The notes under the pieces: generated by a model
Databases searched by the model: none
Seen by the model: only the letters and a program-made list of their open reading frames with translations
What the model was told of the DNA's origin: nothing
Translations under genes and position numbers: made by a program
Assembly (NCBI GenBank): GCA_026014465.1
Contig: JAOZID010000010.1
Coordinates: 838,303 to 902,302, forward strand
DNA: 64,000 bases
Direction: 5' to 3'
DNA from: Candidatus Bathyarchaeota archaeon
GTDB lineage: Archaea; Thermoproteota; Bathyarchaeia; Bathyarchaeales; Bathycorpusculaceae
Shown: piece by piece, positions 1 through 64,000 of the stretch
Layout of the letters: each line of letters begins with the position of its first letter
How positions within the stretch are numbered: the stretch's first letter is position 1

Positions 1-886
1 GGTTCTGATCTGCTGCTAACTCGCCGCGTTCTCGTAGCACCTGTCTTGAGAGGAGCCAGAAGATTACAGCTAGGGCGCGTCTGCCTTTGTTGTTGGTTGG
101 GATGACGAGGTCTACGCCTGAGAATTCGTTGTCGGTGCTGCATAGGGCTACGATGGGTATGCCTACGTCGGATGCTTCTTTGACTGCTTGGGCGTCTGCG
201 CGGGGGTCAGAAACGACGATGATTTCGGGGTCTACTCGGTTGGGGTACAGAGGGTTTGAGAGCATACCGGGTATGAATCTGCCGATGAGGGGCATGGAGC
301 CGGTGAGTTGGCAGAATTTGCGGATGGGTTCGTGAGCGTATAGACGGGTTGCTGCGACGGCGATTTTTGAGGGGTCGTAGCGGGCTAGGAATTTGCCTGC
401 GACGCGTATGCGGTCGTCGGTCTTTTTTACGTCTAAAACGAAGAGTCCGTCGGGGCGTACGCGGTAGATGAAGGGTTCCATGTCTTGGGTTTTCATGCGG
501 GTTCCGATGTGGATGCCTGCGGAGAGCAGGGTGTCGCGTGGGAGCAGGAGGTCTTCGCCGTCTGAGGGCGCCGTTGGGGTTTCGGGAGCTTCAGGAGCTT
601 CTTCAAAGACTTCTTCTTCAGATTCGATTTCAACCTGAACTTCTTCGTCTTCAGCTTGTTCTTCCTCAACTTCTTCGGGTTGGGTTTCTTCTTCAGCGGC
701 TTGTGTTTCTTCTGCTTCTTCAGGTTGTTCGCTTTCTGCTGCTTTAGCTTCTTGTTCTTCTACAGCGTCTGGGGCTTCAACCTGTTCTTCCTCAACTTGC
801 TCTACGTCGGGTTTTTGTTCCTCGACTTCTTGGGGTTCGGCTTCGTCTTCGGTTGAGGGTTTCGTTTTTATTTCATCTTCTGCCAA
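1..886 (-). CDS. rps2: 30S ribosomal protein uS2, 3' end cut by window edge; ~110-aa acidic N-terminal extension
   Basis: Absent from ORF track (no stop in window). My minus-strand translation from TTG 886 gives LAEDEIKTKPSTEDEAEPQEVEE...LLLPRDTLLSAGIHIGTRMKTQDMEPFIYRVRPDGLFVLDVKKTDDRIRVAGKFL...IVVSDPRADAQAVKEASDVGIPIVALCSTDN, which is the uS2 core. Lies directly downstream of eno, a common archaeal linkage. Confidence 0.85.
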   Translation of the reverse strand, partial: MAEDEIKTKPSTEDEAEPQEVEEQKPDVEQVEEEQVEAPDAVEEQEAKAAESEQPEEAEETQAAEEETQPEEVEEEQAEDEEVQVEIESEEEVFEEAPEAPETPTAPSDGEDLLLPRDTLLSAGIHIGTRMKTQDMEPFIYRVRPDGLFVLDVKKTDDRIRVAGKFLARYDPSKIAVAATRLYAHEPIRKFCQLTGSMPLIGRFIPGMLSNPLYPNRVDPEIIVVSDPRADAQAVKEASDVGIPIVALCSTDNEFSGVDLVIPTNNKGRRALAVIFWLLSRQVLRERGELAADQN

Positions 887-902
887 AATAGTTTTTCTCC
901 TG

Positions 903-2183
903 TTAAATTTTTAATTCAGCCATTTTTGCGCGGCTACCAAGGAAATGTTCAATCCTTAGCAGCTCGTTTAGCTTTGCAATACGTGAGCCTTCAACTACAC
1001 CTGTTTTGATAACAGGGCAGCCGTAAGCTACTGCCAGATGAGCAATATGCCAATCTGGGGTGTCGCCGCTTCGGTGAGACATAACGCAGCTGTAACCGTT
1101 TCTTTGGGCGGTCTGGATGGTTTCCAGCGCGTCGGTTAAGGTTCCGATTTGGTTGACTTTGATTATAATCGCGTTTCCCGCATTTATTTTAACGCCTTGG
1201 CTTAGGCGCTCGTTGTTGGTGGTAAAGAGGTCATCGCCGCATATCATGCAGTTTTTGGTTTTTGCGGTAAGCTCAGCAGTATTTTCGAAGTCATTTTCGT
1301 CAAAGGGGTCTTCCACGTAGGTCAAATGATATTTTTCGATGAGGTCTTTTAGGTATTCTAGCTGTTCGCCTGAGTCGCGATTTACGCCTTCGGTTTTGTA
1401 TTCGTATTTTTGTTCTTTGCTGTTGTAAAAGGAAGCCGCTGCGACGTCAACACCAAAACCGCATTCAAAATCCAATTCGTTGCCCACGTCTTCGCAGGCT
1501 TTGGCTATGACTTCAAATGCGTCGTTACCGTCAATATTAGCTATCCAAGCGCCTTCATCGCTTTTGCCTGCCGTGAAGGTCTTGTCTTTCCTTTTGAGGG
1601 CGTCGCCGATTTTTTTGTGAATCATAGCGTTGGCGGTTACGGCTTCAAGGAAGGTTTCTGCGCCGTAGGGCAAGGCGAGGTATTCTTGGATGTCGGGGCT
1701 TTTGCCGCGTGCGTGTTGTCCGCCTGAGATGCAGTTGCCTAAGGGGTAGGGCAGGGTTGTTGCGGTTGTTCCGCCTAGGAACTGGAAGAGGAGCAGGTTG
1801 TGGCTGTTGGCGGCTGCTTCGGCGTTGGCTATGCTTATGGCAAACGCGGTGTTTCCGCCTATAACTTTGAAGTTTGTTGTGCCGTCTATTTCGTGGAGGG
1901 TGTTGTCGATTTCTTCTTGGTAATCGGCGTTTAGCCCTGCAAGTTCAGCGGTTATGAGTTCATCAACTTTCTTTACGGCATCATCTACGCCGCCAGGTGG
2001 GTAATAGACTACCTCAGCTTTTCCCCGGCTTTTTCCCGCTGGAGCCGCTGTACGACCAAAGCCAGAAGTTGTAACCACATCCACTTCGATGGTTTCTTCG
2101 CCACGGTTGTTAAAGATTTTCCGCGCAATTAAGTCCTCAATTATCGACGACACGCTAGATTCCTCAAGTGGATAGACATTCAT
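903..2183 (-). CDS. eno: enolase (phosphopyruvate hydratase)
   Basis: 426 aa, full enolase architecture. C-terminal SHRSGDT motif, IKVNQIGTLT and GDDLF motifs. Confidence 0.95.
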   Translation of the reverse strand: MNVYPLEESSVSSIIEDLIARKIFNNRGEETIEVDVVTTSGFGRTAAPAGKSRGKAEVVYYPPGGVDDAVKKVDELITAELAGLNADYQEEIDNTLHEIDGTTNFKVIGGNTAFAISIANAEAAANSHNLLLFQFLGGTTATTLPYPLGNCISGGQHARGKSPDIQEYLALPYGAETFLEAVTANAMIHKKIGDALKRKDKTFTAGKSDEGAWIANIDGNDAFEVIAKACEDVGNELDFECGFGVDVAAASFYNSKEQKYEYKTEGVNRDSGEQLEYLKDLIEKYHLTYVEDPFDENDFENTAELTAKTKNCMICGDDLFTTNNERLSQGVKINAGNAIIIKVNQIGTLTDALETIQTAQRNGYSCVMSHRSGDTPDWHIAHLAVAYGCPVIKTGVVEGSRIAKLNELLRIEHFLGSRAKMAELKI

Positions 2184-2434
2184 GTTTAGCTCTTATTTTA
2201 ACTTTCGGAAAACAATCTTTCACGTTTAACGTCTTTTAGCCAATTCTCACCCATTTACTGATAAGACACGAAAGTTTTTTTGGCGGGTCTTTACGAAATG
2301 AGCCAAAGCGGTGTTTCTGCTTTTTGGGTGTTTCATTGGGGAAAAAGTGGTTTTTTGTGAGCAAAAATTTCTGTGACTTGATAATACTTATTTATGGGCG
2401 CGTGGCTTTTGTGTCAGTACGGAAGGAATTAGTT

Positions 2435-2806
2435 GTGAGTGACGAAATTTCAAAGTTACCTCCTCAGGTTCAGGAACGTCTTATGAGGCTTCAGCAGCTT
2501 CAGCAGACTATGCAGACTATTTTGCAGCAAAAGCAGCAGATAGAGTTGGAGCAAAAAGAGGTTGAGCAGACTCTTGCAGAGTTGGATAAAACCTCTGATG
2601 ATGCAGTGATTTACAAGACCGCGGGTTCTTTGCTGGTGAAGTCAGATAAAGCCAAGGCTGTTGATGAGCTAAAGGAACGCAAGGATTTGCTGGACACAAG
2701 AGTTAGCGTTTTGGGCAGGCAAGAAGAACGCATGCGCAGCCAACTCAAAGAAGTCCAAAGTAAACTTCAGCAAGACCTAAACCCAGTCTCGTCAGCTTCC
2801 CAGTAA
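2435..2806 (+). CDS. pfdB: prefoldin beta subunit
   Basis: Coiled-coil/beta-hairpin/coiled-coil layout (LQQLQQT...IYKTAGSLLVKSDK...LKERKDLLDTR). GTG 2435 is in frame with track ORF 2324..2806 and preceded by ggaagg. The N-terminal 37 aa of the track ORF look non-coding. Confidence 0.8.
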   Translation: MSDEISKLPPQVQERLMRLQQLQQTMQTILQQKQQIELEQKEVEQTLAELDKTSDDAVIYKTAGSLLVKSDKAKAVDELKERKDLLDTRVSVLGRQEERMRSQLKEVQSKLQQDLNPVSSASQ

Positions 2807-2827
2807 AGGGGTAAAAGGTGAGTCTCG

Positions 2828-3115
2828 TTGGAGCTTGGCATACCCGAGTTAACCGACGAGCAAATCGAAACCCTCTGTGACGAAGCAGAGAAAGCCGCTA
2901 GACGGCACATTTTTTATGTTGTTGATCAAAAACAAGTCGAGACGCTAAACATCAGCGTGGAGGCAGAAGGTACAAAGCCTGTTAGCTTAACCGTTGAGGT
3001 GGACTTGCAGCTTTTACCTAAAGCACTGCCCCAAGTTAACCAGAAGGCGCTGGTGGATGAAGCTGTGAAAAAAGCTTTTGAAGCCATTGAAACATACTTG
3101 AGAACGCTAAAATGA
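2828..3115 (+). CDS. small conserved hypothetical protein (possibly the DUF3194-type protein often found beside pfdB)
   Basis: 95-aa ORF, tightly packed between pfdB and the DHH gene (stop overlaps next start). Family assignment is from memory only. Confidence 0.5.
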   Translation: MELGIPELTDEQIETLCDEAEKAARRHIFYVVDQKQVETLNISVEAEGTKPVSLTVEVDLQLLPKALPQVNQKALVDEAVKKAFEAIETYLRTLK

Positions 3116-4116
3116 CCTTCAATGATATACTTGGGCTCTTAGACCAAACCCAAGCCCGCCACGTTTTGCTTCTTTGCCACCACAACAGCGACCCCGACGC
3201 AGTATGCTCAGCCTACGCCTTCATGGGCTTGCTGCAAAAGCTGCGTCCCAAACTGTCAATCGAAATCGGCACAGGACAAGGCGTTAGCAGGCTTACAAAA
3301 AACCTTTTCAGAAACCTGCCCATAACCGTGAACCTGCACCCAGACGTGGAAAAAGCCGACGCCATCATTTTGTTGGATACCAACACGGTGCAGCAGCTAG
3401 ACAGCTTAGCAGAGCACGTAACCAAAACCACATCACCCATCATCGTTGTAGACCACCACGCAGCGCACCCCGACACCCAAGCCCTATGCAGACTATGCAT
3501 AACCAACGAGGACGCCTCAAGCACCTGCGACATCGTCTACGGCTTCTACAAAGAACAAAACATCAAACCCGATCAAAACCAAGCAAACGCATTGTTCATA
3601 GGCATGGCTTTTGACACCCGCCATTTTGTACTGGCAAATTCGGGCACGTTCAAAGCGATTGCGGATTTGGTGGACAGCGGCGTTAACGCACAGGAAGCTT
3701 TGTCGATGCTGGCTATGCCCATGGATTTCTCAGAACGCGTGGCTAGGGTGAAAGCTTGTCGTCGTGCAAGGTTGCTAAGGCTGGGGAACTGGATAATTGC
3801 GTTAAGCCACGTAAGCGCGTACCAAGCATCAGCGGCTAGAGCTTTGACGGATTTGGGGGCACACATGGCAGCAGTTGCAGGCGAGAAAGGCGAGAAAATC
3901 GAAATTAGCATGCGCTGTACCCGCGAGTTTAGCCAAAAAACGGGCATCCACTTGGGCAGAGACATCGCCAAGCCGTTGGGCGAAGCTTTAGGCGGCATGG
4001 GAGGCGGTCACGCTATGGCAGCGGGCGTGAACGGCACTTCGGATGTGGAAATTGCACTGAAACGTTGCCTGCGGCTTTTGAAGGAAAAATTCGCCAAAAC
4101 CTCCAATTCTGAGTAG
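3112..4116 (+). CDS. DHH/DHHA1 family phosphoesterase (NrnA/RecJ-like)
   Basis: DHH motif (VVDHHAAHP), N-terminal HHNSDPDAVCSA motif, DHHA1 GGGHAMAAG motif. Confidence 0.85.
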   Translation: MTFNDILGLLDQTQARHVLLLCHHNSDPDAVCSAYAFMGLLQKLRPKLSIEIGTGQGVSRLTKNLFRNLPITVNLHPDVEKADAIILLDTNTVQQLDSLAEHVTKTTSPIIVVDHHAAHPDTQALCRLCITNEDASSTCDIVYGFYKEQNIKPDQNQANALFIGMAFDTRHFVLANSGTFKAIADLVDSGVNAQEALSMLAMPMDFSERVARVKACRRARLLRLGNWIIALSHVSAYQASAARALTDLGAHMAAVAGEKGEKIEISMRCTREFSQKTGIHLGRDIAKPLGEALGGMGGGHAMAAGVNGTSDVEIALKRCLRLLKEKFAKTSNSE

Positions 4117-4126
4117 TTACTCTTAA

Positions 4127-5014
4127 ATGAAGCCGTCATACGCTTTAGGTAAGCAGGCACAAACAATGACGGTCATTGAAACCAAAAACCTAACATACAC
4201 ATACCCTGGCGCGTCAAAGCCGTCAATCCAAGACGTCTCCATAAAAGTTGAGGAAGGCGAATTTGTCCTCATCACGGGTCCAAGCGGCTGCGGCAAAACC
4301 ACTTTGTGCCGAACTTTTAACGGTTTAATTCCACAGTTTTACCAAGGAGAAATGCAAGGCGAAATCTTGGTTGCAGATTTGGATGCTTCCAAAAGACCCA
4401 TCCATGAGATGGCAAAGCATGTGGGATTGGTTTTTCAAAACCCCGAAAACCAGCTATTCGCGTTGAGCGTAGAAAAAGACGTTGCGTTTGGGCTGGAAAA
4501 CTTGGAGTATACGCGTGAGGAGATGCGTGAGCGGGTGGATTGGGCGCTTAACTTGGCGGGTATCTATGATTTGCGGGAGCGTTCACCTCATGAAATGTCA
4601 GGCGGCCAGCAGCAGCGCGTGGCGATTGCAGCGGTTTTAGCCATGCAACCTAAAATCATAGTTTTAGATGAACCCACAAGCTTTCTAGACCCCTTAAGCG
4701 CAGAAAGAATTTTTGAAGTAATCTATCACCTAAACAAGAAACTGGGCATAACCGTGGTTTTGGTAGAGCACCGCTTGGACTTGACCGCGAAATATGCTAA
4801 CCACATCATAATTATGGACGAGGGCAAGGTCTGCTTTGATGGTGACCCAAAAAAGGTGTTGAGCACTGAAGCTGCGCGGCTAATTGGCGTGGGTATTCCT
4901 AAAGCAACGCTTCTGTATGAGATGCTGCAAAAAGAAGGTGCAGACCTTGAAAAAACCACGCCCCTAGCCTCCGATGAGTTGGCAAGAATCTTAAAGGAGG
5001 CACTGCACAAGTAA
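4127..5014 (+). CDS. ecfA1: ECF transporter ATPase component EcfA1
   Basis: Walker A GPSGCGKTT, signature MSGGQQQRVAIA, Walker B IIVLDEPTS. First of an A-A-T triplet. Start may be the internal Met at 4166. Confidence 0.9.
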   Translation: MKPSYALGKQAQTMTVIETKNLTYTYPGASKPSIQDVSIKVEEGEFVLITGPSGCGKTTLCRTFNGLIPQFYQGEMQGEILVADLDASKRPIHEMAKHVGLVFQNPENQLFALSVEKDVAFGLENLEYTREEMRERVDWALNLAGIYDLRERSPHEMSGGQQQRVAIAAVLAMQPKIIVLDEPTSFLDPLSAERIFEVIYHLNKKLGITVVLVEHRLDLTAKYANHIIIMDEGKVCFDGDPKKVLSTEAARLIGVGIPKATLLYEMLQKEGADLEKTTPLASDELARILKEALHK

Positions 5015-5838
5015 TGCTAACTGTGGATAACGTGCGGTTCTCGTATCCCAGCGGCGTAGAAGCCCTCAAAGGCGTCTCTCTAACCGTCAAAGACGGCGAG
5101 TTCGTTGCGATTATGGGACAAAACGGCGCAGGCAAAACCACGCTGGTCAAGCAATTCAACGGATTGCTAAAGCCAACCCAAGGCAGCGTACAAGTCGACG
5201 GCGTAGAAACCAGCAAAAGCAGCGTCGCCTCGTTAGCACGCAAAGTCGGATTCGTCTTCCAAAACCCCGACCACCAACTTTTCAGCGAATCTGTCGAAGA
5301 AGAAATCGGGTTTGCCCTCAAAAACTTTGGATACAAACCAGAAGTCATTGAAGAACGCGTAGATTGGGCGGTAAACCTGCTTGGGATTAGCCAGTACCGT
5401 AAGACATCGCCGTTTATGCTCAGCGGAGGAGAACGAAAACGTGTCGCGTTGGCGTCGGTTTTGGCTTGGGACCCGCAGATTCTGGTTTTAGACGAACCCA
5501 CCATAGGGCAAGACCACAGGCAAAAACAAAACCTACGCCAATTCGTTATGCAGCTGCAAACCCAGAAGAAGACCATTGTTATGGTTACGCATGATGTGGA
5601 GTTTGTGGCAGAATGCAATCCGCGGGTTGTTTTGATGCGTGGCGGACAAATCTTAGCCGACGGGAAGGGCAAGGACATGTTAACTGATGAGTCGCTGCTT
5701 GCGCAGTCGTCAATTGTTTTGCCTCAAATCGCGCAGGTTTTCACACAGCTAACCGCTGAAGGACTGCCAAAAAATATCATCGACATCTATGAAGCAAAAA
5801 CGCTGCTGTTTGAAGCGTTGCGGAGGAAACAACCATGA
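5014..5838 (+). CDS. ecfA2: ECF transporter ATPase component EcfA2
   Basis: Walker A GQNGAGKTT, signature LSGGERKRVALA, Walker B ILVLDEPT. Start overlaps upstream stop. Confidence 0.9.
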   Translation: MLTVDNVRFSYPSGVEALKGVSLTVKDGEFVAIMGQNGAGKTTLVKQFNGLLKPTQGSVQVDGVETSKSSVASLARKVGFVFQNPDHQLFSESVEEEIGFALKNFGYKPEVIEERVDWAVNLLGISQYRKTSPFMLSGGERKRVALASVLAWDPQILVLDEPTIGQDHRQKQNLRQFVMQLQTQKKTIVMVTHDVEFVAECNPRVVLMRGGQILADGKGKDMLTDESLLAQSSIVLPQIAQVFTQLTAEGLPKNIIDIYEAKTLLFEALRRKQP

Positions 5839-6626
5839 GCATATTCGACGGCATGAAATTCCGCAAAGTCTACTCCCCCATACACAACCTCGACCCCCGC
5901 ATAAAATTCATCTACGTCATATCCGTATTTTTAGCCGCCATACTGTTTGGAGCTATTATTCCGTTGGTTGCCTTGTTTTTGTTGCAGGTGCCGTTTGTGC
6001 TGATGGCGCGTGTCCAAAAGCAGTGGCTACGTTCACTTCGGGGCGCCGCGTTCTTAGCAACTTTCATATTCATCGTAAACATCGCGGGCAACTTTTTTGT
6101 AAACGGCTACGTGATAACCGCTGCAAACATTGAGAACGCCGTGGCTATGACACTACGGTTTGTGGTTTTGGTTGAATCGTTCTCCGTGTTCTTCTTGACA
6201 ACTTCGCCTGACCATTTGGGGTTGGCGTTGGAGGAGAGCCGTGTGCCCTACGAATTCAGCTTCGCCTTCACCACGGCAGTTCGTTTCGTGCCTGTTCTTG
6301 CTGAAGAAGCCCAAACGATTATGGATGCGCAAAAAGCCCGCGGTTTGGAGCTTGAAAAAGGCAATTTGATGAAGCGCATACGCAAATACATCCCCGTGCT
6401 CATACCCCTAATTGTAAGCGCCATCAGACGAAGCCTCGAGTTAGCTGAAGCCATGGAGTCCCGAGCATGGGGCGCAGCAAAAAAACGAACCAACCTGTAC
6501 GCGCTAAAACTGCACAGAAACGACTACCTGCTGCTAATAGTTATCTTGGCAATCTTGGCGGTAACGGTCTACATGTTCTTGTACGTGCAAATTCCCACGG
6601 TACGCGGCTTCTTTGGCTTCCCATAA
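5835..6626 (+). CDS. ecfT: ECF transporter transmembrane component EcfT (CbiQ family)
   Basis: 263-aa multi-TM protein, 4-nt overlap with ecfA2, conserved ARG..LE type cytoplasmic coupling helix (AQKARGLELEKG). Confidence 0.85.
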   Translation: MSIFDGMKFRKVYSPIHNLDPRIKFIYVISVFLAAILFGAIIPLVALFLLQVPFVLMARVQKQWLRSLRGAAFLATFIFIVNIAGNFFVNGYVITAANIENAVAMTLRFVVLVESFSVFFLTTSPDHLGLALEESRVPYEFSFAFTTAVRFVPVLAEEAQTIMDAQKARGLELEKGNLMKRIRKYIPVLIPLIVSAIRRSLELAEAMESRAWGAAKKRTNLYALKLHRNDYLLLIVILAILAVTVYMFLYVQIPTVRGFFGFP

Positions 6627-6728
6627 GAATGGGTTTTTTGGGTTTGCGAAAGGAGCTGCTAAAACGTTTTTGCTTAGAGGTTAAGCAGAGTTGAGGAAAC
6701 GATTTTAAGTTCCCGATTCAGTTTTTGA

Positions 6729-8099
6729 GTGATGACACACAGGCTGTTTGCCGTCGTTCTGGTTTGTCTTATTGTTAGCCCATGTTTGCTTGTTGGGGAG
6801 GCTACGCGGGCTTACGCCTCAGAGTCTACGCCAGATGTGTATTTTGGGGTGGACATAGCCTACGGCGACCAAATCGCAGATGTTAAAGAGTTAATTGACC
6901 AGGTCAGCGAGTTTACGAACCTGTTTATTTTCGGCTGCACGGGGATAACTCGAAACACCAACAAGCTGGTGGAAGCTTGCCAGTACGCCTACGACAAAGG
7001 CTTATCGTTCATACTGTATGAGCCGCTTTGGAGCGACGACCCCCACTGGTTCATGCCGTTCATGGGAACCGAAAACATAACCTACGAAGACGCCAAAGCC
7101 CGATGGGGAGACCAGTTCCTTGGCGTGTACTACTTTGATGAAGTAGGGGGCAAACAGTTAGACATTAGCAGTCCCCGACCTGTCTACGTCGACGAAGATA
7201 ACATCTCGGCAACCGCAACCTATTTTGAGCAAAACCTAAACGCAAAACTGTCAGAAAACCTAAACAAAGGCATTCCACTGTTCACGTCAGATTACGCTTT
7301 GTACTGGTTTGATTACAAGGCAGGGTACGATGTCATATTCGCGGAGTACGGCTGGAACTACAGCAGGCAACTAAACACGGCATGTTGCAGGGGAGCGGCG
7401 CAGACTCAGGGGAAAGATTGGGGCATGATTGTTGCTTGGACATACATGAACCCGCCCTATATTGAGTCGGGGGAAGAACTCTATCAAGACCTCATCTTGG
7501 CGTATGATAACGGCGCAAAATACATAACCATATTCAACTCGAACAGAAACTATACCAGCAGCATCCTCCAAGAAGAACACCTACAAGCCATGAGGCAGTT
7601 TTGGGAGCACATACAAGAAAACCCCAGAAAAGCAGTTCCCGTTGAGCAAAGAACCGCATTCGTTTTGCCCCACGGCTACGCCTACGGCTTTAGAGGACCT
7701 GAAGACAAAATCTGGGGACTCTGGGAAGCCGACGACTTCGCCTACAGCCTAAGCGTAAACGTAAACCACCTCTTAGACCAATACGGCACCGCCCTTGACA
7801 TAATCTACGACGATAACTTGGAAACAGGCATAGCCGACAACTACAAACAAGTCATATACTGGAACGACACTAACCTCCCAACAGCTCCACCCACACCTAC
7901 AAAAACGCCAACACCCACGCCGTCGCAGACCCCAACAGAGAGCCCAAGCCCGCAGACCACACAATCACCCACCAGTTCGCCAAGTCCACAAGACAACTTG
8001 CTTTTCTCGTTAGGGCACGTATATGTGGTTGTGTTAGGGGTTGTGGTGGCTGCTGCGGTTGCGGCAGTAATTGTTCTTAGGCGAAAACTGACGGCGTAG
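6729..8099 (+). CDS. secreted/surface-anchored protein of unknown function (signal peptide, P/T/S linker, C-terminal TM anchor)
   Basis: N-terminal hydrophobic signal (LFAVVLVCLIVSPCLLVG), PTPTKTPTPTPSQTPTESPSPQTTQSPTSSPSP linker, terminal TM helix plus RRK. Confidence 0.7.
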   Translation: MMTHRLFAVVLVCLIVSPCLLVGEATRAYASESTPDVYFGVDIAYGDQIADVKELIDQVSEFTNLFIFGCTGITRNTNKLVEACQYAYDKGLSFILYEPLWSDDPHWFMPFMGTENITYEDAKARWGDQFLGVYYFDEVGGKQLDISSPRPVYVDEDNISATATYFEQNLNAKLSENLNKGIPLFTSDYALYWFDYKAGYDVIFAEYGWNYSRQLNTACCRGAAQTQGKDWGMIVAWTYMNPPYIESGEELYQDLILAYDNGAKYITIFNSNRNYTSSILQEEHLQAMRQFWEHIQENPRKAVPVEQRTAFVLPHGYAYGFRGPEDKIWGLWEADDFAYSLSVNVNHLLDQYGTALDIIYDDNLETGIADNYKQVIYWNDTNLPTAPPTPTKTPTPTPSQTPTESPSPQTTQSPTSSPSPQDNLLFSLGHVYVVVLGVVVAAAVAAVIVLRRKLTA

Positions 8100-8161
8100 G
8101 GAAGCACGTTTTTTAGGCTCAAACCCCGTATGAAGGTAACTACACAAGAAAAGGCGTTGTT

Positions 8162-9034
8162 TTGATGGTTGAGCATGCACGGTTTGGTCCTGCGGGTGTT
8201 CCCCCAGTGTTTAGGGTGATGGGGGCAAAGACTGCTGATGTTCCCAAGCTGCTGCGAGAGGAAGGGTTGGATGCGTTTGAGTACGCGGCGGTTAGGTGGG
8301 GGCAGTATCCGCAGATTAAACAAGAAGAAGCACAGAAACTGGGCGTGGCAGCCAAACAAAACGACGTCAAACTGAGCGTACACGCTTCTTATTTTATCAA
8401 CTTGGCAGGCGAACCCCAAATCGTCCAAGCCAGCAAGAACAGGTTAATCGCAGCAGCCACAGCAGCGCATTGGATGGGTGCGTACGTGGTGGTTTTTCAC
8501 GCGGGGTTTTATGGCAAAAACAGCAAACCCCAAACGTACAAGAAAAGCGTGCAAGCCATCAAAGAGGTTTTGCAAACCCTCAAAGACCAAGGCATACAAG
8601 ACGTGAAGCTGGGTCCTGAAACCATGGGACGCCACAGCCAATTCGGAACCATAGAAGAAATCGTAGATGTCTGCGAAGAAATCGAGCAAACCCAGCTAGT
8701 CATCGACTGGGGACACATGCACGCGCGAAGCGGAGGACAACTCAAAACACCCCAGGACTTTCGCGAAATCATAAACAAAGCCGAACACAAACTGGGTATA
8801 GAAGCCGTACGCAACATGCACTGCCACTTCAGCAAAATCGAATACACCTACAAATCAGGAGAAAAACGCCACCACCAACTAGACAACCCCGCCTACGGAC
8901 CCGAATTTGAAAACCTCGCTCACATCATCAAAGAATACAAAATGCATCCCACCATCATCTGCGAAACCCCCATGCTTGACATCGACGCCAAACAAATGCG
9001 CGATACGCTACAAAAAATCCAGGAAACCATCTAA
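8162..9034 (+). CDS. AP endonuclease family 2 / xylose-isomerase-like TIM barrel protein (endonuclease IV-like)
   Basis: SVHASYFINLAG, VVVFHAGFY, LGPETMG and DWGHMHA resemble the metal-ligand blocks of Nfo-type TIM barrels. Confidence 0.6.
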   Translation: MMVEHARFGPAGVPPVFRVMGAKTADVPKLLREEGLDAFEYAAVRWGQYPQIKQEEAQKLGVAAKQNDVKLSVHASYFINLAGEPQIVQASKNRLIAAATAAHWMGAYVVVFHAGFYGKNSKPQTYKKSVQAIKEVLQTLKDQGIQDVKLGPETMGRHSQFGTIEEIVDVCEEIEQTQLVIDWGHMHARSGGQLKTPQDFREIINKAEHKLGIEAVRNMHCHFSKIEYTYKSGEKRHHQLDNPAYGPEFENLAHIIKEYKMHPTIICETPMLDIDAKQMRDTLQKIQETI

Positions 9035-9084
9035 ACGCCAAGATGAGGCATAGTTTTGGTTTTTAACATTAGATTTATTAGGTC

Positions 9085-9462
9085 ATGCTTCGTGTTGTTG
9101 GTTTAAAGGCGATTTGGATGGCTGGTCTTTCGAAGCTTGGTGCTGAGGGCGTGTTGCCTTTGGCGTCTGTTGTGTTTTATGGTTTGGCAGGTTTGATTTG
9201 GCTGGTTATGTTGCCTTTGACAGGTTTTCCGCCCCATGTGGGGTTGCTTGGCGTCGCCAGCGTCTTGGCAGCTTATGGGTTATTCAAAAAATCTCCGTGG
9301 GCAATGTGGCTGATTCTGGTTTTGTTTGTCGTAATCACCGCGTTTGCGGGAATCACCGCAGTTTCAGTTATAGGAGTTGACGTGCTTACGGGCGCGGGTA
9401 TGCTGGTGTATGCTGTGCTTACTTGGGTGTTCACTTTCTACGCCGTAACCCACAGAAAATAA
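9085..9462 (+). CDS. small integral membrane protein, unknown function
   Basis: 125 aa, four predicted hydrophobic helices. Confidence 0.55.
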   Translation: MLRVVGLKAIWMAGLSKLGAEGVLPLASVVFYGLAGLIWLVMLPLTGFPPHVGLLGVASVLAAYGLFKKSPWAMWLILVLFVVITAFAGITAVSVIGVDVLTGAGMLVYAVLTWVFTFYAVTHRK

Positions 9463-9498
9463 GAAAAGACAAAAAGGGCATTAACGCCCACCAAAGAA

Positions 9499-10740
9499 TT
9501 ATTGGATGGTTTTGAACAAGGAAACGGTGGTTTTTTCTTGGGCGTCTATGAATTGTTGGTCAGCGGGAACTTCGACGTAGCCGTCAGCTTTTGCGAGCGT
9601 GGTTATGGCTCCTGACGCACCTGTTTCCACGGGGTCAGCTTGCCACCCTGACGCGGTTTGGGTTAAGCGTACCATAACAAAGGTTCGCCTGCCCTTAGCC
9701 GAAAACATGCGTTTGCCCGCGGTGGCTTGGATTGTTGCTCGTTCTTTGGGGTCTTTGCCCGCCATCATCTGAATCACGGGACCTGCAAACAAGTGGAAAG
9801 TTAGCAAGGCGGAGGTGGGGTGTCCAGGGAAGGAGAAGATGGGTTTTTCGCCTGCGAGTCCGACGGTTACGGGTTTGCCAGGTTTTAATGCGATTCCAGA
9901 AAAAAGCAGTCCAGGCTCGCCTAAAGAGTCCACGGTTGAGGGCACGATATCTTTGGGTCCAACAGAGACCCCGCCTGAGGTCACGACAACGTCAGCTGCG
10001 GCTAAGGCTTTTTTGAGGGCAGCGTGCAGTTTGGGTTTCTCGTCTGGAACCACGCCCCAATACAAAGGCAAGCCTCCGTGTTCTTTTACGGCGGTGCAGA
10101 TGCTGTAAGCGTTTATGTCATAAATTTTTCCGGGGGGCAGTTTTTTGGTGGTGGGGTCTACGACTTCTCCGCCTGTGGAGAGCACGGCAACTTTTGGGAG
10201 CTTGTAGACTTTGGCTTTAGCGTTTCCCAGCGCGGCTAAGACGCCGATTTCGCGTGAACCCAAGGTGGTTCCTGTTTTGAGGGTAAGTTCGTCTTTGTGT
10301 ATGTCGGCGCCTTTTTTGAGGATGTTCTCGTTTGGAGTGGTGCTGCGGTAGATGTTGACGACGTCGTTTTCTTTGTTTGTGTCTTCGACCATGACAACTG
10401 CGTCGGCGCCTTTGGGGATGGGGGCGCCTGTGACGATTTCGGCGGCTTCACCGTTCTTTACGGTTACGGGAGGGGGGGCGCCGATGTGTATCATGCCGCA
10501 GACTTTGAGTTTTACGGGCTCGTTTTCTTCTGCGCCGTAGGTTTCTTTGGCTTTTACTGCGTACCCGTCGACGGTTGAGCGGTTAAACGGAGGAATATCT
10601 AATTGGGCAACTACGTCAGCGGCTAAAACGCGTCCTGTTGCATCAAGCAAAGAAAGCGCTTCAACGCCTAGTGGCGCGACTTTGATTTTTTGGGCGACTA
10701 TATCCTTGGCTTCTTGGTAAGAGAGCAGTTTTCTAAACAT
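9499..10740 (-). CDS. moeA: molybdopterin molybdotransferase MoeA (paralog 2)
   Basis: STVDGYAV, PIPKGADAVVMVE, TSGGVSVGPKD motifs. I place the start at Met-15 (MFRKLL) so it abuts the upstream moeA stop. Confidence 0.88.
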   Translation of the reverse strand: MFRKLLSYQEAKDIVAQKIKVAPLGVEALSLLDATGRVLAADVVAQLDIPPFNRSTVDGYAVKAKETYGAEENEPVKLKVCGMIHIGAPPPVTVKNGEAAEIVTGAPIPKGADAVVMVEDTNKENDVVNIYRSTTPNENILKKGADIHKDELTLKTGTTLGSREIGVLAALGNAKAKVYKLPKVAVLSTGGEVVDPTTKKLPPGKIYDINAYSICTAVKEHGGLPLYWGVVPDEKPKLHAALKKALAAADVVVTSGGVSVGPKDIVPSTVDSLGEPGLLFSGIALKPGKPVTVGLAGEKPIFSFPGHPTSALLTFHLFAGPVIQMMAGKDPKERATIQATAGKRMFSAKGRRTFVMVRLTQTASGWQADPVETGASGAITTLAKADGYVEVPADQQFIDAQEKTTVSLFKTIQ

Positions 10741-10741
10741 G

Positions 10742-11992
10742 TTAACTCGCCACTTCTGCTTGGGCAAACATGTGCACCACAACCGATGCGCCTTCAGCTA
10801 TGCCCTCGCGGTTCTCAGGAACAATAACGTAGCCGTTCGCCCGCGTCATGGTGGATATGGCTCCTGAACCTCTAGCGCTGATGGTTTCGGCGTAGAATTC
10901 CTCGTTTTTCTGGGTAACTTTGACGCGAACAAAGTTTTTGCGTCCTAACGCCGTGGCAACTTTGCGTTTCATAACCGCCTTTATTACGGGGCGTTCTTCG
11001 GTTCGTTTTAGACCAAGCAGTTTGCAGATAAGCGGTCGGGCGAAGACTTCAAATGCGGTTATGGCGGCGACGGGGTTTCCGCTAAAAACCATGACGGGTT
11101 TGCCTTCTAAGACGGCAAGGGCGGTGGGCATGGCGGGGCGCATGGCTATGCCGTGGACTATGATGCCGGGTTCGCCGGTTTTGTTGACGGCTTCGGGGAC
11201 AAGGTCTAAGCCGCCTACGCTGGTGCCGCCTGTGGTTATGACGGCGTCGGCGATTTTAAGGGCGAGGTGGAGGTTTCGGACAATGTCGTCGGTGTTGTCG
11301 GGGGCTATGCCCAAATCTAGGGGTTCAGCGTCTAAGTCGCGGCACATGCCCGTTAAGATGATACGGTTGGTTTCGTAGACTTGTTTGTCACCGCGTTTAT
11401 CGCTTGTTTTTGCCAGTTCATTGCCCGTGGCTAAAATGGCGATTTTGGGGCGCTCCACCACGGATACCTCGGTGTTGCCAAGGGCGGCGAGCAAACCCAG
11501 ATGGTAAGCTTTTAGGCGGGTGCCTGCCTCTACGGCGACTTCGCCTTTTTTGAGGTCTTCGCCTTTGCGCGAAACATTGGCGTAGTTTGCAGCTTGGGCG
11601 GCGACTTCGATTTTCTCGCCTTTGGGCTGCGTGTATTCTATCATGACGACTGCGTTTGCGCCTTTGGGCAACGGATTGCCTGTCCAGACCTGTTTGGCTT
11701 GGCGGTGGTTGGGGTCATCGAGTTCGTCGCCTTGGGCTAAACGGAAAAGCAGCGGCTTAAACTGAGACGCCCCAGCAGTGTCCTCCGCGCGCACCGCATA
11801 GCCGTCAACAGCTGACCTGTCAAAACGCGGCAAATCCTCACTCGCAACCATATCCTTGGCAAGCACGCGGTTGTAAGCTTCAGTAAGAGGAATAGTCACT
11901 TCTCGACACGGCTTAAGCTCCAAAGCATCAAACCACTTCTGCAAAGCCTCATACGTGAAAGTCAATTTCTGGAATCCCCGCAGTTTACTCAA
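10742..11992 (-). CDS. moeA: molybdopterin molybdotransferase MoeA (paralog 1)
   Basis: SAVDGYAV, PLPKGANAVVMIE, TTGGTSVGGLD motifs; 416 aa. Confidence 0.88.
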   Translation of the reverse strand: MSKLRGFQKLTFTYEALQKWFDALELKPCREVTIPLTEAYNRVLAKDMVASEDLPRFDRSAVDGYAVRAEDTAGASQFKPLLFRLAQGDELDDPNHRQAKQVWTGNPLPKGANAVVMIEYTQPKGEKIEVAAQAANYANVSRKGEDLKKGEVAVEAGTRLKAYHLGLLAALGNTEVSVVERPKIAILATGNELAKTSDKRGDKQVYETNRIILTGMCRDLDAEPLDLGIAPDNTDDIVRNLHLALKIADAVITTGGTSVGGLDLVPEAVNKTGEPGIIVHGIAMRPAMPTALAVLEGKPVMVFSGNPVAAITAFEVFARPLICKLLGLKRTEERPVIKAVMKRKVATALGRKNFVRVKVTQKNEEFYAETISARGSGAISTMTRANGYVIVPENREGIAEGASVVVHMFAQAEVAS

Positions 11993-12315
11993 AACGGTTC
12001 ACACACAGCAATTGGCACGATAGGCATTAAAAAGTGTATCGAACACAGACCCAAACAAAACAGAACCCAAAAAACAAAACATCATCAACACCTCAAGCTT
12101 TAGCCGGCAACCACGAAACTAGACCCCCGCCCCCTATCGTTTCTGCATACAATTAAAAACAGCATCCAAATAGGTTGGTGAACGGCTGCGGCGTAGGCAT
12201 CTGTTTCTTTAGCTGCAGGTATCAGTGCCTTTTATGACAAGCGCAGTTAAGACTAAACGAAGTTGCTAAATAGAAATTGATAAAAAGATAAAACAAAGAA
12301 GAAAGGTTTGGTTGT

Positions 12316-12807
12316 TTAGACCATTCGTTTTACGAGGTCGTTGATTGCGTCGCCGCGGTAGCCTGCTTCGCCGCCAGCGTTGAATCCTTGTTTGGTTTTG
12401 CCTTTGTAGCCTTTCTTGGGGGGGTGGAGCCTGAAGATTTTTTGGTTTCCTTCAAGGTGGCTGTAGTCAACTTTGCAGTCTACGATTGCTTGGGCTAGTT
12501 CATCAAGGGTTTGGTAGCCGACTTTTTGTGCGTACTCGTCGGTTAGGGGTTTTCCGCCTTTTTGTTTTCCGCGTTGTTTGAGCATTGCAGCAACTGTTTC
12601 TTTGGTGGCTTCGCCCCATGTGAGGTAGCTTTGGGCTCTTTGGAGCATGCCTTTGTAGGCGGGGCGGTTGTCAATGATTACAGCGTGGTTTGTGTGGACT
12701 AAGTTTAGGTATTCTAAGGTTTCTCGGGCTTCGCGTTGTGCGCTGATGGTTCCGCGGATGCGAACGGCGACAAAGCATTTGCAGTTTTGTGTTTGTTGTT
12801 CAGACAT
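12316..12807 (-). CDS. rpl30: 50S ribosomal protein uL30
   Basis: FVAVRIRGTISAQREARETLEYLNL...; last gene of the cluster after uS5. Confidence 0.92.
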   Translation of the reverse strand: MSEQQTQNCKCFVAVRIRGTISAQREARETLEYLNLVHTNHAVIIDNRPAYKGMLQRAQSYLTWGEATKETVAAMLKQRGKQKGGKPLTDEYAQKVGYQTLDELAQAIVDCKVDYSHLEGNQKIFRLHPPKKGYKGKTKQGFNAGGEAGYRGDAINDLVKRMV

Positions 12808-12808
12808 T

Positions 12809-13459
12809 TTAGCTCACCCAATCCTTTGGAGTAATCAAACCGTAGGTCTTCTTTAGTGCATCGAAGGTAGCGTAAGCAAAGGAGGGAACTGTTCGTGTCG
12901 AGCCGTAGGTGCGTGTCCACAGGTCTTTGACTCCGGCTAAGCCCAGGATGACTTTGCCGACTTCGCCAGTGACCAAGCCTAAGCCTCTTGGACCAGGAAC
13001 TATAACAACGCGGACGCTGCCACATTTGCCTTCCACCTGGAAAGGAACAGAGTGACCACGACCACAACCGCACTCCCAACTACCGCAGCCACGTTTAATG
13101 GGAACAATGTTTAAGCGTGCGTCAGCAGCGGCTTTTTCAATAGCGTTACGAACTTGACCAGCTTTTCCAGAACCCAAACCAACATAACCATCCCTGTTAC
13201 CCACACAGACAATGGCTTTGAAACGGCTTTTTTCGCCTGCGTCAGTTTGTTTCTGAACCAAGTTAATGTTTATGACTTCTTCTTGCAGTTCAGGAAGCAA
13301 AGCATCCACTATTTGGGGTTCAGAAATCTTTAACCCGTTTAGGAAAACATCATCCAACGAAGTGATTTTGCCTTCCTGAATCATTTTGCCCAAACGTGTT
13401 TTAGGAACCCACTCTTCCAAGTTTGTCCTTGGGCGGTCTCTTGATCTTTGTCTTGACAT
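12809..13459 (-). CDS. rps5: 30S ribosomal protein uS5
   Basis: KAIVCVGNRDGYVGLGSGKAGQVRNAIEKA...GSVRVVIVPGPRGLGLV. Confidence 0.95.
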   Translation of the reverse strand: MSRQRSRDRPRTNLEEWVPKTRLGKMIQEGKITSLDDVFLNGLKISEPQIVDALLPELQEEVININLVQKQTDAGEKSRFKAIVCVGNRDGYVGLGSGKAGQVRNAIEKAAADARLNIVPIKRGCGSWECGCGRGHSVPFQVEGKCGSVRVVIVPGPRGLGLVTGEVGKVILGLAGVKDLWTRTYGSTRTVPSFAYATFDALKKTYGLITPKDWVS

Positions 13460-14184
13460 TATGCTTTCTTACCACCTTTAGGTTTCTCTGCGGGCTTATC
13501 AGCCTTCGCTTTGGCTTTGGCAGGTGCCTTGGCTTTAGCGGGGGCTTTAGCCTTCTTTGGTTTTGACTCTTTTACTTTTGCTTCGGCGTTGAACGTTTTT
13601 AGGATGTCTGCTTTGACTTGCTCGAAGTGTTCGCTGGTCTTTGCGGGTGCAAGACCTTTTTTTATGGAAGCAGAGAATTTGGGTGCGTATTCTTCAGCTT
13701 CGCCTAGGGTCTGTGCGTATTCTACAATGTGTTCTCCAGCGCAACGTTCCTCAACGATTTTTTCGTCATCATGGGGAACTTCAACACCAGCGTCCACAAC
13801 GCCGCTCATAGCAGCGAAGACTTTGGAGCCCTTCGTTGGTGAAACCAGACCCAAATCCAAGATTGCGTTTTCAACGCTTTTAGCTTTAGCTTTCAAGCCG
13901 CATAGTAGCCCTGTTAGATACGCCGCGGGGATGTTTCCAGTTGCAGCTTTCCAGCCATAAGAGTTGACTAACTCGCGGCTGTGCGCGGAAGCCAAAACTT
14001 CATCGCCATGAGCCTTGGCAACTACGATTTGCACGACAGTGTTTTTCAAGCTGCTACGGGTAACCAAACGAGGTTTTCCTGAAACCACGAAGGCTTTGCG
14101 TGCCTGATAATCAGTTTTCTGTTCACGACGCCTGCGCAGTTGAACTCTATAACGGGAACTCTTTGCCATTAACGTTTCCTCCAC
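13459..14184 (-). CDS. rpl18: 50S ribosomal protein uL18 with K/A/P-rich C-terminal tail
   Basis: RRRREQKTDYQARKAFV...PRLVTRSSLKNTVVQIV core. Tail is KAKAPAKAKAPAKAKAKADKPAEKPKGGKKA. Confidence 0.93.
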   Translation of the reverse strand: MEETLMAKSSRYRVQLRRRREQKTDYQARKAFVVSGKPRLVTRSSLKNTVVQIVVAKAHGDEVLASAHSRELVNSYGWKAATGNIPAAYLTGLLCGLKAKAKSVENAILDLGLVSPTKGSKVFAAMSGVVDAGVEVPHDDEKIVEERCAGEHIVEYAQTLGEAEEYAPKFSASIKKGLAPAKTSEHFEQVKADILKTFNAEAKVKESKPKKAKAPAKAKAPAKAKAKADKPAEKPKGGKKA

Positions 14185-14624
14185 ATTTCATGAGTTTTTG
14201 CGAACCGTTCCATTTCAGCAATTGACGCGAATCGTCCACTGCCAGCCATCAAATACAACTGTCGATAGTTGTGTTCTGTGACGGTACGGTTTGCCTTGAG
14301 CATTCTTAGTCTTCGGCGTAAAGCACGAATCCGAAGCATCCAAGCCGCCTTCTTTGATACAACCGCGCGAGGACCAGCACTCTTGCTGCCAGGACCCTTA
14401 CGGCGACCTTTGCGTTTCTTAGCGGCAATAACCTTAGCGCGTCCACGGCTAACGCCTTTCTCAGGCAAAGTAACAATAACTTTTTCGTGAACTAGCCTGC
14501 GGATTTCTTCGCGTGTAATTGCAGATTCCACATCGCCAACCCGTGCAGGGTCAATCCAGACGCGGTTTCTGCCGACCTTTAGTATCTGTGAGGCTAAACG
14601 CCGTTGATTAGTAAGATTGGTCAT
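14169..14624 (-). CDS. rpl19e: 50S ribosomal protein eL19
   Basis: [23 protein letters not shown]..., archaeal/eukaryotic L19e N-terminus. Confidence 0.93.
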
Positions 14625-15274
14625 TGTTTCTTAGCTCCCTTGGCTTTCTTTTTGGGTTCAGCCTTCTTCTTGGGCTTGGCCTCTTTTGCGGTTTTCGGCT
14701 TGGGTTTCTTTTCGGCTTTCTTTTTGTCGTCGGCTTTGGGTTTTTTCTCTTCAGCCTTTGGCTTCTTCTCAGCAGCTTTAGGTTTCTTCTCTTCAGCCTT
14801 CTTCGGAGCAGGTTTCTTTGTGTCTTTGGTTTCTTCTTCAGCTTCTGCTTCTTCGTCTTCGATGAGAGCTTCTTTTACTTCTTGGGCGTTTAGGATTTTG
14901 ATGTTAAGTTTGCGGGCTTCAGCGATTATGTCTACGCGTTTTCGTTTACCCACGGTGTGAGCGATCCTTGCTGCTTGGGTTTCAGGGTTAACAGCTACGA
15001 CTTCGGCGACGTTGTTAACCAAGACTTCTTCGTAGCCAGAAGGATGCAAACCGCGAACGATTTTTGCGCCTTTGTAGCCGCTGCTTGGACCTGGGGGCCA
15101 GCCTTTGATTTTGCGGCGGATTTTGTTGTCCAAGCCACGGGGTCGCCTCCAGCTTTCGCTGAACTTGTCATAGCGCCAGCTTTCAGGACGAACAAAAGCA
15201 GGTTTCTTAGCTTTAGCCCGTGCGCGAACTCGCAGCGCATTTTGCAGTGATGGAGAATCTTTCTTGTCGGTCAT
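14621..15274 (-). CDS. rpl32e: 50S ribosomal protein eL32 with ~85-aa E/K/P/A-rich C-terminal tail
   Basis: [31 protein letters not shown]...[10 protein letters not shown] core followed by [10 protein letters not shown]...[25 protein letters not shown]. Confidence 0.93.
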
Positions 15275-15275
15275 T

Positions 15276-15830
15276 TTAGTCCATTCCCTCGTTTCGTTCG
15301 TATACGTATATGCCGTCTAGGAAAACACGAGGATCCTTGTTTGTCACTTTCGTAACCATTTCGATATTTGCAGCTGTTTGGCTGACATCTTCTAGGGCTA
15401 TGCCTTTGATGATGATGTCCTCGGGCTCTAGGGTGACTTTGACGTCGCCTAAGATTTTGGCTTTGCGGGCGCGGCGTTCACCAGTAAAGTTTTCGACCAA
15501 GACAGCGCGGTCTTTGAGTTTCACGGTTATGGGGAAGTGGGAGAACACGATTTTGAGTTTGTATGTGAAACCTTTGGTGACGCCAGTTATCATGTTGTTT
15601 ATGTGAGAGTTAACAGTGCCCACCATGGCGGCTTCTTTTTTGCGGGGCCACTCAGCCCATATCTTTACGGTTTTGCCGTCAGCATTAAGGGAAACAGGAG
15701 CAAACGAAAAATCCCTAAACAAGGTTCCTTTCTCACCTTTAACGGTGACTTTACCCCCATCTAGGGTTAACTCTACATTATCGGGGACTTCAATTATTCG
15801 AGAGACTTCTGGCAGTCGCATTTCAAGCAC
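15276..15830 (-). CDS. rpl6: 50S ribosomal protein uL6
   Basis: [23 protein letters not shown]...; operon position. Confidence 0.93.
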
Positions 15831-15848
15831 CTTAATCTTTCTTTTTTA

Positions 15849-16232
15849 TTAATACACGAAGGCTAGTAGCCTGCCTCCGGAATTCTTTTCTTCAGCGTCC
15901 CTGTGAGAAATAACGCCCGTGGAGGTGGAAACCACCATGATGCCGACGTTTCGGGAAGGCAGGAATTTCTTCTCCCAATCCTCAAACTCGCCGACTTTGA
16001 CGGAGAAACGGGGTTTCACAGAACCGCATTTGTTGATTCTGCCCATTAACTGGACTTTGAATTTGCCTTGGCGGCCGTCATCGATGAATTCGAATTCGCC
16101 GATGTAGCCGTTTAACTGCATAATACGCAGCACTCGACCTAAAAGTTTAGAGGCAGGGCTAATTACGCATTCGCGTTTGTTACGCATCTCGTTGTTGATT
16201 ATGGTCGTCAAACCATTGGTTAAAGTATCCAT
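15849..16232 (-). CDS. rps8: 30S ribosomal protein uS8
   Basis: DTLTNGLTTIINNEMRNKRECVI...GYIGEFEFIDDGRQGKFKVQL. Confidence 0.93.
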   Translation of the reverse strand: MDTLTNGLTTIINNEMRNKRECVISPASKLLGRVLRIMQLNGYIGEFEFIDDGRQGKFKVQLMGRINKCGSVKPRFSVKVGEFEDWEKKFLPSRNVGIMVVSTSTGVISHRDAEEKNSGGRLLAFVY

Positions 16233-16246
16233 ACTCTTTTGCCTCG

Positions 16247-16411
16247 TTACTCATATTTTTTAAAGCCAAGTTTAGGCGCGGCTTCTCTAAAACAATGCCT
16301 ACACAAATATAAATCGTAGCGTCGAATGACAGGACCATAAGATCCACATCGTTGACAAGGCCGTGCACCTTTGCCGTATTTACGCTCTTTCTTTAATTGT
16401 TGTTTTCCCAT
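16247..16411 (-). CDS. rps14: 30S ribosomal protein uS14 (zinc-ribbon type), 54 aa
   Basis: Below the ORF-track size cutoff. My translation gives [54 protein letters not shown] with CxxC...CxxC. Sits exactly between uL5 and uS8 as expected. Confidence 0.92.
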
Positions 16412-16426
16412 GCAATCTCCTCTGTT

Positions 16427-16978
16427 TTAGACGATTTCCGCTCCTATAGTTTCTTTTATGAACAAAACCGACTCCGCGGGTGTAAGAACATGTTTGTGTC
16501 CAACTTTGGCTTTGCGTCTTCGGCGGTCGCGCACACGGTCACCGGGACGATTCACGGTAACACAGACGTCCATGCCAAAGATACCAATGTTAGGGTCATA
16601 TTTTACGCCAGGTATTTCGATGTGCTCTTTTAGGCCAAAGGCAAAGTTGCCGCGTTCGTCAAAGCTTTTGCGCGAGATTCTGTTTTCTACTACGGGCAAC
16701 ACTTTTTTGAGGAAGTCTATGGCGGCTTGCCTGCGCAGTGTGACAACGCATGCGATGGGTTCGCCTTGACGTATGCCAAAGTCGCGTATGGACATTTTGG
16801 CGTTTTTCTTGACGGGTTTTTGACCTGTGATTTCGTTTAGCACGCGAAAAGCTTTGTCAAGAGGCTCTCCTGATTTGCCTACGTTGAGGTTGACGACTAC
16901 TTTTTCGATGCGGGGCTGGAGCATTGGTTGCTCTTTCCATTTCTTGAAGACGGCTTCTGTCTCAGACAACTGGCGCAA
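16427..16978 (-). CDS. rpl5: 50S ribosomal protein uL5
   Basis: RIEKVVVNLNVGKSGE...; FGMDVCVTV block; operon position. Confidence 0.92.
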   Translation of the reverse strand: MRQLSETEAVFKKWKEQPMLQPRIEKVVVNLNVGKSGEPLDKAFRVLNEITGQKPVKKNAKMSIRDFGIRQGEPIACVVTLRRQAAIDFLKKVLPVVENRISRKSFDERGNFAFGLKEHIEIPGVKYDPNIGIFGMDVCVTVNRPGDRVRDRRRRKAKVGHKHVLTPAESVLFIKETIGAEIV

Positions 16979-17804
16979 CCTCCTCTGCGGTTTCTTCTGG
17001 GGCGGTCTCCGCTGGCGCTGCTTCAGGTTCAGGCTCTGGTTGAGCGGGTTCTGGAGCAGGTGCTGGCGCGGTTAGGGGCTGTGAACCCTCCAAAGAGAAC
17101 ACGAAGTCAAGAATTGTCTGGTAACGCGCGCCCTTTTCATCCTCGACAATTACGAGAGCGTTTCGGCGTTTCTTGGCTTCGGCTTTTTCAATCTCTACGA
17201 TTTTGCCGCGTACGCCAATGTTTTTTCCGCCAGTGATTATGGCTGAGTTACCTTCCTTTAGAGATAGGCAGCCGACGATTTCTTTGGATGGAACAGATAG
17301 TTTGAGCATGTCAAAGGTTTGGTAGATGTCTTCGCGTGGGTTTTTGGAGTCAGCAACTTTGATTGTTAGGTTGGTTCCGTCGTGGAAGTTTAGTTGTATG
17401 CCGCTGGGGGTGGTTTTTTTGCCTTCTATGCGGCAGAGTTTAAAGTTGCTTTCGTCTTTGCCGATGGATTCAAGGAATAAGCCTTTGTGATTGGGCATTA
17501 TACGGTAGTATTTGCCTGCGTCAGGCATGGAAATTACGTCCATTAAGCCTACGGGGAACTCGTCGTCGCGTCGGGTTTTGCCGTCAACAAGCACTTTGCC
17601 TTGTGAAATTGCTTTTTTGGCTTCTTTTCGGTTTTCTGCTACTTTTAGTATGTCACGGAGAACAAGCGCAAGAGGCAAACAACCGTGCAGGCTGTGAGGG
17701 CCAGACGAGGGTTTAATTGTCCAAAGTGCCTCTTTCTTGTGAATTGGCCAAAACTTTGGTGCGGGTTTGCGCTTTAGCCGTGCTGTTTTTCCATTTTTAC
17801 CCAT
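16962..17804 (-). CDS. rps4e: 30S ribosomal protein eS4 with P/E/A-rich acidic C-terminal tail
   Basis: MGKNGKTARLKRKPAPKFWPIHKKE...SGPHSLHGCLPLALVLRD core. Tail is PAPAPEPAQPEPEPEAAPAETAPEETAEEVAPVV. Confidence 0.93.
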   Translation of the reverse strand: MGKNGKTARLKRKPAPKFWPIHKKEALWTIKPSSGPHSLHGCLPLALVLRDILKVAENRKEAKKAISQGKVLVDGKTRRDDEFPVGLMDVISMPDAGKYYRIMPNHKGLFLESIGKDESNFKLCRIEGKKTTPSGIQLNFHDGTNLTIKVADSKNPREDIYQTFDMLKLSVPSKEIVGCLSLKEGNSAIITGGKNIGVRGKIVEIEKAEAKKRRNALVIVEDEKGARYQTILDFVFSLEGSQPLTAPAPAPEPAQPEPEPEAAPAETAPEETAEEVAPVV

Positions 17805-18296
17805 TTATTTTCCTCCTTCAGCTTTGGAAGCTTTGCGTTTGGGTGCAGGCTTCTTTTCAACTGGCTTTTTTGCTTCAGGCTTTTTCTTTGAAACAGGAGT
17901 TGTTTCCTTTTTCAATATTGGCTTTTTGCGTTCCAATATAGCCTTTCGGCGTTTATCGTCCAGAGTCAGGTTTTTAATCATGATCTTTGAAGGATGCAAC
18001 GCTACGAACACGGTGTTTCCGTCAACTTTCTCTCGGGTCAAGCCTTCAAGGAATACGCGGTAGTGTTTCATGTCGATAGTGGAGACTTTGCCTTCAAAGC
18101 CTTTGTTGTCTCCGCGCGTTACACGAACGGTATCGCCCTTGCGAACTGGAAGAGCTTTAACGCCGTTCTTAGCCAAAAGCTCAGGCGACAACGGAGCAGT
18201 CATTAGCTTATGGCGCAAATGAGCAGGCGCATTATAAAGCATCTTTCGCTGCTTCCGAGGATTTTTTACTGGTTTTGTTGACTGCATAACTTTCAC
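17805..18296 (-). CDS. rpl24: 50S ribosomal protein uL24 with K-rich C-terminal tail
   Basis: LPVRKGDTVRVTRGDNKGFEGKV KOW motif. Tail is KKETTPVSKKKPEAKKPVEKKPAPKRKASKAEGGK. Confidence 0.92.
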   Translation of the reverse strand: MKVMQSTKPVKNPRKQRKMLYNAPAHLRHKLMTAPLSPELLAKNGVKALPVRKGDTVRVTRGDNKGFEGKVSTIDMKHYRVFLEGLTREKVDGNTVFVALHPSKIMIKNLTLDDKRRKAILERKKPILKKETTPVSKKKPEAKKPVEKKPAPKRKASKAEGGK

Positions 18297-18737
18297 CTAC
18301 ACTATTATACTAGAGGCGCTTGCAACTCGGGGCCATCTTTCAGCTGCCTCTCTTGCTACTGGCCCGCGGATTTCTGAACCTTTCATTTCACCGTCAGGGG
18401 TGATGATAACTGCTGCGTTTTCTTCGAACTGCACCCATACGCCGTCGATGCGTCTGAAAGGGCGTCTTTGGCGTACGATGACTGCTTGGAAGATTTTCTT
18501 TTTCAGGTCAGGAGCGCCTTGCCTTACTGAGACGGTGACTTTGTCGCCGACTGCAGCTGAGGGGTAACGGCGTAGCCTGCCTTTGTAGCCCAGGCTCTGG
18601 ATTAGTCTGAGTTTGCGTGCACCAGTGTTGTCGGCGCATTTGAGGATTGAGCCCGCAACTAGTCCACGCGAGATTTTCTGTCCGTGTCCAAGCATGCCTT
18701 TTGCGACTAGGGCTCTTTGTTTCGCTTTAGCAGCCAT
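18297..18737 (-). CDS. rpl14: 50S ribosomal protein uL14
   Basis: ILKCADNTGARKLRLIQ...AVIVRQRRPFRR...FEENAAVII. Confidence 0.95.
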   Translation of the reverse strand: MAAKAKQRALVAKGMLGHGQKISRGLVAGSILKCADNTGARKLRLIQSLGYKGRLRRYPSAAVGDKVTVSVRQGAPDLKKKIFQAVIVRQRRPFRRIDGVWVQFEENAAVIITPDGEMKGSEIRGPVAREAAERWPRVASASSIIV

Positions 18738-18738
18738 T

Positions 18739-19062
18739 TTACTTCTCCTCCATCTTTTCGACTACAACAAAGGAAACGGTCTTGCTAATTGGGCGGCACT
18801 CAGCAATTTTTACGCGGTCGCCTTCTTTAGCGTCAATGCATGGGGGGTTGTGTGAGGGAATATTGCTTCGTCTGCGTTCGTACCGCACATATTTGGTTGA
18901 GAACTGCAGGTACTCACGTTCAACGATAACAGTTTTGTCCATCTTTGAAGTGGCAACAACACCATCCAATACGCGACCTCTAACGGGGAGGGTTCCGTGG
19001 AAGGGACAGTTTTTGTCGTCACATGTTTTTTTGGGTTTCTTGAAAGTCAGAGACATTACCAT
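18739..19062 (-). CDS. rps17: 30S ribosomal protein uS17
   Basis: [23 protein letters not shown]...[22 protein letters not shown]. Confidence 0.93.
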
Positions 19063-19337
19063 AACCTCTTTACGGTTTTTTTGAGGCGGTCTTCAGGTTT
19101 TCCCACGAGAAGTTTGCCGTCGACTTGAACGGCGGTTCCGTCGGAAAATTGAAACGTGAAAACTGCTGATTCTTTAACTATGCTTTTGGCTTTGCCTTCG
19201 TGTTGAAGGGTGAAGGTGTTTCGGGTTTCATCCATGACCATGCCGTTTATGCCTACGTAGCCAGCGTGGCAGCTGCTGGTGACTTTGCCGTGGGTGCCTA
19301 TGAATTCTTCACGGACGATGTCAGGAGTTACTTTCAT
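19056..19337 (-). CDS. rnp1: RNase P protein component 1 (Rpp29/Pop4)
   Basis: 93 aa, [32 protein letters not shown] pattern. Canonical archaeal position between uL29 and uS17. Confidence 0.85.
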
Positions 19338-19597
19338 TTGGATTTACTTCCTTTGCCTTTTTTGGGGGATGCCGCCTTGCCGTCAGCGCTGCGGATGCCA
19401 AGTTTGTACTCGTTCTCCACAGTCAATAACTGTGCAATGGTCTTACGAATCACCCAAACCCTACTGGGGTTCTCAATAGCACCACCCGCACTAATCAAGG
19501 TTCTTATACGAGACAACTCTGCCCGCAATTCCCCAAGTTTCTTAGCACGGTCAGCTGAAGACATCTTGTCAATATCTTTTAGACGCAAAAGCACCAT
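19334..19597 (-). CDS. rpl29: 50S ribosomal protein uL29 with short basic tail
   Basis: ELRAELSRIRTLISAGGAIENPSRVWVIRKTIAQLLTV; operon position. Confidence 0.9.
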   Translation of the reverse strand: MVLLRLKDIDKMSSADRAKKLGELRAELSRIRTLISAGGAIENPSRVWVIRKTIAQLLTVENEYKLGIRSADGKAASPKKGKGSKSK

Positions 19598-20739
19598 TAC
19601 TCAGATGCCTCCTCAGTTTTAACAGGAGCCGCACTGGACTCTTCAGGTTTAGGCTCTTCTTTAACAGCCTCAGCCTTTGCTTCGGGTTTAGGAGCCTCTT
19701 TAGCTTCAGGTTTAGGCTCAGGAGCTTTCTCAACTTTAGGCGCCTCTTCAACCTTAGGAGCTTCCTCAGCAGGTTTAGGTGGCTCTTCAGCGGGTTTTTC
19801 CTCAACCTCAGTCTTAGGAGCTTCTGCAGCTGGCTTGACCTCGGGTGTTTCTTCAACCTTAGGCTCGGGTTTAGGCTCAGGAGCTGCTTTGGCGGGCTTT
19901 TCTTTGACTTCAACGGGTTTCACTTCTGCAGCCTCGGTAGCGGGTGTTTTTTCCACTTGGGGTTTGGCTTCAGCGGTTTGTGCGGTGGTTGTTGTTTCTT
20001 TGGGTGCTTCGGGTTGTGGTGCAGGTTCGGGTGCGTCTTTGACTACGACTTGTTCTGCTTCAGCGGGTTTTTTGGCTGCGGGTTTAGCTGCGGGTGTTGG
20101 GGGTTTTGTTTCGATAATTGGAGCTTCAGGTTCTTCGGGTGGCAGGTCGGTTATAACGGTTATTTTGTCTGGGAACTTTGCGTCTGGGGGCATGATTTTT
20201 ACTTTTACGCCAAACATGCCAGGTTTGAGTTGTACGTGGGCTTCGGTTTTGCGCATATACGTAAGGGCGGGGTCGCCGCATCTGGGGAAGTAGCCTGCGC
20301 GGAATTTTTCGAATCTTGCGCGTTCAGTGCGAAGTTTGCCGCTGATGACGATTTCGCAGCCTAAAGCGCCAGCTTCCATTACTTGGTTAAGTGCCCAAAA
20401 ACCTGCGCGGCGGAAGTGTATTCCTCTTTGCAGGGCAGAAGCGACACGGGAAGCAACTACATAAGCGTTAAGTTCGGGAACCTCAATTTCAGAAACAGAA
20501 ATCTGCGGGTTAGCTACACCAAATTTCTCCTCCAAAACAGCAGCTAAACCTTTGATTGTTTCTCCACCGCGTCCAATAACAATACCAGGGCGCATGGCGT
20601 AGATAACAACGTGGGTTCCCAAGGGAGTTTTGGACAGGTTTACGCCGCCGTATCCCGCGCGTTCAAGACGTTTTTGTAGGAACTCGTCGATTTCGGCGTT
20701 TTTGATGGCTTCGGATATGAAGCGTTTAACTATGGACAT
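19597..20739 (-). CDS. rps3: 30S ribosomal protein uS3 with ~170-aa P/E/A/K-rich C-terminal tail
   Basis: KH domain core (PGIVIGRGGETIKGL), then residues ~205-380 are PEPAPQPEAPKE...EAPKVEEAPKVEKAPEPKPEAKEAPKPEAK low complexity. Confidence 0.93.
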   Translation of the reverse strand: MSIVKRFISEAIKNAEIDEFLQKRLERAGYGGVNLSKTPLGTHVVIYAMRPGIVIGRGGETIKGLAAVLEEKFGVANPQISVSEIEVPELNAYVVASRVASALQRGIHFRRAGFWALNQVMEAGALGCEIVISGKLRTERARFEKFRAGYFPRCGDPALTYMRKTEAHVQLKPGMFGVKVKIMPPDAKFPDKITVITDLPPEEPEAPIIETKPPTPAAKPAAKKPAEAEQVVVKDAPEPAPQPEAPKETTTTAQTAEAKPQVEKTPATEAAEVKPVEVKEKPAKAAPEPKPEPKVEETPEVKPAAEAPKTEVEEKPAEEPPKPAEEAPKVEEAPKVEKAPEPKPEAKEAPKPEAKAEAVKEEPKPEESSAAPVKTEEASE

Positions 20740-21296
20740 TATGCGGTTTCTCCTGAGTCGGGTTTTTCGGTGAGGACGATTTCGACGTGGGTTAGGGTGT
20801 CGTATTTTGGTGAGGCTCGTCCATGAGCGCGGGGCATGTAACGTTTGATTTTCATGCCCGGGTATGCGGCTGCATGGGTTATTTGTAGTCTGTCAATGTC
20901 TAGACCTTGATTTTCAGCGTTAGCCTCGGCGCTTTGCAGCAACTTTAGGGTCTGCTGAGAAGCTTTAATCGGGTATCGTCCAGCAAAAGCACGCACCAAT
21001 CCTCCGCGGTGACCAGCCTTCTTACGGTAACGGCGGAAGGGCACGGCTTTCTTCTTCTCCATGACATCCCTAAGGTAATCCTTAGCTTTAGTCAATGTCA
21101 TGCCCTTAATGGTCCTGCAAACTTCTCGGGCGTGTTTATGGGATACCCTAAGTTCTCGACCGCTTGCTTTCACGGTCTTTTCAGGGTCCAGTTCTTCGGT
21201 TATTATGGAGTATCCCCATTTTGGCAAATCGTATCTCTCCAACTGCGCAAAACAACAGCGTAAACGCCAATTATAAGGCTTTCCATAACCCGACAA
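20739..21296 (-). CDS. rpl22: 50S ribosomal protein uL22 (start uncertain, may be an internal TTG near 21245)
   Basis: KASGRELRVSHKHAREVCRTIKGMTL...; first gene of the cluster. Confidence 0.88.
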   Translation of the reverse strand: MSGYGKPYNWRLRCCFAQLERYDLPKWGYSIITEELDPEKTVKASGRELRVSHKHAREVCRTIKGMTLTKAKDYLRDVMEKKKAVPFRRYRKKAGHRGGLVRAFAGRYPIKASQQTLKLLQSAEANAENQGLDIDRLQITHAAAYPGMKIKRYMPRAHGRASPKYDTLTHVEIVLTEKPDSGETA

Positions 21297-21580
21297 AGTT
21301 TTAGATAAAATAAGCTACCTAATCGCAACTCAGAAAGACGAATCCGAGCGTGAAGTGTCCAAAAAAATGATGCAAACATAAACTATTATAGTTTTTCCAC
21401 AAACCCCAACAACAAAAACCACAAAAAGCAAAACCAAAACTGCGGCGGGCAACAACAAACACGTTGCAAAAAAGACCAAAGATTGCTTCCAGAAAAAACA
21501 AAAGCCGCCAGCAACAAAACAAAGCATGATTTGCGTGCACAGAAGCGAAAGGTTAATTGGGGAGTGTGGTGATGTGGCTA

Positions 21581-21704
21581 TTGTTTGCCGGTCAAAGGGC
21601 GCGGGTTCCACCTGATCCCGTTCCGAACTCAGAAGTTAAACCGTGTTCCGTTCCCATGTGTAGTGCGGTCTTCGGCCGCGTGAAAACGGGAAAGCTGGCA
21701 ACAC
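21581..21704 (+). rRNA. rrf: 5S ribosomal RNA (stand-alone, ends approximate)
   Basis: cctgatcccgttccgaactcagaagttaaac matches the conserved 5S core. 5' ttgtttgccgg can pair with 3' ctggcaaca as helix I. About 124 nt. The overlapping track ORFs have no protein-like character. Confidence 0.85.
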
Positions 21705-21794
21705 TTCATTCTTACCTCTTCTTGTGTTTCAAGGTTTTTTGTGCGATGTGTTTATGTTCCTGTTTTGGGGTTAGACGTATGCGAGGGCAACTGT

Positions 21795-22862
21795 ATGAGT
21801 GAGAAGAAAGCCCAGATAACCATGATGCATGGTGCAGGCGGAACCGTCATGCACAACTTAGTTAAAGATTACATTGTCAAAGCGTTTGCGGGCATTGGCA
21901 ACGCTGAGGTTCCTTTGGAAGCAATGGATGACTCCGCGGTAGTTGATGATATAGTCATTAAAAGTGACAGCCACGCGGTTAAACCCATATTTTTCCCAGG
22001 CGGCGACATCGGACGCATAGCCATATCAGGAACCGTCAATGACATAGCCGTACTGGGCGCTGAACCCCGCGCCTTAGCCTGCGGATTTGTCCTAGAAGAA
22101 GGCTTATCCATGGAGGATTTCCAAAAAATCCTAGACAGCATGCGCCAGACCTGCTTGGAAGCAAACGTGGGCATAGTTACAGGCGACACCAAAGTTGTAG
22201 AGAAAGGCGCTTTAGGCGGGTGCGTAATGAACGTTTCAGGCATCGGCAAAAGAACCCCCGCTTTAGAGCACAACATAGAAGTAGTCAAACAGTACAAGCC
22301 TGATTTTTCGGCGCGGTGGCTGCTGGATTCCAACCTAAAAGCAGGCGACAAAATCATTCTTTTGGGAACCATAGCTGACCACGGCTTAGCGGTTCTTTCA
22401 GCTCAGGAAGGACTCAAATTCGCAAGTGAAATCCTCTCAGACGTCAAACCCCTTAACCAAATGATACAGCGCATGCTTGCGGAAGTCGGCGGGGTCGTGG
22501 CTATGAAAGATGCCACCCGAGGCGGCTTAGCAGACGCACTGCATGAATGGACAGAAAAATCCAACGCAGGCATACTTGTACAGGAAAACCAAATCCCCAT
22601 CCGAGAAGACGTACGCGTCGCGTGTGAAATGCTCGGACTTGACCCGCTTGAAGTAGGAAATGAAGGCAAAATAATCATAGGCGCCGTAGCCGAGAAAGCC
22701 CAAGAAATACAAAGTTTCCTAAGAAAAACACCTGAAGGCAAAGATGCCCAGATAATCGGCGAAGTCACAGAAGAATTTAGCGGCGTAGCCATGCAAACGG
22801 TCGTGGGCGGCAAACGCATAATCTCTAGACCTGTAGGCGACCCTGTCCCGCGCATTTGCTAA
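21795..22862 (+). CDS. hypE: hydrogenase maturation protein HypE (AIR-synthase-related fold)
   Basis: MHGAGG N-terminal motif and the diagnostic C-terminal PRIC. Start placed at ATG 21795 (MSEKKAQITMMHGAGG). Confidence 0.85.
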   Translation: MSEKKAQITMMHGAGGTVMHNLVKDYIVKAFAGIGNAEVPLEAMDDSAVVDDIVIKSDSHAVKPIFFPGGDIGRIAISGTVNDIAVLGAEPRALACGFVLEEGLSMEDFQKILDSMRQTCLEANVGIVTGDTKVVEKGALGGCVMNVSGIGKRTPALEHNIEVVKQYKPDFSARWLLDSNLKAGDKIILLGTIADHGLAVLSAQEGLKFASEILSDVKPLNQMIQRMLAEVGGVVAMKDATRGGLADALHEWTEKSNAGILVQENQIPIREDVRVACEMLGLDPLEVGNEGKIIIGAVAEKAQEIQSFLRKTPEGKDAQIIGEVTEEFSGVAMQTVVGGKRIISRPVGDPVPRIC

Positions 22863-23128
22863 ACCACAAAAGTAAAAATCATCAATTTTTTGGTTTTTAT
22901 AAATGAGGCAAAGTGGGCACCGTTATATCGCTTGGCGTTTGTAGAAGGCGGTAGTCGTTAGCAGCAGGGTCAAAAGTAGACATCAGTATTAGGTGCGCCC
23001 AATGCCTCATTTCCCTCCTATTGGGAGGAGAACTATTCGGTGGATATGTTATAAGCTCTAGTTGGTAGGGTTACTACCGACAGTTGGCAAAAGGTTTTAA
23101 GCGTGAAGTTTGAAAGAGAGACAGAAAA

Positions 23129-23965
23129 ATGGCGGGAAGGGTATTGTCTGAAACTGCAGGCGTTGAAGATGATATACAGACTCTGGTGCGGCTTGGGCTT
23201 AACGGAGTGCAAGCAAAAATCTATCTTGGACTGCTACGAACAGGCTTAGCCAAAGCACAAGAAATAGCCAAAGCCTCAGGCGTCGCCCGACCAGACGTCT
23301 ACCGCACCCTAGCACAACTCCAAGAAATCGGCTTAGTAGAAAAAATGGTAACCACCCCCATAAAATTCAAGGCACTGCCGATAAACTATGGGTTGCAGAT
23401 GCTTCTAAAACAACGCGAAAAAGAAAACACAGACATACAAAAAAAAGCCTCCCAACTAATAAAAAGCTACCAGAACACAGACGAAAACCTCGTACCCCAA
23501 ACAAGCGACGCCCAATTCGTCCTAATCCCCAAAAAAGAAACCATCGTCCACACCGTACAAGAAATCGCCAAAAAAACACAAACCCACATGTACTTCATGA
23601 CCCCCCTCAAAAAACTCTTACCCCTCATCATAAACCACCCCGACATATTCAGTGCAGCCACCAAAAGAGGCGTAAACGTCCAAATCCTAACCGAAAAACC
23701 CGAAGAAAAAACCGACCTCACCAAACCCACCCGAGAACTCAACAAACACCCAAACTTCGAACTCCGAATGATCCTAACCCCCCTAAACGTCGACTTCGGA
23801 ATCTTTGACGACCAAAAAATCCTGCTCAGCACCGCAGCCAAAACCAACCCAACACAAGCCCCAGCCATATTCTCCAACAACCCCGACATCATCGAACTCG
23901 CCAAAAACTACTTCGAAATCGCCTGGATAACCGCCATAGAAACCAAACCCACACCCAAAAACTAA
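23129..23965 (+). CDS. TrmB-family transcriptional regulator (wHTH plus C-terminal effector-like domain)
   Basis: LGLNGVQAKIYLGLLRTGLAKAQEIAKASGVARPDVYRTLAQLQEIGLVEK is a typical TrmB N-terminal wHTH. Confidence 0.8.
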   Translation: MAGRVLSETAGVEDDIQTLVRLGLNGVQAKIYLGLLRTGLAKAQEIAKASGVARPDVYRTLAQLQEIGLVEKMVTTPIKFKALPINYGLQMLLKQREKENTDIQKKASQLIKSYQNTDENLVPQTSDAQFVLIPKKETIVHTVQEIAKKTQTHMYFMTPLKKLLPLIINHPDIFSAATKRGVNVQILTEKPEEKTDLTKPTRELNKHPNFELRMILTPLNVDFGIFDDQKILLSTAAKTNPTQAPAIFSNNPDIIELAKNYFEIAWITAIETKPTPKN

Positions 23966-24046
23966 ACCCAAAACCCAACAACCAACCCCCACCAAAGGTA
24001 AATAGATATTAAGGAAAAACCGCTTTCACTTTTCGATACCACACAA

Positions 24047-24134
24047 GCAGGGGTCTCCAAGCCAGGTCAACGGAGTAGGGCTTAGGACCCTATCGCGTAG
24101 GCGTTCGTGGGTTCGAATCCCACCCCCTGCACCA
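24047..24134 (+). tRNA. tRNA-Leu (anticodon UAG), class II with long variable arm, CCA encoded
   Basis: Hand fold. Acceptor gcagggg/cccctgc, D arm ctcc..ggag, anticodon stem taggg/cccta with loop cTTAGga, variable arm tcgcgtaggcgttc, T arm gtggg-ttcgaat-cccac, then a-cca. Confidence 0.9.
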
Positions 24135-24147
24135 TATATAAATAAAC
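24109..24147 (+). repeat. attL: tRNA-Leu 3' end plus 13 nt flank
   Basis: gggttcgaatcccaccccctgcaccatatataaataaac; 36/39 identical to 48737-48775. Confidence 0.85.
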
Positions 24148-24191
24148 TACAGGGGGTTTGTTCTGGCGATGTTAAGCGGTTTTTTGTCATG

Positions 24192-25484
24192 TTAAAGCTT
24201 CCTTTTTCTAAAGATTTTAGCGTCTTGAAAATCGGTGACATATTCAAATCCTGCCTCTATTAGGCTGCAGACGTCTTTTTCGGTTTTAGCTACTTTAGAG
24301 ATGTAGTCGGTTTCTCCTTGGAAGAGGGCTTCTTCGAGTTGGATGTATAGCAGCGTGTTTTTGATGTTTTTGTGGCCGAGCCTTTGCATGACGTAGTAGA
24401 TGTCTTTGGTTTGATGGTAGAGTATGGTGCCTTTCCAGTGTCGGAAGGTGTGGAAGTGGATTTTCATCAGTCTTGGGTTGCTGAGCTTGCGGGCTAACCG
24501 TTTTCTTTGAATGCAGAATAGTGTTCCGAAGTGGTCAACTGGCATGGGTGCATGTGAAAAGATTCTTTCGCCGTAGATTTTAGGTATCTGCGTCAGCATT
24601 TCCAACATTTTATTGCTTAGGTGTACGACTCTTGGGTTACTGTTTTTTTCGGCTGTGATGTTTACGACTTTGCTTTCGAAATCTATGTCGTCCCATTTGA
24701 GCTGCCAAATTTCGCCGCATCGTGCGCCTGTTTCTTTGAGCATCTGCAGGAAAGTTGCCACGCGTTGGGTGCAGCCTGCGATGAGCTGGTCGATTTCGGT
24801 TTCTTTGGGAATGAAGGGCAGTTTGCGTATGCATTGGTATAGTGGGGCGTCCCATTTGCCGCCAGCCATTTTTAGGAATGAGCTGTAGGCGTCGACTGCG
24901 TTGTTTTTTCTGCCGTTGCTCCAGGTTTGTTTAGCTATGACTGCTTTGATTGTTTCGGGGTCGTAGAGGTCTGCGCCGCGTTTTACCATAACAAAGAGCA
25001 GTTTTGAGCGTCCAAGTATGGTTTGTTCGCTGTAGCCGCCTTTTTTCAACCACCAGATGTATTCAACGATTTTTCCTTTTACGTCAGGTTCGTTTCTCCG
25101 CAGAACTTCGGCTGTTTGAGGTTCTGCTGCCAAGTTTTTCGTCTCCATGACGCATATTTGGCTACCCTCTAGTATGCCCTCGAAGGTTTTTAATGACTTC
25201 GTATCAACGGTTGAAATATTTTCAATGGTTCGCTTTGCCTGCTGCAGGTCGTTTGGGTCTGAGAATCGCAGGCCACAGTCCCGGCAGATCCATCGTTGAA
25301 TCTTTTGTCCATAAAAAATTCGGTTGCCATCCCGCCAAACTTTTTTGGAGTTGCATCGTGGGCATTGGGGGCTGACGTCGGCGGAGCCGTCTGCAGACTC
25401 CGACTTACATGAGTTTGAACCGGCTTTGGTGGTGCCAAATACGCAGTCTGGGGGTTGTGTCGCGTTTGGTGTAAGTTCAGCCAT
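24192..25484 (-). CDS. int: tyrosine recombinase / integrase with N-terminal zinc ribbon
   Basis: CPRCNSKKV...CRDCGLRF ribbon. C-terminal catalytic blocks ARCGEI (Arg), HTFRHW (His-x-x-Arg), LGHKNIKNTLLYIQL (His..Tyr). Confidence 0.9.
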   Translation of the reverse strand: MAELTPNATQPPDCVFGTTKAGSNSCKSESADGSADVSPQCPRCNSKKVWRDGNRIFYGQKIQRWICRDCGLRFSDPNDLQQAKRTIENISTVDTKSLKTFEGILEGSQICVMETKNLAAEPQTAEVLRRNEPDVKGKIVEYIWWLKKGGYSEQTILGRSKLLFVMVKRGADLYDPETIKAVIAKQTWSNGRKNNAVDAYSSFLKMAGGKWDAPLYQCIRKLPFIPKETEIDQLIAGCTQRVATFLQMLKETGARCGEIWQLKWDDIDFESKVVNITAEKNSNPRVVHLSNKMLEMLTQIPKIYGERIFSHAPMPVDHFGTLFCIQRKRLARKLSNPRLMKIHFHTFRHWKGTILYHQTKDIYYVMQRLGHKNIKNTLLYIQLEEALFQGETDYISKVAKTEKDVCSLIEAGFEYVTDFQDAKIFRKRKL

Positions 25485-25504
25485 TCCCTCCCACTCTACC
25501 TAAA

Positions 25505-25762
25505 CTACGATTCAATTTGTTCTAAGTCAGGAATGCCGAAAGCATTACACAGATTCTTTAGTGCCTGTAAAGCCTTAGCCTGTTTTTTCTGGTCGGAAAT
25601 CACAAGAATTCTTGACTTTAGCAGTTCAAGCTCAATTTTAAGGTCCAGCTCTTCAATTAGTTGTAGTCTTTGTTCATGGTCGCTTAGCACAGTGTTGATT
25701 TTGTTTAGGATAGCGCCGATGTCTGCGATGATTTCTTGAATGGTTACTCGTTTGGGCTTCAA
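25505..25762 (-). CDS. small coiled-coil protein, unknown function
   Basis: 85-aa heptad-rich ORF just upstream of int on the same strand. Confidence 0.45.
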   Translation of the reverse strand: MKPKRVTIQEIIADIGAILNKINTVLSDHEQRLQLIEELDLKIELELLKSRILVISDQKKQAKALQALKNLCNAFGIPDLEQIES

Positions 25763-25861
25763 CTATTTGTCACCTTGACCAACTCTCAGGCAGAACGTAA
25801 AAACTATCTATCGTCGCAACGAGATCATCTCGTTGTAGAGGGCGGCAACGAGACTATTCTT

Positions 25862-26251
25862 TTAAGGATACATCTTTAGCGCAGTTATCAACGCTTGGAG
25901 CTGGTCTTCTGGAGCCGTTAGAAGTAAAACATTCAGGTCTTTTTTTCTCAGTTCTATAGCCGCTCTTCCTCTTACGCTCAACTTGTAGAGGGGTGAGATA
26001 AAATGTGGTCTTGAATACCTAATGCCTTGAGTTTCCAGCCAATGCTGTTTATAGAGCGCTTTAACTCGTCTATCGACGTTTTGTTTTCCCTTGTGCCTAA
26101 ACCCCTTGATGGCTCTAACTTCTTTGAATATGTCGTAACTCGCCAAAAGCTTCCCATCTGGATAGAGAATCAAAAATATTAGGAAATTAAGGCTGGCTTC
26201 TCTACCGCTAAAAACCTTAAGACATGTGCCTTTACCTCGCTTCCCCGCCAT
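25862..26251 (-). CDS. winged-helix DNA-binding protein (PadR-like)
   Basis: 129 aa; FLIFLILYPDG..SYDIFKEV...VDRRVKALYKQHWLE pattern of PadR-type wHTH. Confidence 0.5.
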   Translation of the reverse strand: MAGKRGKGTCLKVFSGREASLNFLIFLILYPDGKLLASYDIFKEVRAIKGFRHKGKQNVDRRVKALYKQHWLETQGIRYSRPHFISPLYKLSVRGRAAIELRKKDLNVLLLTAPEDQLQALITALKMYP

Positions 26252-26429
26252 AGATGTCTACTCCCCAGACGGGAAGGAGGCAAAAACTGTGATGCCGCTG
26301 GCTGAAGGAAGTTTAGTTTAAAGAAGTATGGCAGCAAAAATATCATATTATCAAATACCTACATTGAGTGATTACCAAGCGGCTCACCTTAGTTGATTTC
26401 TAGACCGTTGAAATTAACCATAAAAGGCG

Positions 26430-26448
26430 AACTCCCTCGGAGGGAGTT
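26430..26448 (+). promoter_or_regulatory. palindromic box copy a (AACTCCCTCGGAGGGAGTT)
   Basis: Perfect 9+9 palindrome; cataaaagg TATA-like element 4 nt upstream. Confidence 0.6.
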
Positions 26449-26685
26449 TGATACTAGTGTAGAACAGTAATCCATTGCCAGCGAGTGTCTCTTTGAATCG
26501 TCAGAATTGTAGATTATATCACTGTTCAGGTCATTAGTTATGTTCCATACACTAATGAAAGGGCAACCAAGAAGAGACTAAAGGGAGAATTGAAGGGGCT
26601 TTGGGCAGTTCTTCGGCACATCGTTTTTTGGTGTCTCTTCTTGGCTGTCAAAGGTTTTTGTAACTAGCTTGAAGCATAAAAAGAG

Positions 26686-26703
26686 AACTCCCTCGGAATG
26701 AGG
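26686..26703 (+). promoter_or_regulatory. palindromic box copy b (AACTCCCTCGGAATGAGG)
   Basis: cataaaaag 2 nt upstream. ATG of 26705 ORF 2 nt downstream, consistent with a leaderless promoter. Confidence 0.65.
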
Positions 26704-26704
26704 C

Positions 26705-27706
26705 ATGTTTTTTACTTCTCTATCAGACCTTTTGACAAATAACAGGGTTGAGCGTTCCTTCCGTTCAATCTTCTCTTGGCGTTGGCTAATGGTAAAGAAA
26801 AAAGACGAACACAAGCTTAACTTAGAACTCAGGGTTGACTATCACTCTTCCCGCTTCTTTGCTCTTCTTTTTCCTGTTCTCTATTCTGTTGCTTTAGCTA
26901 TTTTCTGTTTTGCTTACAAAATAATGCCTGGTCCGGAGTTTCTGATTTTAGGTTTTCTGGTTTACGCAGCGTACAACAAGAAAACTTGGGGTTTCTTGAA
27001 GGATTGGCTTCCATTCATTACTATTTTTGTCTCCTACGAAATCCTCTATAGCGTAGTTGGTATGACCGTTGCAAACCGTCTCAATTCAGGTCCACTTAAT
27101 TTGGAGATGCAGTTATTTGGTCAAATTCCCAGTTTGCTTCTACAGCAAACTATCCGAATGCCTATTTTAGATTACACAGGCGCATTCTTCTATTCAGCTT
27201 ATTTCTTTCTCCCAACAATATTTGCATTCGTTCTTTGGAAGAAAAGCCCTAAAAACTACTGGAAATACATGATTGCATTTGGCGTATGTACCTTCTCTGC
27301 GCTGATAACATTTCTTTTCTATCCCGTAGCTCCTCCATGGATTGCCATTCCAAACGTTACCCCAATCTTAACCACTTCAGTGGATGCTAGCTTAGGTCTT
27401 CCGGTTTACAAGTGGATTTTTAATTTCCTCAATCCAGACTTGTATGCTGCTTTTCCAAGTATGCACTCAGCTTTACCTTGGCTGGTTTTCCTCTTTGCCT
27501 TCAAGACTTGGAAATGGAAAGCTCTCCCGATGATAGTTTTTCCTGTTGGAACTTGGTTTAGCGCAGTTTACTTAGGTGAACACTATTTCGTTGACGTTTT
27601 AGGCGGAATTGCCTATGCTACCGTCGCTTTCATAGCTGTAAATACAATTTTGCCATTCCTGTCTTGCCGCTTGAACCTATTAAAAAAGCATATTCCCCAA
27701 CTCTGA
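26705..27706 (+). CDS. PAP2-superfamily membrane phosphotransferase/phosphatase (Aur1/Ipt-like)
   Basis: Multi-TM. FPSMHSA and GEHYFVDVLGG resemble PAP2 C2/C3 motifs (S-x-H ... H-x-x-x-D). Confidence 0.6.
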   Translation: MFFTSLSDLLTNNRVERSFRSIFSWRWLMVKKKDEHKLNLELRVDYHSSRFFALLFPVLYSVALAIFCFAYKIMPGPEFLILGFLVYAAYNKKTWGFLKDWLPFITIFVSYEILYSVVGMTVANRLNSGPLNLEMQLFGQIPSLLLQQTIRMPILDYTGAFFYSAYFFLPTIFAFVLWKKSPKNYWKYMIAFGVCTFSALITFLFYPVAPPWIAIPNVTPILTTSVDASLGLPVYKWIFNFLNPDLYAAFPSMHSALPWLVFLFAFKTWKWKALPMIVFPVGTWFSAVYLGEHYFVDVLGGIAYATVAFIAVNTILPFLSCRLNLLKKHIPQL

Positions 27707-27762
27707 GAAAAAATTGGACGGGTGGGGCTAAGTTTTTTGATTATCCTTCTTATGAGTTGGAA

Positions 27763-28086
27763 TCAATTAGATGTTGAAAAGGTCTGAGTGGCGTTTTCTA
27801 TTGCTGTTTCGCTTATTTGTTTCTCAATAAGTCGATAGTTGCTTGCCATAGCTTGTGACAAACAATATGTTGTACCGTATCCGTCTTGAATTGTACGAAC
27901 AAGATGGTTCTTTTGGAGAATTTCAAGATGATGGGTGATGGTTTTATAGCTAAGCTTAAGGCGCTTTGAAAGTTGATTAGCGTTTTGTGGTTCTTCTTTT
28001 AGGGTTCTGAGTATAATCGCTCTGCTTGGTCCGCCTCTATTGCCAGTTAAAAGTTTCCAAAAAGGAGGAAAAAGGGGGGTTGTCAT
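27763..28086 (-). CDS. ArsR-family wHTH transcriptional regulator
   Basis: RAIILRTLKEEPQNANQLSKRLKLSYKTITHHLEILQKNHLV. Confidence 0.8.
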   Translation of the reverse strand: MTTPLFPPFWKLLTGNRGGPSRAIILRTLKEEPQNANQLSKRLKLSYKTITHHLEILQKNHLVRTIQDGYGTTYCLSQAMASNYRLIEKQISETAIENATQTFSTSN

Positions 28087-28196
28087 GGAACGTTATGTCC
28101 ACATCGTTGTAACGTATTGTTTGGAAGGCTGATAAAAAAACAGCCTGCCTTGACATCTTTTAGCTCTGACGTATGCATCGTTTTCATATCAGATTC

Positions 28197-28997
28197 CTAA
28201 TTGAACTCTTTGCGCTTGAACATAATCAAGCCTACGACTGTCGTAACAATTAGGTAGACTGCCATGATTGCTAATCCTTCTGGAACAGTAGGATTGTAGG
28301 ATGTCATTGTTGTGCTGCCAAAGTGGTTCACAGTTACATTAGGCGGATAGGGGTTTTGAAGTATAGTTGACATAATTGATCCGCCGTAACTTAGGCTAAA
28401 CCATGGTTCTACAGGAATCATACCTGCAATTTGGCTGATGATACTAAATCCTAACATGAGAACAACAATGTCTACAATGAATGCGTTAGTGCTGCTCTTG
28501 AATAGTGAGCTTACAAAGAAGACGAATCCAACGATGGCTGCAAGGTAGAAGTAGGCAAACAGCACTGACAAACCAAATTCAGACGGAACAGCGTTATAGT
28601 ACAGCCCAGTCAACGTTATAGACGCTGCAAATACGCCAAATGTGATGCATGCTGCTATGAAAGCGGACAACCACTTACCTATGTAAATCACTGACCTGCT
28701 AATAGGGTTTGGAACACTAAAGTATCCTGTTTTATTCTGGAACTCGCCAGATATGGCATCTCCGCCAAAGAAAACTACTGACAGCGTTATGAATATGGGC
28801 GAAAATGTTCCCCATAATCCAAAGATACCCTTGCCCACGAAATAAGCTAAAGCCACGCTCATTACAAGCGTTAAAGCCATCAGTATAAGAAAACGCCTTG
28901 ACCTGATATAGTCAAGCAAGGTATACTTCATTATGACGCCTATCTGTGCGAATTTGGACGGAACTTTGTTAATACATCCAGATTTTGTTCTAATCAT
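28197..28997 (-). CDS. ABC-2 type transporter permease
   Basis: 6 hydrophobic segments, directly downstream of and abutting the ABC ATPase. Confidence 0.75.
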   Translation of the reverse strand: MIRTKSGCINKVPSKFAQIGVIMKYTLLDYIRSRRFLILMALTLVMSVALAYFVGKGIFGLWGTFSPIFITLSVVFFGGDAISGEFQNKTGYFSVPNPISRSVIYIGKWLSAFIAACITFGVFAASITLTGLYYNAVPSEFGLSVLFAYFYLAAIVGFVFFVSSLFKSSTNAFIVDIVVLMLGFSIISQIAGMIPVEPWFSLSYGGSIMSTILQNPYPPNVTVNHFGSTTMTSYNPTVPEGLAIMAVYLIVTTVVGLIMFKRKEFN

Positions 28998-28998
28998 T

Positions 28999-29937
28999 TT
29001 ATTTTCCTCCTTTTACTAGTTTGAGATAAGCCTCTTCAAGCGCTGATGATGCCGGTTTGAAGCTGACTAACCCAATTTTCAAAGCGAAAATATCGGCGAG
29101 AACTCGTTCCTGCACGTCAATTCCGCCCGCAAAATGAACCAACAGCGTATTCTCATCTTTTTCGTCAGCCGACTCTACGCCCGAAATTGAAGTGACCTTG
29201 CTCATTATTCCAGGTGTGATTGAGTGGCGTATGCCTACTTCGACGATGTTTTCTCCGTTAGATGCCTTTGCTGTTACGTTAGCAAGTGTGTCATGGACGA
29301 TCAGTTTACCTTGATCAACCATTGCAACTTCATCGCAGACATCTGCGACTTCACTGAGAATGTGTGAGCTCATGAAAATCAGTCTTTGATGGTTTTTTAG
29401 GGACTTTATTATATCTCTGACTTCGCTCATTCCCCGTGGATCCAGCCCTGAGGTGGGTTCGTCTAGCAGAATTATACAAGGGTCGCTTAGAAGCGCTGAG
29501 GCTATGCATATTCTCTGTTTCATGCCCTTGGAGAACTTGTTGACTCTTTTGTCAATCCAGTCTTCCATTTTAACTTCTGAGATTGAATATTCTATTCTGC
29601 TCTGTTGCTCAGAACTTGGCACTCCTCGGATTTCAGCAATCATTTTTAGTGCTTCTCTTGCGGTTAGTGAGGAGTAGATTTCTGGGGTTTCAATTAATGC
29701 GCCGACAGATGCGAGTGCTTTCTCTTTCTGTTTGTGCACGTCAACTCCGTTTATGAGAGCTTTTCCCGAAGAAGGCGTGATTAGGTCGGTAAACATTTTG
29801 AGGGTTGTTGTTTTTCCCGCGCCGTTAGGGCCAAGAAAACCGACGCATTTTGCGCCTTCCGCTTTGAGATTTAGGTTTGAAACAGCAGTAAAAGAACCGT
29901 ACTGTTTCGATAGGTTTACTGCTTCAATTGATGGCAT
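28999..29937 (-). CDS. ABC transporter ATP-binding protein (ABC-2 subfamily)
   Basis: Walker A GPNGAGKTT, signature FSKGMKQRICIA, Walker B IILLDEPTSGLD. Confidence 0.9.
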   Translation of the reverse strand: MPSIEAVNLSKQYGSFTAVSNLNLKAEGAKCVGFLGPNGAGKTTTLKMFTDLITPSSGKALINGVDVHKQKEKALASVGALIETPEIYSSLTAREALKMIAEIRGVPSSEQQSRIEYSISEVKMEDWIDKRVNKFSKGMKQRICIASALLSDPCIILLDEPTSGLDPRGMSEVRDIIKSLKNHQRLIFMSSHILSEVADVCDEVAMVDQGKLIVHDTLANVTAKASNGENIVEVGIRHSITPGIMSKVTSISGVESADEKDENTLLVHFAGGIDVQERVLADIFALKIGLVSFKPASSALEEAYLKLVKGGK

Positions 29938-29985
29938 TTTGATTCACCTTTATCTCAGTCCATTAGCGGAGACACTTAAAAGGCG

Positions 29986-30003
29986 GACTCATTCCGAGGG
30001 AGT
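29986..30003 (-). promoter_or_regulatory. palindromic box copy c (minus strand reads ACTCCCTCGGAATGAGTC)
   Basis: 49 nt upstream of the ABC ATPase ATG (29937). A/T-rich elements on both sides (cttaatta / ttaaaagg). Confidence 0.6.
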
Positions 30004-30032
30004 AATTAAGAAACAACGGAAAAAAAGATAGT

Positions 30033-30329
30033 TTAAGTTTTTATGCCTAATCTTGGGAATTTGAGTTGCCCCACATACTTCATTATCCACTGCACAAAGT
30101 CGTCGTATGCTTGAGCGCCTTCTTTTGTTAAAACGACCAAGCCGTTTTCGTCAATTGTGATGAAGCCCTTCTCAGACATCCAGCCTAAATACTTAATCAG
30201 TTTATCATATGCTAGACCCGTTGTAGTGGCGAGGGCTGTTTTATTCATCCTGTTTTTCTCTTTCAGCGCCTTGATTATTCGGGCGATGACGTAGAGGTCA
30301 GGTTTAGAACTCGGCTCTCCTGAGTTCAT
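30033..30329 (-). CDS. winged-helix DNA-binding protein
   Basis: 98 aa; NKTALATTTGLAYDKLIKYLGWMSEKGFITIDENGLVVLTKEG is a wHTH recognition helix plus wing. Confidence 0.6.
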   Translation of the reverse strand: MNSGEPSSKPDLYVIARIIKALKEKNRMNKTALATTTGLAYDKLIKYLGWMSEKGFITIDENGLVVLTKEGAQAYDDFVQWIMKYVGQLKFPRLGIKT

Positions 30330-30999
30330 TGCTAAACCACCGTAACTCCCAAAGAAGATTATCTAATGCCCTAATCTGATTATAACGCCTCGAAAGGTCG
30401 TTTCTTAGCAGTAAGAAGACTACCAGCAGCGAAACTAGGCCTAACAAAGGACCACCGATTACATCTATTCGGTGAAATAGGGTAAATGTGATAAAATTCT
30501 CTGCTATACCTATCGCAAAGAATGTTATTACCCAGTAGGCGACAGCTTTAAGCAACCCATATACGGCATAGCTTAGTCGTCCTCTCGAAATTTTGTCAAA
30601 TGTTTCGTCCCAATCCAAATCCAGCAAGATTTCTAGTGCTGAGGGAAAGCCCTGAGAGAGCGCTTCTTTCCAGTCACCTGTTCGGACTGAATCGACATTT
30701 TTTCTAACTACCAATACGCCTATTGCAACGCCCGTAATGGGGATAAAAAGTGACAGAACAGATATTATGATGATGTGAGGTTTGTCAAGGGGTATAGCTA
30801 AGTTTAGGAAGCCTATTGACGCGCCTACTGCTAGGAAAACTATGATCGAACTGATAACAATCAGGGCGAATTTCTTTAGAGAACTGGAGAGCGCGTTGTA
30901 TTTTTTGACTTGGTCAAGAGTTTCCATTAACTCAGAGACTTTCGAAACTACGCTTTCCTCTGTTAATCCTGAGTTGGTTCCAACTTTTTTCTCTGACAT
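30304..30999 (-). CDS. integral membrane protein, unknown function
   Basis: 231 aa, ~5 TM segments. Overlaps the downstream wHTH gene by 26 nt (operon). Confidence 0.6.
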   Translation of the reverse strand: MSEKKVGTNSGLTEESVVSKVSELMETLDQVKKYNALSSSLKKFALIVISSIIVFLAVGASIGFLNLAIPLDKPHIIIISVLSLFIPITGVAIGVLVVRKNVDSVRTGDWKEALSQGFPSALEILLDLDWDETFDKISRGRLSYAVYGLLKAVAYWVITFFAIGIAENFITFTLFHRIDVIGGPLLGLVSLLVVFLLLRNDLSRRYNQIRALDNLLWELRWFSNELRRAEF

Positions 31000-31074
31000 G
31001 TTATTACCGCCTAAACTCGTAATGAAGGCTTAAGAGTCAAAACATTTACGTTGACTCCAAGTGAATATAAACTA

Positions 31075-31092
31075 AACTCCCCCTGAATGAGT
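31075..31092 (+). promoter_or_regulatory. palindromic box copy d (AACTCCCCCTGAATGAGT)
   Basis: aatataaac 2 nt upstream on plus strand. Lies in the intergenic region upstream of minus-strand gene 30304..30999. Confidence 0.55.
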
Positions 31093-31159
31093 TGACAGTG
31101 GAAATCTATCTATTGGTTAGGTCCTTTGCTTATTTTGTATTTGGAAGGTTCTTGCTTCC

Positions 31160-31741
31160 TCAATATGCTTTATATAAGAGCGTTGGTGGCGTATAGCCGT
31201 TTGGTTGATTGTGCAGCGAGTAATGTCGAGGTTTCATACTGAAGAAGCCAAGGGCGGCAAATATCCATGCAATCAATATCAGCAGTAATCCGACTAATAG
31301 TATGGAGAATACGGAACCCCACCAGAGCAAAGTGCCTGCAGTTTTAAACAATGTGTCTCCAGACTTCTCAGCAAGTGCATTGAATGTTTTCCTCAGATAA
31401 GTTGTAGCAAGCACGAAGAACACAAAACCCGTTATGAGACCTCCGATAAGAATGATTAATCCAATTTCAAAGCCTATGGTGAACTCGAAGGTTGCTCCTG
31501 CAAATAGACCTGCGGAGGCAAAACTAACCAGCATTGCTGCAATGGCTGCTCCAACTGCAATTAAAGCGACTGAATAGTATTTGAGGCCCATCCGAGTATT
31601 TTTGTGGATGCCTTCGTCTTGATAATAGTTTGAGAATTCTTTTGTTGCTTGAAGGAGTAGAACTATGCCTATTACGCCTAAGCCCCAGCCGACGAATGGA
31701 ATTAAGCCGAGCAAAAGCAATATTGTAGCTTCGATTGCCAC
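31160..31741 (-). CDS. integral membrane protein (DUF996-like by recollection)
   Basis: 193 aa, 4-5 TM segments; GLIPFVGWGLGVIGIVLLLQATKEFSNYY N-terminus. Confidence 0.55.
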   Translation of the reverse strand: MAIEATILLLLGLIPFVGWGLGVIGIVLLLQATKEFSNYYQDEGIHKNTRMGLKYYSVALIAVGAAIAAMLVSFASAGLFAGATFEFTIGFEIGLIILIGGLITGFVFFVLATTYLRKTFNALAEKSGDTLFKTAGTLLWWGSVFSILLVGLLLILIAWIFAALGFFSMKPRHYSLHNQPNGYTPPTLLYKAY

Positions 31742-31846
31742 GGTTTTGCTGCATTGAAAGTTAACGTTTATTCTCCTCTACCCCCTTTTCGATTAACCAG
31801 AGTTTAGGCGTCTAGCATCAGGTGGATTTTAAGCACTTATAAACTG

Positions 31847-31864
31847 AACTCCCTCCGAATGAGT
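31847..31864 (+). promoter_or_regulatory. palindromic box copy e (AACTCCCTCCGAATGAGT)
   Basis: cttataaac 2 nt upstream. Sits between divergent genes 31160..31741 (-) and the MscS gene (+). Confidence 0.6.
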
Positions 31865-32126
31865 CAGCTTTTTACCTCTTTACCAGATTTTTGGCAAGGT
31901 ATTCGATTTAAAAAATTGAAGCGAGAGATGTAATACGGCTACCCTTTCAGAAACTCTTCAGCAAATACTCAATACAAATGCTGCTAACGCTGAAATCTTA
32001 GCGTCCATTATCCTATTCGTTACTATTGCTGTTGTAGGATGGGGCACTTACCTTGTTTTTAGCAGGTACTTTTCTAGATGGGCAAAGAAGACTGAGACCA
32101 CAATAGACGATGACATACTCGTCGCC

Positions 32127-33020
32127 GTGAGAACAATAATAGTAATAATGATAGTGATACTGGGAATAGAGTATGCCCTCCAACCGCTATCATTCTTACA
32201 ACCATACAGGGATACCTTAAACGAATTGTTCACGGTACTCCAAATCTTACTAGGCGCATTTGCCTTAACCAGAGTCTCAAACATACTAGCGGACTGGTAT
32301 GCTGACCGAAATAAACTCATAGCTGGGAAAAGCAGCAAGCATATTTTGTTTATTCTCAAAAAAGCTGTTCAAGCAGTGATTTTCATCTTTGCTTTTCTTA
32401 TCATACTATCTGTCTTCAACATTGACCTCAGCGGCGCAATCGTGGGCTTGGGCGTCGGAGGCATCGCCATCGCGTTTGCCCTACAAACGGTACTAAGTGA
32501 GTTCTTCAGCACTTTCTCCATTTATTTTGACCGCCCCTTTGAGATTGGAGACTTTATCGTGGTAGGCGATTATAGTGGTACTGTAAAAAACATCGGCATC
32601 CGGTCAACCAGGCTCCAACTCCTACAAGGTGAAGAACTCGTTATATCTAACAAGGAGCTAACGGAGCATAGCGTACGGAACTTTAGGAAGCTAGAGAAGA
32701 GGCGTGTAACCTTCAACTTGGGCGTGACATATGACACGTCATCGGAGAAACTGCGAAAAATCCCGCTTATCATAAAAGAAATCTTCGACAAGATTGAGTT
32801 CGCCGAATTAGATAGGGTTAACTTTACCGAGTTCGCCGATTACAGTCTAAAGTATCTTGTTATCTATTATGTGAACTCATCTGATTACGGCACATACTTG
32901 GATACGCAGGAGAAAATAAACTTGGCAATTAAGGAAGCGTTTGAATGTGAAGGAATAGAAATGGCATTCCCAACAAGCACAGTCTACATCAACAAGTCAG
33001 TTGATTTCAAGCCAAATTAA
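32127..33020 (+). CDS. MscS-family mechanosensitive channel (N-terminus probably longer, see findings)
   Basis: Pore-helix block GAIVGLGVGGIAIAFALQ, followed by FDRPFEIGDFIVVGDYSGTVKNIGIRSTRL beta-domain. Confidence 0.88.
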   Translation: MRTIIVIMIVILGIEYALQPLSFLQPYRDTLNELFTVLQILLGAFALTRVSNILADWYADRNKLIAGKSSKHILFILKKAVQAVIFIFAFLIILSVFNIDLSGAIVGLGVGGIAIAFALQTVLSEFFSTFSIYFDRPFEIGDFIVVGDYSGTVKNIGIRSTRLQLLQGEELVISNKELTEHSVRNFRKLEKRRVTFNLGVTYDTSSEKLRKIPLIIKEIFDKIEFAELDRVNFTEFADYSLKYLVIYYVNSSDYGTYLDTQEKINLAIKEAFECEGIEMAFPTSTVYINKSVDFKPN

Positions 33021-33135
33021 CTATTGACTAAAGAAACTTGCGTGTTATTTGTCGTCAAATGTTAACGTTAAAATTGTTAAGAAAAGGCTTAGGCATCAGG
33101 ATATTTCAAAGTTAATCTTTAGCGGATATAAATTG

Positions 33136-33153
33136 AACTCCCTCGGAATGAGG
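33136..33153 (+). promoter_or_regulatory. palindromic box copy f (AACTCCCTCGGAATGAGG)
   Basis: gatataaat 2 nt upstream; ~110 nt upstream of the ABC ATPase start 33263. Confidence 0.65.
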
Positions 33154-33262
33154 TACAAACAAAAATACGAAATAATACCAGTCTATGCAGTGGTTGCCCG
33201 CTTGAAGAGGGGCATGCCAAAAATCTAAATGCGGTAAACTCTAATGATTAGAGGGGTTAAAC

Positions 33263-34057
33263 TTGCTCAAAACTAACGCTATTGTGTCTGGTTCTTTAGC
33301 ATTAAAATTGACGGGTGTTTCTAAACGCTACAGTGATGTGACAGCAGTAAATAGTCTTACCTTAGAGGTAAGAAAAGGTGAAGTTATCGGTCTTTTAGGC
33401 CCCAACGGTTCAGGCAAATCAACGCTCATTAAAATGATGCTGGGCTTAGTCAAGCCTGACAGCGGAACCATAAACGTTTTAGACCTTCCCCTGCAGCAGA
33501 ATTCTATCGGAGTAAAAAAGAGAGTGGGCTACGTGCCTGAAGATGCTGGCGCTTACGAGTTTTTGACTGGGCTTGAGTTCCTTGACTTTGCTGGCGACGT
33601 TTTTGGGATGGATTTGGGGGAGAAGAAAAAACGGATCGAAGAGTTCCTCAAGGCGCTGAGTTTAGAGGGCAGGGAAGGTGACATGATAAGTGGTTATTCG
33701 GAGGGTATGAAAAAGAAAATTCTAATTATATCAGCGCTCATGCACAAACCCGAACTGCTGCTCTTAGATGAACCGCTAAATACTCTTGATCCAAAGTCAG
33801 CTAAAATCGTCAAGGACCTGCTGCACCAATTAGCCCAGCAGAATGTAACCACCGTTATATCGACTCATGTGTTGGAGATTGCCCAAGCTATATGCAGCCG
33901 CATAGCCATAATGTATGAAGGAAAGTTAATTGCAGTTGGGACGATGGATGAGTTGAGGCAGCAGGCAAAAATGCCCAATTCAGCCTTAGAAGACATTTTC
34001 CTCAAGCTTACTGGAACAGATGATGTCCAACCCATTGTTGAGGCACTCTCGAAATGA
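33263..34057 (+). CDS. ABC transporter ATP-binding protein
   Basis: Walker A GPNGSGKST, signature YSEGMKKKILII, Walker B LLLLDEPLNTLD. Confidence 0.9.
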   Translation: MLKTNAIVSGSLALKLTGVSKRYSDVTAVNSLTLEVRKGEVIGLLGPNGSGKSTLIKMMLGLVKPDSGTINVLDLPLQQNSIGVKKRVGYVPEDAGAYEFLTGLEFLDFAGDVFGMDLGEKKKRIEEFLKALSLEGREGDMISGYSEGMKKKILIISALMHKPELLLLDEPLNTLDPKSAKIVKDLLHQLAQQNVTTVISTHVLEIAQAICSRIAIMYEGKLIAVGTMDELRQQAKMPNSALEDIFLKLTGTDDVQPIVEALSK

Positions 34058-35748
34058 ACTGGAAAACCGTCCTACTGCTTATAAGTGTAAATCGGAAAGC
34101 TAAACGAACAATTCAAGAATCCAAGCTTAGAAGATACCAAGAGAACAAACTATTCACCTACGGCATGTATTTGCTGGCTTGTTTGATAGGCATAATAGCG
34201 GGAGGATTAATCGGCAACTTTTACTCAGCATCCAGCCAGACAATGCAAAGCGCTGTTTTAGATGGCGCAAAATACTTCTTAGTAACTATCCCGACCATTG
34301 TTCTGCTCTACGGAGTAGTCTTTACTCAGATAAATCAGGTACAACGCATGGGCGCTAAAGTTTCAGTTCAGCCCATGTACTGGTTTCCCATCTCTTGGAA
34401 AGAACACACCTTAGCATCCATAATATCGAGCCTGCTTGGCTTACCCTTAGCAATCACAATTTTAATCAGTTCAGCCGTTTTGACGGTGTCTGTTTTTATG
34501 GGGATAATCCCCATTGCAATCCTCACCGTATTGGCATTATCGGCAAGCCTGCTCTTAGCCAGCGCAACAACCGAGGTCTTCAAAACCCTACAGCTCAGGC
34601 TACTTGGCGCAGTAACAAAGGGTGCTGGAAGAAGCGCCATCTGGCTAAGACTCGCCTTCTCCATAGGCGCAATGATTGTATTTTATGCGGTTTACTATTC
34701 GATCATTAATCAAGTAACGCCTACGCTTCTCTTTGAAGCCGTAGCTGGCGGGCAAAGGATGCTTTGGTTTATTCCTTATGTGTGGCCGGGCATGGCGCTC
34801 TCTGCATTCGCCAGCAACCTCTGGATGGAAGCGTTTCTCTTCTCTTTGGCAAGTCTTGGTTTCATAGCCGCTATCTTCTATGTGGCAACATACGTTAACA
34901 CTCGATTTGGACTGTATCAGTTACCCACAATTAGGCTATCAAGCGGCGTCTATATGCCCAAGCAGAGCTTGTTTGCAAAGCTAGGTTTCTCCACTGTTGA
35001 GGCAGCACTTATGAAAAAAGAGTTTAAAACGGTTACTAGACGCCATGAGTTAAGTTTTATCTTTATTTTTCCCATAAGTATGCTTATGCTTGTTTTTTTT
35101 AATGTTCTGAGGGCGCCTCAAACAAGTCCTGTACCAATGGGCGGTTACTCATTTTTGTTTGTTCTAATAACGTTAATTCCAGGGCTTATGATGCTTCCTC
35201 TTTTGGGAACATTGCTGACAACTTTGGAGGGCAATAGTATTTGGTATTTGTTTTCGTCGCCTATTTCTGCCAAGTCGATTGCTAAAGCAAAAATTTTCTT
35301 CCTATCATTCTTTGCCCTATCGATTACTTTGATTTGTTCAGTAATTGGCGGTATTGTGTTTAGACCACCGGCGCTGGTTATAGCCGTGACTTTGCTTGAA
35401 GCGGTGTTCTTGATTTTTTCTCTATCTGCTATTTCAGTTGCCATCGGAATCAAAGCGGCTGAACCAAGAGGTATCTTTGGCGTTAGCAAGATGGTTAAGC
35501 CAAAGTGGGCTCTACTTGGATTTATCCTCTGTGTTGCCATCGGTGCAGCTATTATTGCCCCGATTATTCCCTATGCCTTGAGCATTTTTGCTGTTTCATT
35601 TCTCCCAACCATACTGCAGCTTCCAGAATACTATGTTTATCTTGCATTACTGTTAAGCGGCGTAATCGCAGTTTCTATGACGTACATCTTTCGGGGGGTT
35701 GCAGTGGATAATGCTGAACAGTTGCTTGCTGACCCCGACGCTATTTAA
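34054..35748 (+). CDS. large polytopic ABC transporter permease-like membrane protein
   Basis: 564 aa, >10 hydrophobic segments, 4-nt overlap with the upstream ATPase gene. Confidence 0.7.
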   Translation: MNWKTVLLLISVNRKAKRTIQESKLRRYQENKLFTYGMYLLACLIGIIAGGLIGNFYSASSQTMQSAVLDGAKYFLVTIPTIVLLYGVVFTQINQVQRMGAKVSVQPMYWFPISWKEHTLASIISSLLGLPLAITILISSAVLTVSVFMGIIPIAILTVLALSASLLLASATTEVFKTLQLRLLGAVTKGAGRSAIWLRLAFSIGAMIVFYAVYYSIINQVTPTLLFEAVAGGQRMLWFIPYVWPGMALSAFASNLWMEAFLFSLASLGFIAAIFYVATYVNTRFGLYQLPTIRLSSGVYMPKQSLFAKLGFSTVEAALMKKEFKTVTRRHELSFIFIFPISMLMLVFFNVLRAPQTSPVPMGGYSFLFVLITLIPGLMMLPLLGTLLTTLEGNSIWYLFSSPISAKSIAKAKIFFLSFFALSITLICSVIGGIVFRPPALVIAVTLLEAVFLIFSLSAISVAIGIKAAEPRGIFGVSKMVKPKWALLGFILCVAIGAAIIAPIIPYALSIFAVSFLPTILQLPEYYVYLALLLSGVIAVSMTYIFRGVAVDNAEQLLADPDAI

Positions 35749-35808
35749 GAGCATATCATGCGAGGCTTATCAGCGCAACTCGATAAGGTTCTGATTCCTT
35801 TTTAGTCG

Positions 35809-35826
35809 CACTCCCTCAGAGGGAGC
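35809..35826 (+). promoter_or_regulatory. palindromic box copy g (CACTCCCTCAGAGGGAGC)
   Basis: CTCCCTC-aga-GAGGGAG palindrome between the permease stop and the 35859 ORF. Confidence 0.55.
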
Positions 35827-35858
35827 AACTCTTTAATTTCTAAGTAGATAACAAGCCT

Positions 35859-36137
35859 GTGGGTGTTATGATGTTGTGGACAGGTAAGTTATCTTTGGTT
35901 ATTCTATGCTTAATTTTGCCTGTCTTGATAATACCACTCATCAGCATTCTCTTATTTCCCGAAGCATCTTTAACTACATCCATTCTCGTCGGCGTCGTTT
36001 TTTCTCTGTTTGTCGCCATTGGACTGCGACTTATACAAGGGGCAAAAGCTATTGGAGCACGCTTCATTATCGCCGTAATAATTATCGCTGTTTTGTTTGG
36101 TTTATTAGCGGGAGTTCTCCTCAAACTCTTAAGTTGA
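35859..36137 (+). CDS. small membrane protein
   Basis: 92 aa, three hydrophobic helices. Confidence 0.5.
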   Translation: MGVMMLWTGKLSLVILCLILPVLIIPLISILLFPEASLTTSILVGVVFSLFVAIGLRLIQGAKAIGARFIIAVIIIAVLFGLLAGVLLKLLS

Positions 36138-36243
36138 GTTACTCGATAGGGGCAGAACGCTTGCCTAAAGAGGCTGTGCTTCTGGAGTTTAAGCATGTAA
36201 ACGGTTCTGGCTGACTAACTATTGTCTCAGGAGCGATTAGTTT

Positions 36244-36435
36244 AGAAGAAGAAAAACGGCTAAATTCCTACGGAAACTGTTGTTCTTCTTTCCAAATACC
36301 GATCATCTATTAAATTGATGGAAGAAGAAGACAAAGCCGCACACACATACTTGTCTTCTTCTTTCAATTAATTCCAGCACTTAACAAAAGAACAACAACA
36401 AGCCATTTTTCCAACTGTTGTTGTTCTTCTGTTTT
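36244..36435 (+). repeat. three tandem imperfect hairpins with GAA/GAC-rich 5' arms
   Basis: H1 is 36244-36259/36277-36291, H2 is 36320-36336/36350-36365, H3 is 36381-36402/36415-36435. Each has a 14-20 bp stem, loops of 12-17 nt, and H2 and H3 share a single-A bulge next to the loop. Confidence 0.7.
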
Positions 36436-36549
36436 CATTTCTTTTAGGGCGTAGTGGCGATTGTAACGGTTGGGACTTACTACTTCTTAATTGGAGCCAT
36501 TTCATATTATTAAAATATTTAAATAGGTTTTTAATTATATGAAATTACC

Positions 36550-37500
36550 ATGAGACATTTGGACCCAGAATACGCTTTCAGTCATGCAGAGTTGCAGTTG
36601 CTTAGAGAAATCGCTAATAGAAAGCAGTCTCTGCCGCAAATCAGGCGGTCACTTTCAATTAAGCCATCTCTTCTTTCTCACAATTTAAACAAGCTGAAGC
36701 GTAAAGGGCTAGTCCAAACAACCGAGCAAGGAAATAGGAAATACGCATGCTTCAATGAGGCAAAACATGCTTCTCTGCTTAGAGATTTACTGGTTGCTTA
36801 TGATTATGTGGATTGGGAAAACGTCCTGTCTGGAAAAGCAATCGAAATCCTCTTCCAAGCACTCACTGACAAAGAGAGCAAATTGTCGGGTTTTTCAGGT
36901 GCTACGCTTTGGCGCTATCTCAAAGAACTAAAAGCAAGAGGCATAATCACCCAAACCCAAAAAAGCTACCAAATTAACCCGCAATTCCCAGTCCTTATAG
37001 AATTCCTAAAGGAATACCAACAGTATTTTGCCAACAAAATTTCCAAAACCCTCTCAGAAAACGCGGTAATTCTATGGCAGCACGGCATGGACTTTCTAGT
37101 CAGAGCGCCCAAAACTGCAAAGCTGCCCTCAGACAATTTCTACAAAACTGTGACGTCCATTTTTGTCCAGTATGGTCTTCCGCTTTTCTCTGACTTTGAC
37201 ATTTACTTTTACTCAACAAGCAAGAAGGCAATCAAGCCTGAAGATGCTATACTGCACACGCTCCTTGTGGAGCCGGGCAATGTGCGATACATAACTTACG
37301 CTCTTTTGCTGTTTAAAAAAACCGAAAAGCAAATTGACAAAACATACCTGCTGCAGGAAGCGGAAAGGTTGGGGCTTAAGACGCAGGTAATGGGTATGTT
37401 GCAATTTTTAGAAACGCATGAGCCGCAAGAGGGGCAACAGTTGCCAATGTGGGGCGAATTTGTTGAAAAAGCAAGCGGCTATGGAGTGTCTGTTGATTGA
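36550..37500 (+). CDS. double winged-helix protein with C-terminal domain (AbiEi-antitoxin-like architecture)
   Basis: Two wHTH units (SLSIKPSLLSHNLNKLKRKGLV and GATLWRYLKELKARGII). Stop overlaps TTG of the next gene (TTGA). Confidence 0.6.
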   Translation: MRHLDPEYAFSHAELQLLREIANRKQSLPQIRRSLSIKPSLLSHNLNKLKRKGLVQTTEQGNRKYACFNEAKHASLLRDLLVAYDYVDWENVLSGKAIEILFQALTDKESKLSGFSGATLWRYLKELKARGIITQTQKSYQINPQFPVLIEFLKEYQQYFANKISKTLSENAVILWQHGMDFLVRAPKTAKLPSDNFYKTVTSIFVQYGLPLFSDFDIYFYSTSKKAIKPEDAILHTLLVEPGNVRYITYALLLFKKTEKQIDKTYLLQEAERLGLKTQVMGMLQFLETHEPQEGQQLPMWGEFVEKASGYGVSVD

Positions 37501-38332
37501 CTCAAAGGCGCTCTTTTGATAAGAACTATCTCAAACAAGAATTTGATAAGCTAAACAAGACAATAGCACAGTCTCTTGAACTTTTTCTGATGGTGGCGGC
37601 GCCATGGCGTTCTTTGGATTAAAAGCCGCGACAAAAGACATAGACATAATCCTCACCGGCAAAGACGCGCTAAACAGCCTGCAAACAGCCCTCAAAGTCA
37701 CAGGTTACCATGAACCAAACCCTGTTCAAATCACCAGAGCGTACAATAAAATGCAAACCAGCGCCATACTGGAAAACCAAGACGGCTTCAGATGGGACCT
37801 CTTCCTAAACAAAGTCTGCAACGCACTAACACTGTCCAGCAACATGAAAAGCAGGGCACCCCCACTCTACAAAGGCAGCCGCCTAAAAGTCTTTTTAGCC
37901 TCAAAAGAAGACCTCTTTCTCTTCAAAGGAATCACCGCGCGCGAAGCCGACCTGGATGACCTGCGAATTCTCGCTCAATCTGGACTTAGCTGGGAAATCG
38001 TGAGCCAAGAATGCAAAAGCCAATCTCAAGTTTCGGGCGTTTGCTGGGAAGATGCGCTTTACCAAAACCTGCTGGATCTTAAAGTAAAGTACAGCATCCA
38101 AGCTCCAATTGAAAAAGCCCTGAGGCAGACAGCTGAACAGAAAATAATTGAAAAAACCTTGCTAAGGCAAATCCAGAAAGGAAATCGCACCATCAAAAGC
38201 ATAGCAGCAGAAATCAAGGAACCACCAAACTTCATCCAAGACGAGCTTAAGCGGTTAGCAGATAAAGGGCTAATTACAATCGATAAAACAAGCAAGCCAC
38301 ACAGGTTCTTTTTAGAAAGGAAAACAGCTTGA
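37497..38332 (+). pseudogene. minimal nucleotidyltransferase-fold protein with C-terminal wHTH; reading frame broken at T5 run 37582-37586
   Basis: Frame 0 from TTG 37497 encodes LTQRRSFDKNYLKQEFDKLNKTIAQSLELFL. The track ORF frame continues SDGGGAMAFFGLKAATKDIDIIL, which is the G-G-x11-D-x-D NTase signature. One extra T would join them. Confidence 0.55.
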
Positions 38333-38449
38333 AGAACACCGTTTACACAATAAAAACGAAACAAGCTGAGCTACAGGAAACCATAACAAGATTGTCGGTC
38401 TGCCGGTCATAACAAGGCTTTAATACTGATTTCAAGAAAACAGTTTACA

Positions 38450-38680
38450 ATGAAGCTGACTGAAAGAGAACTGAAAATTCTGCAACTTAAACAGAAAGGC
38501 TTAAGCGACTATAGGATAGCCCGCAGAATGCACACGGACCCGCCAAACGTGACTCGTTCACGAAAAAACGCCCATAAAAAAATACTTGAAGCGGTAGCAT
38601 CCTTGGAGTGGGCGACAAGAACAGGATTAGAAATTCCGTTAACTAATAGAACAGATAGTTCTTACAGCTATTTCTTATAA
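38450..38680 (+). CDS. small HTH protein (Tfx/LuxR-sigma70-region-4-like), paralog A
   Basis: LTERELKILQLKQKGLSDYRIARRMHTDPPNVTRSRKNAHKK; ~55% identical by eye to 48145..48357. Confidence 0.65.
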   Translation: MKLTERELKILQLKQKGLSDYRIARRMHTDPPNVTRSRKNAHKKILEAVASLEWATRTGLEIPLTNRTDSSYSYFL

Positions 38681-39270
38681 AAAACAGTTAAAAAAGGAAC
38701 GGCTACTGTGCTTAACTCGGCATTGTGTAGTTAGCAAGTCCGAGAATGCTTCCAGCGCCTCTGGAGTGTAAATGGTAGGTTGCAGCTCATGTTTGTGTGC
38801 ATAAGAACCTAGAAATACAAAACGAAGCAACATGCTCCCGAAAACGCTTACAATCCTTACAGCCAACGCCATCCTGAGACATACCTAAATCGCCAACAGA
38901 ACAATTCTACAACTACGCATTAATGCCTTGAGAGCCTAAACACGATATTATCGCAAACAAGACATTTGCCTGTATCCCAAATATACGGGGCTATGCGATA
39001 GAGCTGATGTCTAGATGACATCGAGGCACCATGTAGCTGAAGAGGCGCGTACAAGCAGAGATTCAGAACCATTTATTTTTTGCTATTTTACTCTTTGATG
39101 TATCGTAATTGAATCCTGATGTTGAATACAAAAAAATAGTTTATTGTTTGCCTCACAAAAGAGACTTTTGATCAGCGTACTCACTGGTTTTCCTGTTCCG
39201 TATGGCGTACCAAATGTGAGGCAAAAGTTCGGGTTAACAGCGATTTTCTTTTGTGGACAACAGCTACAGG

Positions 39271-40431
39271 TTATATTGACGGAAATCTTCGCCTCAAATA
39301 GCCCTGTACAAAGTCGTGGTCATTTGCTAATTCAGTGCTTTTCACAATTTGACCCTCAAGCCTATCTAATGCAATCTTAAACGTCTGTTCGACACCATAT
39401 CCTTCGCCTGAACTGAAAAACGCACCCTTCTTTGTTCTAAATTGTAGTCGGCAGTGAATTAACTGATCACCCTTGAAGTTAGTGCCATGCGTCTTCATGT
39501 AAACAAATAATGTGCCCGCCTCTAAGGTTCCTCCGTATCGGTGGGTGAAAGAGTCGAAGTCATCCATAACTGCGCCTCGCTGGATTTCGTCAATTTCCAC
39601 GCCTTTTACTGAAAACTCCACGGTAAGCCTTTCCACTGGTTTTTCCATCTGCGCGAGCGGCTCAAGAAAGTCACGTTTAGTTATGATGCCAACAGGTCTT
39701 CCCTTGCTAACGATCACCAAAGAGGAAATGTTGAATTTGTGCATCTGCTCCTCAGCATCTCGCAACTTGGATTCAGGCAACACAGTGACTACAGGCTGAA
39801 CCATAATGCCCGTCGCAGGAATACTTAGAGCAGAAACTTTCTGGCCTACTCTTTCGCCAAATCTTTGCACATGTCTAGGCTGAAAGATATTGTCAATAAT
39901 GTCGGATAGGCTCACCATTCCCACGAGTTTTCCCTCTTTGACTATGGGAACATGCGAGATTCCCTCGCTTCTTAAAAGGCTTAACACTGCCCCTAATGAT
40001 TCGTCTTCTTCGATGACAAACGGCTTCTTTGACATTATTTCTTCAACATGCGTGTTGCCCCATTGATCCATTATAGCGCTATGAATAACATCCTCGTCGG
40101 TTACAAAACCTACGAGCTTATTTTCACTGTAGACTGGAAGTTGCCTGATTTCGCTCTGGATCATTAACTTAGCGACCTTGCTAAGAGTATCCTGTAGAGT
40201 AACGGCAGGCGCTGACTGCGTCAAAGTTTTAACTTTGGTTCCAGACGCATCTAAACTGGATCGTTTTATTGATTTTTGGGAAATAACGCCTTTGTAACTG
40301 CCTTTATCATCGAAGACTGCTAAAACAGGCGGCATCCCTTCTTTGAAACGTGATAAACAAGAAGAAAGCGTATCATTTTCCTGTACTTGTATGAAACCCT
40401 TTGAAAAAACATCTTCCACAATTTTAACCAT
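39271..40431 (-). CDS. four-CBS-domain protein with C-terminal HPF/RaiA-like domain
   Basis: Four CBS repeats in residues 1-280. Residues ~285-386 (LTVEFSVKGVEIDEIQRGAVMDDFDSF...LIHCRLQFRTKKGAFFSSGEGYGVEQTFKIALDRLEGQIVK) follow the beta-alpha-beta-beta-beta-alpha pattern and the ...AID.A.DKLERQL...-like ending of ribosome hibernation factors. Confidence 0.7.
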   Translation of the reverse strand: MVKIVEDVFSKGFIQVQENDTLSSCLSRFKEGMPPVLAVFDDKGSYKGVISQKSIKRSSLDASGTKVKTLTQSAPAVTLQDTLSKVAKLMIQSEIRQLPVYSENKLVGFVTDEDVIHSAIMDQWGNTHVEEIMSKKPFVIEEDESLGAVLSLLRSEGISHVPIVKEGKLVGMVSLSDIIDNIFQPRHVQRFGERVGQKVSALSIPATGIMVQPVVTVLPESKLRDAEEQMHKFNISSLVIVSKGRPVGIITKRDFLEPLAQMEKPVERLTVEFSVKGVEIDEIQRGAVMDDFDSFTHRYGGTLEAGTLFVYMKTHGTNFKGDQLIHCRLQFRTKKGAFFSSGEGYGVEQTFKIALDRLEGQIVKSTELANDHDFVQGYLRRRFPSI

Positions 40432-40535
40432 AAAAACACTTCAGCACTGTTATTTATTATCCTTGAGTAATTTAAGCTTAAGAGACTTAGGGCACACTCT
40501 TACATTAGTTTCTTAACAAAATTAAAGGGAGAAAA

Positions 40536-42176
40536 TTATTCTCCGCCCATGCCACCAGGCATTCCGCCGGGGCCGCCTCTGGGGGATTTAGCTGTTATAA
40601 TGTCGTCTACGCGTAGGATCATAGCTGCTGATTCCGCTGCTGATTTGATGGCTTGCTCTTTGACGACTATGGGTTCGATGACGCCGTTATCGATGCTGTT
40701 TTGGAGTTTGCCAGTGAATATGTTGATGCCCATGTATTTGCCGTCTTCTTTGTCATGTACTTGACGTAGCTCTATGAGTGTGTCAATTGATTCTAAGCCG
40801 CCGTTCTCTGCAAGCGTGCGTGGAATGACTTCGACTGCGTCAGCAAAGGCTTCCACGGCGAGTTGTTGTCTTCCGCCAATTTTGGTTGAGTAATTGCGTA
40901 GTTCTTTGGCGATTTCGATTTCGATGGCTCCGCCGCCAGCGACTATTTTGTTATTTTCCGTTACGTCTGAAATTACGGATAACGCGTCAGTTATGACTCT
41001 TTCAGCTTCATCAACCATTCGCTCAAGCCCTGCACGTATTAGAATGGCTACTGAGTGAGGGTCTTTGCATTTTTCGACGAAAATCATTTTGTCATCGCCA
41101 ATCTTGCGTTCTTCCACTAAACCCGCAAAACCCAAATCTGCCGCCTTTAAATCATTCAAATTAGAGCTCACTCGCCCTCCTGTAGCTCTCGCGAGTTTTT
41201 CCATGTCGGATTCTTTTACTCGACGTGCTGCCATGATGCCTTCTTTAGAGAGAAAGTGTTGTACCATGTCGTCGATACCTTTTTGGCAGAACACAATGTT
41301 TGCGCCTGAAGCTTTAATCTTGGTCACCATCTCTTTTAGTGTGCTATCCTCTTGGTCTAAGAAAGCTTTCATCTGGTTTGGTTCATGGATGCGTATTTCC
41401 GCAGTTATTTCGGTTTTTTCAATTTCTAACGCAATGTCTAAAAGGGCAATTTTTGCGTTCTCTATCTTTTTGGGCATTCCCGAATTAATGACTTCTTTGT
41501 CCACGATTATGCCTCTGACGAGTTGTGTCTCGATGAGGCTTTTTCCTGTCTTTTTCACCAGTTGTATGTTATCTATGTCGGCTATCGTCTGGTCTGCGGC
41601 CTTCTGGGTTACTTGTTTTACCGCTTCTAGGGCTATTTCTGCAAAGTGCTCTTTAGCACCACCCACAGCTTTGCTGCCCATAGCGGTCAAAGCGACTTTC
41701 AGCATCATTTTTTGATTCTCTACGTCAATGGGCACCGCGTTTTTTGCAATTATCTCGATTGCTTTCTGTGCTGCTTTACGGTATCCTGCGACAAGTATCA
41801 TTGGGTGGACGTTTTGGTCTAGGAGTTGTTCGGCTTTTTTGAGCAGTTCACTGGCTAACACTACGACGGTTGTTGTTCCGTCGCCGACCATGTCGTCTTG
41901 GGTTTTGGCGATTTCAATCATCATTTTTGCCGCTGGGTGCTCCACGTCCATTTCCTTGAGAATTGTGGCGCCGTCGTTGGTTATGGTGATGTCGCCTAAG
42001 CTGTCGATAAGCATTTTATCCATGCCCCGTGGGCCCAGAGTAGTTTTAAGCACTTCACCGATGACTTGGGCGGCCATAATGTTGTTTCGTTGGGCTTCTT
42101 TGCCCCTACTTCTGGTGGTTCCTTCCTTTAGGATGAGGACCGGTTGACCACTTTGGGTTTGTGTTAAATATGCCAT
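40536..42176 (-). CDS. ths: thermosome subunit (group II chaperonin)
   Basis: 546 aa, VGDGTTTVVVLA ATP-binding motif, ITNDGATIL, C-terminal GGPGGMPGGMGGE tail. Confidence 0.95.
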   Translation of the reverse strand: MAYLTQTQSGQPVLILKEGTTRSRGKEAQRNNIMAAQVIGEVLKTTLGPRGMDKMLIDSLGDITITNDGATILKEMDVEHPAAKMMIEIAKTQDDMVGDGTTTVVVLASELLKKAEQLLDQNVHPMILVAGYRKAAQKAIEIIAKNAVPIDVENQKMMLKVALTAMGSKAVGGAKEHFAEIALEAVKQVTQKAADQTIADIDNIQLVKKTGKSLIETQLVRGIIVDKEVINSGMPKKIENAKIALLDIALEIEKTEITAEIRIHEPNQMKAFLDQEDSTLKEMVTKIKASGANIVFCQKGIDDMVQHFLSKEGIMAARRVKESDMEKLARATGGRVSSNLNDLKAADLGFAGLVEERKIGDDKMIFVEKCKDPHSVAILIRAGLERMVDEAERVITDALSVISDVTENNKIVAGGGAIEIEIAKELRNYSTKIGGRQQLAVEAFADAVEVIPRTLAENGGLESIDTLIELRQVHDKEDGKYMGINIFTGKLQNSIDNGVIEPIVVKEQAIKSAAESAAMILRVDDIITAKSPRGGPGGMPGGMGGE

Positions 42177-42611
42177 ATTATTCTATCCTCAATATTATGT
42201 TCAAATAATATTCTTTAGCATCGTCAGCGTTTTAGGAATTCACGGGGCTCTCCCATATCTATGAGTCATGCCGAAGAAGACGGGTTTGACCTGCAAGAGA
42301 CTGAAGGCTTGATACTTTCAACTGTTAAAGAACCGCTGACTTTGTAAGTTATATATTGTCATACAGGGATTTAAACACGTTTAGAGAACAAGCGAGTACT
42401 AAGGTATTCACCATTATTGCTCTATTGTTAATACTTAACTATTTGTGCCTCAATTCCATATGTATTACTCGAAAAGAACTTGCGAAAAGACTGAAGCGTT
42501 TCAGTAACATTAAGTAATAGTGTGCTGTTTAGCGTAAGCATAGGCAATTAGGAAATAAGGGCGCCGCCATAGAAGAAGCTTAATGTTTTATGGCAGCACC
42601 AATTTTCAGAG

Positions 42612-42983
42612 TTGAAAGGGATTAACTTGACAAAAACTGATGATATTTTATTGGAGTTGAATAGAACAGTCGCTAGGTATCTGCTGGGAGTTCGCCCGTT
42701 TCAATACAAGAAAAAGACATATCATTTAATCGACAATTACGTTGCAGTACCTTACATGAAGTGTGATGTGTGTGGGACTTATCCGACATACGAGGTTTCC
42801 GTTATTGAAAGCAAAGAGGGCACGACGCTACGCGTGGGAAACGATTGTATTGATAATTTGACAGGACAAAACGTTTCAGAATGGTTTAAAAGTTTCAGAA
42901 AAAAACGCGAAAGCATCATGGCAAACAGAAAATACACTGACCAGCTACCACGAGGACAGGAACAAATAGCGGTTGCTACCTGA
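42612..42983 (+). CDS. hypothetical protein with CxxC...C motif
   Basis: 123-aa ORF (TTG start in track); CDVCGTYPTYE...GNDCIDNL. No family recognised. Confidence 0.4.
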   Translation: MKGINLTKTDDILLELNRTVARYLLGVRPFQYKKKTYHLIDNYVAVPYMKCDVCGTYPTYEVSVIESKEGTTLRVGNDCIDNLTGQNVSEWFKSFRKKRESIMANRKYTDQLPRGQEQIAVAT

Positions 42984-43089
42984 GCATAAGCGCCACGCGC
43001 CACAACTTAAGAGTTGGGCACAATAGACGTTTATTTAAAGCGCTGTTAAATCTTGGGCAGTCAATTTTTGTATACTAACCATTCAAAAA

Positions 43090-44145
43090 TTAAATGTTTA
43101 CTCGAAAGGCCCAATTCATGTAAGCGCTAATATCTCTCGAAAGCACCAGTGAAGGCTCAACGTAACAGTGAAGGCTACACTTTTGGCAGTGACCTATTTT
43201 TTTCCAATCAAAACCTGAAACGGCATCTTTAACGCCTTTTTTAAAGACCGAGACACTGCTCGCGTAGTCGTTGTGGACATAGCAAGGCAAAACCAAGTTT
43301 CCATGGGGGTCAATATTTATCATTGCCCAAGGCTTGCATTGCCAGTTTTTCTCTTTAGCCAGAACTTTTAGATAACCAATTGAGTTAACAATGGGATAAC
43401 CTTGCTGCTTCATTTCAATAAGCCTACGCGCCATTTTCGGTACCTTATCAATAGCAGCGGAGGATGCATTAGCATTGCAGTATTCATGTGCGACGGCTAC
43501 GGAGATTTTTGTGCCCAACGTTCGCGCTAACTCCACCAAACTTTCCGTTTCACCGATGTTCTCCGCCATCACAGTGGTGTTGATGGTTACTGAAACTTTT
43601 TCTTTCGCCGCCTCTATGCCTTGCACTGCTTTTCTAAAGCTTCCACTGACCCCTCGGATAGCATCATGAGTTTTCTCCAACCCATCCAAGGAAACATAGA
43701 CGACACCATTAATGTACTTGGCTACCTCGCCTATTTTGGCTTCAAGCAGCGTACCATTGGTTATCAAACTTGTATGCAAAGGCAGAGACCGGGAAAAAGC
43801 AAGAATATCCACCAAATCACGCCTAAGCAACGGTTCCCCACCTTCAAATGCTACTCCAACGGCGCCTGAATTGTATATCTGTTTCAGAATGGCTTTCGTT
43901 TGCGGTAAGCTTGGATCGGGGCTGGGTCTTTTCCAGAAAGGGCACATTTTGCAGCGAAGGTTGCAATTGTAAGTAAGCTTGTGCCCACAAAAGAAAGGAA
44001 CCTTCGCACCAAGCATGTTTGAGATTAAGACACGGTAAACTCGAATTCCTAGCCAGAGGGGTTCTACATATTGGCGAATGGTTTTTTCTCCTACAGGATA
44101 ATTAGAAATCCACCTACAGCTCCCACGGTAAATGAAAGGGTGCAT
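43090..44145 (-). CDS. radical SAM protein, HpnH-like (C-terminal Cys-rich DUF3463/SPASM-like domain)
   Basis: CNLRCKMC is the CxxxCxxC cluster. C-terminus is CKPWAMINIDPHGNLVLPCY...DWKKIGHCQKCSLHCYVEPS, which parallels the C..PW...G...PCY...W...C..C..HC..E pattern I recall from HpnH-type enzymes. Confidence 0.75.
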   Translation of the reverse strand: MHPFIYRGSCRWISNYPVGEKTIRQYVEPLWLGIRVYRVLISNMLGAKVPFFCGHKLTYNCNLRCKMCPFWKRPSPDPSLPQTKAILKQIYNSGAVGVAFEGGEPLLRRDLVDILAFSRSLPLHTSLITNGTLLEAKIGEVAKYINGVVYVSLDGLEKTHDAIRGVSGSFRKAVQGIEAAKEKVSVTINTTVMAENIGETESLVELARTLGTKISVAVAHEYCNANASSAAIDKVPKMARRLIEMKQQGYPIVNSIGYLKVLAKEKNWQCKPWAMINIDPHGNLVLPCYVHNDYASSVSVFKKGVKDAVSGFDWKKIGHCQKCSLHCYVEPSLVLSRDISAYMNWAFRVNI

Positions 44146-44453
44146 TAATTCTTTAGTTCTCTGTCTTCACTGTAGTTTCGGTCCTCATGAACTTCTTCTT
44201 CTGCCGCATCTTGTCTTTCTTGTTCACGCACGCTTTCAGCTTCTCCTTTGGCTTTTGCTCTATCTTCGGCTTGACCTTTTGGCGGATAAACAGTATCCAA
44301 CCAAACTTCAAACTGCACCTTATAATCAGCACTGGAAAAAGCCCAATCACATAATCCACTGATGACCTTGCCAATATCAATGTCGTGTTCGTCTGAAAGA
44401 CTCTTCAAAAATTCTTCCCACTTTGCAGGTAAAGTAATTGAGAAACTATCCAT
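44145..44453 (-). CDS. ribbon-helix-helix-like small protein with long acidic C-terminal tail
   Basis: From Met-20 of the track ORF: MDSFSITLPAKWEEFLKSLSDEHDIDIGKVISGLCDWA (beta strand plus two helices), then ...EDRAKAKGEAESVREQERQDAAEEEVHEDRNYSEDRELKN. Its TAA shares one base with the ATG of the radical SAM gene (TAATG). Confidence 0.55.
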   Translation of the reverse strand: MDSFSITLPAKWEEFLKSLSDEHDIDIGKVISGLCDWAFSSADYKVQFEVWLDTVYPPKGQAEDRAKAKGEAESVREQERQDAAEEEVHEDRNYSEDRELKN

Positions 44454-44611
44454 AAAATGAAATCTCCACACTCTTATTAGTGCTAACGTGTATTTAAGTA
44501 TCAAACGCACTTGAAGCGTTCAATTGCCGCCAAGCAGTAGACGAATAAAAGTGACCATGGATTAGGTCCGAGAAGGCATTTTGCCCTTGATGCCATTTAC
44601 TAATCCTCTAC

Positions 44612-44974
44612 TTACTTGAAGAATTTAGTTGCTCTTACAGAAGTCTGCGACCCGGAGACTGAGGGATTAATTTCATAAAACATGTTCTTGAAGAAATTAG
44701 TGGCTTCATCATTACAGACGTTGAAATCGTTAGTTCTCATGGAAAGTGCACAATGGTTCTGAGCGTTTTTCTCGATAAAATTAAGCAGTTCTCTACCATG
44801 GCCTTTACGTTTTTCCAAGCAAGCAGTATGTATATCTTCTAAATTACTGTAGAGTATGGTCCTAGCCCAAGACACCGTTTTTCCATCAACAAAAAGCGTA
44901 TACAATATTTCATCGTCTACTTCGCTTTCCTGCTGAGTTTCAACAATTTCCACTTTGGCAATTCTGTCCATCAT
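44612..44974 (-). CDS. small GNAT-like acetyltransferase
   Basis: 120 aa; ACLEKRKGHGRELLNFIEKNA resembles the R/Q-x-x-G-x-G/A acetyl-CoA loop. Confidence 0.5.
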   Translation of the reverse strand: MMDRIAKVEIVETQQESEVDDEILYTLFVDGKTVSWARTILYSNLEDIHTACLEKRKGHGRELLNFIEKNAQNHCALSMRTNDFNVCNDEATNFFKNMFYEINPSVSGSQTSVRATKFFK

Positions 44975-45093
44975 TTGAGCCTTCTCAGAATATAGTTCAC
45001 CTTTTTTTGTTAACCTGAAAATCAGGGTGTCGAGACCAAAAAGGTAAGCTTACCAATAAAATAAGTGGTGTCATATTTATTCGCATTCCACTC

Positions 45094-45621
45094 TCATAAT
45101 GCATTGCACTGTGTAACCCGGATTCGCAAATCTTTTTTCCTTTCAAGCAAATCAGTAACCTCGTCAAATTCACAGGTGTAATCCTTATGCTCCTTAACCA
45201 ATCTTTTTAGTCTACATTGGCTAAAGTAACCCTCGTATAATCCAAACAACAGTATCCCCAAGAAGCCTAAGATAAGAAAATCAGAGAACGCTTCCGCTCC
45301 ACTCGTATAAACTGCGAGTAGTATAGGGAGCAAGATTCCAATAGCACTTAGGTAGGATGAAATTGCGCCTATAAGTGCTCCCATAACATCTATTTTGTTA
45401 TCGTTGATGCTCTTAGCAAGGCTGGCTTTTCGTTCCCAAAGCGTTGCGGTATCATTTGATTCCACTGCACTGAACAAATTGTCAAAAGCTTCGACCGACA
45501 TATTGCCTGTTCTGTTGAGAAACGCATGGTTCATTTTCTGGTGATACGACTCTCGACTTTCTATATACTTCTCTTTAAGAGCGGTATTATCAATGTAGGG
45601 CGTTTTTCGAACAACAGCCAA
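45094..45621 (-). CDS. hypothetical membrane protein (two TM helices)
   Basis: 175-aa ORF. Soluble N-terminal half, then ALIGAISSYLSAIGILLPILLAVY and FLILGFLGILLFGLY helices. Confidence 0.5.
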   Translation of the reverse strand: MAVVRKTPYIDNTALKEKYIESRESYHQKMNHAFLNRTGNMSVEAFDNLFSAVESNDTATLWERKASLAKSINDNKIDVMGALIGAISSYLSAIGILLPILLAVYTSGAEAFSDFLILGFLGILLFGLYEGYFSQCRLKRLVKEHKDYTCEFDEVTDLLERKKDLRIRVTQCNAL

Positions 45622-45753
45622 TGCATACTTTGTGTTTTCAAGAAAGCTCTTTCCTGATACTTGGTCATTGAGCGTCAGGTTGAAGCGTGTTTGTTTTTGA
45701 CTTTTGATTATTTGCTTAGAGTTTTCGATTCTTTTTCACATAACTAAATGGAT

Positions 45754-45906
45754 CTACCTTTGTTCCTTTTGCAGTCGCAGTCTTGTTGCAATCTCTTGTG
45801 AGATTCTTTCGAATCCTACTGCTAACTCTGTGCTGTCAACTTCATCTATGGGATAGAATTTGCCGTCTTGGTCTATGAATACAAGCTCTAATTTTTTATT
45901 AGCCAT
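45754..45906 (-). CDS. possible 50-aa small protein
   Basis: Hand-translated MANKKLELVFIDQDGKFYPIDEVDSTELAVGFERISQEIATRLRLQKEQR; below track cutoff, no family recognised. Confidence 0.3.
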   Translation of the reverse strand: MANKKLELVFIDQDGKFYPIDEVDSTELAVGFERISQEIATRLRLQKEQR

Positions 45907-46075
45907 GTCTTTCAACTCTTGGTGTAAATTGCATACTGCACAGGTTCTAAACCGGGGGGACCACGACTACTTGGTTCCTTACGCAATCTTACCATGCGTT
46001 GAGGCTAGTCGGCTTCCCCTAATACCTTCCTTCGTTAGGAAGGGCTTAAAATACAGTTACTGTGAGTTGCTGCTA

Positions 46076-46219
46076 CTATTCTTTTTTGACTATCCACGTC
46101 TTTATCGCGTCTTCGACAGCGCGGGATAGGTCGCCTTTTTTTCCGCCAAATTTTTGAACTGTCTTTATTCTGAGTTGCTTTTCGAGTTCATCAGGTAAAT
46201 CTACGCTTATTCGACCCAT
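46076..46219 (-). CDS. 47-aa ribbon-helix-helix (CopG-like) protein
   Basis: Hand-translated MGRISVDLPDELEKQLRIKTVQKFGGKKGDLSRAVEDAIKTWIVKKE, the classic RHH pattern (beta strand ISVDLP, two helices); below track cutoff. Confidence 0.6.
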   Translation of the reverse strand: MGRISVDLPDELEKQLRIKTVQKFGGKKGDLSRAVEDAIKTWIVKKE

Positions 46220-46629
46220 AGTTCATCTTCGGCTTGTTTTTTGTGCACTGTGAGCCCGCATCCCTTATTTTTCTGATCTATTTGAGTTCACTTATGCGCA
46301 TATACTGTTATGTGCACAGTAGCTTATATACATATGCCAACAAGTGTTAAAGATTAAAAAAACTCCACACCCACTAGTATTCGTTTATCGTGGAATCCAC
46401 AACTACTCTACAACCATGACAATTTAACACTTTGTCACTCGTGCAGCTTTTCGATTACGAAGAAGGGCATTTGACAATAATGAAGAGTGATAAATTGAAA
46501 AAAGGCAACATAGAAATGCTTGTCTGCTATGCTGTTTATTGAGTGGAATTTTGTGAATCATCGCAGATATTTTGATTCTCCTAATTGTGGAAGCTGCATA
46601 TACAAAGGAAGCAGTTACGGTTGGGGACA

Positions 46630-46993
46630 ATGCTCCTTAAACATCTGGAAGTATTGATTATTTTGGAGGCACTTACAGGACAGACTAACAAGCTTATTGT
46701 ACGAGTAGTTGACTGTCAAAAGAAACCAATCCCGAATGTAAAGGTTAAAGTTTTCAAGATAGAAAAAGAGCCAATAACACCCGAGCAGTGGATTGAGAAT
46801 CTAAAAAATGGGGGCTCCATTTAAAAGATTAGTTGTCTCGATGAACACCGATAATAATGGTGCCATAACCGCCGAGCTCCCCCAAGGGTCTTATGAAGCT
46901 AAAGTCGAAAGATACGGTTTTAATCAAACTTGCGATTTAACCCAAAATGTTGAAGTTCTCGTTGTAAAACCGAAAAAGCATTGGTGGTACTGA
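46630..46993 (+). pseudogene. carboxypeptidase-regulatory-like (prealbumin-fold) domain protein split by a frameshift in an A6/G5 homopolymer (46803-46814)
   Basis: ORF 46585..46824 ends ...KLIVRVVDCQKKPIPNVKVKVFKI...ENLKNGGSI*. ORF 46808..46993 continues ...MNTDNNGAITAELPQGSYEAKVERYGF. Together they form a single domain. Confidence 0.55.
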
Positions 46994-47085
46994 CAAAAGA
47001 CACAGACTCTTCCGATTAATCATTGCAGTGAAATGAAAAGCTTAACTTCCCTTTTTCCATAGCTGTAAATGGATTATGGTTAAAT

Positions 47086-47598
47086 ATGCAATACGACAAT
47101 GTCATCTTTCCAAATTCCACAGACTTTCACTGTAGGAAATGCGGAATATGCTGCAGAAATCAACCACCAGATATTAACTTCAAAGAACAAAAAAGAATAC
47201 AAACGGCAGGTTACAAAAATTTCATGCAAAACCCATCCAACCCAAAGAACCGAAACATTCGCAGAAAAAAAGACGGAAGCTGCTTCTTCTTCACCAAAGA
47301 AAATACATGCAAGATTAACTCTATTAAACCATCAATATGCATTCTAGAACCATTCATTATAGCAGACTTTGATTATAACACGAACATGATTTTTCTCAAT
47401 TTGAATCCTTGTGCAGTCAATAATTGTAAAGGTGTCATGACTGAGGAAAAGATAGCTATAGAAGAAATTGGGAAAGCCGCCCAAACTATCGTTTCGGATT
47501 GTTTAGAAATAGTCGCGGAGAAAACAGGGCTCTTAGTAACCGACAAAAAAGTTGCTTTTTTAACGAGGCAACTATTTAATGATTCAAATCTCATCTAA
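47086..47598 (+). CDS. YkgJ-family zinc/iron-chelating cysteine-cluster protein (CxxCxxCC)
   Basis: FHCRKCGICCRN...DGSCFFF...CKINSIKPSICILEPF. Confidence 0.75.
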   Translation: MQYDNVIFPNSTDFHCRKCGICCRNQPPDINFKEQKRIQTAGYKNFMQNPSNPKNRNIRRKKDGSCFFFTKENTCKINSIKPSICILEPFIIADFDYNTNMIFLNLNPCAVNNCKGVMTEEKIAIEEIGKAAQTIVSDCLEIVAEKTGLLVTDKKVAFLTRQLFNDSNLI

Positions 47599-47646
47599 AA
47601 CAAGATAGGGCTAGCTGGTCCAAGAAATATAAGCGCCTTTTAAATC

Positions 47647-48015
47647 CTAAAACATGATGCTGGAAATCAACATGTCGGCAGTTGCTCTGTTACAGGCTGT
47701 TGGGGTATTGTATAGCACCGCTATTCTAAGAACAGCCTTAACATCGACATCATGAGGCTGAGACTCAAGAGGATCCCAAAAAAATATTAAACAATCAAGT
47801 TTTCTATTGGCGATCATACTTCCTAGCTCCATATCACCGCCATAAGGACCACTATTTAGCAAATTTATATCCAACAGGGTTTTTTCGATAATTCTTTTTC
47901 CTGTGGTTCCTGTTGCATACAGACAGTATTTGGAAAGCGTTCCTTTGTTGAAGTCGCACCATTCAACAATGTCTTTTTTCTTGTTATCGTGCGCTACAAG
48001 AGCAATACTCTTCAT
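47647..48015 (-). CDS. mgsA: methylglyoxal synthase
   Basis: IALVAHDNKKKDIVEW...LYATGTTGKRI...GPYGGDMELGSMI...LIFFWDPLESQPHDVDVKAVLRIAVLYNTPTACNRATAD. Confidence 0.9.
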   Translation of the reverse strand: MKSIALVAHDNKKKDIVEWCDFNKGTLSKYCLYATGTTGKRIIEKTLLDINLLNSGPYGGDMELGSMIANRKLDCLIFFWDPLESQPHDVDVKAVLRIAVLYNTPTACNRATADMLISSIMF

Positions 48016-48144
48016 GGTTACTCACTCCTAAAAGTAATAGAGTACGAAGTATTCGTGCCCCCTATAAAAGCATGCTCGAACATTAACCAGTATCTCTTAT
48101 AGAAGAACGATATTTATGGATCAAACTTCCGTAAGAAAAACGGG

Positions 48145-48357
48145 TCATGTGCCTGAAGCAAGAAAGGCGGGCCGCTTGGATTTGAGTCTATCAACAAAGT
48201 CTAAATCCGCTTTCGCACGTTCCAGTTTCTTTAGAGCATTCTTTCTAGAGCGGGTCACGTTGGGCGTTTCCACCTTTAGTTTGCGAGCAATCCTATAATC
48301 AGACAACCCATCAACATTCAAACGTAAAATTGCCTTCTCCCGCTCAGTCAACGCCAT
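48145..48357 (-). CDS. small HTH protein (Tfx/LuxR-like), paralog B
   Basis: LTEREKAILRLNVDGLSDYRIARKLKVETPNVTRSRKNALKK. Confidence 0.65.
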   Translation of the reverse strand: MALTEREKAILRLNVDGLSDYRIARKLKVETPNVTRSRKNALKKLERAKADLDFVDRLKSKRPAFLASGT

Positions 48358-48736
48358 AGCTATGTCTCCTCTTCAGAAGTGTCATGTAAAGTCACGCCTT
48401 CGGCTAGCAAGTCCTTCTCTGATGCTTTGTAGGCGTCTACGCCAAAGCTTGTCATAGCCCAGCACCAACCGCGCCGCTCAACAACCACCGAATCCAATTC
48501 CTTTGGCTGCCGCATGAAGTGCATTTGACCTTCTTTCGAGGAACACCAGTAAATAGATCGGCTGGCAATGCTTTGCCGCAGTGAGGACAATTGATTATCT
48601 TTCGACTCAAAGATGCCATCTCCTGCCAAACCTGCTACTAGACAGCAGATGTCCTTAAAAAAGAAAAAAGGGAGAGAAGCTGCGGAGAAACTAAGCTGGA
48701 AATTGGACGCCGATGGTGATACAAGGGCGATTTTTC

Positions 48737-48775
48737 GGGTCCGAATCCCACCCCCTGCACCAAATATAAACAAAC
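48737..48775 (+). repeat. attR: displaced copy of tRNA-Leu 3' end plus flank
   Basis: gggtccgaatcccaccccctgcaccaaatataaacaaac. The 21-nt perfect core cgaatcccaccccctgcacca is shared with 24114-24134. Confidence 0.85.
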
Positions 48776-48883
48776 AGGCCCTAGGCGTTGAGTATTATCC
48801 TTTTTTCAATACTTGAATGTGTAAAAAGCGGATTTCTGCAATAGCGCTTTTATAATAACAGAAGTAGTTGTAGCTGGAAAAAG

Positions 48884-51301
48884 TTGCCGACTTCTTACTA
48901 CTGCAGAAAATGTGGCAAAACCCACTCGCATCAGGAATACTCCCAGAGTTTATTCTGCAAAGAATGCGGCAGCTTTCTTAAACGAGGCAGAAAACCAAAT
49001 AATTTCAGACCTTCCTCAATCAATAAGCCCTCACAGTCTAAACCAACAAACGTACCAAAGAAAGAAACCACCCCGCAAATAATGCAACCATCACAAAATC
49101 CCGTTGCACACACTCAAGAAATTCCTGCACAAGAAGCATGCTTTGAAGAGTTAGAAAAACCCCTTCCAGAAAACATAAGCACCTATTTGCAAAATAAAAA
49201 AATTAAATTTTATTCCCATCAGGCAGAAGCCATAAACAAAGCACGACAAGGCAAAAACGTAATTATTACCACCCACACAGCTTCAGGAAAAACTTTGGCA
49301 TTTAATATTCCGGTTTTTGATGCCCTCACAAACGATAAAAAAGCAACAGCACTCTACATTTATCCCTCAAAAGCTCTAACAAATGATCAACTTAAAGTTT
49401 TGCAGGAAATCGAGAAAGGCACTGGCATCAAAGCAGATTCTAACGTTTACGATGGTGACACGCCAAAAGAGCAGCGTGCAGTTATACGTGAAAATTCCAG
49501 AATAATTTTGACTAACCCTTATGGTTTGCATCTTTACCTTCCATGGCATAGGCTCTGGCGGTCTTTTTTTCAAAACTTAAGGTATATTGTACTTGATGAA
49601 GCGCATGTTTACCGAGGCGTTTTTGGCTCAAACGTCGCCATGCTTCTGAGAAGACTGCTGAGAATCTGCAATTTTTACCATGCAGACCCTCAAATCATAC
49701 TCTCATCAGCAACTATAGCTAATCCGCAGGAACACGCAAAGAAACTAACTGGAAAAGATTTCGAAATAATTTCAAACGATGGCTCCCCAAGAGGAAAAAA
49801 ATCGTTCATATTTTGGAATCCACCCTTCACTAACCCAGCAAAAACAATTCGCCGATCAACACATCAAGAAACCAAAGACCTTCTTACAGTTAGCGTCATG
49901 AAAAACTTGCAAACCCTCTGCTTTACAACCTCGCGACAAATGGCGGAGCTTATAGCAAGATGGACTAAAGAAGAGCTGAAAAGAAGAAATCCTAAGCTTT
50001 ACAGTTCAGTAACTGCCTACAGGGCAGGTTACCTTCCTCAAGAACGACGGGACATAGAAAATCGTCTAAAAACCAAGGACTTAATCGGTTTGGTTTCTAC
50101 AAATGCGTTAGAACTTGGTATTGATATAGGTTCTTTGGACGCCGTGATAATTTCGGGTTACCCGGGGACAGTCATATCTACGTGGCAGCAAGCTGGACGC
50201 GCAGGTAGAAACAAAAACGATTCAACCGTTACTTTGGTTGCTTTCCAAAATCCGCTTGATCAATATTTTATGAAGCATCCACAAGAGTTCTTTGATAGAC
50301 CACATGAGCAAGCAATCATTAATCTGCACAATCGGCAAATTACTTCAGGCCATATTATGTGTGCATCTGACGAGTTGCCGCTTACCGATTCGGACCAAAA
50401 ATATTTTCCAGAGCTCTTCAAAGAAAGTGTTCAAGCCCTTGCACAAAAAAACCTTCTGAAAAAAACTTCACAGGGTTGGACGTACTCTGGGCTGGAAAGG
50501 GCAACTAGAGTTGTTAACCTTGAAAGTATTAGCGGAAAAACAGTGAATGTACTTTGCAATGGGCATATTCTTGAAACACTTCCCTTAAACAAGGCTTATG
50601 AAGAAACCCATGCAGGAGCAATCCTTCTACATCAAGGCGAAACCTACCGCTCAGAAGAACTAAATCTCAACAATTTCACTGCAACGGTTCGGAAAGAGAA
50701 TACCAACTATTATACTGAAACACAAAAAAGCGTCGAAGTAGCAATCAAGAAAACATTGGAAGAAACGCAAACAAACCTCAAAACCTCTTTGGGCGAATTA
50801 ATAATCACTGAAAATTGTCATTCATACGTAATTAAATCCAATGATGTAATCATCAAAAAACATACGCTTGATTTGCCCTCTTCGTCTTTCTCAACGGTTG
50901 GTATGTGGTTTATTGTTCCTGAACAGATTAGAGAAGAAGTTGAGGATAAAGGCTTGAATTTCGAGGGTGGATTGCATGCTCTTGAACATGCCATTATTGC
51001 GATGGCGCCAATGTTTGCAATGTGTGACCGTTGGGACATAGGCGGAATGTCAACAGCCGAGCATACAGACACAGGAAAACCAACAATCTTCATTTACGAT
51101 GGTTTTGAGGGAGGAATCGGTATTTCAGAAAACCTTTATTCAAACATAAAACCGCTATTAGAAAAAACGTTAAAGTTGATTGAAACCTGCGAATGCAAAG
51201 AAGGCTGTCCATCCTGCATATACTCGCCTAAATGCGGAAACGGAAACGAGCCATTAGATAAAAAGGCAGCAAACATCATCTTGCAACGTTTAATTAAATA
51301 A
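48884..51301 (+). CDS. DEAD/DEAH-box helicase with C-terminal DUF1998 (MrfA/YprA/Hrq1-like) and N-terminal zinc ribbon
   Basis: Motif I TASGKTL, motif II VLDEAHVYRGVFGSNVAMLLRRL, motif VI QQAGRAGR, C-terminal CECKEGCPSCIYSPKCGNGN four-Cys cluster. N-terminal CRKCG...CKECG. Confidence 0.88.
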   Translation: MPTSYYCRKCGKTHSHQEYSQSLFCKECGSFLKRGRKPNNFRPSSINKPSQSKPTNVPKKETTPQIMQPSQNPVAHTQEIPAQEACFEELEKPLPENISTYLQNKKIKFYSHQAEAINKARQGKNVIITTHTASGKTLAFNIPVFDALTNDKKATALYIYPSKALTNDQLKVLQEIEKGTGIKADSNVYDGDTPKEQRAVIRENSRIILTNPYGLHLYLPWHRLWRSFFQNLRYIVLDEAHVYRGVFGSNVAMLLRRLLRICNFYHADPQIILSSATIANPQEHAKKLTGKDFEIISNDGSPRGKKSFIFWNPPFTNPAKTIRRSTHQETKDLLTVSVMKNLQTLCFTTSRQMAELIARWTKEELKRRNPKLYSSVTAYRAGYLPQERRDIENRLKTKDLIGLVSTNALELGIDIGSLDAVIISGYPGTVISTWQQAGRAGRNKNDSTVTLVAFQNPLDQYFMKHPQEFFDRPHEQAIINLHNRQITSGHIMCASDELPLTDSDQKYFPELFKESVQALAQKNLLKKTSQGWTYSGLERATRVVNLESISGKTVNVLCNGHILETLPLNKAYEETHAGAILLHQGETYRSEELNLNNFTATVRKENTNYYTETQKSVEVAIKKTLEETQTNLKTSLGELIITENCHSYVIKSNDVIIKKHTLDLPSSSFSTVGMWFIVPEQIREEVEDKGLNFEGGLHALEHAIIAMAPMFAMCDRWDIGGMSTAEHTDTGKPTIFIYDGFEGGIGISENLYSNIKPLLEKTLKLIETCECKEGCPSCIYSPKCGNGNEPLDKKAANIILQRLIK

Positions 51302-51330
51302 CTTAAGAACCCTTTCAAAAACGTTTTTAA

Positions 51331-51379
51331 CTTATCACGTAGGCGTTAGTGGATTCAAATCCCACCCACCCCTGCACTA
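51331..51379 (+). repeat. degenerate copy of tRNA-Leu 3' half (variable arm to acceptor)
   Basis: cttatcacgtaggcgttagtggattcaaatcccacccacccctgcacta versus tRNA 24089-24134; about 42 matches with a 2-nt insertion. Confidence 0.7.
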
Positions 51380-51538
51380 ACGCCTTCTTTTATATGGGAA
51401 AAGGTGGTATGATGGGGGCGAGAGATGTCTTCATGTACAAATAAACAGGAATTGAGGGATAGAAATAAATGATAAACCATAAAGGTAGGATTTGAACTGA
51501 CACATGGACTTATTTTTTGATTGTGAGGTTTCGTAATT

Positions 51539-52021
51539 ATGGAGAAGGAAATCAGCGTGGGATATGCAGTCATGAACAACTTGGAATCCTGGATGCGGTT
51601 AATTGATGTTGTTCGCAGGACTTTTCCCGGATTGGGCTCACAGGAAGAAATAGACGAATATAAAAATACAGTTGAAAAAAATATAGCCCGAAAGAGCGCA
51701 ATATGCGCCGTAACTGATAATGAGGTCGTTGGTTTTCTTTTGTTCTCTACAAAATATAACATGTTATGTCACATGGCCGTACATCCAGATTACCGGAGAA
51801 AAAAGGTTGCCTCAAGAATGATCGAGCTAATGTTAAACGATTTGGACAAAACCCAGGATATTGTGGTTTTGACTTTTCGAGCAGACGATGAAAAAGGGGA
51901 CGCTCCCCGCGCTCTATACAAAAGCTTTGGATTTGAAGCGGATGAGCTATGCTATAACATGAACTACCCCGAACAAAAATTTATTTTACGTGCAAACCAT
52001 AATTCACCAGACTTAACCTGA
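51539..52021 (+). CDS. GNAT-family N-acetyltransferase
   Basis: 160 aa; VVGFLLFS...LCHMAVHPDYRRKKVASRMIELML...LYKSFGF pattern. Confidence 0.75.
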   Translation: MEKEISVGYAVMNNLESWMRLIDVVRRTFPGLGSQEEIDEYKNTVEKNIARKSAICAVTDNEVVGFLLFSTKYNMLCHMAVHPDYRRKKVASRMIELMLNDLDKTQDIVVLTFRADDEKGDAPRALYKSFGFEADELCYNMNYPEQKFILRANHNSPDLT

Positions 52022-52274
52022 TACCAAAGAAACATCGAAGGCGATTACACAACACAAATAGCGCTTAACACGTTTTCGTTAGAAGGTGTTGCCGAAAATT
52101 TGCTATGCACAACAACAACCAACAGGCGCTACATGCGTTTCTGTTTTGTTGCCTGCAGGTTAACCACCACAAGCAGAAACACCTAACACCAGAACAACTG
52201 TGATTAACTTTAAGCAAAAACCTCAATTCACGTAAATAACAAATAACAAACAAAAGAACTTCATGCACTTCAAG

Positions 52275-52297
52275 TTCGAATCTCACCCCTTCACCAA
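52275..52297 (+). repeat. possible fourth, highly degenerate tRNA-Leu 3'-end remnant
   Basis: gttcgaatctcaccccttcacca versus gttcgaatcccaccccctgcacca (about 20 of 24); no 5' tRNA half present. Confidence 0.35.
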
Positions 52298-52326
52298 AAT
52301 TGTTGTTTAGGGTGTGTAGTTAGAGT

Positions 52327-52932
52327 TTATGGTGGTTTTTTGTGTGGAGGCGGGAAGTCTACAGTGAAGTTTATTTGTTTTATGGGGGAGGCGTCTTTGA
52401 TGTTTCTTGGTGAGGTGGCAACTATGATTGTTAGGCCAGAGTGTTTTTCTATTCTGTTGAGTAAATAGGTGAGTTCAGCGTTGGCGTATCGGTTGTGTGC
52501 GTCTTTTACTTCGGTTCTTTTGCCAAATAAGGCATCTGCTTCATCAAAGAAGAGAACCGCGTTGCTTTCTTCTGCATCCTGAAATATTTTGTCTAGGTTC
52601 TTTTCTGTTTCTCCAATATACTTTCTGAGTGCCTTGGAGAGATCTACCGTATGCAGGTCCAGATTCAATTCATGAGCTAAAACTTGGGCAGCCAACAGTT
52701 TTCCTGCAGCATTAGAACCACAAAACAGTACGCAGGTACTTTTTCGTTCAGATTTTTTGGCTTTAGAAATTTTCACATCACGCTGTACATAATTGCAAAT
52801 TTCCTTTAGTTGACCTATTTTATCCAAAGGAAGCAAAAGATCAGCCCATACAGGCTTTGACACAACTTTGTTCACAAAAGAAACCGCTCGGAACTTAGCA
52901 TCTAAGGGTTTAGCCAACAATAATCCCTCCAA
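52327..52932 (-). CDS. short AAA+ ATPase with atypical Walker A
   Basis: CGSNAAGKLL (Leu where Thr/Ser is expected), YIGETEKNL, Walker B VLFFDEADALFGKR, then DAHNRYANAELTYLLNRIE. Confidence 0.75.
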   Translation of the reverse strand: MEGLLLAKPLDAKFRAVSFVNKVVSKPVWADLLLPLDKIGQLKEICNYVQRDVKISKAKKSERKSTCVLFCGSNAAGKLLAAQVLAHELNLDLHTVDLSKALRKYIGETEKNLDKIFQDAEESNAVLFFDEADALFGKRTEVKDAHNRYANAELTYLLNRIEKHSGLTIIVATSPRNIKDASPIKQINFTVDFPPPHKKPP

Positions 52933-53022
52933 ACATCAACCAGACACTATCAAACAAGAAACTAAAATAACCTTTCAAAACAAAAACAGCCGTTAACGCT
53001 TTGAATAGGCATTGCCAAGCGG

Positions 53023-53694
53023 TTAGGGGAAGTTAGCCTTTAGCAGTTGGGGCAAAAGTTGTTGGTAGGCTGGGTTGATGGTGTAAGTTGTTTGGGTTTT
53101 GTTGTTGTGTGCTTCTATGATGCCGTGGTTTTTTAGTTGGTGTATTTGCCAGGTTAGGGCTTGGGAGGTTATGTTTAGGTTGGAGGCTATGGTGGTGTGG
53201 TTGGTTTTGCCGTCGTTTTCTGCTATGGCGTTTAGGACTTTTTTGGCGGTTTTGTGGCGCAGAACGGAGAGTAGGGTGATTTCTTTTTCTGTGAAGGTGT
53301 TTGATTTGAAGAAGCGTTTGTGTTTTCCGTCGCGAACAAAGCAGATGCCGCCTTGTTTTTCCATGACTTGTATGTGGAACTGGACGGTGCCGATGGCTAA
53401 GCCTAGTCCTGTGCAGACTCCGCGAAAATCTACTCCGGGGTTTTTGGCGATAAAGGTGTTAATGGCGACTCTTGTTGAATTGAATTGGCTGATGTTTTGG
53501 TTGCAAATCAGGTTACTGTACTGAATTGGGCACAGAGCCGTTACGGAATCTGAGATTTCGTCAATCTGGACAAGGGCAGCGTTTTTTTCAGAAAAGCCAT
53601 GCACAGCGTCAGTTTGCAGCTGAATTAGAGCAGCAAAAGATAAAGCTATCAAAAACGCCAGAAGAAACCCAAAAGAGCCATTCTGCAGCCTCAT
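53023..53694 (-). CDS. membrane-anchored protein with two winged-helix (ArsR-like) units
   Basis: N-terminal TM (FGFLLAFLIALSFAALI), then GVCTGLGLAIGTVQFHIQVMEKQGGI and TTIASNLNITSQALTWQIHQLKNHGII. Confidence 0.6.
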   Translation of the reverse strand: MRLQNGSFGFLLAFLIALSFAALIQLQTDAVHGFSEKNAALVQIDEISDSVTALCPIQYSNLICNQNISQFNSTRVAINTFIAKNPGVDFRGVCTGLGLAIGTVQFHIQVMEKQGGICFVRDGKHKRFFKSNTFTEKEITLLSVLRHKTAKKVLNAIAENDGKTNHTTIASNLNITSQALTWQIHQLKNHGIIEAHNNKTQTTYTINPAYQQLLPQLLKANFP

Positions 53695-53902
53695 TTGTCA
53701 ACCAAAAAGCCATATTTCGTTGCAGCTTATAAAAATATTCGTAAACAACTGTACTAGTAAACCACCACCCACGCAGCAGTTTTGCTTCCACAAAACTCAT
53801 CAGGTTCAATATAAGGAAAAACACGGTAGACAAAAAGAAGGATTTTCAGAAAAGTTATTGTACCCAAATGCGTTAGGTGCTTTCCAAAGGAAGAACCTCA
53901 AA

Positions 53903-54781
53903 TTGGATAAAGATGCAGTTTTTGATGCCCGCGAGGTTGTTGTGGGGCTGGTTCAGATGGCGGTTTCAGAGAGTCCAGAAGATAATCTGAAGGTTACGGT
54001 GGAGAAGGTTGAGGAAGCCGTGCGTAGGGGTGCGCAGGTTGTTTGTTTGCAGGAGCTTTATCGTTTGAGGTATTTTCCGCAGCAGGAAAGTGTGGATGCA
54101 TCAGCGTTGGCTGAGTCTGTTCCGGGGGATTCTACGGCGGTGTTTTGTGAACTGGCAAGGCGGCTTGAAGTGGTTTTGGTTGTGCCCGTTTTCGAGAAAA
54201 CCGCTGAAGGCAAATTCTACAATTCGGCGGTGGTTATTGACGCGGATGGCTCGGTTTTGGGGGTTTACCGCAAAATTCACGTGCCCTTTGACCCGCTGTT
54301 TTATGAGAAGAACTATTTTGAGCAGGGCAACGGCGGTTATGGGGTTTATCAGACGCGTTATGGCTGCGTTGGCGTTTTGATTTGCTATGACCAATGGTTT
54401 CCTGAGGCTGCGCGAATCAACGTTTTAGAGGGCGCAGACATCATATTCTACCCCACGGCTATAGGCACCGTCAAAGGCTGCAACTCGGATGATGGAAACT
54501 GGCAGGAAGCATGGCAGACAGTGCAGCGCGGACACGCGATTGTTAATGGGGTTCATGTGGCGGCGGTGAATCGGGTCGGCGTTGAAGGCGAGTTGGAGTT
54601 TTGGGGTGGCTCGTTTGTTTGTGATTCGTTTGGCAAAATCTTAGCCCAAGCGGGGCGCAGCGAAGAAGTTTTGGTTGTAAAGGTAGACTTGAGCAAAAAC
54701 CAACGTATCCGTGAAGGCTGGGGTTTTCTGGATAACCGACGCCCCGACACCTACAAAAAACTAACCCAGAGTAAACCATAA
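53903..54781 (+). CDS. aguB: N-carbamoylputrescine amidase (CN-hydrolase family)
   Basis: VVCLQELY, YRKIHVP, ICYDQWFPE (catalytic Cys). Start set at in-frame TTG 53903; the track ORF N-terminal 61 aa look non-coding. Confidence 0.85.
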   Translation: MDKDAVFDAREVVVGLVQMAVSESPEDNLKVTVEKVEEAVRRGAQVVCLQELYRLRYFPQQESVDASALAESVPGDSTAVFCELARRLEVVLVVPVFEKTAEGKFYNSAVVIDADGSVLGVYRKIHVPFDPLFYEKNYFEQGNGGYGVYQTRYGCVGVLICYDQWFPEAARINVLEGADIIFYPTAIGTVKGCNSDDGNWQEAWQTVQRGHAIVNGVHVAAVNRVGVEGELEFWGGSFVCDSFGKILAQAGRSEEVLVVKVDLSKNQRIREGWGFLDNRRPDTYKKLTQSKP

Positions 54782-54794
54782 GGAAGAAGCAGGT

Positions 54795-55859
54795 ATGAAT
54801 TCTGTTGACGTTTTAGGCAAAACCCCTCGCGAGTTAGGCTACAGGATGCCTGCGGAATGGGAAAAGCACGACTCGATTTGGCTGTCTTGGCCCTACGACC
54901 CTGCTACGTTCCCGTTTCGGGTAGAAAAAGCTGAAGCAACCTACGTGGAAATCATAAAAAGCATTCATGAAAGTGAGCGGGTGAATTTGCTGGTTCGCGA
55001 CAAGGCAATGGAGCAGCGGGTGCAGCGGATGCTTTTGGGGGCAGGCGTGGATTTGGGTCAGGTGCGGTTTTTGCGGTTTGACTACGCGGATGTGTGGTTT
55101 CGCGATTATGGTCCCACCTTTGTGGTTCACGCGCAGGGGGGGTTGGGTATGGTTCGCTGGGTTTTTAATGCGTGGGGCGAAAAATACGATGACTTGTTAA
55201 AAGACCGCTACGTTGGGGATTACCTGCAGCAGCTGATGGTTGGGGTGCCGTGTTTTAAGCCACAGATCGTGTTGGAGGGCGGCTCAGTTGATGTTAACGG
55301 GAAAGGATTGGTGTTGACAACAGAGCAGTGTTTGCTAAACAGCAACCGCAACCCCGAGTTGGATAAAGCGCAAATCGAAGTAATCTTGAAGGATTACTTA
55401 AACGCCAAGAAGGTGATTTGGCTCAAAAAGGGCATAGCAGGCGATGATACGGATGGTCACGTGGATGATATTGCCCGCTTCGTTAGTCCCAGCACGGTTT
55501 TGTGCACCTACGAACCCGACCCCACCGACGAGAACCACGAAATCTTAAAGGAAAACTATGAACTCCTCTGCGACTTTTGTGACCAAGACGGCAACAAACT
55601 CAACGTCATCAAACTGCCCATGCCCACAGTTTTAGGAGACGAAAACGAACGCCTGCCTGCTAGCTACGCTAACTTTTACATAGGCAACAAAACCGTTTTG
55701 GTTCCAGTTTTTGACCATGAAAACGACGCTTTGGCGTTGTCGATTATTCAAGAGCAGTTCCCAGACCGCAAAGCAGTTGGCATTAACTGTGTCGACTTAA
55801 TCTACGGTTTAGGCTCGATACATTGCATCAGCCAGCAACAGCCAGCCGCAAAGGTTTAG
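54795..55859 (+). CDS. aguA: agmatine deiminase
   Basis: WLSWPYD, WFRDYGPTFV, LEGGSVDVNGKG, DGHVDDIARF, GSIHCISQQQP. Confidence 0.9.
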   Translation: MNSVDVLGKTPRELGYRMPAEWEKHDSIWLSWPYDPATFPFRVEKAEATYVEIIKSIHESERVNLLVRDKAMEQRVQRMLLGAGVDLGQVRFLRFDYADVWFRDYGPTFVVHAQGGLGMVRWVFNAWGEKYDDLLKDRYVGDYLQQLMVGVPCFKPQIVLEGGSVDVNGKGLVLTTEQCLLNSNRNPELDKAQIEVILKDYLNAKKVIWLKKGIAGDDTDGHVDDIARFVSPSTVLCTYEPDPTDENHEILKENYELLCDFCDQDGNKLNVIKLPMPTVLGDENERLPASYANFYIGNKTVLVPVFDHENDALALSIIQEQFPDRKAVGINCVDLIYGLGSIHCISQQQPAAKV

Positions 55860-55903
55860 GTTTCCGCGAAAGGTTATAGTAGGTTTGTCGGGAAGGTGTT
55901 TGT

Positions 55904-56695
55904 ATGTCAAAGTTGTATGTGCAGCCTTTGTGCCATGATGATTTGCCGGATTTTGTTGATTTCGCGTGTTTGGGGGGTTATAATTTGGAGGTTGCTTCGT
56001 TTTCTTTTGCTAACGTGTATGAAACAAATTGGCAGGAGGTTTTGGAGGAGCACAAGCGCAGGTTGTTGGGTTTTGGTGGGGAGGTTTCGTTTCATGGGGT
56101 TTTTCAAGATTTAAGCGTGCACAGCAGTGACAAGCGGATTTGGCAGGTTTCTAAAGAAAGAATTCAAAGTAGCTTGGAGGTGGCGCAGGCATTGAACGCG
56201 TCAAAAGCGGTTTTTCACGGGAATTTTAATCCGTTCATAACTGACCCGGACTACAAGAAAAACTGGGTGGAACGCAACGCAGAGTTTTGGAGCCAAGCCT
56301 TAGACAGTTTTGGGGGCATAATACTTTTGGAGAATGTTTGGGATGCTTTGCCTGACGCGTTCGGGGCGCTTTTTGAGGCGGTGGGTTCTTCGCGGTTTAA
56401 GATGTGCTTTGATGTGGGGCACGCGAACGTGTATTCAAAAAAGCCGTTAAAAGAGTGGCTCTCTGATTTACGGTCGGAGATTGTGTACATGCACTTTAGT
56501 GATAACGCGGGCGAGGCGGATCAGCATTTGGAGATGGGCAAAGGCAAAATCGACTGGAACCAGTTCACCCAAGAACTTGAAAACCAAAACATGCACCCCG
56601 ACGTCACGCTGGAAATGATAACCCTAGAAAAAACCAAAAACTCAGTGCAGTACATGCAAAAACACGCAATATACCCCTTCAACCAAGCCAAATAG
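55904..56695 (+). CDS. sugar phosphate isomerase/epimerase (xylose-isomerase-like TIM barrel)
   Basis: VFHGNF, LLENVWD, CFDVGHANV, MHFSDN metal-ligand-like blocks. Confidence 0.7.
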   Translation: MSKLYVQPLCHDDLPDFVDFACLGGYNLEVASFSFANVYETNWQEVLEEHKRRLLGFGGEVSFHGVFQDLSVHSSDKRIWQVSKERIQSSLEVAQALNASKAVFHGNFNPFITDPDYKKNWVERNAEFWSQALDSFGGIILLENVWDALPDAFGALFEAVGSSRFKMCFDVGHANVYSKKPLKEWLSDLRSEIVYMHFSDNAGEADQHLEMGKGKIDWNQFTQELENQNMHPDVTLEMITLEKTKNSVQYMQKHAIYPFNQAK

Positions 56696-56832
56696 GAAGA
56701 ATGCAGGTTTTCTTGGGTGTGATTGGTAAAACCTGTAAACGGTAAGCAAATACATTTAACAGTCTGCAGGGAAATCCAGATTTGGAGAGGTAAACGCTGA
56801 GTCTGTATAGGCTTCGCGCCCAAAAAGATGAT

Positions 56833-57378
56833 GTGCTGTTTGGTTTGGCAAATGTAGCGCGGCGGTGTGGTTTTACGCCTAATATGATGACGGCGTTGGG
56901 TTTGGGTTTTGGCGTAGCTTCGGGTGCTGCGTTATCGTTTGGGGGGTTGTTGTTTGCGTTTGCCTTTGGGTTTTTAAGCGTGTTTTGTGATGTGCTGGAC
57001 GGGACTATAGCGCGCAAGTTCCATTTAGAATCAAAAGAGGGGCTGGTTTTTGACTCGTTTGCTGACCGAACCTCAGAACTCGCAGTTGTAGTCGGCGCAT
57101 TGGCAGGCGGCATCATAGAACCCATCGGAGTAGTCGCCATCGTCGGCTCCACCGCACTTTTCGCCCTACGCAGCCTAAGCCACTCACGCGGATTCAAAAC
57201 CGACTACGTCTACTTTGGCAGAGCAGAACGCCTCACCTTCATACTGCTAGGACTAATCGTGCCTGCCTCAGGCATAAGCAGCCTATGCTTCGTACTCGCA
57301 GGCGGCTTTGGATTATTCTCTTCCGCCCAAATCGCAGTGTTTCTGTGGCGCCAAAAAATACACATGCAACCCGCATAA
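56833..57378 (+). CDS. CDP-alcohol phosphatidyltransferase family protein
   Basis: CDVLDGTIARKFHLESKEGLVFDSFADRTSE fits D-G-x2-A-R-x8-G-x3-D-x3-D exactly. GTG start; true N-terminus uncertain. Confidence 0.85.
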   Translation: MLFGLANVARRCGFTPNMMTALGLGFGVASGAALSFGGLLFAFAFGFLSVFCDVLDGTIARKFHLESKEGLVFDSFADRTSELAVVVGALAGGIIEPIGVVAIVGSTALFALRSLSHSRGFKTDYVYFGRAERLTFILLGLIVPASGISSLCFVLAGGFGLFSSAQIAVFLWRQKIHMQPA

Positions 57379-57407
57379 CCAACTGCAACAAGCCAGAAAA
57401 AATGGCG

Positions 57408-58313
57408 TTACGGAGTTTTTCTTCGTTTGAAGAAGCTTAGCACTATGGCAACTACAATAACAGCCAACGCTGCGGCTAAGACGATTATGCCTACGGGTAT
57501 GTGCGTGGTGGGGGTGGGTTGGGTTGTGGAGGCGTGCATGAGGGGGTAGCGGTCTTGATTTAGGACATCAATGATGTAGGGGGTATCGCCAATGCCATCA
57601 CCGTCTGCGTCGGTTCCTGTATAGTCGCTCCAGTAGTTGCCGCGTCCGCCGTAATCCCAAGTGTGTACTTCCTCATCTGTGGTGTAGGGGTTTTCGCAAA
57701 AGCAACCGCTAAAATGCACGTCGTTATCTACAAATGCGTTATGAGCCAAAACAATATCGAGGGGTTCGTCGCCTGGCGTGTTTACTCCAAAGAAGATGCC
57801 TTGTTCGTTGCGTGCTATGTGGTTTTCCATGATGCGGTTGGAGTCGCCTGAGAGCAGGATGCCTACGATGTTGTCAGTTACCGAGCAGCCTTGCAAGGTG
57901 TTATGCGAGGTCCAAAGGTAGATGCCTACGTAAAAGTTGCGTATGTTAAGGTTGCACACGGTGAGGTTTTGGAGTCCTTTGCGGGCTAAATCGATGCCCA
58001 TGGTCCAGGGTACGGGGCTTAGGTCTTGGTCGGGGCCTTTTCCCACTACGAAATCGTCGGTTCGGGTGCCATTGTAGGTACCTTCTAACGTGTAGCCTGA
58101 GCCGTCGATTACGATGTTGTCGCAGTCAACGATTATGGAGGCGTAGACGTTTCCCGTGAAGGTGTAGACGTTGCCGTAGCGTTGAATGGGGTATGTTGTG
58201 GGTTCAAGGCTGCCGTCGGGCAAAATCTTGACGGTGGGCGGGTTATTTTCTGCGTCTTGGGCGGCAACGGCGGGTAACATCAGGCAAAACGCCAAAGCCA
58301 GAATCATAACCAA
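57408..58313 (-). CDS. surface-anchored right-handed parallel beta-helix (NosD/PbH1-like) protein
   Basis: Signal peptide, repeated ..N.I.GI.L....N.I..N.. turns, DADGDGIGD calcium-like loop, PTPTT linker, C-terminal TM plus KRRK. Confidence 0.7.
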   Translation of the reverse strand: MVMILALAFCLMLPAVAAQDAENNPPTVKILPDGSLEPTTYPIQRYGNVYTFTGNVYASIIVDCDNIVIDGSGYTLEGTYNGTRTDDFVVGKGPDQDLSPVPWTMGIDLARKGLQNLTVCNLNIRNFYVGIYLWTSHNTLQGCSVTDNIVGILLSGDSNRIMENHIARNEQGIFFGVNTPGDEPLDIVLAHNAFVDNDVHFSGCFCENPYTTDEEVHTWDYGGRGNYWSDYTGTDADGDGIGDTPYIIDVLNQDRYPLMHASTTQPTPTTHIPVGIIVLAAALAVIVVAIVLSFFKRRKTP

Positions 58314-58335
58314 AAGGGCGGGTTTGTGCGTCGTT

Positions 58336-60087
58336 TTAGGCAGCCTCCTCTGGTTGGTTTGGTTTGTCGTTGGATTTATTGTTTAGCCAGTTGCGTGACT
58401 TCGCCACGGTTTTTCCCAGAACCTTGAATTGCAGGCAGTCTTCGTAGGGGCACATCTCCACACACCGCAAGCACATTATGCATTGGGAAGTTGCCACGTC
58501 CCCGCCTTTGAGCTCGTAAACCTCGGTAACTTCAGTTGGGCAGACCCGTTTGCAGATGCCGCATTTCGTGCATTTCTCCGCGGTTTTCTCCAGCCGCACC
58601 CCCGACACCCACTTAAACGGCGCAAAACGGTTAAACAACGCAATCAACCCGCCCAACGGACAAATGCGACACCACGAACGCCTGAAAAAGAACGCTGCTA
58701 TAGTAACTAGAATCAGTATGGAAACGTTTAGCGATGTTACGTATTGTCCTAGTTGGAGGAAGTCGCCTGTGGTGGGGCTGAAAATCCAGTCGGGGCGCAT
58801 TACGCCTGTGTATGCTTGGGAGAAGACGCATAGGGGCTTCATGGGGCAGACTTGGCAAAACGGCGCGGCAAAGTACGTGTAGATGAAGCCGCCTTTTTCG
58901 GTTTCGGGGATTAGTTGGGTGCCAAATAGGCTTTGGGAAGCAAAAAGTACGCTTAGAATGAGCATGGCGGCTAATATGACGTAGCTTAGCTGGTGGAAGC
59001 GTTCGTTAAATTTGGGTGAGAAACGCCGATGCCGTATCTGCAGGGCTTTACGCAGGCGGGTAATCAAATCCACGTACAGTCCAAACGGGCAAATCCAGCC
59101 ACACCAAAACCTGCCCAGCAGAACCGAAGCCACAACCACCAACCCAACCACAATCGCCAACCGCTCCGCGCCTGACATCAAGTAATCTACGCCCCAGCCG
59201 CGTCCCGCATCCCAAAACGGGTAAATGTACGCCTGCAGCTCCCAAAGCGGACACGTCACCGTGCGTCCACAGGGAAACCAGCAGCCAAAAACAGGCAAAG
59301 GCAAACCATCAGGCAAATCCCCAAAAGCCTCTGCACCGATAAGGTATTCGTGAGTGGCGATTTGCTCGGCGGGTATGGGCAAGTTTTGATGGTCGACAAA
59401 AACGCCAAAGAAGATTAGGAAAATAAAGGCGATTTGCACGAACAATCGTATGCCACTAATGGTTCGGGTTTTGTTTCTTGCTCCTGCAGCTATAGCAACT
59501 ACGCCTACGCTTAGCGATATGGCAGCTAACGCAAAGATGAGGTAGTTAGGTTTGAATGGGGGCAAGGGTAGGGGGGTGGGTTGGGGTGCGAGGGGGTTGT
59601 TGGGGTCGGTGACGTTGGCGTAGAGTCTGTCGCTTATGTGGTCGCGGATGGGAAAGATGTTCCAGTAACCAACCATGTCAAGCGTTTGGGTTACAGAGAA
59701 GCGCCCCTGCGCGTCCGTGGTTACGTTACGATCAATCCACGTGTAATCAGGACGAGTAAAAGTTACGCGTATAGTAAAGTTGGCGTCAGGAGGAGAGATT
59801 TCGCCCCAAACGGTAACCGACTCACCCAAGTAAACGTCGACCTTGCTGATGTTTGCGGTTATGCAAGGACCATAGCAGGCAAGAGGCGGCTCAACCTCAT
59901 AGGCAGCGGGGGTTTGCTGGTTAACCTGTGTAGCGAGCGGGGCGGGATTGTTGGTTGCGGCGGTAGCTTGCAGGGCAAAAGGCTGAGCTACAGATAAGAA
60001 AAAGACTGCGACAAGCAGCATGGCAGGTACAAAAACGGTTTTGGGCGACAACTTCCTTTGCTTGCTAGAAGCCAGAGCCACACCCAT
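58336..60087 (-). CDS. NapH/MauN-like polytopic 4Fe-4S (polyferredoxin) membrane protein with N-terminal extracytoplasmic Ig-like domain
   Basis: Repeated CxxxCP motifs on TM loops (FWCGWICPFG, SWCRICPLGG) and a C-terminal 2x[4Fe-4S] ferredoxin (CTKCGICKRVCP...CIMCLRCVEMCP). Confidence 0.75.
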   Translation of the reverse strand: MGVALASSKQRKLSPKTVFVPAMLLVAVFFLSVAQPFALQATAATNNPAPLATQVNQQTPAAYEVEPPLACYGPCITANISKVDVYLGESVTVWGEISPPDANFTIRVTFTRPDYTWIDRNVTTDAQGRFSVTQTLDMVGYWNIFPIRDHISDRLYANVTDPNNPLAPQPTPLPLPPFKPNYLIFALAAISLSVGVVAIAAGARNKTRTISGIRLFVQIAFIFLIFFGVFVDHQNLPIPAEQIATHEYLIGAEAFGDLPDGLPLPVFGCWFPCGRTVTCPLWELQAYIYPFWDAGRGWGVDYLMSGAERLAIVVGLVVVASVLLGRFWCGWICPFGLYVDLITRLRKALQIRHRRFSPKFNERFHQLSYVILAAMLILSVLFASQSLFGTQLIPETEKGGFIYTYFAAPFCQVCPMKPLCVFSQAYTGVMRPDWIFSPTTGDFLQLGQYVTSLNVSILILVTIAAFFFRRSWCRICPLGGLIALFNRFAPFKWVSGVRLEKTAEKCTKCGICKRVCPTEVTEVYELKGGDVATSQCIMCLRCVEMCPYEDCLQFKVLGKTVAKSRNWLNNKSNDKPNQPEEAA

Positions 60088-60251
60088 CTCTTTTATGCCA
60101 CCAGTTCAGCACGTAAAAATACTGACTTAGCCTTAACTTAAAAACCTTGGCAAACCCCCAGTTAACCCCCAACACGCGCACTAACAGAGCAAAAACAGCC
60201 TCAGCAACAACCAGAAGCACAGAAACCTTTTGGCAAAGTTTTCGAGAGGGG

Positions 60252-61511
60252 TTAGATGGTGATGGTTTCTTGTTTTTCTGGTATGTGGACGTTGGTGAGG
60301 GGGCTGATTTTTTGTTTGAGGGCTTGGGCTTGTTCGATGTCGCCGTGGATGAGAAGCGTTTTTTTGGGTTTGAGTTTTTCGACGAGTTTTGTGAGTTGGG
60401 TTTGGTCGGCGTGTCCTGAGAGCTCGATTTGGGTTATGTCTGCTTGCAAGGTGAAGGATTCGCCGTTGACTTTGAAGTGGCGGTTTTCTTTGGCGGCTTT
60501 CATGGGGCTATCGGGGGGCAGGTAACCGGAGGTTAGGATGATGGTGTTGTAGTCGACTTCTGCCCACTGCATTAGCAAGTTGAGGCTTGCGCCTGCGTGT
60601 CCAAACCCTGAGGTGCAGATGACGATGGCGGGTTCTTGGATTTCGCTGGTGCGCTCAAGGTTTTTTACGTGCTTGTAGGTGAAGGGTTGGCTTTGCTCTT
60701 GAAGCTCTTTGGTGAACAGGTGCGGGTTAGCGTTAAAGTGCGCGGTGACTTTGTTGGCTAAATTTGAAATTGTGTAAACGTTGTATTTGGGCAGGACACC
60801 TTGTGTTATGGCGTTGTCGATGCGTTTAGCCATCTCCTGTGTGCGGTGGAAAGCAAACGTTGGAATCAAAACGTTCCCCCGATGCCTTAGGGTGACCTTG
60901 ACTTTAGAGAAAAACTGCTCTATCAACTCTTTGCGCGGCGGTCTGACTTTTCCGCCGTATGTGGACTCGGAAATCAAAACATCGGGAGTCTTGGGCAGCG
61001 CGTCGATGGTGCAGCCGTCAAGAATCTCGGTGTCGTGAAGGCAAAAGTCCCCCGTGTACAGGACGGTTTTGTCTTCGCATTGGAGGCTTATCATTTTGGC
61101 TCCTGCGACGTGCCCTGCGCCGTGTAACTGGGCGGTCATGCCTGGCAAGTTGAGGTGGTCGGTTACGAGCCAGGAGTCTTTGACTTTGGCGGCGGCTTGG
61201 ATGTCGTAGTTGGCTTTGCCTTTGGAGTTTTGGATTTTAATCATGTCTTTGAGCAAATCAACGGTTATGTCGCGGGTAATTTTAGAACCCACAATTACCT
61301 GTTTGTTTCGGGACTTGTGCAGGCGTACTAAACTGCCCGTGTGGTCCAAGTGGGCGTGGCTGATGAATATGGCGTCAAAGTTTTTGGGGTACTGGTCAGT
61401 TACGCCGTCAAGTTTTATACCGTAATCTAAAGCGACTTTGCACTCTTGGGTTTCAACTGCAACACAAGAACCGCCAACTTCACGGGCGCCGCCTAACACT
61501 TTAATCTTCAA
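60252..61511 (-). CDS. MBL-fold beta-CASP ribonuclease (aCPSF2/RNase J-like size class)
   Basis: ISHAHLDHTGSL (HxHxDH), beta-CASP spacing, C-terminal SGHAD and LIHGD motifs. Confidence 0.85.
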   Translation of the reverse strand: MKIKVLGGAREVGGSCVAVETQECKVALDYGIKLDGVTDQYPKNFDAIFISHAHLDHTGSLVRLHKSRNKQVIVGSKITRDITVDLLKDMIKIQNSKGKANYDIQAAAKVKDSWLVTDHLNLPGMTAQLHGAGHVAGAKMISLQCEDKTVLYTGDFCLHDTEILDGCTIDALPKTPDVLISESTYGGKVRPPRKELIEQFFSKVKVTLRHRGNVLIPTFAFHRTQEMAKRIDNAITQGVLPKYNVYTISNLANKVTAHFNANPHLFTKELQEQSQPFTYKHVKNLERTSEIQEPAIVICTSGFGHAGASLNLLMQWAEVDYNTIILTSGYLPPDSPMKAAKENRHFKVNGESFTLQADITQIELSGHADQTQLTKLVEKLKPKKTLLIHGDIEQAQALKQKISPLTNVHIPEKQETITI

Positions 61512-61748
61512 CTTGTCACCTCAAACCCAAACGCATGCTTTCAAAAAGCAAACTACAGCTCAACTACCGCTTGGGATACTTCAACGTAAACGGCAGCAAA
61601 GAAACACATTAACCTATTGATAAAAACAGCAGGTTTCCCACAAGCAACCCATGCGTCAACCAGAACATGCACAAAAAACCGTGCAAGCCTGAAAGGTTTG
61701 TTTAACCAACTTTTTTAATAGAGTAGCAGATATTTGAGTAGCTAATAG

Positions 61749-62900
61749 GTGCGCAAGATGGTAGATGCTGAGATTTCTAAGAGGCTAAAAGAAGAAACAG
61801 AGCAAATACGCAGTTACCTCAAAGAGCAGGGAAAGATAGAAGAAAACATAATGCTTCCACGAAAAGAGTCGGTGCAGGGCGAAGCGGTGGCTGTGGCGTA
61901 TCCGATTTTGGGTTTGGAGAAGTATCTGGGTTTGTGTGAAAGTAGTTTGCGTTTGGCGTATTTTCCTTCGGTTTCGATTTGTCATGATGTCATGCGTACG
62001 GTTACGTATGTGAAGTTTGGGGAAGAGTTTGGGGATGATTGTTTTGTTGTGAATGGGGAAAAGGTGGATAAGAGGGGTATGCGGGCGTTTGGGATTTTGG
62101 AGCGTTTTCGACAGGATACGGGAATTAAAACGCGGGCGCTTGTTGTGTCGCGAAACATATTTAGGGCGGGCGAGGGCGCGAAGGGGTTGGGCACGTCAGC
62201 GTCTGCGGGTGCGGCGTTGGTTAAGGCGATGATAGCAGCAGCGTACGGCGAAGAAACGAGCAATAACACGCAGCTTACCTCTGCCTACGCAAGGCTCTTC
62301 GCAGGGTCGGCGTCCAGGTCGGTAACAGGCGGCATTTCAGTTTGGTTCTCATACGAAGGCATAAAACCTCAAGAATCATACTCCAAAAGAGTCGACAACA
62401 ACCAGTTAGACCTCAAACTCGTCTCAGTACCAATGCCACTAGCAATTACCACAGATCAAATGCACAAACAAGCCGTTTTATCCCCCATCTACCAACAATG
62501 GATAACCAACAAAGCCAAACACACGCTAGAGTTAGTCAAACATGTAGAAGAAAATAACGTACCCAAAATAGGCGAAATAGCCGAAGCCGACACAAGATTC
62601 TTCCACGCCATGCTACTAACAAGAGGCGCCCTAGTCTGGAGACCCGAAACAGTTGCCCTAATCCACCTCGCAAGAAAACTAAAAGCCCAAAACATACCCG
62701 CACACTACTCCATCGACACAGGACCAACAGTGTTTTTCATAACGCAAACCCAGCATGCACAAAAAATCGCAGAAGAAGCCAAAAACATCGTGGGAGAAAA
62801 ATACCCCGTTGTCGTAGCAGACATGGCTGGTCCAGCGCAGATAAACAAAGAGCAAGAAACCAAGAAAGCCTTGCTTGAAGACGCAAAAGCAGCGAGCTAA
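61749..62900 (+). CDS. mevalonate (di)phosphate decarboxylase family GHMP protein
   Basis: GLGTSASAGAALVKA (GHMP ATP loop) and SIDTGPTVFF (retained catalytic Asp block). Probable start ATG 61758. Confidence 0.8.
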   Translation: MRKMVDAEISKRLKEETEQIRSYLKEQGKIEENIMLPRKESVQGEAVAVAYPILGLEKYLGLCESSLRLAYFPSVSICHDVMRTVTYVKFGEEFGDDCFVVNGEKVDKRGMRAFGILERFRQDTGIKTRALVVSRNIFRAGEGAKGLGTSASAGAALVKAMIAAAYGEETSNNTQLTSAYARLFAGSASRSVTGGISVWFSYEGIKPQESYSKRVDNNQLDLKLVSVPMPLAITTDQMHKQAVLSPIYQQWITNKAKHTLELVKHVEENNVPKIGEIAEADTRFFHAMLLTRGALVWRPETVALIHLARKLKAQNIPAHYSIDTGPTVFFITQTQHAQKIAEEAKNIVGEKYPVVVADMAGPAQINKEQETKKALLEDAKAAS

Positions 62901-63088
62901 AGCAAGCAGATCAGGTATAGCGTGCTGTGTTACACGCGCCAGAGGCTTTGTCCGTGGAATTGCAGGAGTAGATTGCAAGGTAACAGCACAGGCTGTGGTT
63001 TTGGGTGTGGTTTAGGCGGGTTTGGTTTTGTTTGGTTCTGGTAAGACTTTTCAATAAGAACCTTGATTATTGAGTGTGAAGGTTCGTA

Positions 63089-63895
63089 GTGATGAGCGAA
63101 GCAAAACCCACGATTTTGAAAATCGGCGGCTCCGTGATTACTGACAAGAACGGGGAGCTTGCTGCTAAAACTGAAGCGATTAACAGGATAGCGGAGGAGA
63201 TTAAGCGGGCGGATATGGATAATTTGGTTGTGGTTCATGGCGGCGGCAGCTTTGGTCATCCCACGGCGCAAAAGTACAACATCAGTGAGGGGTTAAAGGA
63301 GGATTCGCAGAAAGTCGGTTTTTCCGAAACCCATCACGTCATGACGGTTCTTAACGGGTTGGTTATGGATGCATTTGTTTGGCACGAAATACCCTCCCTA
63401 AGCGTTACGCCCTCATCATGCATCACCACCGAGGATGGCAGGATAAAAACGTTTGAAGACTCCATTGTTTGCAAATGCATGCAGATGGGGTTTGTTCCTG
63501 TGCTTTACGGCGACGCAGTTTTCGACCAAAAGAAGGGCTTCACAGTGCTTTCAGGCGACCAACTCGTCGCATACTTAGCCACCAAGCTAAAAGCACAAAA
63601 AATCGTCATAGGCGTTGACACTGACGGCTTGTTTGACTCAGACCCCAAAACCAACAGCGAAGCACAACGTTACCCCCGCCTAACCCTAGACGAACTCAAA
63701 GAGTTACAGGGTAAAATCGGCAAAGCCCAAGGAACCGACGTGACAGGGGGCATGGCAGGCAAAATCTCCGAGTTAATCCCAGCTATCGAACAGGGCATCC
63801 CAGTTAAAATTGTGAACGCGTCTAGGGGTCAACGGGTTTACCGTGCCTTAGCGGATTTGAATATTGAGGGCACGTTGATAGAGAAGAAGGCGTAA
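63089..63895 (+). CDS. ipk: isopentenyl phosphate kinase
   Basis: ILKIGGSVITDK, VVVHGGGSFGHP, amino-acid-kinase fold length; adjacent to MVD-like and IDI2 genes. Confidence 0.88.
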   Translation: MMSEAKPTILKIGGSVITDKNGELAAKTEAINRIAEEIKRADMDNLVVVHGGGSFGHPTAQKYNISEGLKEDSQKVGFSETHHVMTVLNGLVMDAFVWHEIPSLSVTPSSCITTEDGRIKTFEDSIVCKCMQMGFVPVLYGDAVFDQKKGFTVLSGDQLVAYLATKLKAQKIVIGVDTDGLFDSDPKTNSEAQRYPRLTLDELKELQGKIGKAQGTDVTGGMAGKISELIPAIEQGIPVKIVNASRGQRVYRALADLNIEGTLIEKKA

Positions 63896-63897
63896 AC

Positions 63898-64000
63898 TTG
63901 GCTGAGGAAACAATAAAACGCAAAAACGAACATATTCAAATCTGCTTAGAAGAAAAAGTGGAGGCGAAAAACGTTACTGCGGGATTTGAAGACCTCAGCT
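63898..64000 (+). CDS. fni: type 2 isopentenyl-diphosphate delta-isomerase, 5' fragment (runs off window)
   Basis: TTG 63898 then AEETIKRKNEHIQICLEEKVEAKNVTAGFEDLS, the typical IDI-2 N-terminus (RK.EH..I). Confidence 0.7.
   Translation, partial: MAEETIKRKNEHIQICLEEKVEAKNVTAGFEDLS

Follow-up and report, generated by a model that had tools for sequence, protein, structure and literature searches.

A probable cryptic integrated element carrying a chaperonin gene block at a tRNA-Leu(UAG) gene of Bathyarchaeia, proposed as the newest unit of a tandem array

Positions 24135-48775 of the window (the whole 64,000-nucleotide stretch analysed, which lies on a metagenome-assembled contig of an uncultured Bathyarchaeia archaeon) appear to be an integrated element inserted into the 3' end of a tRNA-Leu(UAG) gene by its own tyrosine integrase; since neither viral nor plasmid nor conjugation genes were recognised in it, it is interpreted as a cryptic element, i.e., a genomic island, and this reading is given a probability of about 85%. 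A tRNA-targeted element had been proposed at this position by a sequence-only reading, and the proposal is supported by a break in composition, a complete integrase, a repeat that is not dispersed and the differing cargo of related elements. The element is of an ordinary kind, and is distinctive in carrying a chaperonin gene block apparently acquired from another archaeal lineage (Table 1).

Table 1 Features of the tRNA-Leu(UAG) locus and the adjoining tract (window coordinates)
Feature	Position	Strand	Basis or remark
tRNA-Leu(UAG), intact, anticodon TAG	24047..24134	+	ARAGORN, Rfam; integration target
attL, 39-nt direct repeat	24109..24147	+	36/39 match to attR, same orientation
Conserved element arm (P')	24135..24191	+	Between tRNA and integrase stop codon
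Tyrosine integrase, 430 aa	24192..25484	-	Convergent with tRNA; Pfam PF00589 Phage_integrase 3e-22, Zn ribbon
85-aa ORF	25505..25762	-	Immediately upstream of integrase; 80% identical to same-position ORF in L003
Left cargo module	26416..35825	+	Pfam
PAP2	26705-27706	+	Left cargo module, Pfam
ArsR	27763-28086	+	Left cargo module, Pfam
ABC-2 permease and ATPase	28197-29937	+	Left cargo module, Pfam
wHTH and membrane protein	30033-30999	+	Left cargo module, Pfam
DUF996	31160-31741	+	Left cargo module, Pfam
MscS	32127-33020	+	Left cargo module, Pfam
ABC ATPase with 12-TM permease	33263-35748	+	Left cargo module, Pfam
Regulator and nucleotidyltransferase segment	36550..38680	+	Pfam
MarR/HVO_2833-type regulator	36550-37500	+	Pfam
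DUF6036 nucleotidyltransferase with HTH	37604-38332	+	Pfam
GerE/LuxR HTH protein	38450-38680	+	Pfam
Shared chaperonin block, 9.6 kb, mgsA to thermosome to CBS	38933..48513	-	94-96% DNA identity to L075
CBS protein, 4xCBS	39271-40431	-	Chaperonin block
Thermosome	40536-42176	-	Chaperonin block
123-aa ORF	42612-42983	+	Chaperonin block
PTO1314-type radical SAM protein	43090-44145	-	Chaperonin block
Small ORFs	44145-45621	-	Chaperonin block
RHH protein	46076-46219	-	Chaperonin block
CxxCxxCC protein	47086-47598	+	Chaperonin block
Methylglyoxal synthase (mgsA)	47647-48015	-	Chaperonin block
attR, 39-nt repeat, right end of element 1	48737..48775	+	36/39 match to attL
Segment 2, DEAH helicase with C-terminal MrfA Zn-binding (MZB) domain	48884..51301	+	Pfam DEAD, Helicase_C, MZB
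Degenerate tRNA-Leu copy, tRNA positions 45-86, putative old att site	51333..51377	+	38/42 identical, 3-nt insertion
Segment 3, GNAT acetyltransferase	51539..52021	+	Pfam Acetyltransf_7, Acetyltransf_1; segment G+C 0.396
Short fragment resembling tRNA 3' end	52274..52296	+	21/24 positions, one gap
Truncated AAA ATPase, IetA/CDC48-like fragment	52327..52932	-	Pfam AAA; PADLOC IetA partial match

This arrangement would arise if a circular form of the element, whose attP shared a stretch of about 26 nt with the 3' end of the tRNA, had recombined with the chromosomal tRNA gene. The tRNA would have stayed intact but received its 3' end and trailer from the element (attL, adjoining the convergent integrase gene), and the displaced tRNA 3' end (attR) would have come to lie 24.6 kb away. 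Repeated use of the same tRNA would have pushed older insertions outwards, where decay would have left a helicase gene, a GNAT gene and a truncated ATPase between degenerate tRNA fragments, and the whole foreign tract would for this reason extend from 24.1 to approximately 53 kb. The cargo of the newest element would be a two-part mosaic, made up of the 9.6-kb chaperonin block and a module of transporters and regulators that have a promoter-operator motif in common.

Both the tRNA and the direct repeat described earlier were recovered, the former by both ARAGORN and Rfam and the latter by alignment, with a 21-nt perfect core (CGAATCCCACCCCCTGCACCA). The left copy of the repeat begins with the 3' 26 nt of the tRNA. 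The repeat is no dispersed sequence of the window: its core occurs there at exactly two sites with up to three mismatches permitted, and at none in 100 shuffles. The remaining 13 nt of the repeat had been taken as flank, a description in need of correction, as they most likely stem from a related, older element, whose conserved arm they would reflect, and not from host DNA. The arm of the present element contains, in this order, TATATAAATAAAC, CAGGGGGT (which repeats the tRNA acceptor ACCCCCTG in inverted form) and GGCGATG; it is approximately 99% identical among the window and loci L003 and L004, and its motif follows the tRNA at most loci, those that have lost the integrase included. The tRNA itself is 100% identical in L003, L004, L005 and L009, and in 64 metagenome loci (56 nt searched).

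The integrase was found to be intact, as had been claimed together with its N-terminal zinc ribbon and a distance of about 60 nt from the tRNA (57 nt by measurement). The catalytic set is complete (R255, K280, H345-x-x-R348, H371 and Y380), and these residues, like the zinc ribbon cysteines C41/C44/C67/C70, are all invariant in an alignment of 15 sequences. Homologues number 2778, and among proteins of known structure the closest in sequence are XerA enzymes (5hxy and 4a8e), to which the protein aligns with an E value of only ~1e-9. The adjacent 85-aa ORF matched nothing in Pfam or PHROGs; it might encode an accessory protein or a directionality factor.

Judged by its integrase, the element belongs to a widespread Bathyarchaeia family. 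Related integrases of 57-95% identity were found in the same geometry beside an identical tRNA on many other contigs, with unrelated cargo in each; the closest, convergent with the tRNA as here, are 95% (L003), 90% (L005-7) and 82% (L004) identical, and in L005 the integrase is 90% identical, yet the flanking TrmB-like orthologue is just 56% identical. No relative with the same contiguous gene order, which would have spoken against insertion, was found among them, and the close integrase homologues carry wholly different cargo. A survey of 64 further tRNA-Leu(UAG) loci revealed an integrase at ~14, a C-terminal stub alone at ~9, the conserved arm alone at ~16-20 and nothing at the remainder. 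An empty site had been suggested earlier as a thing to look for: L009 shares the order HypE, TrmB, tRNA-Leu with the left flank of the window, has neither integrase nor arm, and carries just 6.6 kb downstream of the tRNA a 56% orthologue of the window gene 56833-57378. Even the relatives nearest in gene order are not close ones (HypE 79%, TrmB 52-61%), with right-flank synteny limited to a single gene, and no strictly empty attB of the same species was seen, nor an excised circle or attP junction.

With attL and attR differing at 3 of 39 positions, the element may have lost the ability to excise. A stronger version of this idea, in which the element integrated as proposed and is now a domesticated, immobile part of the chromosome, with the integrase kept by chance or for another role, deserves serious weight, although we lean against it. 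The three att mismatches, the failure to find a free form, the absence of the att core from IMG/VR and a cargo that appears useful to the host all agree with it, and decay seems to be the usual fate, because many related sites are reduced to stubs and scars. However, the integrase is encoded in full and retains all its catalytic and Zn-binding residues, the 21-nt core is free of mismatches, and integrases of 90-95% identity occur in differing genome contexts, which implies that the integrase module, if nothing more, has moved recently.

The interior had been described as A+T-rich, and the G+C content is indeed 0.423 for 24135-48775 against 0.490 in the left flank and 0.495 in the right flank past 53.7 kb. 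The recommended compositional analysis showed a sharp break in both measures, with G+C of 0.40-0.43 across 25-53 kb against 0.49 in both flanks and a tetranucleotide correlation with the flanks that drops from ~0.9 to 0.5-0.7 inside the tract. Pfam and NCBIfam agreed with the cargo list given previously (regulators, two ABC systems, MscS, a thermosome, a CBS protein, a radical SAM protein and mgsA). A 31-nt TATA-plus-palindrome motif has six intergenic copies in the left cargo module against 0.06 expected, and is restricted to 26.4-35.8 kb.

The chaperonin block has a close counterpart in another metagenome-assembled genome (L075, GCA_026014745.1), with 94-96% DNA identity over 38933-44533 and 45121-48513 and 85-99% identity of the encoded proteins. 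In L075 a separate, integrase-less unit of 13.5 kb between att sites consists almost entirely of the block; the direct repeats on either side derive from the 3' end of another tRNA, one with an intron, and the integrase associated with it is a different one. The homology ends abruptly at window position 38933. Two genomes, one of 39% G+C (L079) and one of ~45% (L078), hold related copies with surroundings that look core-like. The thermosome is 88-99% identical to those of many Bathyarchaeia genomes and contigs, copies in core-like contexts being 92% and 97% identical. The block would have originated as chromosome-like DNA in a Bathyarchaeia lineage of lower G+C and would now travel in tRNA-associated islands, a direction of transfer that we infer from G+C and gene context only. 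The housekeeping-like character noted for the cargo would be explained by this chromosome-like block, which also occurs in a different tRNA island of another genome.

The 24.6-kb extent proposed previously stands for the unit, but not for the whole foreign tract: low G+C and foreign tetranucleotide usage extend past 48775 to ~53 kb, through an array with two more tRNA fragments. Segment 2 (G+C 0.403) is the remnant of an older insertion and holds one gene, the helicase, which scored 788 bits against TIGR03817, below the cut-off of 874. The degenerate copy at its end has a local alignment score of 55, whereas 20 shuffles reached no more than 28. The fragment after segment 3, with a score of 31 against the same shuffle maximum, is marginal and possibly a third old att site. 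The truncated ATPase (G+C 0.408, GC3 0.371, against 0.458 and 0.536 in the next gene, 53023-53694) is the last gene of island-like composition, placing the end of the array at ~52.9-53.0 kb. The 24.6-kb element is the unit next to the tRNA and, we infer, the newest.

Since tandem arrays demonstrably form at this site, element 1 might itself be a fusion of two units, one with the integrase and transporters (24.1-38.9 kb) and one integrase-less with the chaperonin genes (38.9-48.8 kb), from which the internal att site was deleted. The nearly self-contained unit of L075, the sharp break at 38933 and the confinement of the promoter/operator motif fit this picture; however, no trace resembling either tRNA was detected around 38.9 kb, and ordinary recombination swapping cargo between elements would look the same, so that we regard a fusion as rather unlikely.

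Archaeal virus genes are mostly unrecognisable by sequence, and a provirus or integrated plasmid with overly divergent structural or replication genes could be imagined from the ~10 ORFs without a family match and from two IMG/VR contigs with a 63-65% identical integrase. This is nevertheless very improbable: no virus or plasmid hallmark or complete defence system was found with Pfam, PHROGs and PADLOC, nor any capsid, terminase, portal, primase, Rep, ParA or conjugation ATPase gene with Pfam, NCBIfam and PHROGs, recognisable cellular-type genes fill most of the 24.6 kb, and in the IMG/VR relatives the integrase is adjoined by methylases, GmrSD, RelA/SpoT and ParB, not virion genes. An assembly or binning artefact, in which low-G+C DNA of another Bathyarchaeia population was joined at shared tRNA-derived repeats, comes to mind for a contig of this origin with a block so similar to another MAG and short repeats at its junctions, but is hardly credible, as it requires two chimeric joins with just 21-39 nt in common, the tRNA-arm-integrase junction recurs in more than 15 independent assemblies, and host-type DNA, with the gene syntenic to L009, returns beyond the tract.

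The cryptic integrated element proposed here resembles those described under this name in Thaumarchaeota (Krupovic et al. 2019, PMC6563490), which are multigene insertions with attL/attR direct repeats, mostly in tRNA genes, mobilised by a XerC/D-like tyrosine integrase as the sole conserved gene, without virus, plasmid or conjugation hallmarks, and with regulators, transporters and stress or metabolic cargo, tandem reuse of one site being known; their median size is 17 kb against 24.6 kb here. Unlike them, the present element resides in Bathyarchaeia, uses a specific integrase subfamily with an N-terminal four-cysteine Zn ribbon dedicated to tRNA-Leu(UAG), and has among its cargo a complete thermosome gene as well as a block of chromosome-like DNA. 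As with Type II (pNOB8-like) or lambda-style tRNA-targeting integrases, the integrase gene remains intact after integration, and att extends into the 3' portion of a tRNA gene, the tRNA being rebuilt from element DNA, whereas the signature is R...HxxR...H...Y as in XerA and XerC/D and not the R...YxxR...Y reported for the pNOB8 type (PMC8371274). The Bathyarchaeia integrase family has no characterised member. Genomic islands of Bathy-6 Bathyarchaeia are likewise large regions, missing in relatives and attributed to lateral transfer, one of which contains a provirus with an integrase; the portion of that account considered here describes them at the pangenome level and defines no integrase family specific to tRNA-Leu, nor any att sites or tandem arrays (PMC11697101). 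A group II chaperonin on a mobile genetic element has a parallel in virioplankton archaeal viruses, where the thermosome genes are divergent, virus-specific and located on tailed-virus contigs (PMC5649160), whereas the gene described here is close to Bathyarchaeia thermosomes and lies in a non-viral island. Additionally, a related branch of the integrase subfamily targets another tRNA-Leu-like gene.

The tract from 24 to 53 kb of the window is read here as an integrase-delivered island lying within a tandem array, and a probability of about 0.85 is assigned to this reading. The sole tRNA gene of the window is a tRNA-Leu with anticodon TAG (ARAGORN; Rfam concurs), and its 26 3'-terminal nucleotides, together with 13 nt of trailer, recur in direct orientation with 36/39 identities, so that the insert is bounded by direct repeats of the tRNA 3' end while the tRNA itself is still intact. 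The perfect 21-nt core, CGAATCCCACCCCCTGCACCA, was found at no window site but these two, even with up to three mismatches tolerated, and gave 0 matches in 100 shuffles, which speaks against a repeat dispersed within the window; a search for the core in IMG/VR gave no match. The T-arm inverted repeat GTGGG/CCCAC with the 7-nt loop between its halves is what we take to be a classical core as in lambda-type sites, and recombination between attP and attB would have taken place inside the 21–26-nt stretch of identity. The tRNA-targeted integrated element proposed by the sequence-only reading, its repeats and its full-length zinc-ribbon tyrosine recombinase about 60 nt from the tRNA were thus real features, correctly interpreted.

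The integrase ORF (430 aa) is single and intact, lies wholly inside the element and is convergent with the tRNA, ending 57 nt from the tRNA and attL. It matches Pfam PF00589 (Phage_integrase) at E = 3e-22, its score of 79.6 bits exceeding the cut-off of 27.1, and carries an N-terminal Zn ribbon; R255, K280, H345-T-F-R348, H371 and Y380 line up with the active-site motifs of XerA, H345 completing the HxxR motif. In an alignment of 15 sequences with 56–95% identity, the Zn-ribbon residues C41, C44, C67 and C70 are invariant, as are R255, K280, R348, H371 and Y380. Homologues number 2778 in the protein collection searched, and the named ones are mostly from Bathyarchaeota/Bathyarchaeia. By sequence, archaeal XerA proteins are the closest relatives of solved structure, at E ≈ 1e-9 only. 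The XerA chromosome dimer resolvase was ruled out as an identity, the protein scoring 89 bits with the XerA equivalog model NF040815, whose cut-off is 220, and having an extra 140-aa N-terminal region with the Zn ribbon; it is best classed as a predicted XerC/D-like integrase and not as XerA itself. A type I, SSV-type "suicidal" integrase, in which attP lies inside the gene and integration splits it into Int(N) and Int(C), was rejected because the gene is unsplit and stands apart from attL. As in the type II, pNOB8-type arrangement, integration leaves the gene whole and the att site is outside it, but the window protein has HxxR (H345-TF-R348), in contrast to R...YxxR...Y in pNOB8; the YxxR signature has been reported for pNOB8-type enzymes (PMC8371274). 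That the element is no longer able to excise is a serious possibility, somewhat short of even odds: the imperfect repeats would suit such a state, and the intact integrase gene and perfect core would suit an element still mobile.

Positions, base composition and content of the features discussed
Feature	Sequence	Position (strand)	G+C	Remark
Left flank	window	1-24046	0.490	
5S rRNA gene	window	21584-21703		2.3 kb upstream of tRNA-Leu
tRNA-Leu(UAG)	window	24047-24134 (+)		integration target
attL	window	24109-24147		
Element 1	window	24135-48775	0.423	
Arm	window	24135-24191		between tRNA and integrase stop codon
Arm region with motif CAGGGGGT	window	24135-24180		equivalent position in L003-L074
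Integrase ORF	window	24192-25484 (-)		
31-nt motif, six copies	window	26416-26446, 26672-26702, 29972-30002, 31833-31863, 33122-33152, 35795-35825		
Chaperonin block	window	38933-48513		9.6 kb; mgsA through thermosome to CBS
RHH gene	window	46076-46219		47 aa
attR	window	48737-48775		
Array segment	window	48776-51377	0.403	
DEAH helicase with MZB domain	window	48884-51301		segment set off by tRNA fragments
tRNA fragment	window	51333-51377 (+)		
Array segment	window	51378-52296	0.396	
GNAT gene	window	51539-52021		segment between tRNA fragments
tRNA fragment	window	52274-52296 (+)		
Array segment	window	52297-53700	0.428	
Truncated AAA ATPase	window	52327-52932		last segment of array
HTH regulator	window	53023-53694		host-like GC3 0.536; first gene past array
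Right flank	window	53701-64000	0.495	
CDP-alcohol phosphatidyltransferase	window	56833-57378		
tRNA-Thr(GGU) and integrase	L003	11591-12569		
ABC-2/ABC/TetR islet	L009	11027-14056		3 kb
tRNA T-arm copy	L009	14040-14056		perfect, 17 nt
Second tandem array	L075	1-20637		JAOZHS010000002.1
tRNA 3'-end repeats	L075	165-198, 13684-13717, 20504-20537		
Intron-containing tRNA	L075	20513-20637		
RHH homologues	L040, L051, L022	1609-1749, 714-854, 1821-1874		

The interior had been described as more A+T-rich than the flanks, with a right end at 48775; the compositional break was upheld, in tetranucleotides as well as in G+C, and reaches past that end. Tetranucleotide correlation with the flanks, measured in 4-kb windows, is 0.89–0.95 outside the tract and 0.51–0.77 at 24–54 kb, and because this drop and the low G+C continue beyond attR, the foreign tract is approximately 4–5 kb longer. 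Local alignment of the window against the tRNA, scored against shuffles, placed two further tRNA fragments in this extension. The first covers tRNA positions 45–86 with 38/42 identities and a 3-nt insertion (score 55 against a shuffle maximum of 28), and the second matches at 21/24 tRNA positions with a score of 31, marginal against the same maximum. A fourth att remnant was sought with both tRNA sequences at 52.9–53.7 kb and at the block boundary at 38.9 kb, and none was found. Next after the HTH regulator past the array come an N-carbamoylputrescine amidase-like gene and one for agmatine deiminase. The 24–53 kb tract is most simply read as a tandem array, in which each fresh integration into the intact tRNA would displace earlier elements outward, where decay would follow, so that the newest element would be the one adjoining the tRNA. 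Reuse of att sites in tandem is known for tyrosine-recombinase elements (PMC6563490). The helicase gene alone occupies a whole att-bounded remnant; its 805-aa product combines a winged-helix domain with an MrfA Zn-binding domain at the C terminus and scores 788 bits with TIGR03817, slightly under the cut-off.

The arm that follows the tRNA has a consensus at the tRNA-Leu(UAG) loci of roughly [T/A]ATATAA..AAA, then GGGGGT, then GGCGATG or GGGTGATGG, and the tRNA with its 57-nt spacer is approximately 99% identical among the window, L003 and L004. Because the sequence directly to the right of the attR core, AATATAAACAAAC, agrees with this consensus (compare TATATAAACAAACAG in L033), the 13 nt of "flank" in the repeat are best explained as the arm of an older element that would formerly have abutted the tRNA. 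The arm motif CAGGGGGT repeats the tRNA acceptor strand ACCCCCTG in inverted orientation about 20 nt past the CCA end, and may be bound by the integrase or form a structure of the 3' trailer. In L085, at a different tRNA ending in ACCCCCCGCACCA, the arm carries CGGGGGGT opposite ACCCCCCG, an apparent compensatory change. Covariation of the motif with the acceptor stem was not adopted as a rule, L085 fitting and L084 breaking the pattern, and is recorded as an observation only.

The same integrase was found convergent to a 100% identical tRNA-Leu(UAG) in loci of other genomes and metagenomes with different cargo: ABC transporter, MFS, cation efflux and HTH_10 genes on a 2.94 Mb contig (L003, integrase 95% identical), SIR2, EVE and helicases on a 469 kb contig (L004, 82%), and MFS, cupin, PIN, IS110 and NurA on contigs of up to 44.8 kb (L005-L007, 90%). 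Apart from the integrase, just one gene is shared, an 85-aa ORF directly upstream of it (80% identical in L003). In L005 the orthologue of the window's upstream TrmB-like gene is 56% identical, against 90% for the integrase, and the chromosomal side of L003 is wholly different, with a tRNA-Thr and another integrase; the integrase module therefore appears far more conserved than the host flanks, as horizontal spread predicts. An assembly artefact, which would make the junctions in the window spurious, is very improbable beside this recurrence of integrase, spacer and tRNA on other contigs.

The state of the site in relatives, to which the sequence-only reading had pointed as a check, agreed with insertion: it was filled with other cargo in L003, L004 and L005 and carried neither integrase nor arm in L009, these relatives being distant. 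L009 (GCA_026014615.1), the best syntenic relative retrieved, has the order HypE, PQQ protein, TrmB, tRNA-Leu (HypE 79% and TrmB 52% identical) and a 56% identical orthologue of the CDP-alcohol phosphatidyltransferase, which lies 6.6 kb from the tRNA as compared with 32.7 kb in the window. L016 has the order S3, L22, HypE, tRNA-Leu in common with the window and an integrase stub only. Both arrangements support insertion of the window region, at the distance of these relatives. Species-representative genomes were also scanned with the left-flank HypE, and two flavobacterial loci were among the matches listed. In L009 a small islet follows the tRNA-Leu and ends at a T-arm copy; it is a further remnant at this hotspot, one that lacks an integrase.

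A survey with an exact 56-nt tRNA pattern yielded 64 metagenome contigs, which were oriented on the tRNA and classified with the earlier loci. About 14 loci carry the integrase (57–90% identity), about 9 only a C-terminal stub of 55–66 aa, some 16–20 only the conserved arm (in L052, for example, it ends after 45 nt) and some 20–25 neither. The genes downstream of the tRNA are nearly all locus-specific among the survey loci. L011 and L040 have 99.6% identical upstream flanks and unrelated DNA past the tRNA, which makes this a site that varies within a population. L011 and L048, with upstream flanks only 94% identical, are 100% identical downstream over 2.1 kb. These three loci point to population-level turnover of the site by elements that lack the window-type integrase and arm. 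Two IMG/VR contigs carry integrases of 63–65% identity that adjoin a different, intron-containing tRNA (Leu-UAA-like by eye), with methylases, GmrSD, RelA/SpoT, ParB, other integrases and no virion genes as cargo near the integrase.

The cargo listed in the sequence-only reading was recovered with Pfam and NCBIfam: ArsR, wHTH, MarR and GerE regulators, two ABC systems, MscS, PAP2 and DUF996 proteins, a 4xCBS protein, a PTO1314-type radical SAM protein, a thermosome (792 bits with the thermosome-beta model) and methylglyoxal synthase (183 bits, cut-off 84). No capsid, terminase, portal, Rep/primase, partition or conjugation (VirB4/VirD4) genes were detected in the ORFs tested at 24–53 kb with Pfam, NCBIfam and PHROGs, the ten unassigned ORFs giving no hallmark with PHROGs; since about ten ORFs are without assignment, this absence holds at the sensitivity of sequence profiles. 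Those ORFs leave some room for a hidden provirus or plasmid, which we consider improbable given the lack of hallmark genes. The element fits the class of cryptic integrated elements named in Thaumarchaeota, in which the integrase is the sole conserved gene, insertion is mostly in tRNA genes and regulators, transporters and stress genes are among the cargo (PMC6563490). Genomic islands are on record for Bathy-6 genomes (PMC11697101), and a limited literature search found no description of the window integrase family or the tRNA-Leu hotspot. An anti-phage defence island was also considered and rejected: PADLOC on ten candidates found no complete system, its only yield being similarity to helicases in general and a truncated IetA-like ATPase that lacks a partner.

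The chaperonin block has a history of its own. L075 (GCA_026014745.1) matches its entire mgsA, RHH, radical SAM, thermosome and CBS run, with 96.0% DNA identity over 38933-44533 and 94.2% over 45121-48513, and an extra amylase gene is the only break. In L075 the block is flanked by direct repeats of the 3' end of another tRNA, intron-containing and found by Rfam though missed by ARAGORN, next to which lies a 256-aa integrase merely 33% identical to that of the window; there, then, the block is carried by another array of tRNA islands. The anticodon region of this tRNA reads CAA; one unit of the L075 array has GmrSD, FRG and two integrase-like genes, and the other has the thermosome block with the amylase/CBM48 gene. 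A related block (86–91% DNA identity, thermosome 97%) stands in L079-L083 beside TFB and ribosomal protein L35Ae genes, at a G+C of 0.39 throughout and without tRNAs or flanking repeats, and in L078 a 92% identical thermosome gene lies among CysRS, PurE, SAICAR synthase and EF-2 genes, approximately 300 kb from the tRNA-Leu element of the same genome, which also holds L004. From these contexts we infer a recent common source for the window and L075 copies, and trace the block itself to the ordinary chromosome of a Bathyarchaeia lineage low in G+C, a donor from which it would have been captured into integrative islands. Among the 120 best thermosome matches, which cover at least 83% identity, the island copy is alone on its source contig; in L009 a thermosome lies in a core context upstream of tRNA-Leu and is only 66% identical over the 134 aa that the locus edge leaves available, a hint that the host's clade may have a distinct paralogue of its own. 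It is less likely than not that the block is a self-contained stress module shuttled among Bathyarchaeia by tRNA-Leu-specific elements and giving the host an extra, foreign, expressed and adaptive group II chaperonin; if true, a core proteostasis gene would act as mobile accessory cargo in archaea. Thermosome genes have been reported on archaeal viruses (PMC5649160).

Bathyarchaeia are abundant, uncultured sediment archaea, and to our knowledge their mobile elements have barely been described. What goes beyond an ordinary island is the evidence for a Bathyarchaeia-specific and apparently very common integrase/att system, defined by the Zn-ribbon tyrosine integrase, the tRNA-Leu(UAG) target and the arm motif, and for the circulation, from one tRNA island to another, of a chromosome-like block that contains a thermosome. 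The system flags, in many Bathyarchaeia genomes, a hotspot of gene flux, could be used for locating islands and scars in MAGs and might in principle serve as a site-specific integration tool for Bathyarchaeia. The thermosome family is usually treated as vertically inherited; the locus offers a clear example of chromosome-like genes, thermosome included, moving between lineages inside tRNA islands, which bears on chaperonin and other "core" genes as phylogenetic or binning markers in MAGs.

Several minor observations were made along the tract. The 5S rRNA gene has ribosomal-protein genes (S3, L22) on one side and hypE on the other, and it overlaps a mechanically called ORF (21557-21802). Directly after the tRNA-Thr(GGU) of L003 comes an integrase of 286 aa with a Phage_integr_3 (archaeal SSV-like) match; this is probably another integration hotspot, unrelated to the one at tRNA-Leu and placed back to back with it. 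In the six copies of the 31-nt motif, a TATA-like box rich in A/T precedes the palindrome GAACTCCCTCGGAGGGAG; all are intergenic in the transporter/regulator half of the element, and one stops 3 nt short of the PAP2 start codon. With up to three mismatches, the 18-nt core of the palindrome gave 6 matches against 0.06 expected by chance, two of them being both strands of one site and the 29972 copy missing the threshold. The motif was absent from all of the other 85 loci and looks like a shared promoter and operator for an island-encoded regulator. Homologues of the RHH protein (79–89% amino acid identity) lie in three loci a few hundred nucleotides past tRNA-Leu(UAG) in the opposite orientation, and this small gene seems to be recurrent cargo at the site.

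Follow-up and report, generated by a model that had tools for sequence, protein, structure and literature searches.

A conserved palindromic box beside the TATA element, a candidate operator of envelope and transport genes in Bathyarchaeia

Introduction

In the BlaR1-BlaI and MecR1-MecI systems, which sense beta-lactams in staphylococci, a membrane-protein gene is followed by the gene of a small winged-helix regulator in one autoregulated operon, and palindromic operators lie in a promoter region common with the resistance gene. The bathyarchaeal locus described here has the same gene order and probably the same autoregulation. The likeness is in logic only. In contrast to BlaR1 and MecR1, the 231-aa membrane protein of the locus lacks sensor and zinc-protease domains (no Pfam domain, no fold match), its regulator belongs to HTH_45 and not to the Penicillinase_R family of BlaI and MecI, and the promoters are of the archaeal TATA/BRE type.

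A regulator encoded next to an intramembrane-type sensor and controlling an ABC exporter, an arrangement that resembles the present one, is also known in Firmicutes from the peptide-antibiotic modules of the BceRS-BceAB type and from LmrR-LmrCD and MarR-type exporter repressors. PAP2 phosphatases and exporters are recurrent partners in envelope defence. Unlike Bce-type systems, the archaeal locus has no histidine kinase or response regulator, and its ABC type varies between loci (ABC-2 in the DNA analysed here, MacB/FtsX in L172).

AspA of the Sulfolobus plasmid pNOB8 and Sso10a are HTH_45-like, dimeric winged-helix proteins of ~90 aa with a long C-terminal helix, a fold shared by the model of the 98-aa regulator. 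AspA recognises a palindromic site where its own operon begins. It is, however, a spreading, centromere-binding protein with ParB and ParA partners, while neither ParB nor ParA is found here.

The sites of EarA (fla), the TrmBL1 TGM, the GvpE UAS and the sites of Lrs14/MDR1-type repressors are short and fixed relative to BRE/TATA, as is the box reported here. A site common to diverging promoters is known for gvp, where the GvpE UAS lies between gvpA and gvpD. The box differs from all of these in sequence, regulator family and lineage; only 3-5 nt part it from the TATA box, and two conserved promoters, P1 and P2, carry it in opposite orientations. The position of an archaeal regulator site relative to BRE/TATA decides the outcome of binding (PMC5512572).

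The gene module and its integrative element

The window, i.e. the whole 64-kb stretch of DNA analysed, carries an envelope and transport module on an integrative element whose left end is formed by a tRNA-Leu gene and an integrase gene (24047..25484). Further copies of the tRNA-Leu 3' end lie at 48737-48775 and 51333-51367 (repeat families D3/D6), and the GC content is 0.38-0.44 across 26 to 54 kb compared to 0.46-0.54 in the flanks. P1 serves the 231-aa membrane protein and the 98-aa winged-helix protein, P2 an ABC ATPase and an ABC-2 permease. The Pfam assignments agree with those proposed from sequence in the original prediction (PAP2, ArsR, ABC-2, winged helix, DUF996, MscS and second ABC system).

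24047-24134, plus strand: tRNA-Leu
24192-25484, minus strand: tyrosine integrase
25862..26251, minus strand: 129-aa protein without family match, downstream of box a
26789..27706, plus strand: PAP2_3 lipid-phosphate phosphatase-like membrane enzyme
27763..28086, minus strand: ArsR/HTH_5 protein, 107 aa, downstream of the permease
28197-28997, minus strand: ABC-2 permease, conserved P2 effector operon (28197..29937)
28999-29937, minus strand: ABC ATPase, same operon
30033..30329, minus strand: winged-helix protein, 98 aa, HTH_45 (Pfam 35 bits, cutoff 25.5)
30304..30999, minus strand: membrane protein, 231 aa, family unassigned, overlapping the start of the winged-helix gene
31160..31741, minus strand: DUF996 membrane protein, served leftward by box e
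31935..33020, plus strand: MscS-type channel gene
33263..35748, plus strand: second ABC system (ATPase and 12TM_1 permease-like protein)
33263-34057, plus strand: ATPase of the second ABC system
34054-35748, plus strand: 12TM_1 permease-like protein, 564 aa
35859..36137, plus strand: hydrophobic ORF, 92 aa, without family match, downstream of box g

The MscS frame is open from about 31935 and its first standard start codon is a GTG at 32127. The P2 ABC operon gives DrrA-like and lantibiotic-protection-like matches, both under the family cutoffs.

Seven boxes in the window

The window contains seven boxes of 17-19 bp, all within 26430-35827, with the consensus AACTCCCTC-N-GAATGAGTT. In a scan of the whole 64 kb with a weight matrix made from these copies they score 19.4-28.1 bits, compared to 11.9 bits for the next-best match and to top scores of 11.6-16.9 bits in 20 shuffles; no eighth box was found in the 64 kb. 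The original prediction had the seven copies, their intergenic location and the two perfect palindromes (a at 26430 and g at 35809) right, while the spacing between the arms, which it gave as 1-3 nt, is 1 nt in the copies. The ORF/Pfam map places all boxes between genes, the only overlap being that of box b with a 5' ORF extension unused in homologues.

26430..26448, minus strand: box a, perfect palindrome AACTCCCTCGGAGGGAGTT
26418-26425, minus strand: TATA box of a, TTTTATGG, leftward, toward the 129-aa gene and the integrase
26686..26704, no single strand: box b, flanked by two diverging TATA boxes
26674-26681, minus strand: left TATA box of b, TTTTATGC, leftward
26709-26716, plus strand: right TATA box of b, TTTTTACT, rightward, toward PAP2
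29986..30004, minus strand: box c, the conserved promoter P2
29974-29981, minus strand: TATA box of c, TTTTAAGT, driving the ABC ATPase, the ABC-2 permease and probably ArsR
31075..31093, minus strand: box d, the conserved promoter P1
31064-31071, minus strand: TATA box of d, TTTATATT, driving the membrane-protein/winged-helix operon
31847..31865, no single strand: box e, flanked by two diverging TATA boxes
31836-31843, minus strand: left TATA box of e, TTTATAAG, toward DUF996
31869-31876, plus strand: right TATA box of e, TTTTTACC, toward MscS
33136..33154, no single strand: box f, a P1-like copy
33125-33132, minus strand: TATA box of f, TTTATATC, facing the MscS 3' end
35809..35827, plus strand: box g, perfect palindrome
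35832-35839, plus strand: TATA-like element of g, TTTAATTT, pointing to the 92-aa membrane ORF

Several of these arrangements recur elsewhere. Box a has a significant TATA score on its left side only, and its promoter and downstream sequence are similar to L056, which adjoins an integrase remnant. At box b the TATA scores reach p<=0.008 on each side, and L208 has independently the order PAP2, TATA-box-TATA, membrane/winged-helix operon. The same box as e lies between MscS and the membrane/winged-helix operon in L170 and L171, L170 being, with L208, an independent example of TATA-box-TATA.

Position of the box relative to the TATA box

In 132 unique promoters (50 + 82) conservation is limited to the box and, 3-5 nt downstream of it, a TATA box, information content being high solely at these two in the sets of 50 and 82. 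Because the conserved order is box, 3-5 nt, TATA box and gene, the box lies upstream of the TATA box, on its BRE side, roughly at -35 to -52. Past box-then-TATA, the first ORF encodes the ABC ATPase in 60 cases and the membrane protein in 53. At P2, 41-66 nt separate the box from the start codon of the ABC ATPase, a spacing standard for archaeal promoters. The flip in box orientation between P1 and P2 occurs in both paralogous clades. When TATA boxes are scored on both flanks, box-then-TATA accounts for six of the seven window boxes, the exception being f.

The original prediction had located the box downstream of the TATA box, ahead of the transcription start (-20 to -2), as a repressor operator at which recruitment of RNA polymerase is blocked, with a leaderless mRNA at b. 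The TATA element was read as firing rightward at each copy. An A/T-rich hexamer is indeed found 3-4 nt left of the boxes on the plus strand, and at all seven (repeat families D1/D2) rather than the five noted, and the sole nearby gene at f is on the right. A location at -20 to -2 in every copy is nevertheless improbable. The genes served by copies a, c, d and e run leftward, on the minus strand, after box-then-TATA; b, e and g each have a TATA box on the right; and the 132 unique promoters keep box-then-TATA with fixed distances from TATA box to start codon. The ATG 2 nt past box b belongs to spacer and TATA box (atgTTTTTTAC), and the PAP2 start is corrected to Met29 of ORF 26705-27706 (position 26789), the residue where homologues begin.

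Box f has a good TATA box on its left only, with no gene on that side; to its right, the ABC ATPase at 33263 is the one gene near enough to be served. The homologous ABC/12TM cassettes of other loci lack a box, and their homology to the window sets in only at 33309. Among the seven copies, TATA-then-box geometry may hold at f alone.

Conservation of the cassette in Bathyarchaeia

The box and the regulator form a conserved module of Bathyarchaeia, and not the self-contained island regulon first proposed. More than 100 Bathyarchaeia contigs have a four-gene cassette with the box at P1 and P2, normally with 2-3 sites, so that the motif, limited to seven copies in the window, is not restricted to the island, which carries an expanded copy of the module. 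A pattern scan of genome contigs yielded at least about 16 Bathyarchaeia stretches among the 120 matches listed, and the cassette lies beside the box in 15/15 stretches examined. Among 80 metagenomic loci retrieved with the regulator protein, those with a regulator at least 69% identical have the box at the P2 position in 51/58 and at the P1 position in 37/43, compared to 4.4% of random 400-nt windows. Of 93 strong boxes in 417 kb, P1 or P2 accounts for 82, and the majority of the remaining 11 belong to P2-like promoters further downstream. These data support a promoter-associated cis-regulatory site that unites envelope and transport genes in one regulon.

A structural or mobile repeat, be it a hairpin in RNA or DNA that serves as terminator or processing site, the remnant of a MITE/REP or a site at which the integrative element recombines, is suggested by the palindromic, intergenic boxes on a mobile island, by the T-run that follows the box on one strand and by the mutual inversion of the P1 and P2 boxes around the membrane/winged-helix pair. 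This explanation is already largely refuted and has hardly any likelihood left. A full stem is possible in only 1/50 unique boxes, the central pairs 5-13 and 6-12 being mismatched in 92% and 74% of boxes with no compensatory change, and the P1 box, upstream of its promoter, is not transcribed from it. Conservation stops at box and TATA box with no longer repeat unit, no Rfam family matched in the region, most cassette loci have no tRNA gene in the stretch examined, and viral contigs have single matches at chance level only.

The 98-aa protein as candidate regulator

In the loci examined the box is linked exclusively to the gene of the 98-aa protein, which is present in every locus, always flanked by boxes, and has 397 homologues in Bathyarchaeia, nearly all of 98 aa. 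Among the binders suggested originally it is the best candidate. L175, from another genome, has a paralogous membrane/winged-helix pair that drives a PAP2 gene, and a variant box, ACTCACTC-N-GAAGGAGT, also found in other loci, is at both promoters of the pair. The assignment of regulator to site is inferred from sequence, namely from co-occurrence and this one case of covariation with a paralogue.

Binding by the ArsR-type protein (27763-28086), the 129-aa protein (25862-26251) or a host factor, the 98-aa protein being merely regulated, is unlikely. In favour of ArsR, its gene is probably transcribed together with the ABC operon, both in the window and in L170, and L220 has an ArsR-like gene directly driven by a box. 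Only in some lineages, however, is ArsR part of the regulon: ArsR and the other island regulators are missing from most loci, and ArsR and the 129-aa protein from most of those that keep both boxes. Neither would these proteins account for the box variant that changes along with the winged-helix paralogue in L175, nor would a host factor encoded elsewhere explain boxes confined to the neighbourhood of this gene pair.

The AlphaFold model of the 98-aa protein has a winged helix and a long C-terminal helix, and its best structure matches are AspA (TM 0.73, E 8.5e-5), Sso10a and MarR repressors. Sequence similarity to AspA is not significant (E 0.36) and the score against the Sso10a chromatin-protein family is under the cutoff; the protein may have a partly non-specific architectural role. 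The 231-aa membrane protein has 201 homologues, all devoid of Pfam domains, and a conserved synteny with the winged-helix gene. Its model is all-helical (pLDDT 82) with no fold match in the PDB, and its external loops have only about 8 residues.

Repression or activation

The box is probably an autoregulated, repressive operator of the 98-aa HTH_45 protein (30033-30329), for which the membrane protein would supply the signal. The 98-aa protein would probably bind as a dimer to the unequal half-sites ACTCCCTC and ACTCATTC, 1 nt apart. Because it lies directly upstream of the TATA box, at a distance of 3-5 nt, the operator would cover or touch the BRE position read by transcription factor B. This short distance counts for repression, and the repressive sign is probable; for sites within promoters, steric interference with TFB/TBP is the mode documented (PMC5512572).

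The same protein might instead, at the same site, be an activator that recruits TFB/TBP to a BRE-poor TATA box, like EarA, Ptr2, TFB-RF1 and GvpE, with the box at b and e as an upstream activating sequence common to two diverging promoters. This is possible but doubtful. The 5S rRNA and tRNA-Leu promoters, the two canonical ones of the window and the sole basis of the comparison, have a purine-rich BRE (GCGAAAGG, CCAAAGG) that is missing from the box promoters, and the site has a fixed distance upstream of the TATA box. Archaeal activators typically bind directly upstream of BRE/TATA, and archaeal promoters that depend on an activator, EarA-controlled fla for example, are marked by a weak BRE and a site immediately upstream (PMC5512572). 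With just 3-5 nt to the TATA box, however, the operator overlaps the usual 6-7 nt BRE rather than preceding it, and the P1 TATA box is near-consensus and should need no help.

Small winged-helix proteins of the MarR, PadR and AspA kind paired with exporters are usually repressors, which also weighs against activation. In the repressive circuit, bound regulator would block TFB/TBP assembly, and the co-translated 231-aa protein would relieve repression by sensing the state of the membrane or of the transporter.

The ancestral circuit would control the regulator's own operon from P1 and the adjacent ABC exporter from P2. In the window this circuit would be carried on a tRNA-Leu integrative element, its sites having expanded from 2-3 to seven. 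The operator would have been copied to PAP2, DUF996, MscS, the small membrane protein, the 129-aa/integrase side and perhaps the second ABC system, and at b and e a single operator between diverging TATA boxes may exert control in both directions.

Sequence and distribution of the box

The seven palindromic boxes of the original prediction, referred to as a to g, are present in the sequence at 26430, 26686, 29986, 31075, 31847, 33136 and 35809, as claimed. They follow the consensus AACTCCCTC-N-GAATGAGTT, score 19.4-28.1 bits with a weight matrix derived from these seven sites and each have an A/T hexamer 3-4 nt to their left. The next-best match in the window reaches 11.9 bits, and shuffling the window 20 times gives top scores of 11.6 to 16.9 bits; the weight-matrix scan found no eighth copy in the 64 kb. 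The arms lie 1 nt apart in all copies and not 1-3 nt as first described, which explains why a pattern with a 3-nt centre matched nothing. Boxes a and g are indeed the two perfect palindromes, while each of the remaining five combines a CCCTC arm with a CATTC arm.

With one genome taken per species, an exact-pattern scan matched at least 120 stretches. Among the matches listed, about 16 of 120 stretches come from Bathyarchaeia MAGs, several of them with two inverted box copies approximately 1.07 kb apart. The box had been viewed as part of a self-contained regulon carried by the island, yet all 15 Bathyarchaeia loci examined among the matches listed carry beside it the cassette found at 28197-30999 of the window, with winged-helix proteins 74-83% identical to that of the window. 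The cassette elements are the following, in their conserved order:

31075: box d in promoter P1, upstream of the membrane-protein gene
30304-30999, minus strand: 231-aa membrane protein
30033-30329, minus strand: 98-aa winged-helix protein (the regulator), its gene overlapping the preceding one
29986: box c in promoter P2, after the stop codon of the winged-helix gene and before the ABC ATPase gene
downstream of P2: ABC ATPase, then ABC-2 permease

Eighty additional metagenomic loci, retrieved via the regulator protein, have the same layout. Among loci whose regulator is at least 69% identical, 51 of 58 have a box at P2 and 37 of 43 have one at P1, against a background of 4.4% of random 400-nt windows containing one. 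P1 or P2 accounts for 82 of the 93 strong boxes found in 417 kb, and most of the other 11 belong to P2-like promoters slightly further downstream. Genomes typically hold two or three boxes. In comparisons of 50 unique P1-type and 82 unique P2-type promoters, no position outside the box and the TATA box is informative; the site is conserved at orthologous promoters of different genomes and its flanks are not, the pattern of an operator.

Genome-scan matches outside Bathyarchaeia were rejected as single chance matches or conserved coding sequence. Those in Mesorhizobium recur solely in closely related genomes and were attributed to chance. The 17-mer is present in four other archaeal loci (L109, L123, L128 and L152) whose surrounding 30-40 nt are also alike; on hand translation it looks like coding sequence (...NSLRMRPDRI...), and these matches are therefore regarded as coincidence. 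Viral contigs gave 49 single unclustered matches, which is chance level.

An RNA hairpin or a MITE remnant had been named as the alternative to a promoter element, and neither agrees with the data. As a hairpin or intrinsic terminator the box should pair, and a complete stem is possible in just 1 of 50 unique boxes; one central pair is mismatched in 92% of them and the other in 74%, no compensatory changes occur, and Rfam has no match at the boxes. As a MITE or REP repeat it should belong to a longer unit, and similarity ends within about 31-38 nt, with copies confined to the promoters of the module.

Promoter architecture

Read in gene direction, P1 is CTCATTC-N-GAGGGAGTT, 3 nt, TTTATATT, and P2 is ACTCCCTC-N-GAATGAGTT, cgcc, TTTTAAG. 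A box followed by a TATA box leads first to an ABC ATPase ORF 60 times and to a membrane-protein ORF 53 times. The distance from the box to the ABC start codon is 41-66 nt, which is what a spacer, a TATA box, some 23 nt from there to the transcription start and a short leader add up to. Because of this order and distance the box is placed upstream of TATA, at the BRE position, and not between TATA and the transcription start. The original prediction of a repressor box in the -20 to -2 interval is contradicted by the opposite order at P1 and P2 in all relatives and in six of the seven window copies, box f being the sole copy compatible with it. In both paralogue clades of the regulator, P1 and P2 carry the box in opposite orientations relative to TATA, and this conserved asymmetry presumably has a function.

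The promoter of the 5S rRNA gene, GCGAAAGGTTAATTGG, was taken as the canonical BRE/TATA reference. A purine-rich BRE is found at the 5S and tRNA-Leu promoters of the window and is lacking at the box promoters. The 5S gene (21584-21703), with the tRNA-Leu attachment site 2.3 kb downstream of it, is the only rRNA gene that Rfam detected in the window.

Both flanks of each window box were scored with a TATA matrix built from the relatives.

Table. TATA boxes beside the seven window boxes and genes served
Box a: TATA left yes, right no; 129-aa gene, integrase side
Box b: TATA left and right; integrase side (left), PAP2 (right)
Box c (P2): TATA left yes, right no; ABC operon
Box d (P1): TATA left yes, right no; membrane/winged-helix operon
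Box e: TATA left and right; DUF996 (left), MscS (right)
Box f: TATA left yes, right no; left side without gene
Box g: TATA left weak, right yes; 92-aa membrane ORF

The idea of a single TATA box firing both ways at boxes b and e was dropped, since the scoring revealed a second TATA across the box. Given about 23 nt from TATA to start, transcription is predicted to begin near 26395 (-), 26650 (-), 26739 (+), 29951 (-), 31041 (-), 31813 (-), 31899 (+) and 35862 (+). The ATG found 2 nt after box b, previously taken to imply a leaderless mRNA, belongs to the sequence atgTTTTTTAC, and the PAP2 homologues of three comparison loci (L170, L171 and L208) all start at residue 29 of the window ORF, corresponding to 26789. 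L208 provides an independent case in which PAP2 is followed by TATA-box-TATA and then by the membrane/winged-helix operon; L170 and L171 have the same TATA-box-TATA arrangement for MscS. The good TATA of box f faces the 3' end of MscS, and no convincing small ORF was found on the TATA side of boxes b and f. Box f either works in the TATA-then-box order on the ABC gene, with an expected start near 33155 (+), or is a relic.

The second ABC system

The ABC system that follows box f was rejected as a regulon member in other genomes, its homologues in five contigs (L257, L259, L260, L261 and L262) having no box. Their similarity to the window begins only at 33309 and ends at about 35770, and boxes f and g are for these reasons regarded as junction sequences of the island.

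Chromosomal copies of the cassette in other Bathyarchaeia share 88% identity with it, only from about codon 16 of the ATPase to just past the permease stop (33309-35773). After it, short pieces corresponding to the downstream and upstream flanks of L261 adjoin (35886-35950 and 36160-36222), as if a circularised ABC cassette had reopened at another point. The homologues share a leader, GGAGCACTTGCCTGT(G/T)GA, about 40-90 nt before the ATPase start (L257 ~5105-5135, L261 ~6965-6995, L262 ~625-655); the copy in the window no longer has it. Immediately upstream of the homologue in L257 is a different HTH_45 gene, of 97 aa, which may form with the conserved leader another regulator-site pair.

The regulator and its proposed membrane partner

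The 98-aa protein is the only regulator encoded at every box-bearing locus; ArsR, DUF7347 and HTH_20 genes are present in some and missing from others. It belongs to Pfam HTH_45 (PF14947; 35.0 bits against a cutoff of 25.5, E 1.5e-8), in agreement with the precomputed annotation of its homologues. Its AlphaFold model (pLDDT 75) has a winged helix and a long C-terminal helix, with AspA (TM 0.73), Sso10a and MarR proteins as best structural matches. The fold is similar to that of the Sso10a family (NCBIfam NF053610), for which the protein scores 40.2 bits, below the cutoff of 60. AspA shares the fold and not a significant sequence similarity (E 0.36), and its ParB/ParA partner genes are absent here: Pfam matches of the 16 ORFs tested between 24192 and 38332 include no ParA/ParB-like family. 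A literature search for PF14947 and for Bathyarchaeia regulators returned nothing.

Locus L175 has a paralogous membrane/winged-helix pair (regulator 68% identical) that drives a PAP2/VTT gene. Its two promoters each carry one orientation of a variant box, ACTCACTC-N-GAAGGAGT or its reverse, and ACTCACTC/ACTCCTTC half-sites are found in this paralogue and in loci L222, L236, L238, L239 and L240. The box sequence thus appears to covary with the regulator paralogue, a modest argument as it is a single clade-level event. The site, its position and its linkage to the regulator gene are demonstrated, and the 98-aa protein is the strongly favoured candidate for its binder. DUF7347/HTH_20 regulator genes occur in or near the module in some lineages (L170 10415-10885, L172 4736-5470), the one of L170 lying between the winged-helix gene and P2.

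The 231-aa membrane protein has 201 homologues, none in a Pfam family, and PHROG and NCBIfam searches gave no meaningful match. The homologue searches yielded 100% matches with locus tags NWF04_06665 and NWF04_06670 in a Candidatus Bathyarchaeota MAG, the source of the window. Its model (pLDDT 82) is made of long helices and has no fold match in the PDB. Four membrane helices with external loops of about 8 residues are predicted, together with invariant N- and C-terminal helices that would be cytoplasmic. The invariant C-terminal segments of the 98-aa and 231-aa proteins are WIMKYVGQLKFPRL and LLWELRWFSxELRRAEF. The family is specific to Bathyarchaeia, is not assigned to a fold class and likely provides the signal input.

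Predicted regulated genes

Pfam supports the earlier gene calls (PAP2_3, ArsR/HTH_5, ABC-2 permease, ABC ATPase, the 98-aa HTH_45 protein, DUF996, MscS, and a second ABC system consisting of an ATPase and a 12TM_1 protein of 564 aa) and leaves the 231-aa protein unclassified. The effector operon scores above Pfam thresholds for ABC_tran (ATPase, 106 bits) and ABC2_membrane (permease, 49.6 bits) and below the cutoffs of the NCBIfam drrA and lantibiotic-protection subfamilies, for which reason no substrate is assigned to the exporter. Effectors comprise ABC-2 or MacB/FtsX exporters, PAP2 enzymes, MscS and small membrane proteins, and point to an envelope response or a response to antimicrobial compounds. 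In L175 (1317-4983; CP166960.1) the PAP2/VTT fusion gene diverges from an LPG_synthase_TM (MprF-like) gene, which reinforces the lipid/envelope theme.

The MscS frame of the window is open for about 63 codons (31935-32127) before its first standard start, GTG 32127, and this stretch encodes the first MscS membrane helix. L170 has an ATG at a position where the window has ACG; the window gene may be truncated, a pseudogene or read from a non-standard start codon. Two ORFs, of 161 and 127 aa, make up the homologue in both L170 and L171.

A possible further member of the regulon is a 110-aa gene that reads away from the P1 box at a distance of about 55 nt in many genomes (L050, L055, L067, L105, L117, L154, L187, L190 and L207) and has its own conserved element, AAATAAAT. 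Its product appears Rieske-like in L067, and this region of L173 holds a gene annotated as Rieske, of 109 aa.

Integrative element and growth of the regulon

The boxes of the window lie inside an integrated element, as deduced from the following features and from a GC content that decreases between 26 and 54 kb, from roughly 0.49 to roughly 0.42:

24047-24134: tRNA-Leu gene
24192-25484, minus strand: tyrosine integrase
24109-24147: tRNA-Leu 3' end
48737-48775: repeat of the tRNA 3' end (92% identity)
51333-51367: repeat of the tRNA 3' end (89% identity)

The repeats suggest two tandem integrative elements of about 24.6 kb and 2.6 kb, an integrase being seen only for the first (24192-25484). 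Most other loci have no tRNA gene within the stretch examined; the reading of the box as an island-only element was accordingly dismissed, and tRNA adjacency is not general for the module. L170 and L171 (regulator 94-95% identical) have a three-box version with an integrase remnant, relative to which the window adds DUF996, the second ABC system, a small ORF and four boxes. Since typical genomes have two or three boxes, the window island is the largest version of the module seen.

Mechanism and significance

Sites inside an archaeal promoter act by excluding TFB/TBP (PMC5512572). Bound at the box, the regulator would repress in this manner, a mechanism preferred because the gap between operator and TATA is only 3-5 nt. 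Activation by the regulator is a serious rival, favoured by the absence from the box promoters of the purine-rich BRE of the 5S and tRNA-Leu promoters.

The membrane-protein/winged-helix pair might, though this is rather unlikely, be an archaeal signal-transduction device of a kind not described before. In such a device the small winged-helix regulator would be retained or let go by the four-helix membrane protein, which has hardly any external loops. The operator abutting TATA would be read in an orientation-dependent manner, its strong half-site adjoining TATA where the regulator controls itself and lying on the far side at effector promoters, and an operator flanked by two TATA boxes would switch transcription in both directions together. 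The operator might then be a portable tag that lets an integrative element place newly captured envelope genes under the control of the circuit.

The boxes form a regulon that is real and well supported, ordinary in principle and undescribed in its particulars; no new principle of gene control is involved. Bathyarchaeia are an abundant sediment lineage. To our knowledge, and from the literature search, no regulator-operator pair has been described for them, and a precise, testable candidate pair is now defined by the 98-aa protein, its site and the promoter geometry. The core regulon consists of the pair's own operon and the ABC exporter, and in the window a mobile element provides a natural case of an expanding regulon. 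Its compact regulated promoters, including a bidirectional one of about 43 bp, could serve genetics in Bathyarchaeia.

What the first reader, a model, noticed from the sequence alone, without database searches (positions are those of the whole stretch)
39271..40431. Four CBS domains fused to an HPF/RaiA-like ribosome-hibernation domain
Residues 1-280 form two CBS pairs, which are adenine-nucleotide sensing modules. Residues ~285-386 have the length, predicted strand/helix order and the ..ALDRLEGQIVK ending characteristic of HPF/YfiA/RaiA (S30AE) proteins. Such a fusion would couple energy-charge sensing directly to ribosome silencing. HPF-type factors are not a standard annotated archaeal component. 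The gene lies on a mobile island next to a thermosome gene, so the pair looks like a transferable stress or dormancy pair.
Basis: inference. Interest (0 to 1): 0.62.

Follow-up and report, generated by a model that had tools for sequence, protein, structure and literature searches.

The report
Archaeal HibA ribosome-hibernation factor on island
The gene really does encode four CBS domains fused to an HPF/RaiA-fold domain, but this is the archaeal ribosome-hibernation factor HibA/AHA, published in 2025-2026, so only its place on an integrase-bounded genomic island is new.

Summary
Window 39271-40431 (-) is an intact 386-aa gene with four CBS domains. [quoted passage not shown] The top 35 Foldseek PDB hits are all HPF/RaiA/pY hibernation factors. 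The whole protein aligns collinearly (31% identity, E 6.6e-58) with Pyrococcus abyssi HibA, which was solved on the ribosome.

This architecture is already published as HibA (Nat Commun 2026) and AHA (bioRxiv 2026), and is reported in about 47% of archaeal genomes. The core finding is therefore correct but not new.

The "mobile island" claim holds up. It rests on a tRNA-Leu, a tyrosine integrase, a 36/39-nt att repeat at 24109 and 48737, and GC of 0.42 against 0.49 in the flanks. Near-identical integrase and hibA segments also occur in other metagenomes without the host flanks.

The "thermosome-hibA pair" claim is weak. The adjacency is rare among relatives, and hibA has its own conserved promoter-like upstream sequence. 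A second HibA, 82% identical, appears to lie elsewhere on the same chromosome.

Residual novelty is modest: this may be the first archaeal hibernation factor seen as cargo of an integrative element.

The parts
39271..40431 (-). hibA/AHA-family gene, 386 aa plus stop: CBS tetrad fused to an HPF/RaiA-like domain
   Evidence: ORF. Full-length collinear match to P. abyssi HibA chain 9sr9_H, E 6.6e-58, 31% identity over 382 columns. dN/dS 0.07-0.11.
39646..40431 (-). CBS module, residues 1-262: four CBS domains forming two Bateman pairs
   Evidence: PF00571, 4 stretches, E 1.8e-47. The G-h-h-S/T-x-x-D motif Asp is kept in CBS2 (D114), CBS3 (D177) and CBS4 (D254). D177 and D254 are invariant in 49 homologs.
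39823..39882 (-). Extended loop in CBS3, residues 184-203 (QPRHVQRFGERVGQKVSALS), equivalent to the PTC loop / loop 3 of HibA/AHA
   Evidence: Aligns without gaps to P. abyssi 188-207, KPRFKAQYGELAGEKIPPFS. F183, Q184, G192, G196 and K198 are invariant in Bathyarchaeia homologs. The loop's role is taken from PMC13324472 section 7 and PMC12934967 section 8.
39340..39627 (-). [quoted passage not shown]
   Evidence: AF2 domain model pLDDT 92.1. Foldseek PDB top 35 hits are all HPF/RaiA/pY. The family profile reaches bacterial HPF chains at E 0.004-0.013. 26 of 38 family members hit PF02482.
39274..39339 (-). C-terminal helical tail, residues 365-386
   Evidence: Helices H106-109 and H111-121 of the domain model. 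[quoted passage not shown] 2 legend).
40437..40476 (-). Conserved hibA upstream region: TATA-like box CTTAAATTA (40468-40476, about -45 to -37) and GAAGTG (40437-40442, about -11 to -6)
   Evidence: Conserved in most of 18 related loci whatever the upstream gene. A T-rich run follows the thermosome stop codon. Promoter function is inferred, not shown.
40536..42176 (-). Thermosome (group II chaperonin) subunit gene, upstream neighbour on the same strand, with a 104-nt spacer
   Evidence: PF00118, E 3.7e-178. NCBIfam thermosome beta, 792 bits against a cutoff of 400. A 90%-identical homolog lies 5-7 kb from hibA in L006 and L011 only.
42612..44510 (.). Conserved hibA neighbours: hyp123 (42612-42983, +), PTO1314-family radical SAM (43090-44145, -), hyp121 (44145-44510, -)
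   Evidence: Syntenic with hibA in many of the 19 Bathyarchaeia loci. TIGR03961, 306.4 bits against a cutoff of 306.05.
24047..24134 (+). tRNA-Leu (anticodon TAG), the integration target
   Evidence: ARAGORN. Rfam tRNA, 48.9 bits.
24109..24147 (+). attL: 3' end of the tRNA-Leu plus 13 nt downstream
   Evidence: Direct repeat family D2, reference copy.
24192..25484 (-). Tyrosine integrase, 430 aa, with an N-terminal Zn-ribbon
   Evidence: PF00589, E 3.1e-22. phrog_1 integrase, E 3.2e-29. XerA-like, E 2.8e-25, below cutoff.
48737..48775 (+). attR: partial copy of the tRNA-Leu 3' end (36 of 39 nt)
   Evidence: No tRNA is called here by ARAGORN or Rfam. The upstream sequence is unrelated to a tRNA body.
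24109..48775 (.). Putative integrated element of ~24.7 kb carrying hibA and the thermosome gene as cargo
   Evidence: GC 0.423 against 0.49 and 0.495 in the flanks. Metagenome contigs of X1 and X2 cover 24.1-25.8 kb and 38.0-48.5 kb at 93-99% identity but not the host flanks. Host flanks are found in 0 listable runs, against at least 20 for hibA-thermosome.

Best explanation
The gene encodes a member of the HibA/AHA family of archaeal ribosome hibernation factors, in a Bathyarchaeia genome.

The mechanism below was shown for the P. abyssi and H. volcanii homologs and is inferred here by homology. The C-terminal HPF/RaiA-fold domain (residues 269-364) lodges in the mRNA/tRNA channel of the small subunit at the A/P sites. 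Its helical tail points toward the mRNA exit. The N-terminal CBS tetrad docks on the large subunit. The long loop of CBS3 (residues 184-203) can reach into the peptidyl-transferase centre. One polypeptide thus clamps an idle 70S, blocks mRNA and tRNA binding, and protects the ribosome during stationary phase or stress.

Adenine nucleotides, with AMP preferred, probably bind at the CBS3/CBS4 interface. How that binding controls engagement or release is unknown even for the characterised homologs.

In this genome the gene, with its own promoter-like sequence, lies inside a ~24.7 kb tRNA-Leu-integrated island bounded by att repeats. It is most likely a horizontally acquired second copy, alongside an 82%-identical paralog elsewhere on the chromosome.
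For: - Four CBS domains.
- Full-length collinear homology to ribosome-bound HibA 9sr9_H (E 6.6e-58; 31% identity, 55% positives, 9 gap positions) and to 9l96_a (E 2.3e-35).
- Foldseek PDB ranks 1-35 are all HPF/RaiA/pY.
- A profile of 38 diverse C-terminal domains hits HibA at 3.6e-29, then bacterial HPF chains 4v8h_AX, 9t0z_9, 7m4z_v, 6h4n_x and 2rql_A at E 0.004-0.013.
- 26 of 38 members hit PF02482.
- The domain alone finds 79 clusters, mostly ~370-400 aa proteins matched at the C-terminus or stand-alone ~100-140 aa proteins.
- The PTC-loop segment is conserved.
- The CBS3 and CBS4 ribose-binding Asp residues are invariant.
- dN/dS is 0.07-0.11.
- Function of homologs: PMC13324472 (cryo-EM, in vitro translation inhibition, T. 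barophilus deletion, ITC giving AMP Kd 12 uM, ADP 65 uM and ATP 113 uM) and PMC12934967 (H. volcanii cryo-EM with two AMP, deletion phenotype).
- Island.
- Paralog: P0031 and the window's protein are each recorded on one contig of 1,679,805 bp, and their nearest relatives differ.
Against: - The window protein's own C-terminal domain does not reach any Pfam or NCBIfam model. The link to bacterial HPF at sequence level is transitive and individually weak (E ~0.004-0.01).
- No ribosome binding, nucleotide binding or expression data exist for this protein or for any Bathyarchaeia homolog.
- The full-length AF2 model is poor (pLDDT 59.6; residues 177-267 below 50). The relative arrangement of the domains and the loop conformation are therefore not modelled.
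- For the island, no excised or empty-site junction was demonstrated. Low GC continues to 53.7 kb, beyond attR. The hibA sub-cluster is syntenic with ordinary-looking chromosomal regions of related genomes.
- The location of the paralog could not be retrieved.
Confidence: 0.88

Rival explanations
1. The protein is a HibA-type factor, but the island copy serves the mobile element. For example, it might silence host translation for element maintenance, or act as an abortive-infection-like defence, rather than serving as a housekeeping dormancy factor.
For: - The gene lies inside an att-bounded island.
- Defence-like genes sit just beyond attR: a DruE/SngC/BrxH-like helicase at 4.9e-45 and an IetA-like AAA ATPase at 7.8e-18.
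- There is a weak sub-threshold hit to the NCBIfam 'CBS domain-containing anti-phage protein' NF053863 (45.6 bits against a cutoff of 260).
- Jumbo phages encode S30AE-fold proteins.
Against: - PADLOC finds nothing for the protein.
- It is 79-91% identical to homologs in ordinary chromosomal contexts and shares their promoter-like upstream sequence.
- Purifying selection is the same in both domains.
- The island has no viral or plasmid hallmark gene apart from the integrase.
- The NF053863 hit covers only generic CBS repeats.
Confidence: 0.06
2. The gene is the host's ordinary, vertically inherited hibA. On this view the 'island' is not a mobile unit, and the tRNA fragment at 48.7 kb and the integrase are relics of an unrelated older event in a naturally low-GC region.
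For: - The hibA / hyp121 / radical SAM / hyp123 (and thermosome) block is syntenic with chromosomal regions of other Bathyarchaeia that have no integrase or tRNA within 10 kb.
- Low GC extends to 53.7 kb, past attR.
- No attP or attB junction was proven.
Against: - The 36/39-nt repeat of the tRNA 3' end brackets exactly the segment that begins with an intact integrase.
- Both flanks are 0.49 GC against 0.42 inside.
- In X1 and X2 the integrase and the 38.0-48.5 kb segment are present at 93-99% identity, while the host flanks are missing.
- No listable run holds either host flank, against at least 20 runs for hibA-thermosome.
- A second HibA on a contig of the same length has different nearest relatives.
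Confidence: 0.2
3. It is a generic CBS-domain regulator, either a transcription factor as JGI annotates it (HhpR/CM-3-like) or an IMPDH-related 'dehydrogenase', with an unrelated C-terminal extension.
For: - Source annotations read 'predicted transcriptional regulator' and 'CBS domain-containing protein', and the PDB molecule name is 'Dehydrogenase'.
- Sub-threshold NCBIfam hits to HhpR (45.8 bits against 520) and IMPDH (59.3 bits against 481.5) cover the CBS repeats only.
Against: - There is no DNA-binding or catalytic domain.
- The C-terminal domain has the HPF fold.
- The chain named 'Dehydrogenase' is the protein built into P. abyssi 70S maps as HibA (PMC13324472).
- HhpR belongs to a separate CBS-module clade, CM-3.
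Confidence: 0.02

Closest known systems
HibA (Pyrococcus abyssi PAB0961, PDB 9SR9-9SRF; Thermococcus barophilus TERMP_00697), Madru et al., Nat Commun 2026, PMC13324472
   Same: - Same architecture and length (386 against 392 aa): CBS tetrad, short linker, HPF/RaiA-like domain and helical tail.
- Collinear alignment at 31% identity with only 9 gap positions.
- The extended CBS3 'PTC loop' segment is conserved.
- Two insertions relative to bacterial HPF.
- The CBS3 and CBS4 Asp residues are retained at the site where AMP and ATP bind in HibA.
   Different: - It comes from Bathyarchaeia (Thermoproteota), from mesophilic anaerobic habitats, not from a hyperthermophilic euryarchaeon.
- CBS2 also keeps the canonical Asp (D114), which P. 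abyssi lacks.
- It is located on an integrase/att-bounded island, probably as a second copy. The paper's main text does not use the term 'mobile genetic element' (0 occurrences).
- No experimental data exist for this protein.
[quoted passage not shown]
   Same: Same family under another name: the HPF domain sits on the 30S A/P sites and the 4xCBS module sits on the 50S with loop 3 in the PTC. The paper notes that multiple AHA paralogs per genome are common, which fits the second copy inferred here.
   Different: I did not compare the H. volcanii sequence directly. The 406-aa PDB chain 9l96_a (E 2.3e-35) has the same architecture, but I could not link it to a paper. The two AMP molecules seen in AHA are untested here.
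Bacterial HPF / RaiA (YfiA, protein Y) / plastid pY, Pfam PF02482 Ribosomal_S30AE
   Same: Same fold and the same helix alpha2 motif (A-[IL]-D-x-L-x-x-Q-[IL]-x-K). Foldseek gives E 3e-6 to 1e-2 and target-normalised TM 0.6-0.86. It presumably binds the same 30S site, as shown for HibA and AHA.
   Different: - Sequence identity is only 9-20%.
- The window protein itself does not reach the Pfam model.
- It carries an N-terminal CBS tetrad rather than being stand-alone or having the long-HPF dimerisation domain.
- Its beta2-beta3 hairpin and helix alpha1 are longer.
Dri, SriA-D and ARC-A/ARC-P (CBS-tetrad archaeal hibernation factors)
   Same: These are CBS tetrads that bind ribosomes and sense adenylates. 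The HibA CBS module is related to the CM-5/SriA-type modules that bind the large subunit.
   Different: They lack an HPF/RaiA domain. ARC uses 'occlusion elements' and acts as two separate proteins. Their distribution is largely mutually exclusive with HibA.
Plasmid-borne chimeric HPF isoforms in bacteria (e.g. the SigE-HPF fusion on pEc78), bioRxiv 10.1101/2025.11.04.686544
   Same: A hibernation factor carried by a mobile or integrative element and added to a genome that already has one.
   Different: Those are bacterial, plasmid-borne and have different fusion partners. Here the element is an archaeal tRNA-integrated island with a tyrosine integrase and otherwise cellular cargo.

Membership tests
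HibA/AHA archaeal hibernation factors | N-terminal module of four tandem CBS domains | tested here: met
   PF00571, 4 stretches, E 1.8e-47.
HibA/AHA archaeal hibernation factors | [quoted passage not shown] | tested here: met
   Domain model pLDDT 92.1 with that element order. Foldseek PDB ranks 1-35 are all HPF/RaiA/pY.
HibA/AHA archaeal hibernation factors | Full-length sequence homology to an experimentally characterised member | tested here: met
   9sr9_H, E 6.6e-58, query 5-380 against chain 6-386. 31% identity. C-terminal profile against 9sr9_H, E 3.6e-29.
HibA/AHA archaeal hibernation factors | Extended loop in the third CBS domain (PTC loop / loop 3) | tested here: met
   Residues 184-203 align without gaps to the P. 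abyssi PTC-loop segment, keeping P-R, G-E, G and K. The segment is nearly invariant among 49 homologs. Its conformation is not modelled (pLDDT below 40).
HibA/AHA archaeal hibernation factors | Two archaeal-specific insertions in the HPF domain relative to bacterial HPF | tested here: met
   In the profile alignment to the E. coli HPF sequence (4v8h_AX), the bacterial sequence has two gaps, of 3 and 6 residues, in the alpha1-beta2 and beta2-beta3 regions. I did not check their positions against the paper's supplementary figure.
HibA/AHA archaeal hibernation factors | Adenine-nucleotide binding at the CBS3/CBS4 interface | not testable with these tools
   Sequence hint only: the G-h-h-S/T-x-x-D Asp is present and invariant in CBS3 (D177) and CBS4 (D254). 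Homolog data: AMP Kd 12 uM and two AMP.
HibA/AHA archaeal hibernation factors | Binds 70S ribosomes, occludes the mRNA and tRNA sites, inhibits translation | not testable with these tools
   Shown only for the P. abyssi, T. barophilus and H. volcanii homologs.
Bacterial HPF/RaiA (Pfam PF02482 Ribosomal_S30AE) | Match to the PF02482 model | tested here: not met
   No hit for the window protein or for its C-terminal 125-129 aa, even at E up to 10. 26 of 38 relatives match (best E 1.3e-7), so the homology is transitive.
Bacterial HPF/RaiA (Pfam PF02482 Ribosomal_S30AE) | Stand-alone ~95-115 aa protein, or long HPF with a C-terminal dimerisation domain | tested here: not met
   The domain is C-terminal to a 262-aa CBS tetrad and is followed only by a 22-aa helical tail.
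tRNA-integrated genomic island with a tyrosine recombinase | Intact tyrosine integrase next to a tRNA gene | tested here: met
   tRNA-Leu at 24047-24134. Integrase at 24192-25484, PF00589 E 3.1e-22 covering 5-169 of 172 profile positions.
tRNA-integrated genomic island with a tyrosine recombinase | Direct repeat of the tRNA 3' end at the far boundary (attL/attR) | tested here: met
   24109-24147 against 48737-48775, 36 of 39 nt. There is no full tRNA at the second site.
tRNA-integrated genomic island with a tyrosine recombinase | Base composition differs from the flanks | tested here: met
   GC 0.423 inside against 0.49 and 0.495 outside. However, 48.8-53.7 kb is also low (0.409).
tRNA-integrated genomic island with a tyrosine recombinase | Presence/absence polymorphism, or an excised circular form | tested here: inconclusive
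   Island segments occur without the host flanks in X1 and X2. An identical tRNA-Leu with other flanks occurs in X1. One contig in each of X1 and X2 joins a non-tRNA sequence resembling the island's right end to the att core plus the integrase side. The contigs are short and cannot be read out, so no junction is proven.
Dri / Sri / ARC CBS-tetrad factors | CBS tetrad(s) without an HPF domain (two tetrads in Dri; occlusion element in ARC) | tested here: not met
   There is a single tetrad plus an HPF-fold domain. The ARC paper never mentions HPF.

The most novel reading that the evidence does not exclude
An integrase-mobilised, tRNA-Leu-targeting island spreads a self-contained dormancy and proteostasis cargo among Bathyarchaeia in anoxic sediments, marshes and bioreactors. 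The cargo is hibA with its own promoter, a thermosome subunit gene, methylglyoxal synthase and small conserved partners. Recipients gain a second, divergent HibA paralog. This would be the first archaeal ribosome-hibernation factor shown to move on a mobile element. It would also offer a mechanism for the 'multiple AHA paralogs per genome' noted in surveys.
Probability: 0.45. Interest if true: 0.45.

Novelty: already known. Interest (0 to 1): 0.3.

Why it matters
That is a good sign for the scan, but the biology is now published as HibA/AHA.

The practical value is in annotation. Pfam and NCBIfam still miss the HPF-like domain of this protein. Public records call its relatives 'CBS domain-containing protein', 'predicted transcriptional regulator' or 'Dehydrogenase'. 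Bathyarchaeia genomes are therefore under-annotated for ribosome hibernation, a trait that is very relevant to slow-growing sediment archaea.

The only part that goes beyond the literature is the context. The gene sits inside an att-bounded integrative island as a probable extra copy. If confirmed, that would show hibernation capacity being exchanged horizontally among archaea, as has been proposed for plasmid-borne HPF variants in bacteria.

Tried and rejected
1. Direct Pfam and NCBIfam scans of the C-terminal 129 aa gave nothing. I needed a family profile and a structure model instead.
2. The full-length AF2 model built on 49 close homologs was poor (pLDDT 59.6), so I did not use it for fold search.
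3. Retrieving the locus of the presumed same-genome paralog P0031 failed, because no gene with exactly that product is on record. Its context remains unknown.
4. The congruence test with host ribosomal protein uS3 was uninformative. uS3 is too conserved, the top 120 hits span a narrow score range, and the window's own protein was not listed. I note only that no long-contig fingerprints are shared with the HibA hit list.
5. The enolase comparison failed because the enolase in L005 is a distant paralog at 33%.
6. A literature search for PDB 9L96 returned nothing.
7. I checked ARC (Methanolobus) as a possible synonym and rejected it. It has no HPF domain and belongs to another CBS family.
8. Searching public runs for either host flank returned no listable run, so I could not test for an empty site in the same species.
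9. The loose-end motif CTTTCTAAAGCTAAGAAAAC, which links the helicase 3' end to a tRNA fragment in X1 and X2, is absent from the window. The tandem-island idea for 48.8-53.7 kb stays open.
10. PADLOC and PHROGs gave no defence or viral assignment for HibA or for most hypothetical island genes.
Full report
**1. The observation**

Window 39271..40431 on the minus strand is a single intact ORF of 386 codons starting with ATG. Most related loci share the start context ATGGTTAAA.
- Pfam finds four CBS domains (PF00571, four stretches, E 1.8e-47). It finds nothing for the last ~125 residues, and NCBIfam also finds nothing there.
- My boundaries are: CBS module 1-262, linker 263-268, core domain 269-364, helical tail 365-386.

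**2.

I ran three independent lines.

(a) Sequence, direct.
- The whole protein, C-terminus included, aligns collinearly with PDB chain 9sr9_H (392 aa, E 6.6e-58, query 5-380 against chain 6-386).
- It also aligns with 9l96_a (406 aa, E 2.3e-35).
- BLASTP against the 9sr9_H sequence gives 31% identity, 55% positives and only 9 gap positions over 382 columns.

(b) Sequence, profile.
- The C-terminal 125 aa alone, searched against 1.84 billion representatives, finds 79 clusters. Most are ~370-400 aa proteins matched at their C-terminus, and some are stand-alone ~100-140 aa proteins.
- A profile of 38 diverse such domains (alignment A2, mean column identity 36%) hits 9sr9_H at 3.6e-29 and 9l96_a at 8.9e-19.
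- The next five PDB hits are all bacterial HPF-type proteins: 4v8h_AX, 9t0z_9, 7m4z_v, 6h4n_x and 2rql_A, at E 0.004-0.013. RaiA and mycobacterial HPF follow further down.
- Scanned one by one, 26 of the 38 members match Pfam PF02482 Ribosomal_S30AE (best E 1.3e-7). The window's own copy does not.

(c) Structure.
- With alignment A2, AlphaFold2 models the domain at mean pLDDT 92.1 and pTM 0.83. The elements are E8-15, H21-42, E45-56, E62-72, E75-83 and H86-104, followed by two short helices.
- In Foldseek against the PDB, ranks 1-35 are all hibernation factors: spinach and Chlamydomonas pY; Listeria, Vibrio, E. coli, S. aureus, B. subtilis, Mycobacterium and Thermus HPF; YfiA/RaiA. E goes down to 3.1e-6, probability is 1.00 and target-normalised TM reaches 0.86.

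The refutation criterion is not met, and the fold assignment stands. The full-length model was poor (pLDDT 59.6) because that alignment was shallow, but it showed the same element order for residues 269-364.

**3. What it is**

The literature library shows that this exact architecture has been described.

HibA (Madru et al., bioRxiv October 2025; Nat Commun April 2026, PMC13324472):
- It was traced into cryo-EM maps of stressed Pyrococcus abyssi 70S ribosomes.
- It consists of a CBS module (1-269) plus an HPF/RaiA-like domain (270-392).
- The C-terminal domain sits in the 30S mRNA/tRNA channel.
- The CBS module takes three positions on the 50S. In one, a long CBS3 loop (residues 190-207) inserts into the peptidyl-transferase centre.
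- The family occurs in 47% of archaeal genomes.

AHA (Souza et al., bioRxiv February 2026, PMC12934967):
- This is the same family, in Haloferax volcanii.
- Two AMP molecules bind at the CBS3/CBS4 junction.

Other points:
- The entries 9SR9-9SRF are the P. abyssi HibA:ribosome structures. The paper cites 9SRE as its HibA-PTC reference structure.
- ARC and Sri are a different CBS-tetrad family without an HPF domain.

**4. Family features in the window protein**

- The segment 184-203 (QPRHVQRFGERVGQKVSALS) aligns without gaps to the P. abyssi PTC-loop segment. It is nearly invariant in 49 Bathyarchaeia homologs.
- Aligned to the archaeal profile, bacterial HPF shows two gaps, of 3 and 6 residues. 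This agrees with the two archaeal-specific insertions the paper reports.
- The Asp of the G-h-h-S/T-x-x-D motif is present in CBS2, CBS3 and CBS4. From general knowledge of CBS domains, this Asp binds the ribose. It is invariant in CBS3 (D177) and CBS4 (D254), which is where HibA and AHA bind adenylates.
- dN/dS against seven orthologs is 0.07-0.11 in both domains, so this is a working gene.
- Nearest relatives are 77-91% identical proteins from Bathyarchaeota/Bathyarchaeia MAGs.

**5. Energy sensing**

The homolog's CBS module binds AMP (Kd 12 uM) more tightly than ADP (65 uM) or ATP (113 uM). However, neither AMP nor ATP clearly changed ribosome binding or the distribution of conformations.

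**6. The mobile-island claim**

Evidence in favour:
- A tRNA-Leu (24047-24134) is followed by an intact 430-aa tyrosine integrase (24192-25484; PF00589 E 3.1e-22, phrog_1 E 3.2e-29).
- The last 26 nt of the tRNA plus 13 nt downstream (24109-24147) recur at 48737-48775, matching at 36 of 39 positions.
- No tRNA is called at the second site, and its upstream sequence is unrelated to a tRNA body.
- GC is 0.423 between the repeats and 0.49 and 0.495 in the flanks.
- The flanks hold the ribosomal-protein operon, a 5S rRNA, enolase, MoeA, agmatine deiminase and mevalonate-pathway genes, so they are host core chromosome.
- Apart from the integrase, the cargo is cellular: PAP2, two ABC systems, MscS, HTH regulators, a DUF6036 nucleotidyltransferase, hibA, thermosome beta, a PTO1314-family radical SAM protein and methylglyoxal synthase.

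Evidence from public metagenomes:
- The hibA-thermosome stretch is held near-identically by at least 20 runs from bioreactor, marsh, fermentation, digester and sediment samples.
- Neither host flank is found in any listable run.
- Laying the contigs of X1 and X2 on the window covers 24.1-25.8 kb (integrase, ~93-95% identity) and 38.0-48.5 kb (~97-99%).
- Those contigs do not cover 20-24 kb (except the 5S rRNA and tRNA) or 26-38 kb. Beyond 48.7 kb X1 has no cover, and X2 only thin, patchy cover over the helicase to about 51.3 kb.
- The unit bounded by the att repeats therefore occurs in other backgrounds, in a variant that lacks the transporter module.
- X1 also holds a perfect copy of the tRNA-Leu with different flanks.
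- X1 and X2 each hold a contig in which the att core plus integrase-side sequence is preceded by a non-tRNA sequence resembling the island's right end. That is what an attP or tandem junction would look like, but I could not verify it.

Caveats:
- Low GC continues to 53.7 kb. That stretch holds a DruE-like helicase and an IetA-like ATPase.
- No empty site was found.

I put the probability that this is a genuinely acquired integrative element carrying hibA at about 0.7.

**7. A second copy**

P0031 (394 aa as annotated, 82% identical) and the window's own protein are each recorded on a single contig of 1,679,805 bp.
- P0031 is closest to the DYS_6 and DYS_1 MAG proteins (88% and 86%).
- The window's HibA is closest to L004 and L003 (91% and 90%).
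- This fits one native copy and one acquired copy.
- I could not retrieve the P0031 locus, so this remains an inference.

**8. The thermosome 'pair'**

- The thermosome gene (40536-42176) is a full-scoring thermosome subunit. It lies 104 nt upstream of hibA on the same strand.
- Among 19 related loci a thermosome gene is never adjacent. It lies within 5-7 kb in only two, L006 and L011.
- Other close relatives sit next to glycogen phosphorylase and HSP20, KaiB/KaiC-like genes with TFIIB, or transporters.
- The ~46 nt upstream of hibA are conserved in nearly all loci whatever the upstream gene. They include a CTTAAATTA box at about -45 to -37 and GAAGTG at -11 to -6.
- A T-rich run follows the thermosome stop codon.
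- I infer an independent hibA promoter. The two genes are co-resident cargo, not a conserved functional pair.
- The genes that do travel with hibA are two small unannotated ORFs, hyp123 and hyp121, and the radical SAM gene.

**9. Verdict**

The family is already known as HibA/AHA, so novelty is low. The island context is well supported but not proven to be mobile. The thermosome pairing is not supported. The residual interest is an archaeal hibernation factor carried as cargo of an integrative element. This parallels plasmid-borne HPF variants reported for bacteria (10.1101/2025.11.04.686544) and S30AE-fold proteins in jumbo phages.

Noticed in passing
window 26416-26446, 26672-26702, 29972-30002, 31833-31863, 33122-33152, 35795-35825: Six copies of a ~31-nt repeat with the palindromic core CTCCCTCGGAGGGAG. 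All are intergenic within the transporter module of the island (PAP2, two ABC systems, DUF996, MscS, 12-TM protein). This looks like a shared operator or terminator. The whole 26-36 kb module is missing from the island variants in runs X1 and X2.
   Followed up: partly
window 48776-53700: A low-GC (0.409) stretch just outside attR carries a DruE/SngC/BrxH-like DEAD helicase with an MZB domain (48884-51301, PADLOC E 4.9e-45), an IetA-like AAA ATPase (52327-52932, E 7.8e-18) and an HTH protein (53023-53694). It may be a defence islet or the remnant of an older tandem island. In X1 and X2 the helicase 3' end appears to be followed by a tRNA-Leu fragment.
   Followed up: partly
window 48380-48510: A short segment next to attR is covered at 100-600x in runs X3 and X10, in many different contexts. 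All of those contexts continue past 48503 with ...CGCTTATTCATGCGAACAATCCG instead of the window's sequence. It looks like a truncated fragment of a multi-copy or highly conserved gene.
   Followed up: no
window 42612-42983 (+) and 44145-44510 (-): Two small unannotated ORFs, hyp123 (with CxxC...C motifs) and hyp121, are the most conserved neighbours of hibA across Bathyarchaeia loci. hyp123 is often directly downstream on the same strand, with a gap of about 25-30 nt in L005, L008, L015, L017 and L019. Neither has a Pfam or NCBIfam hit, and hyp123 hits only phrog_2319 weakly (2.5e-6). They are candidate HibA partners.
   Followed up: partly
window 19597-20739 (-): Ribosomal protein uS3 carries a C-terminal tail of about 180 residues rich in Pro, Glu, Ala and Lys, giving 380 aa against roughly 226-330 aa in the listed relatives. 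The window's own protein did not appear in the homolog search output.
   Followed up: no
window 43090-44145 (-): A radical SAM protein of the PTO1314 family (TIGR03961, 306.4 bits against a cutoff of 306.05), with DUF3463, is syntenic with hibA in at least 8 related loci. Its function is unknown.
   Followed up: no
window 36550-38680: An HVO_2833-type HTH regulator, a DUF6036 nucleotidyltransferase fused to an HTH domain, and a small GerE/LuxR-type HTH protein sit just upstream of the hibA block. They look like a toxin-antitoxin or regulatory module of the island.
   Followed up: no
PDB 9sr9_H; protein hits P0006, P0016 and others: There is an annotation gap. The solved HibA chain is deposited as 'Dehydrogenase', and JGI calls many homologs 'predicted transcriptional regulator'. 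Pfam and NCBIfam have no model that captures the HPF-like domain of the Bathyarchaeia proteins.
   Followed up: yes
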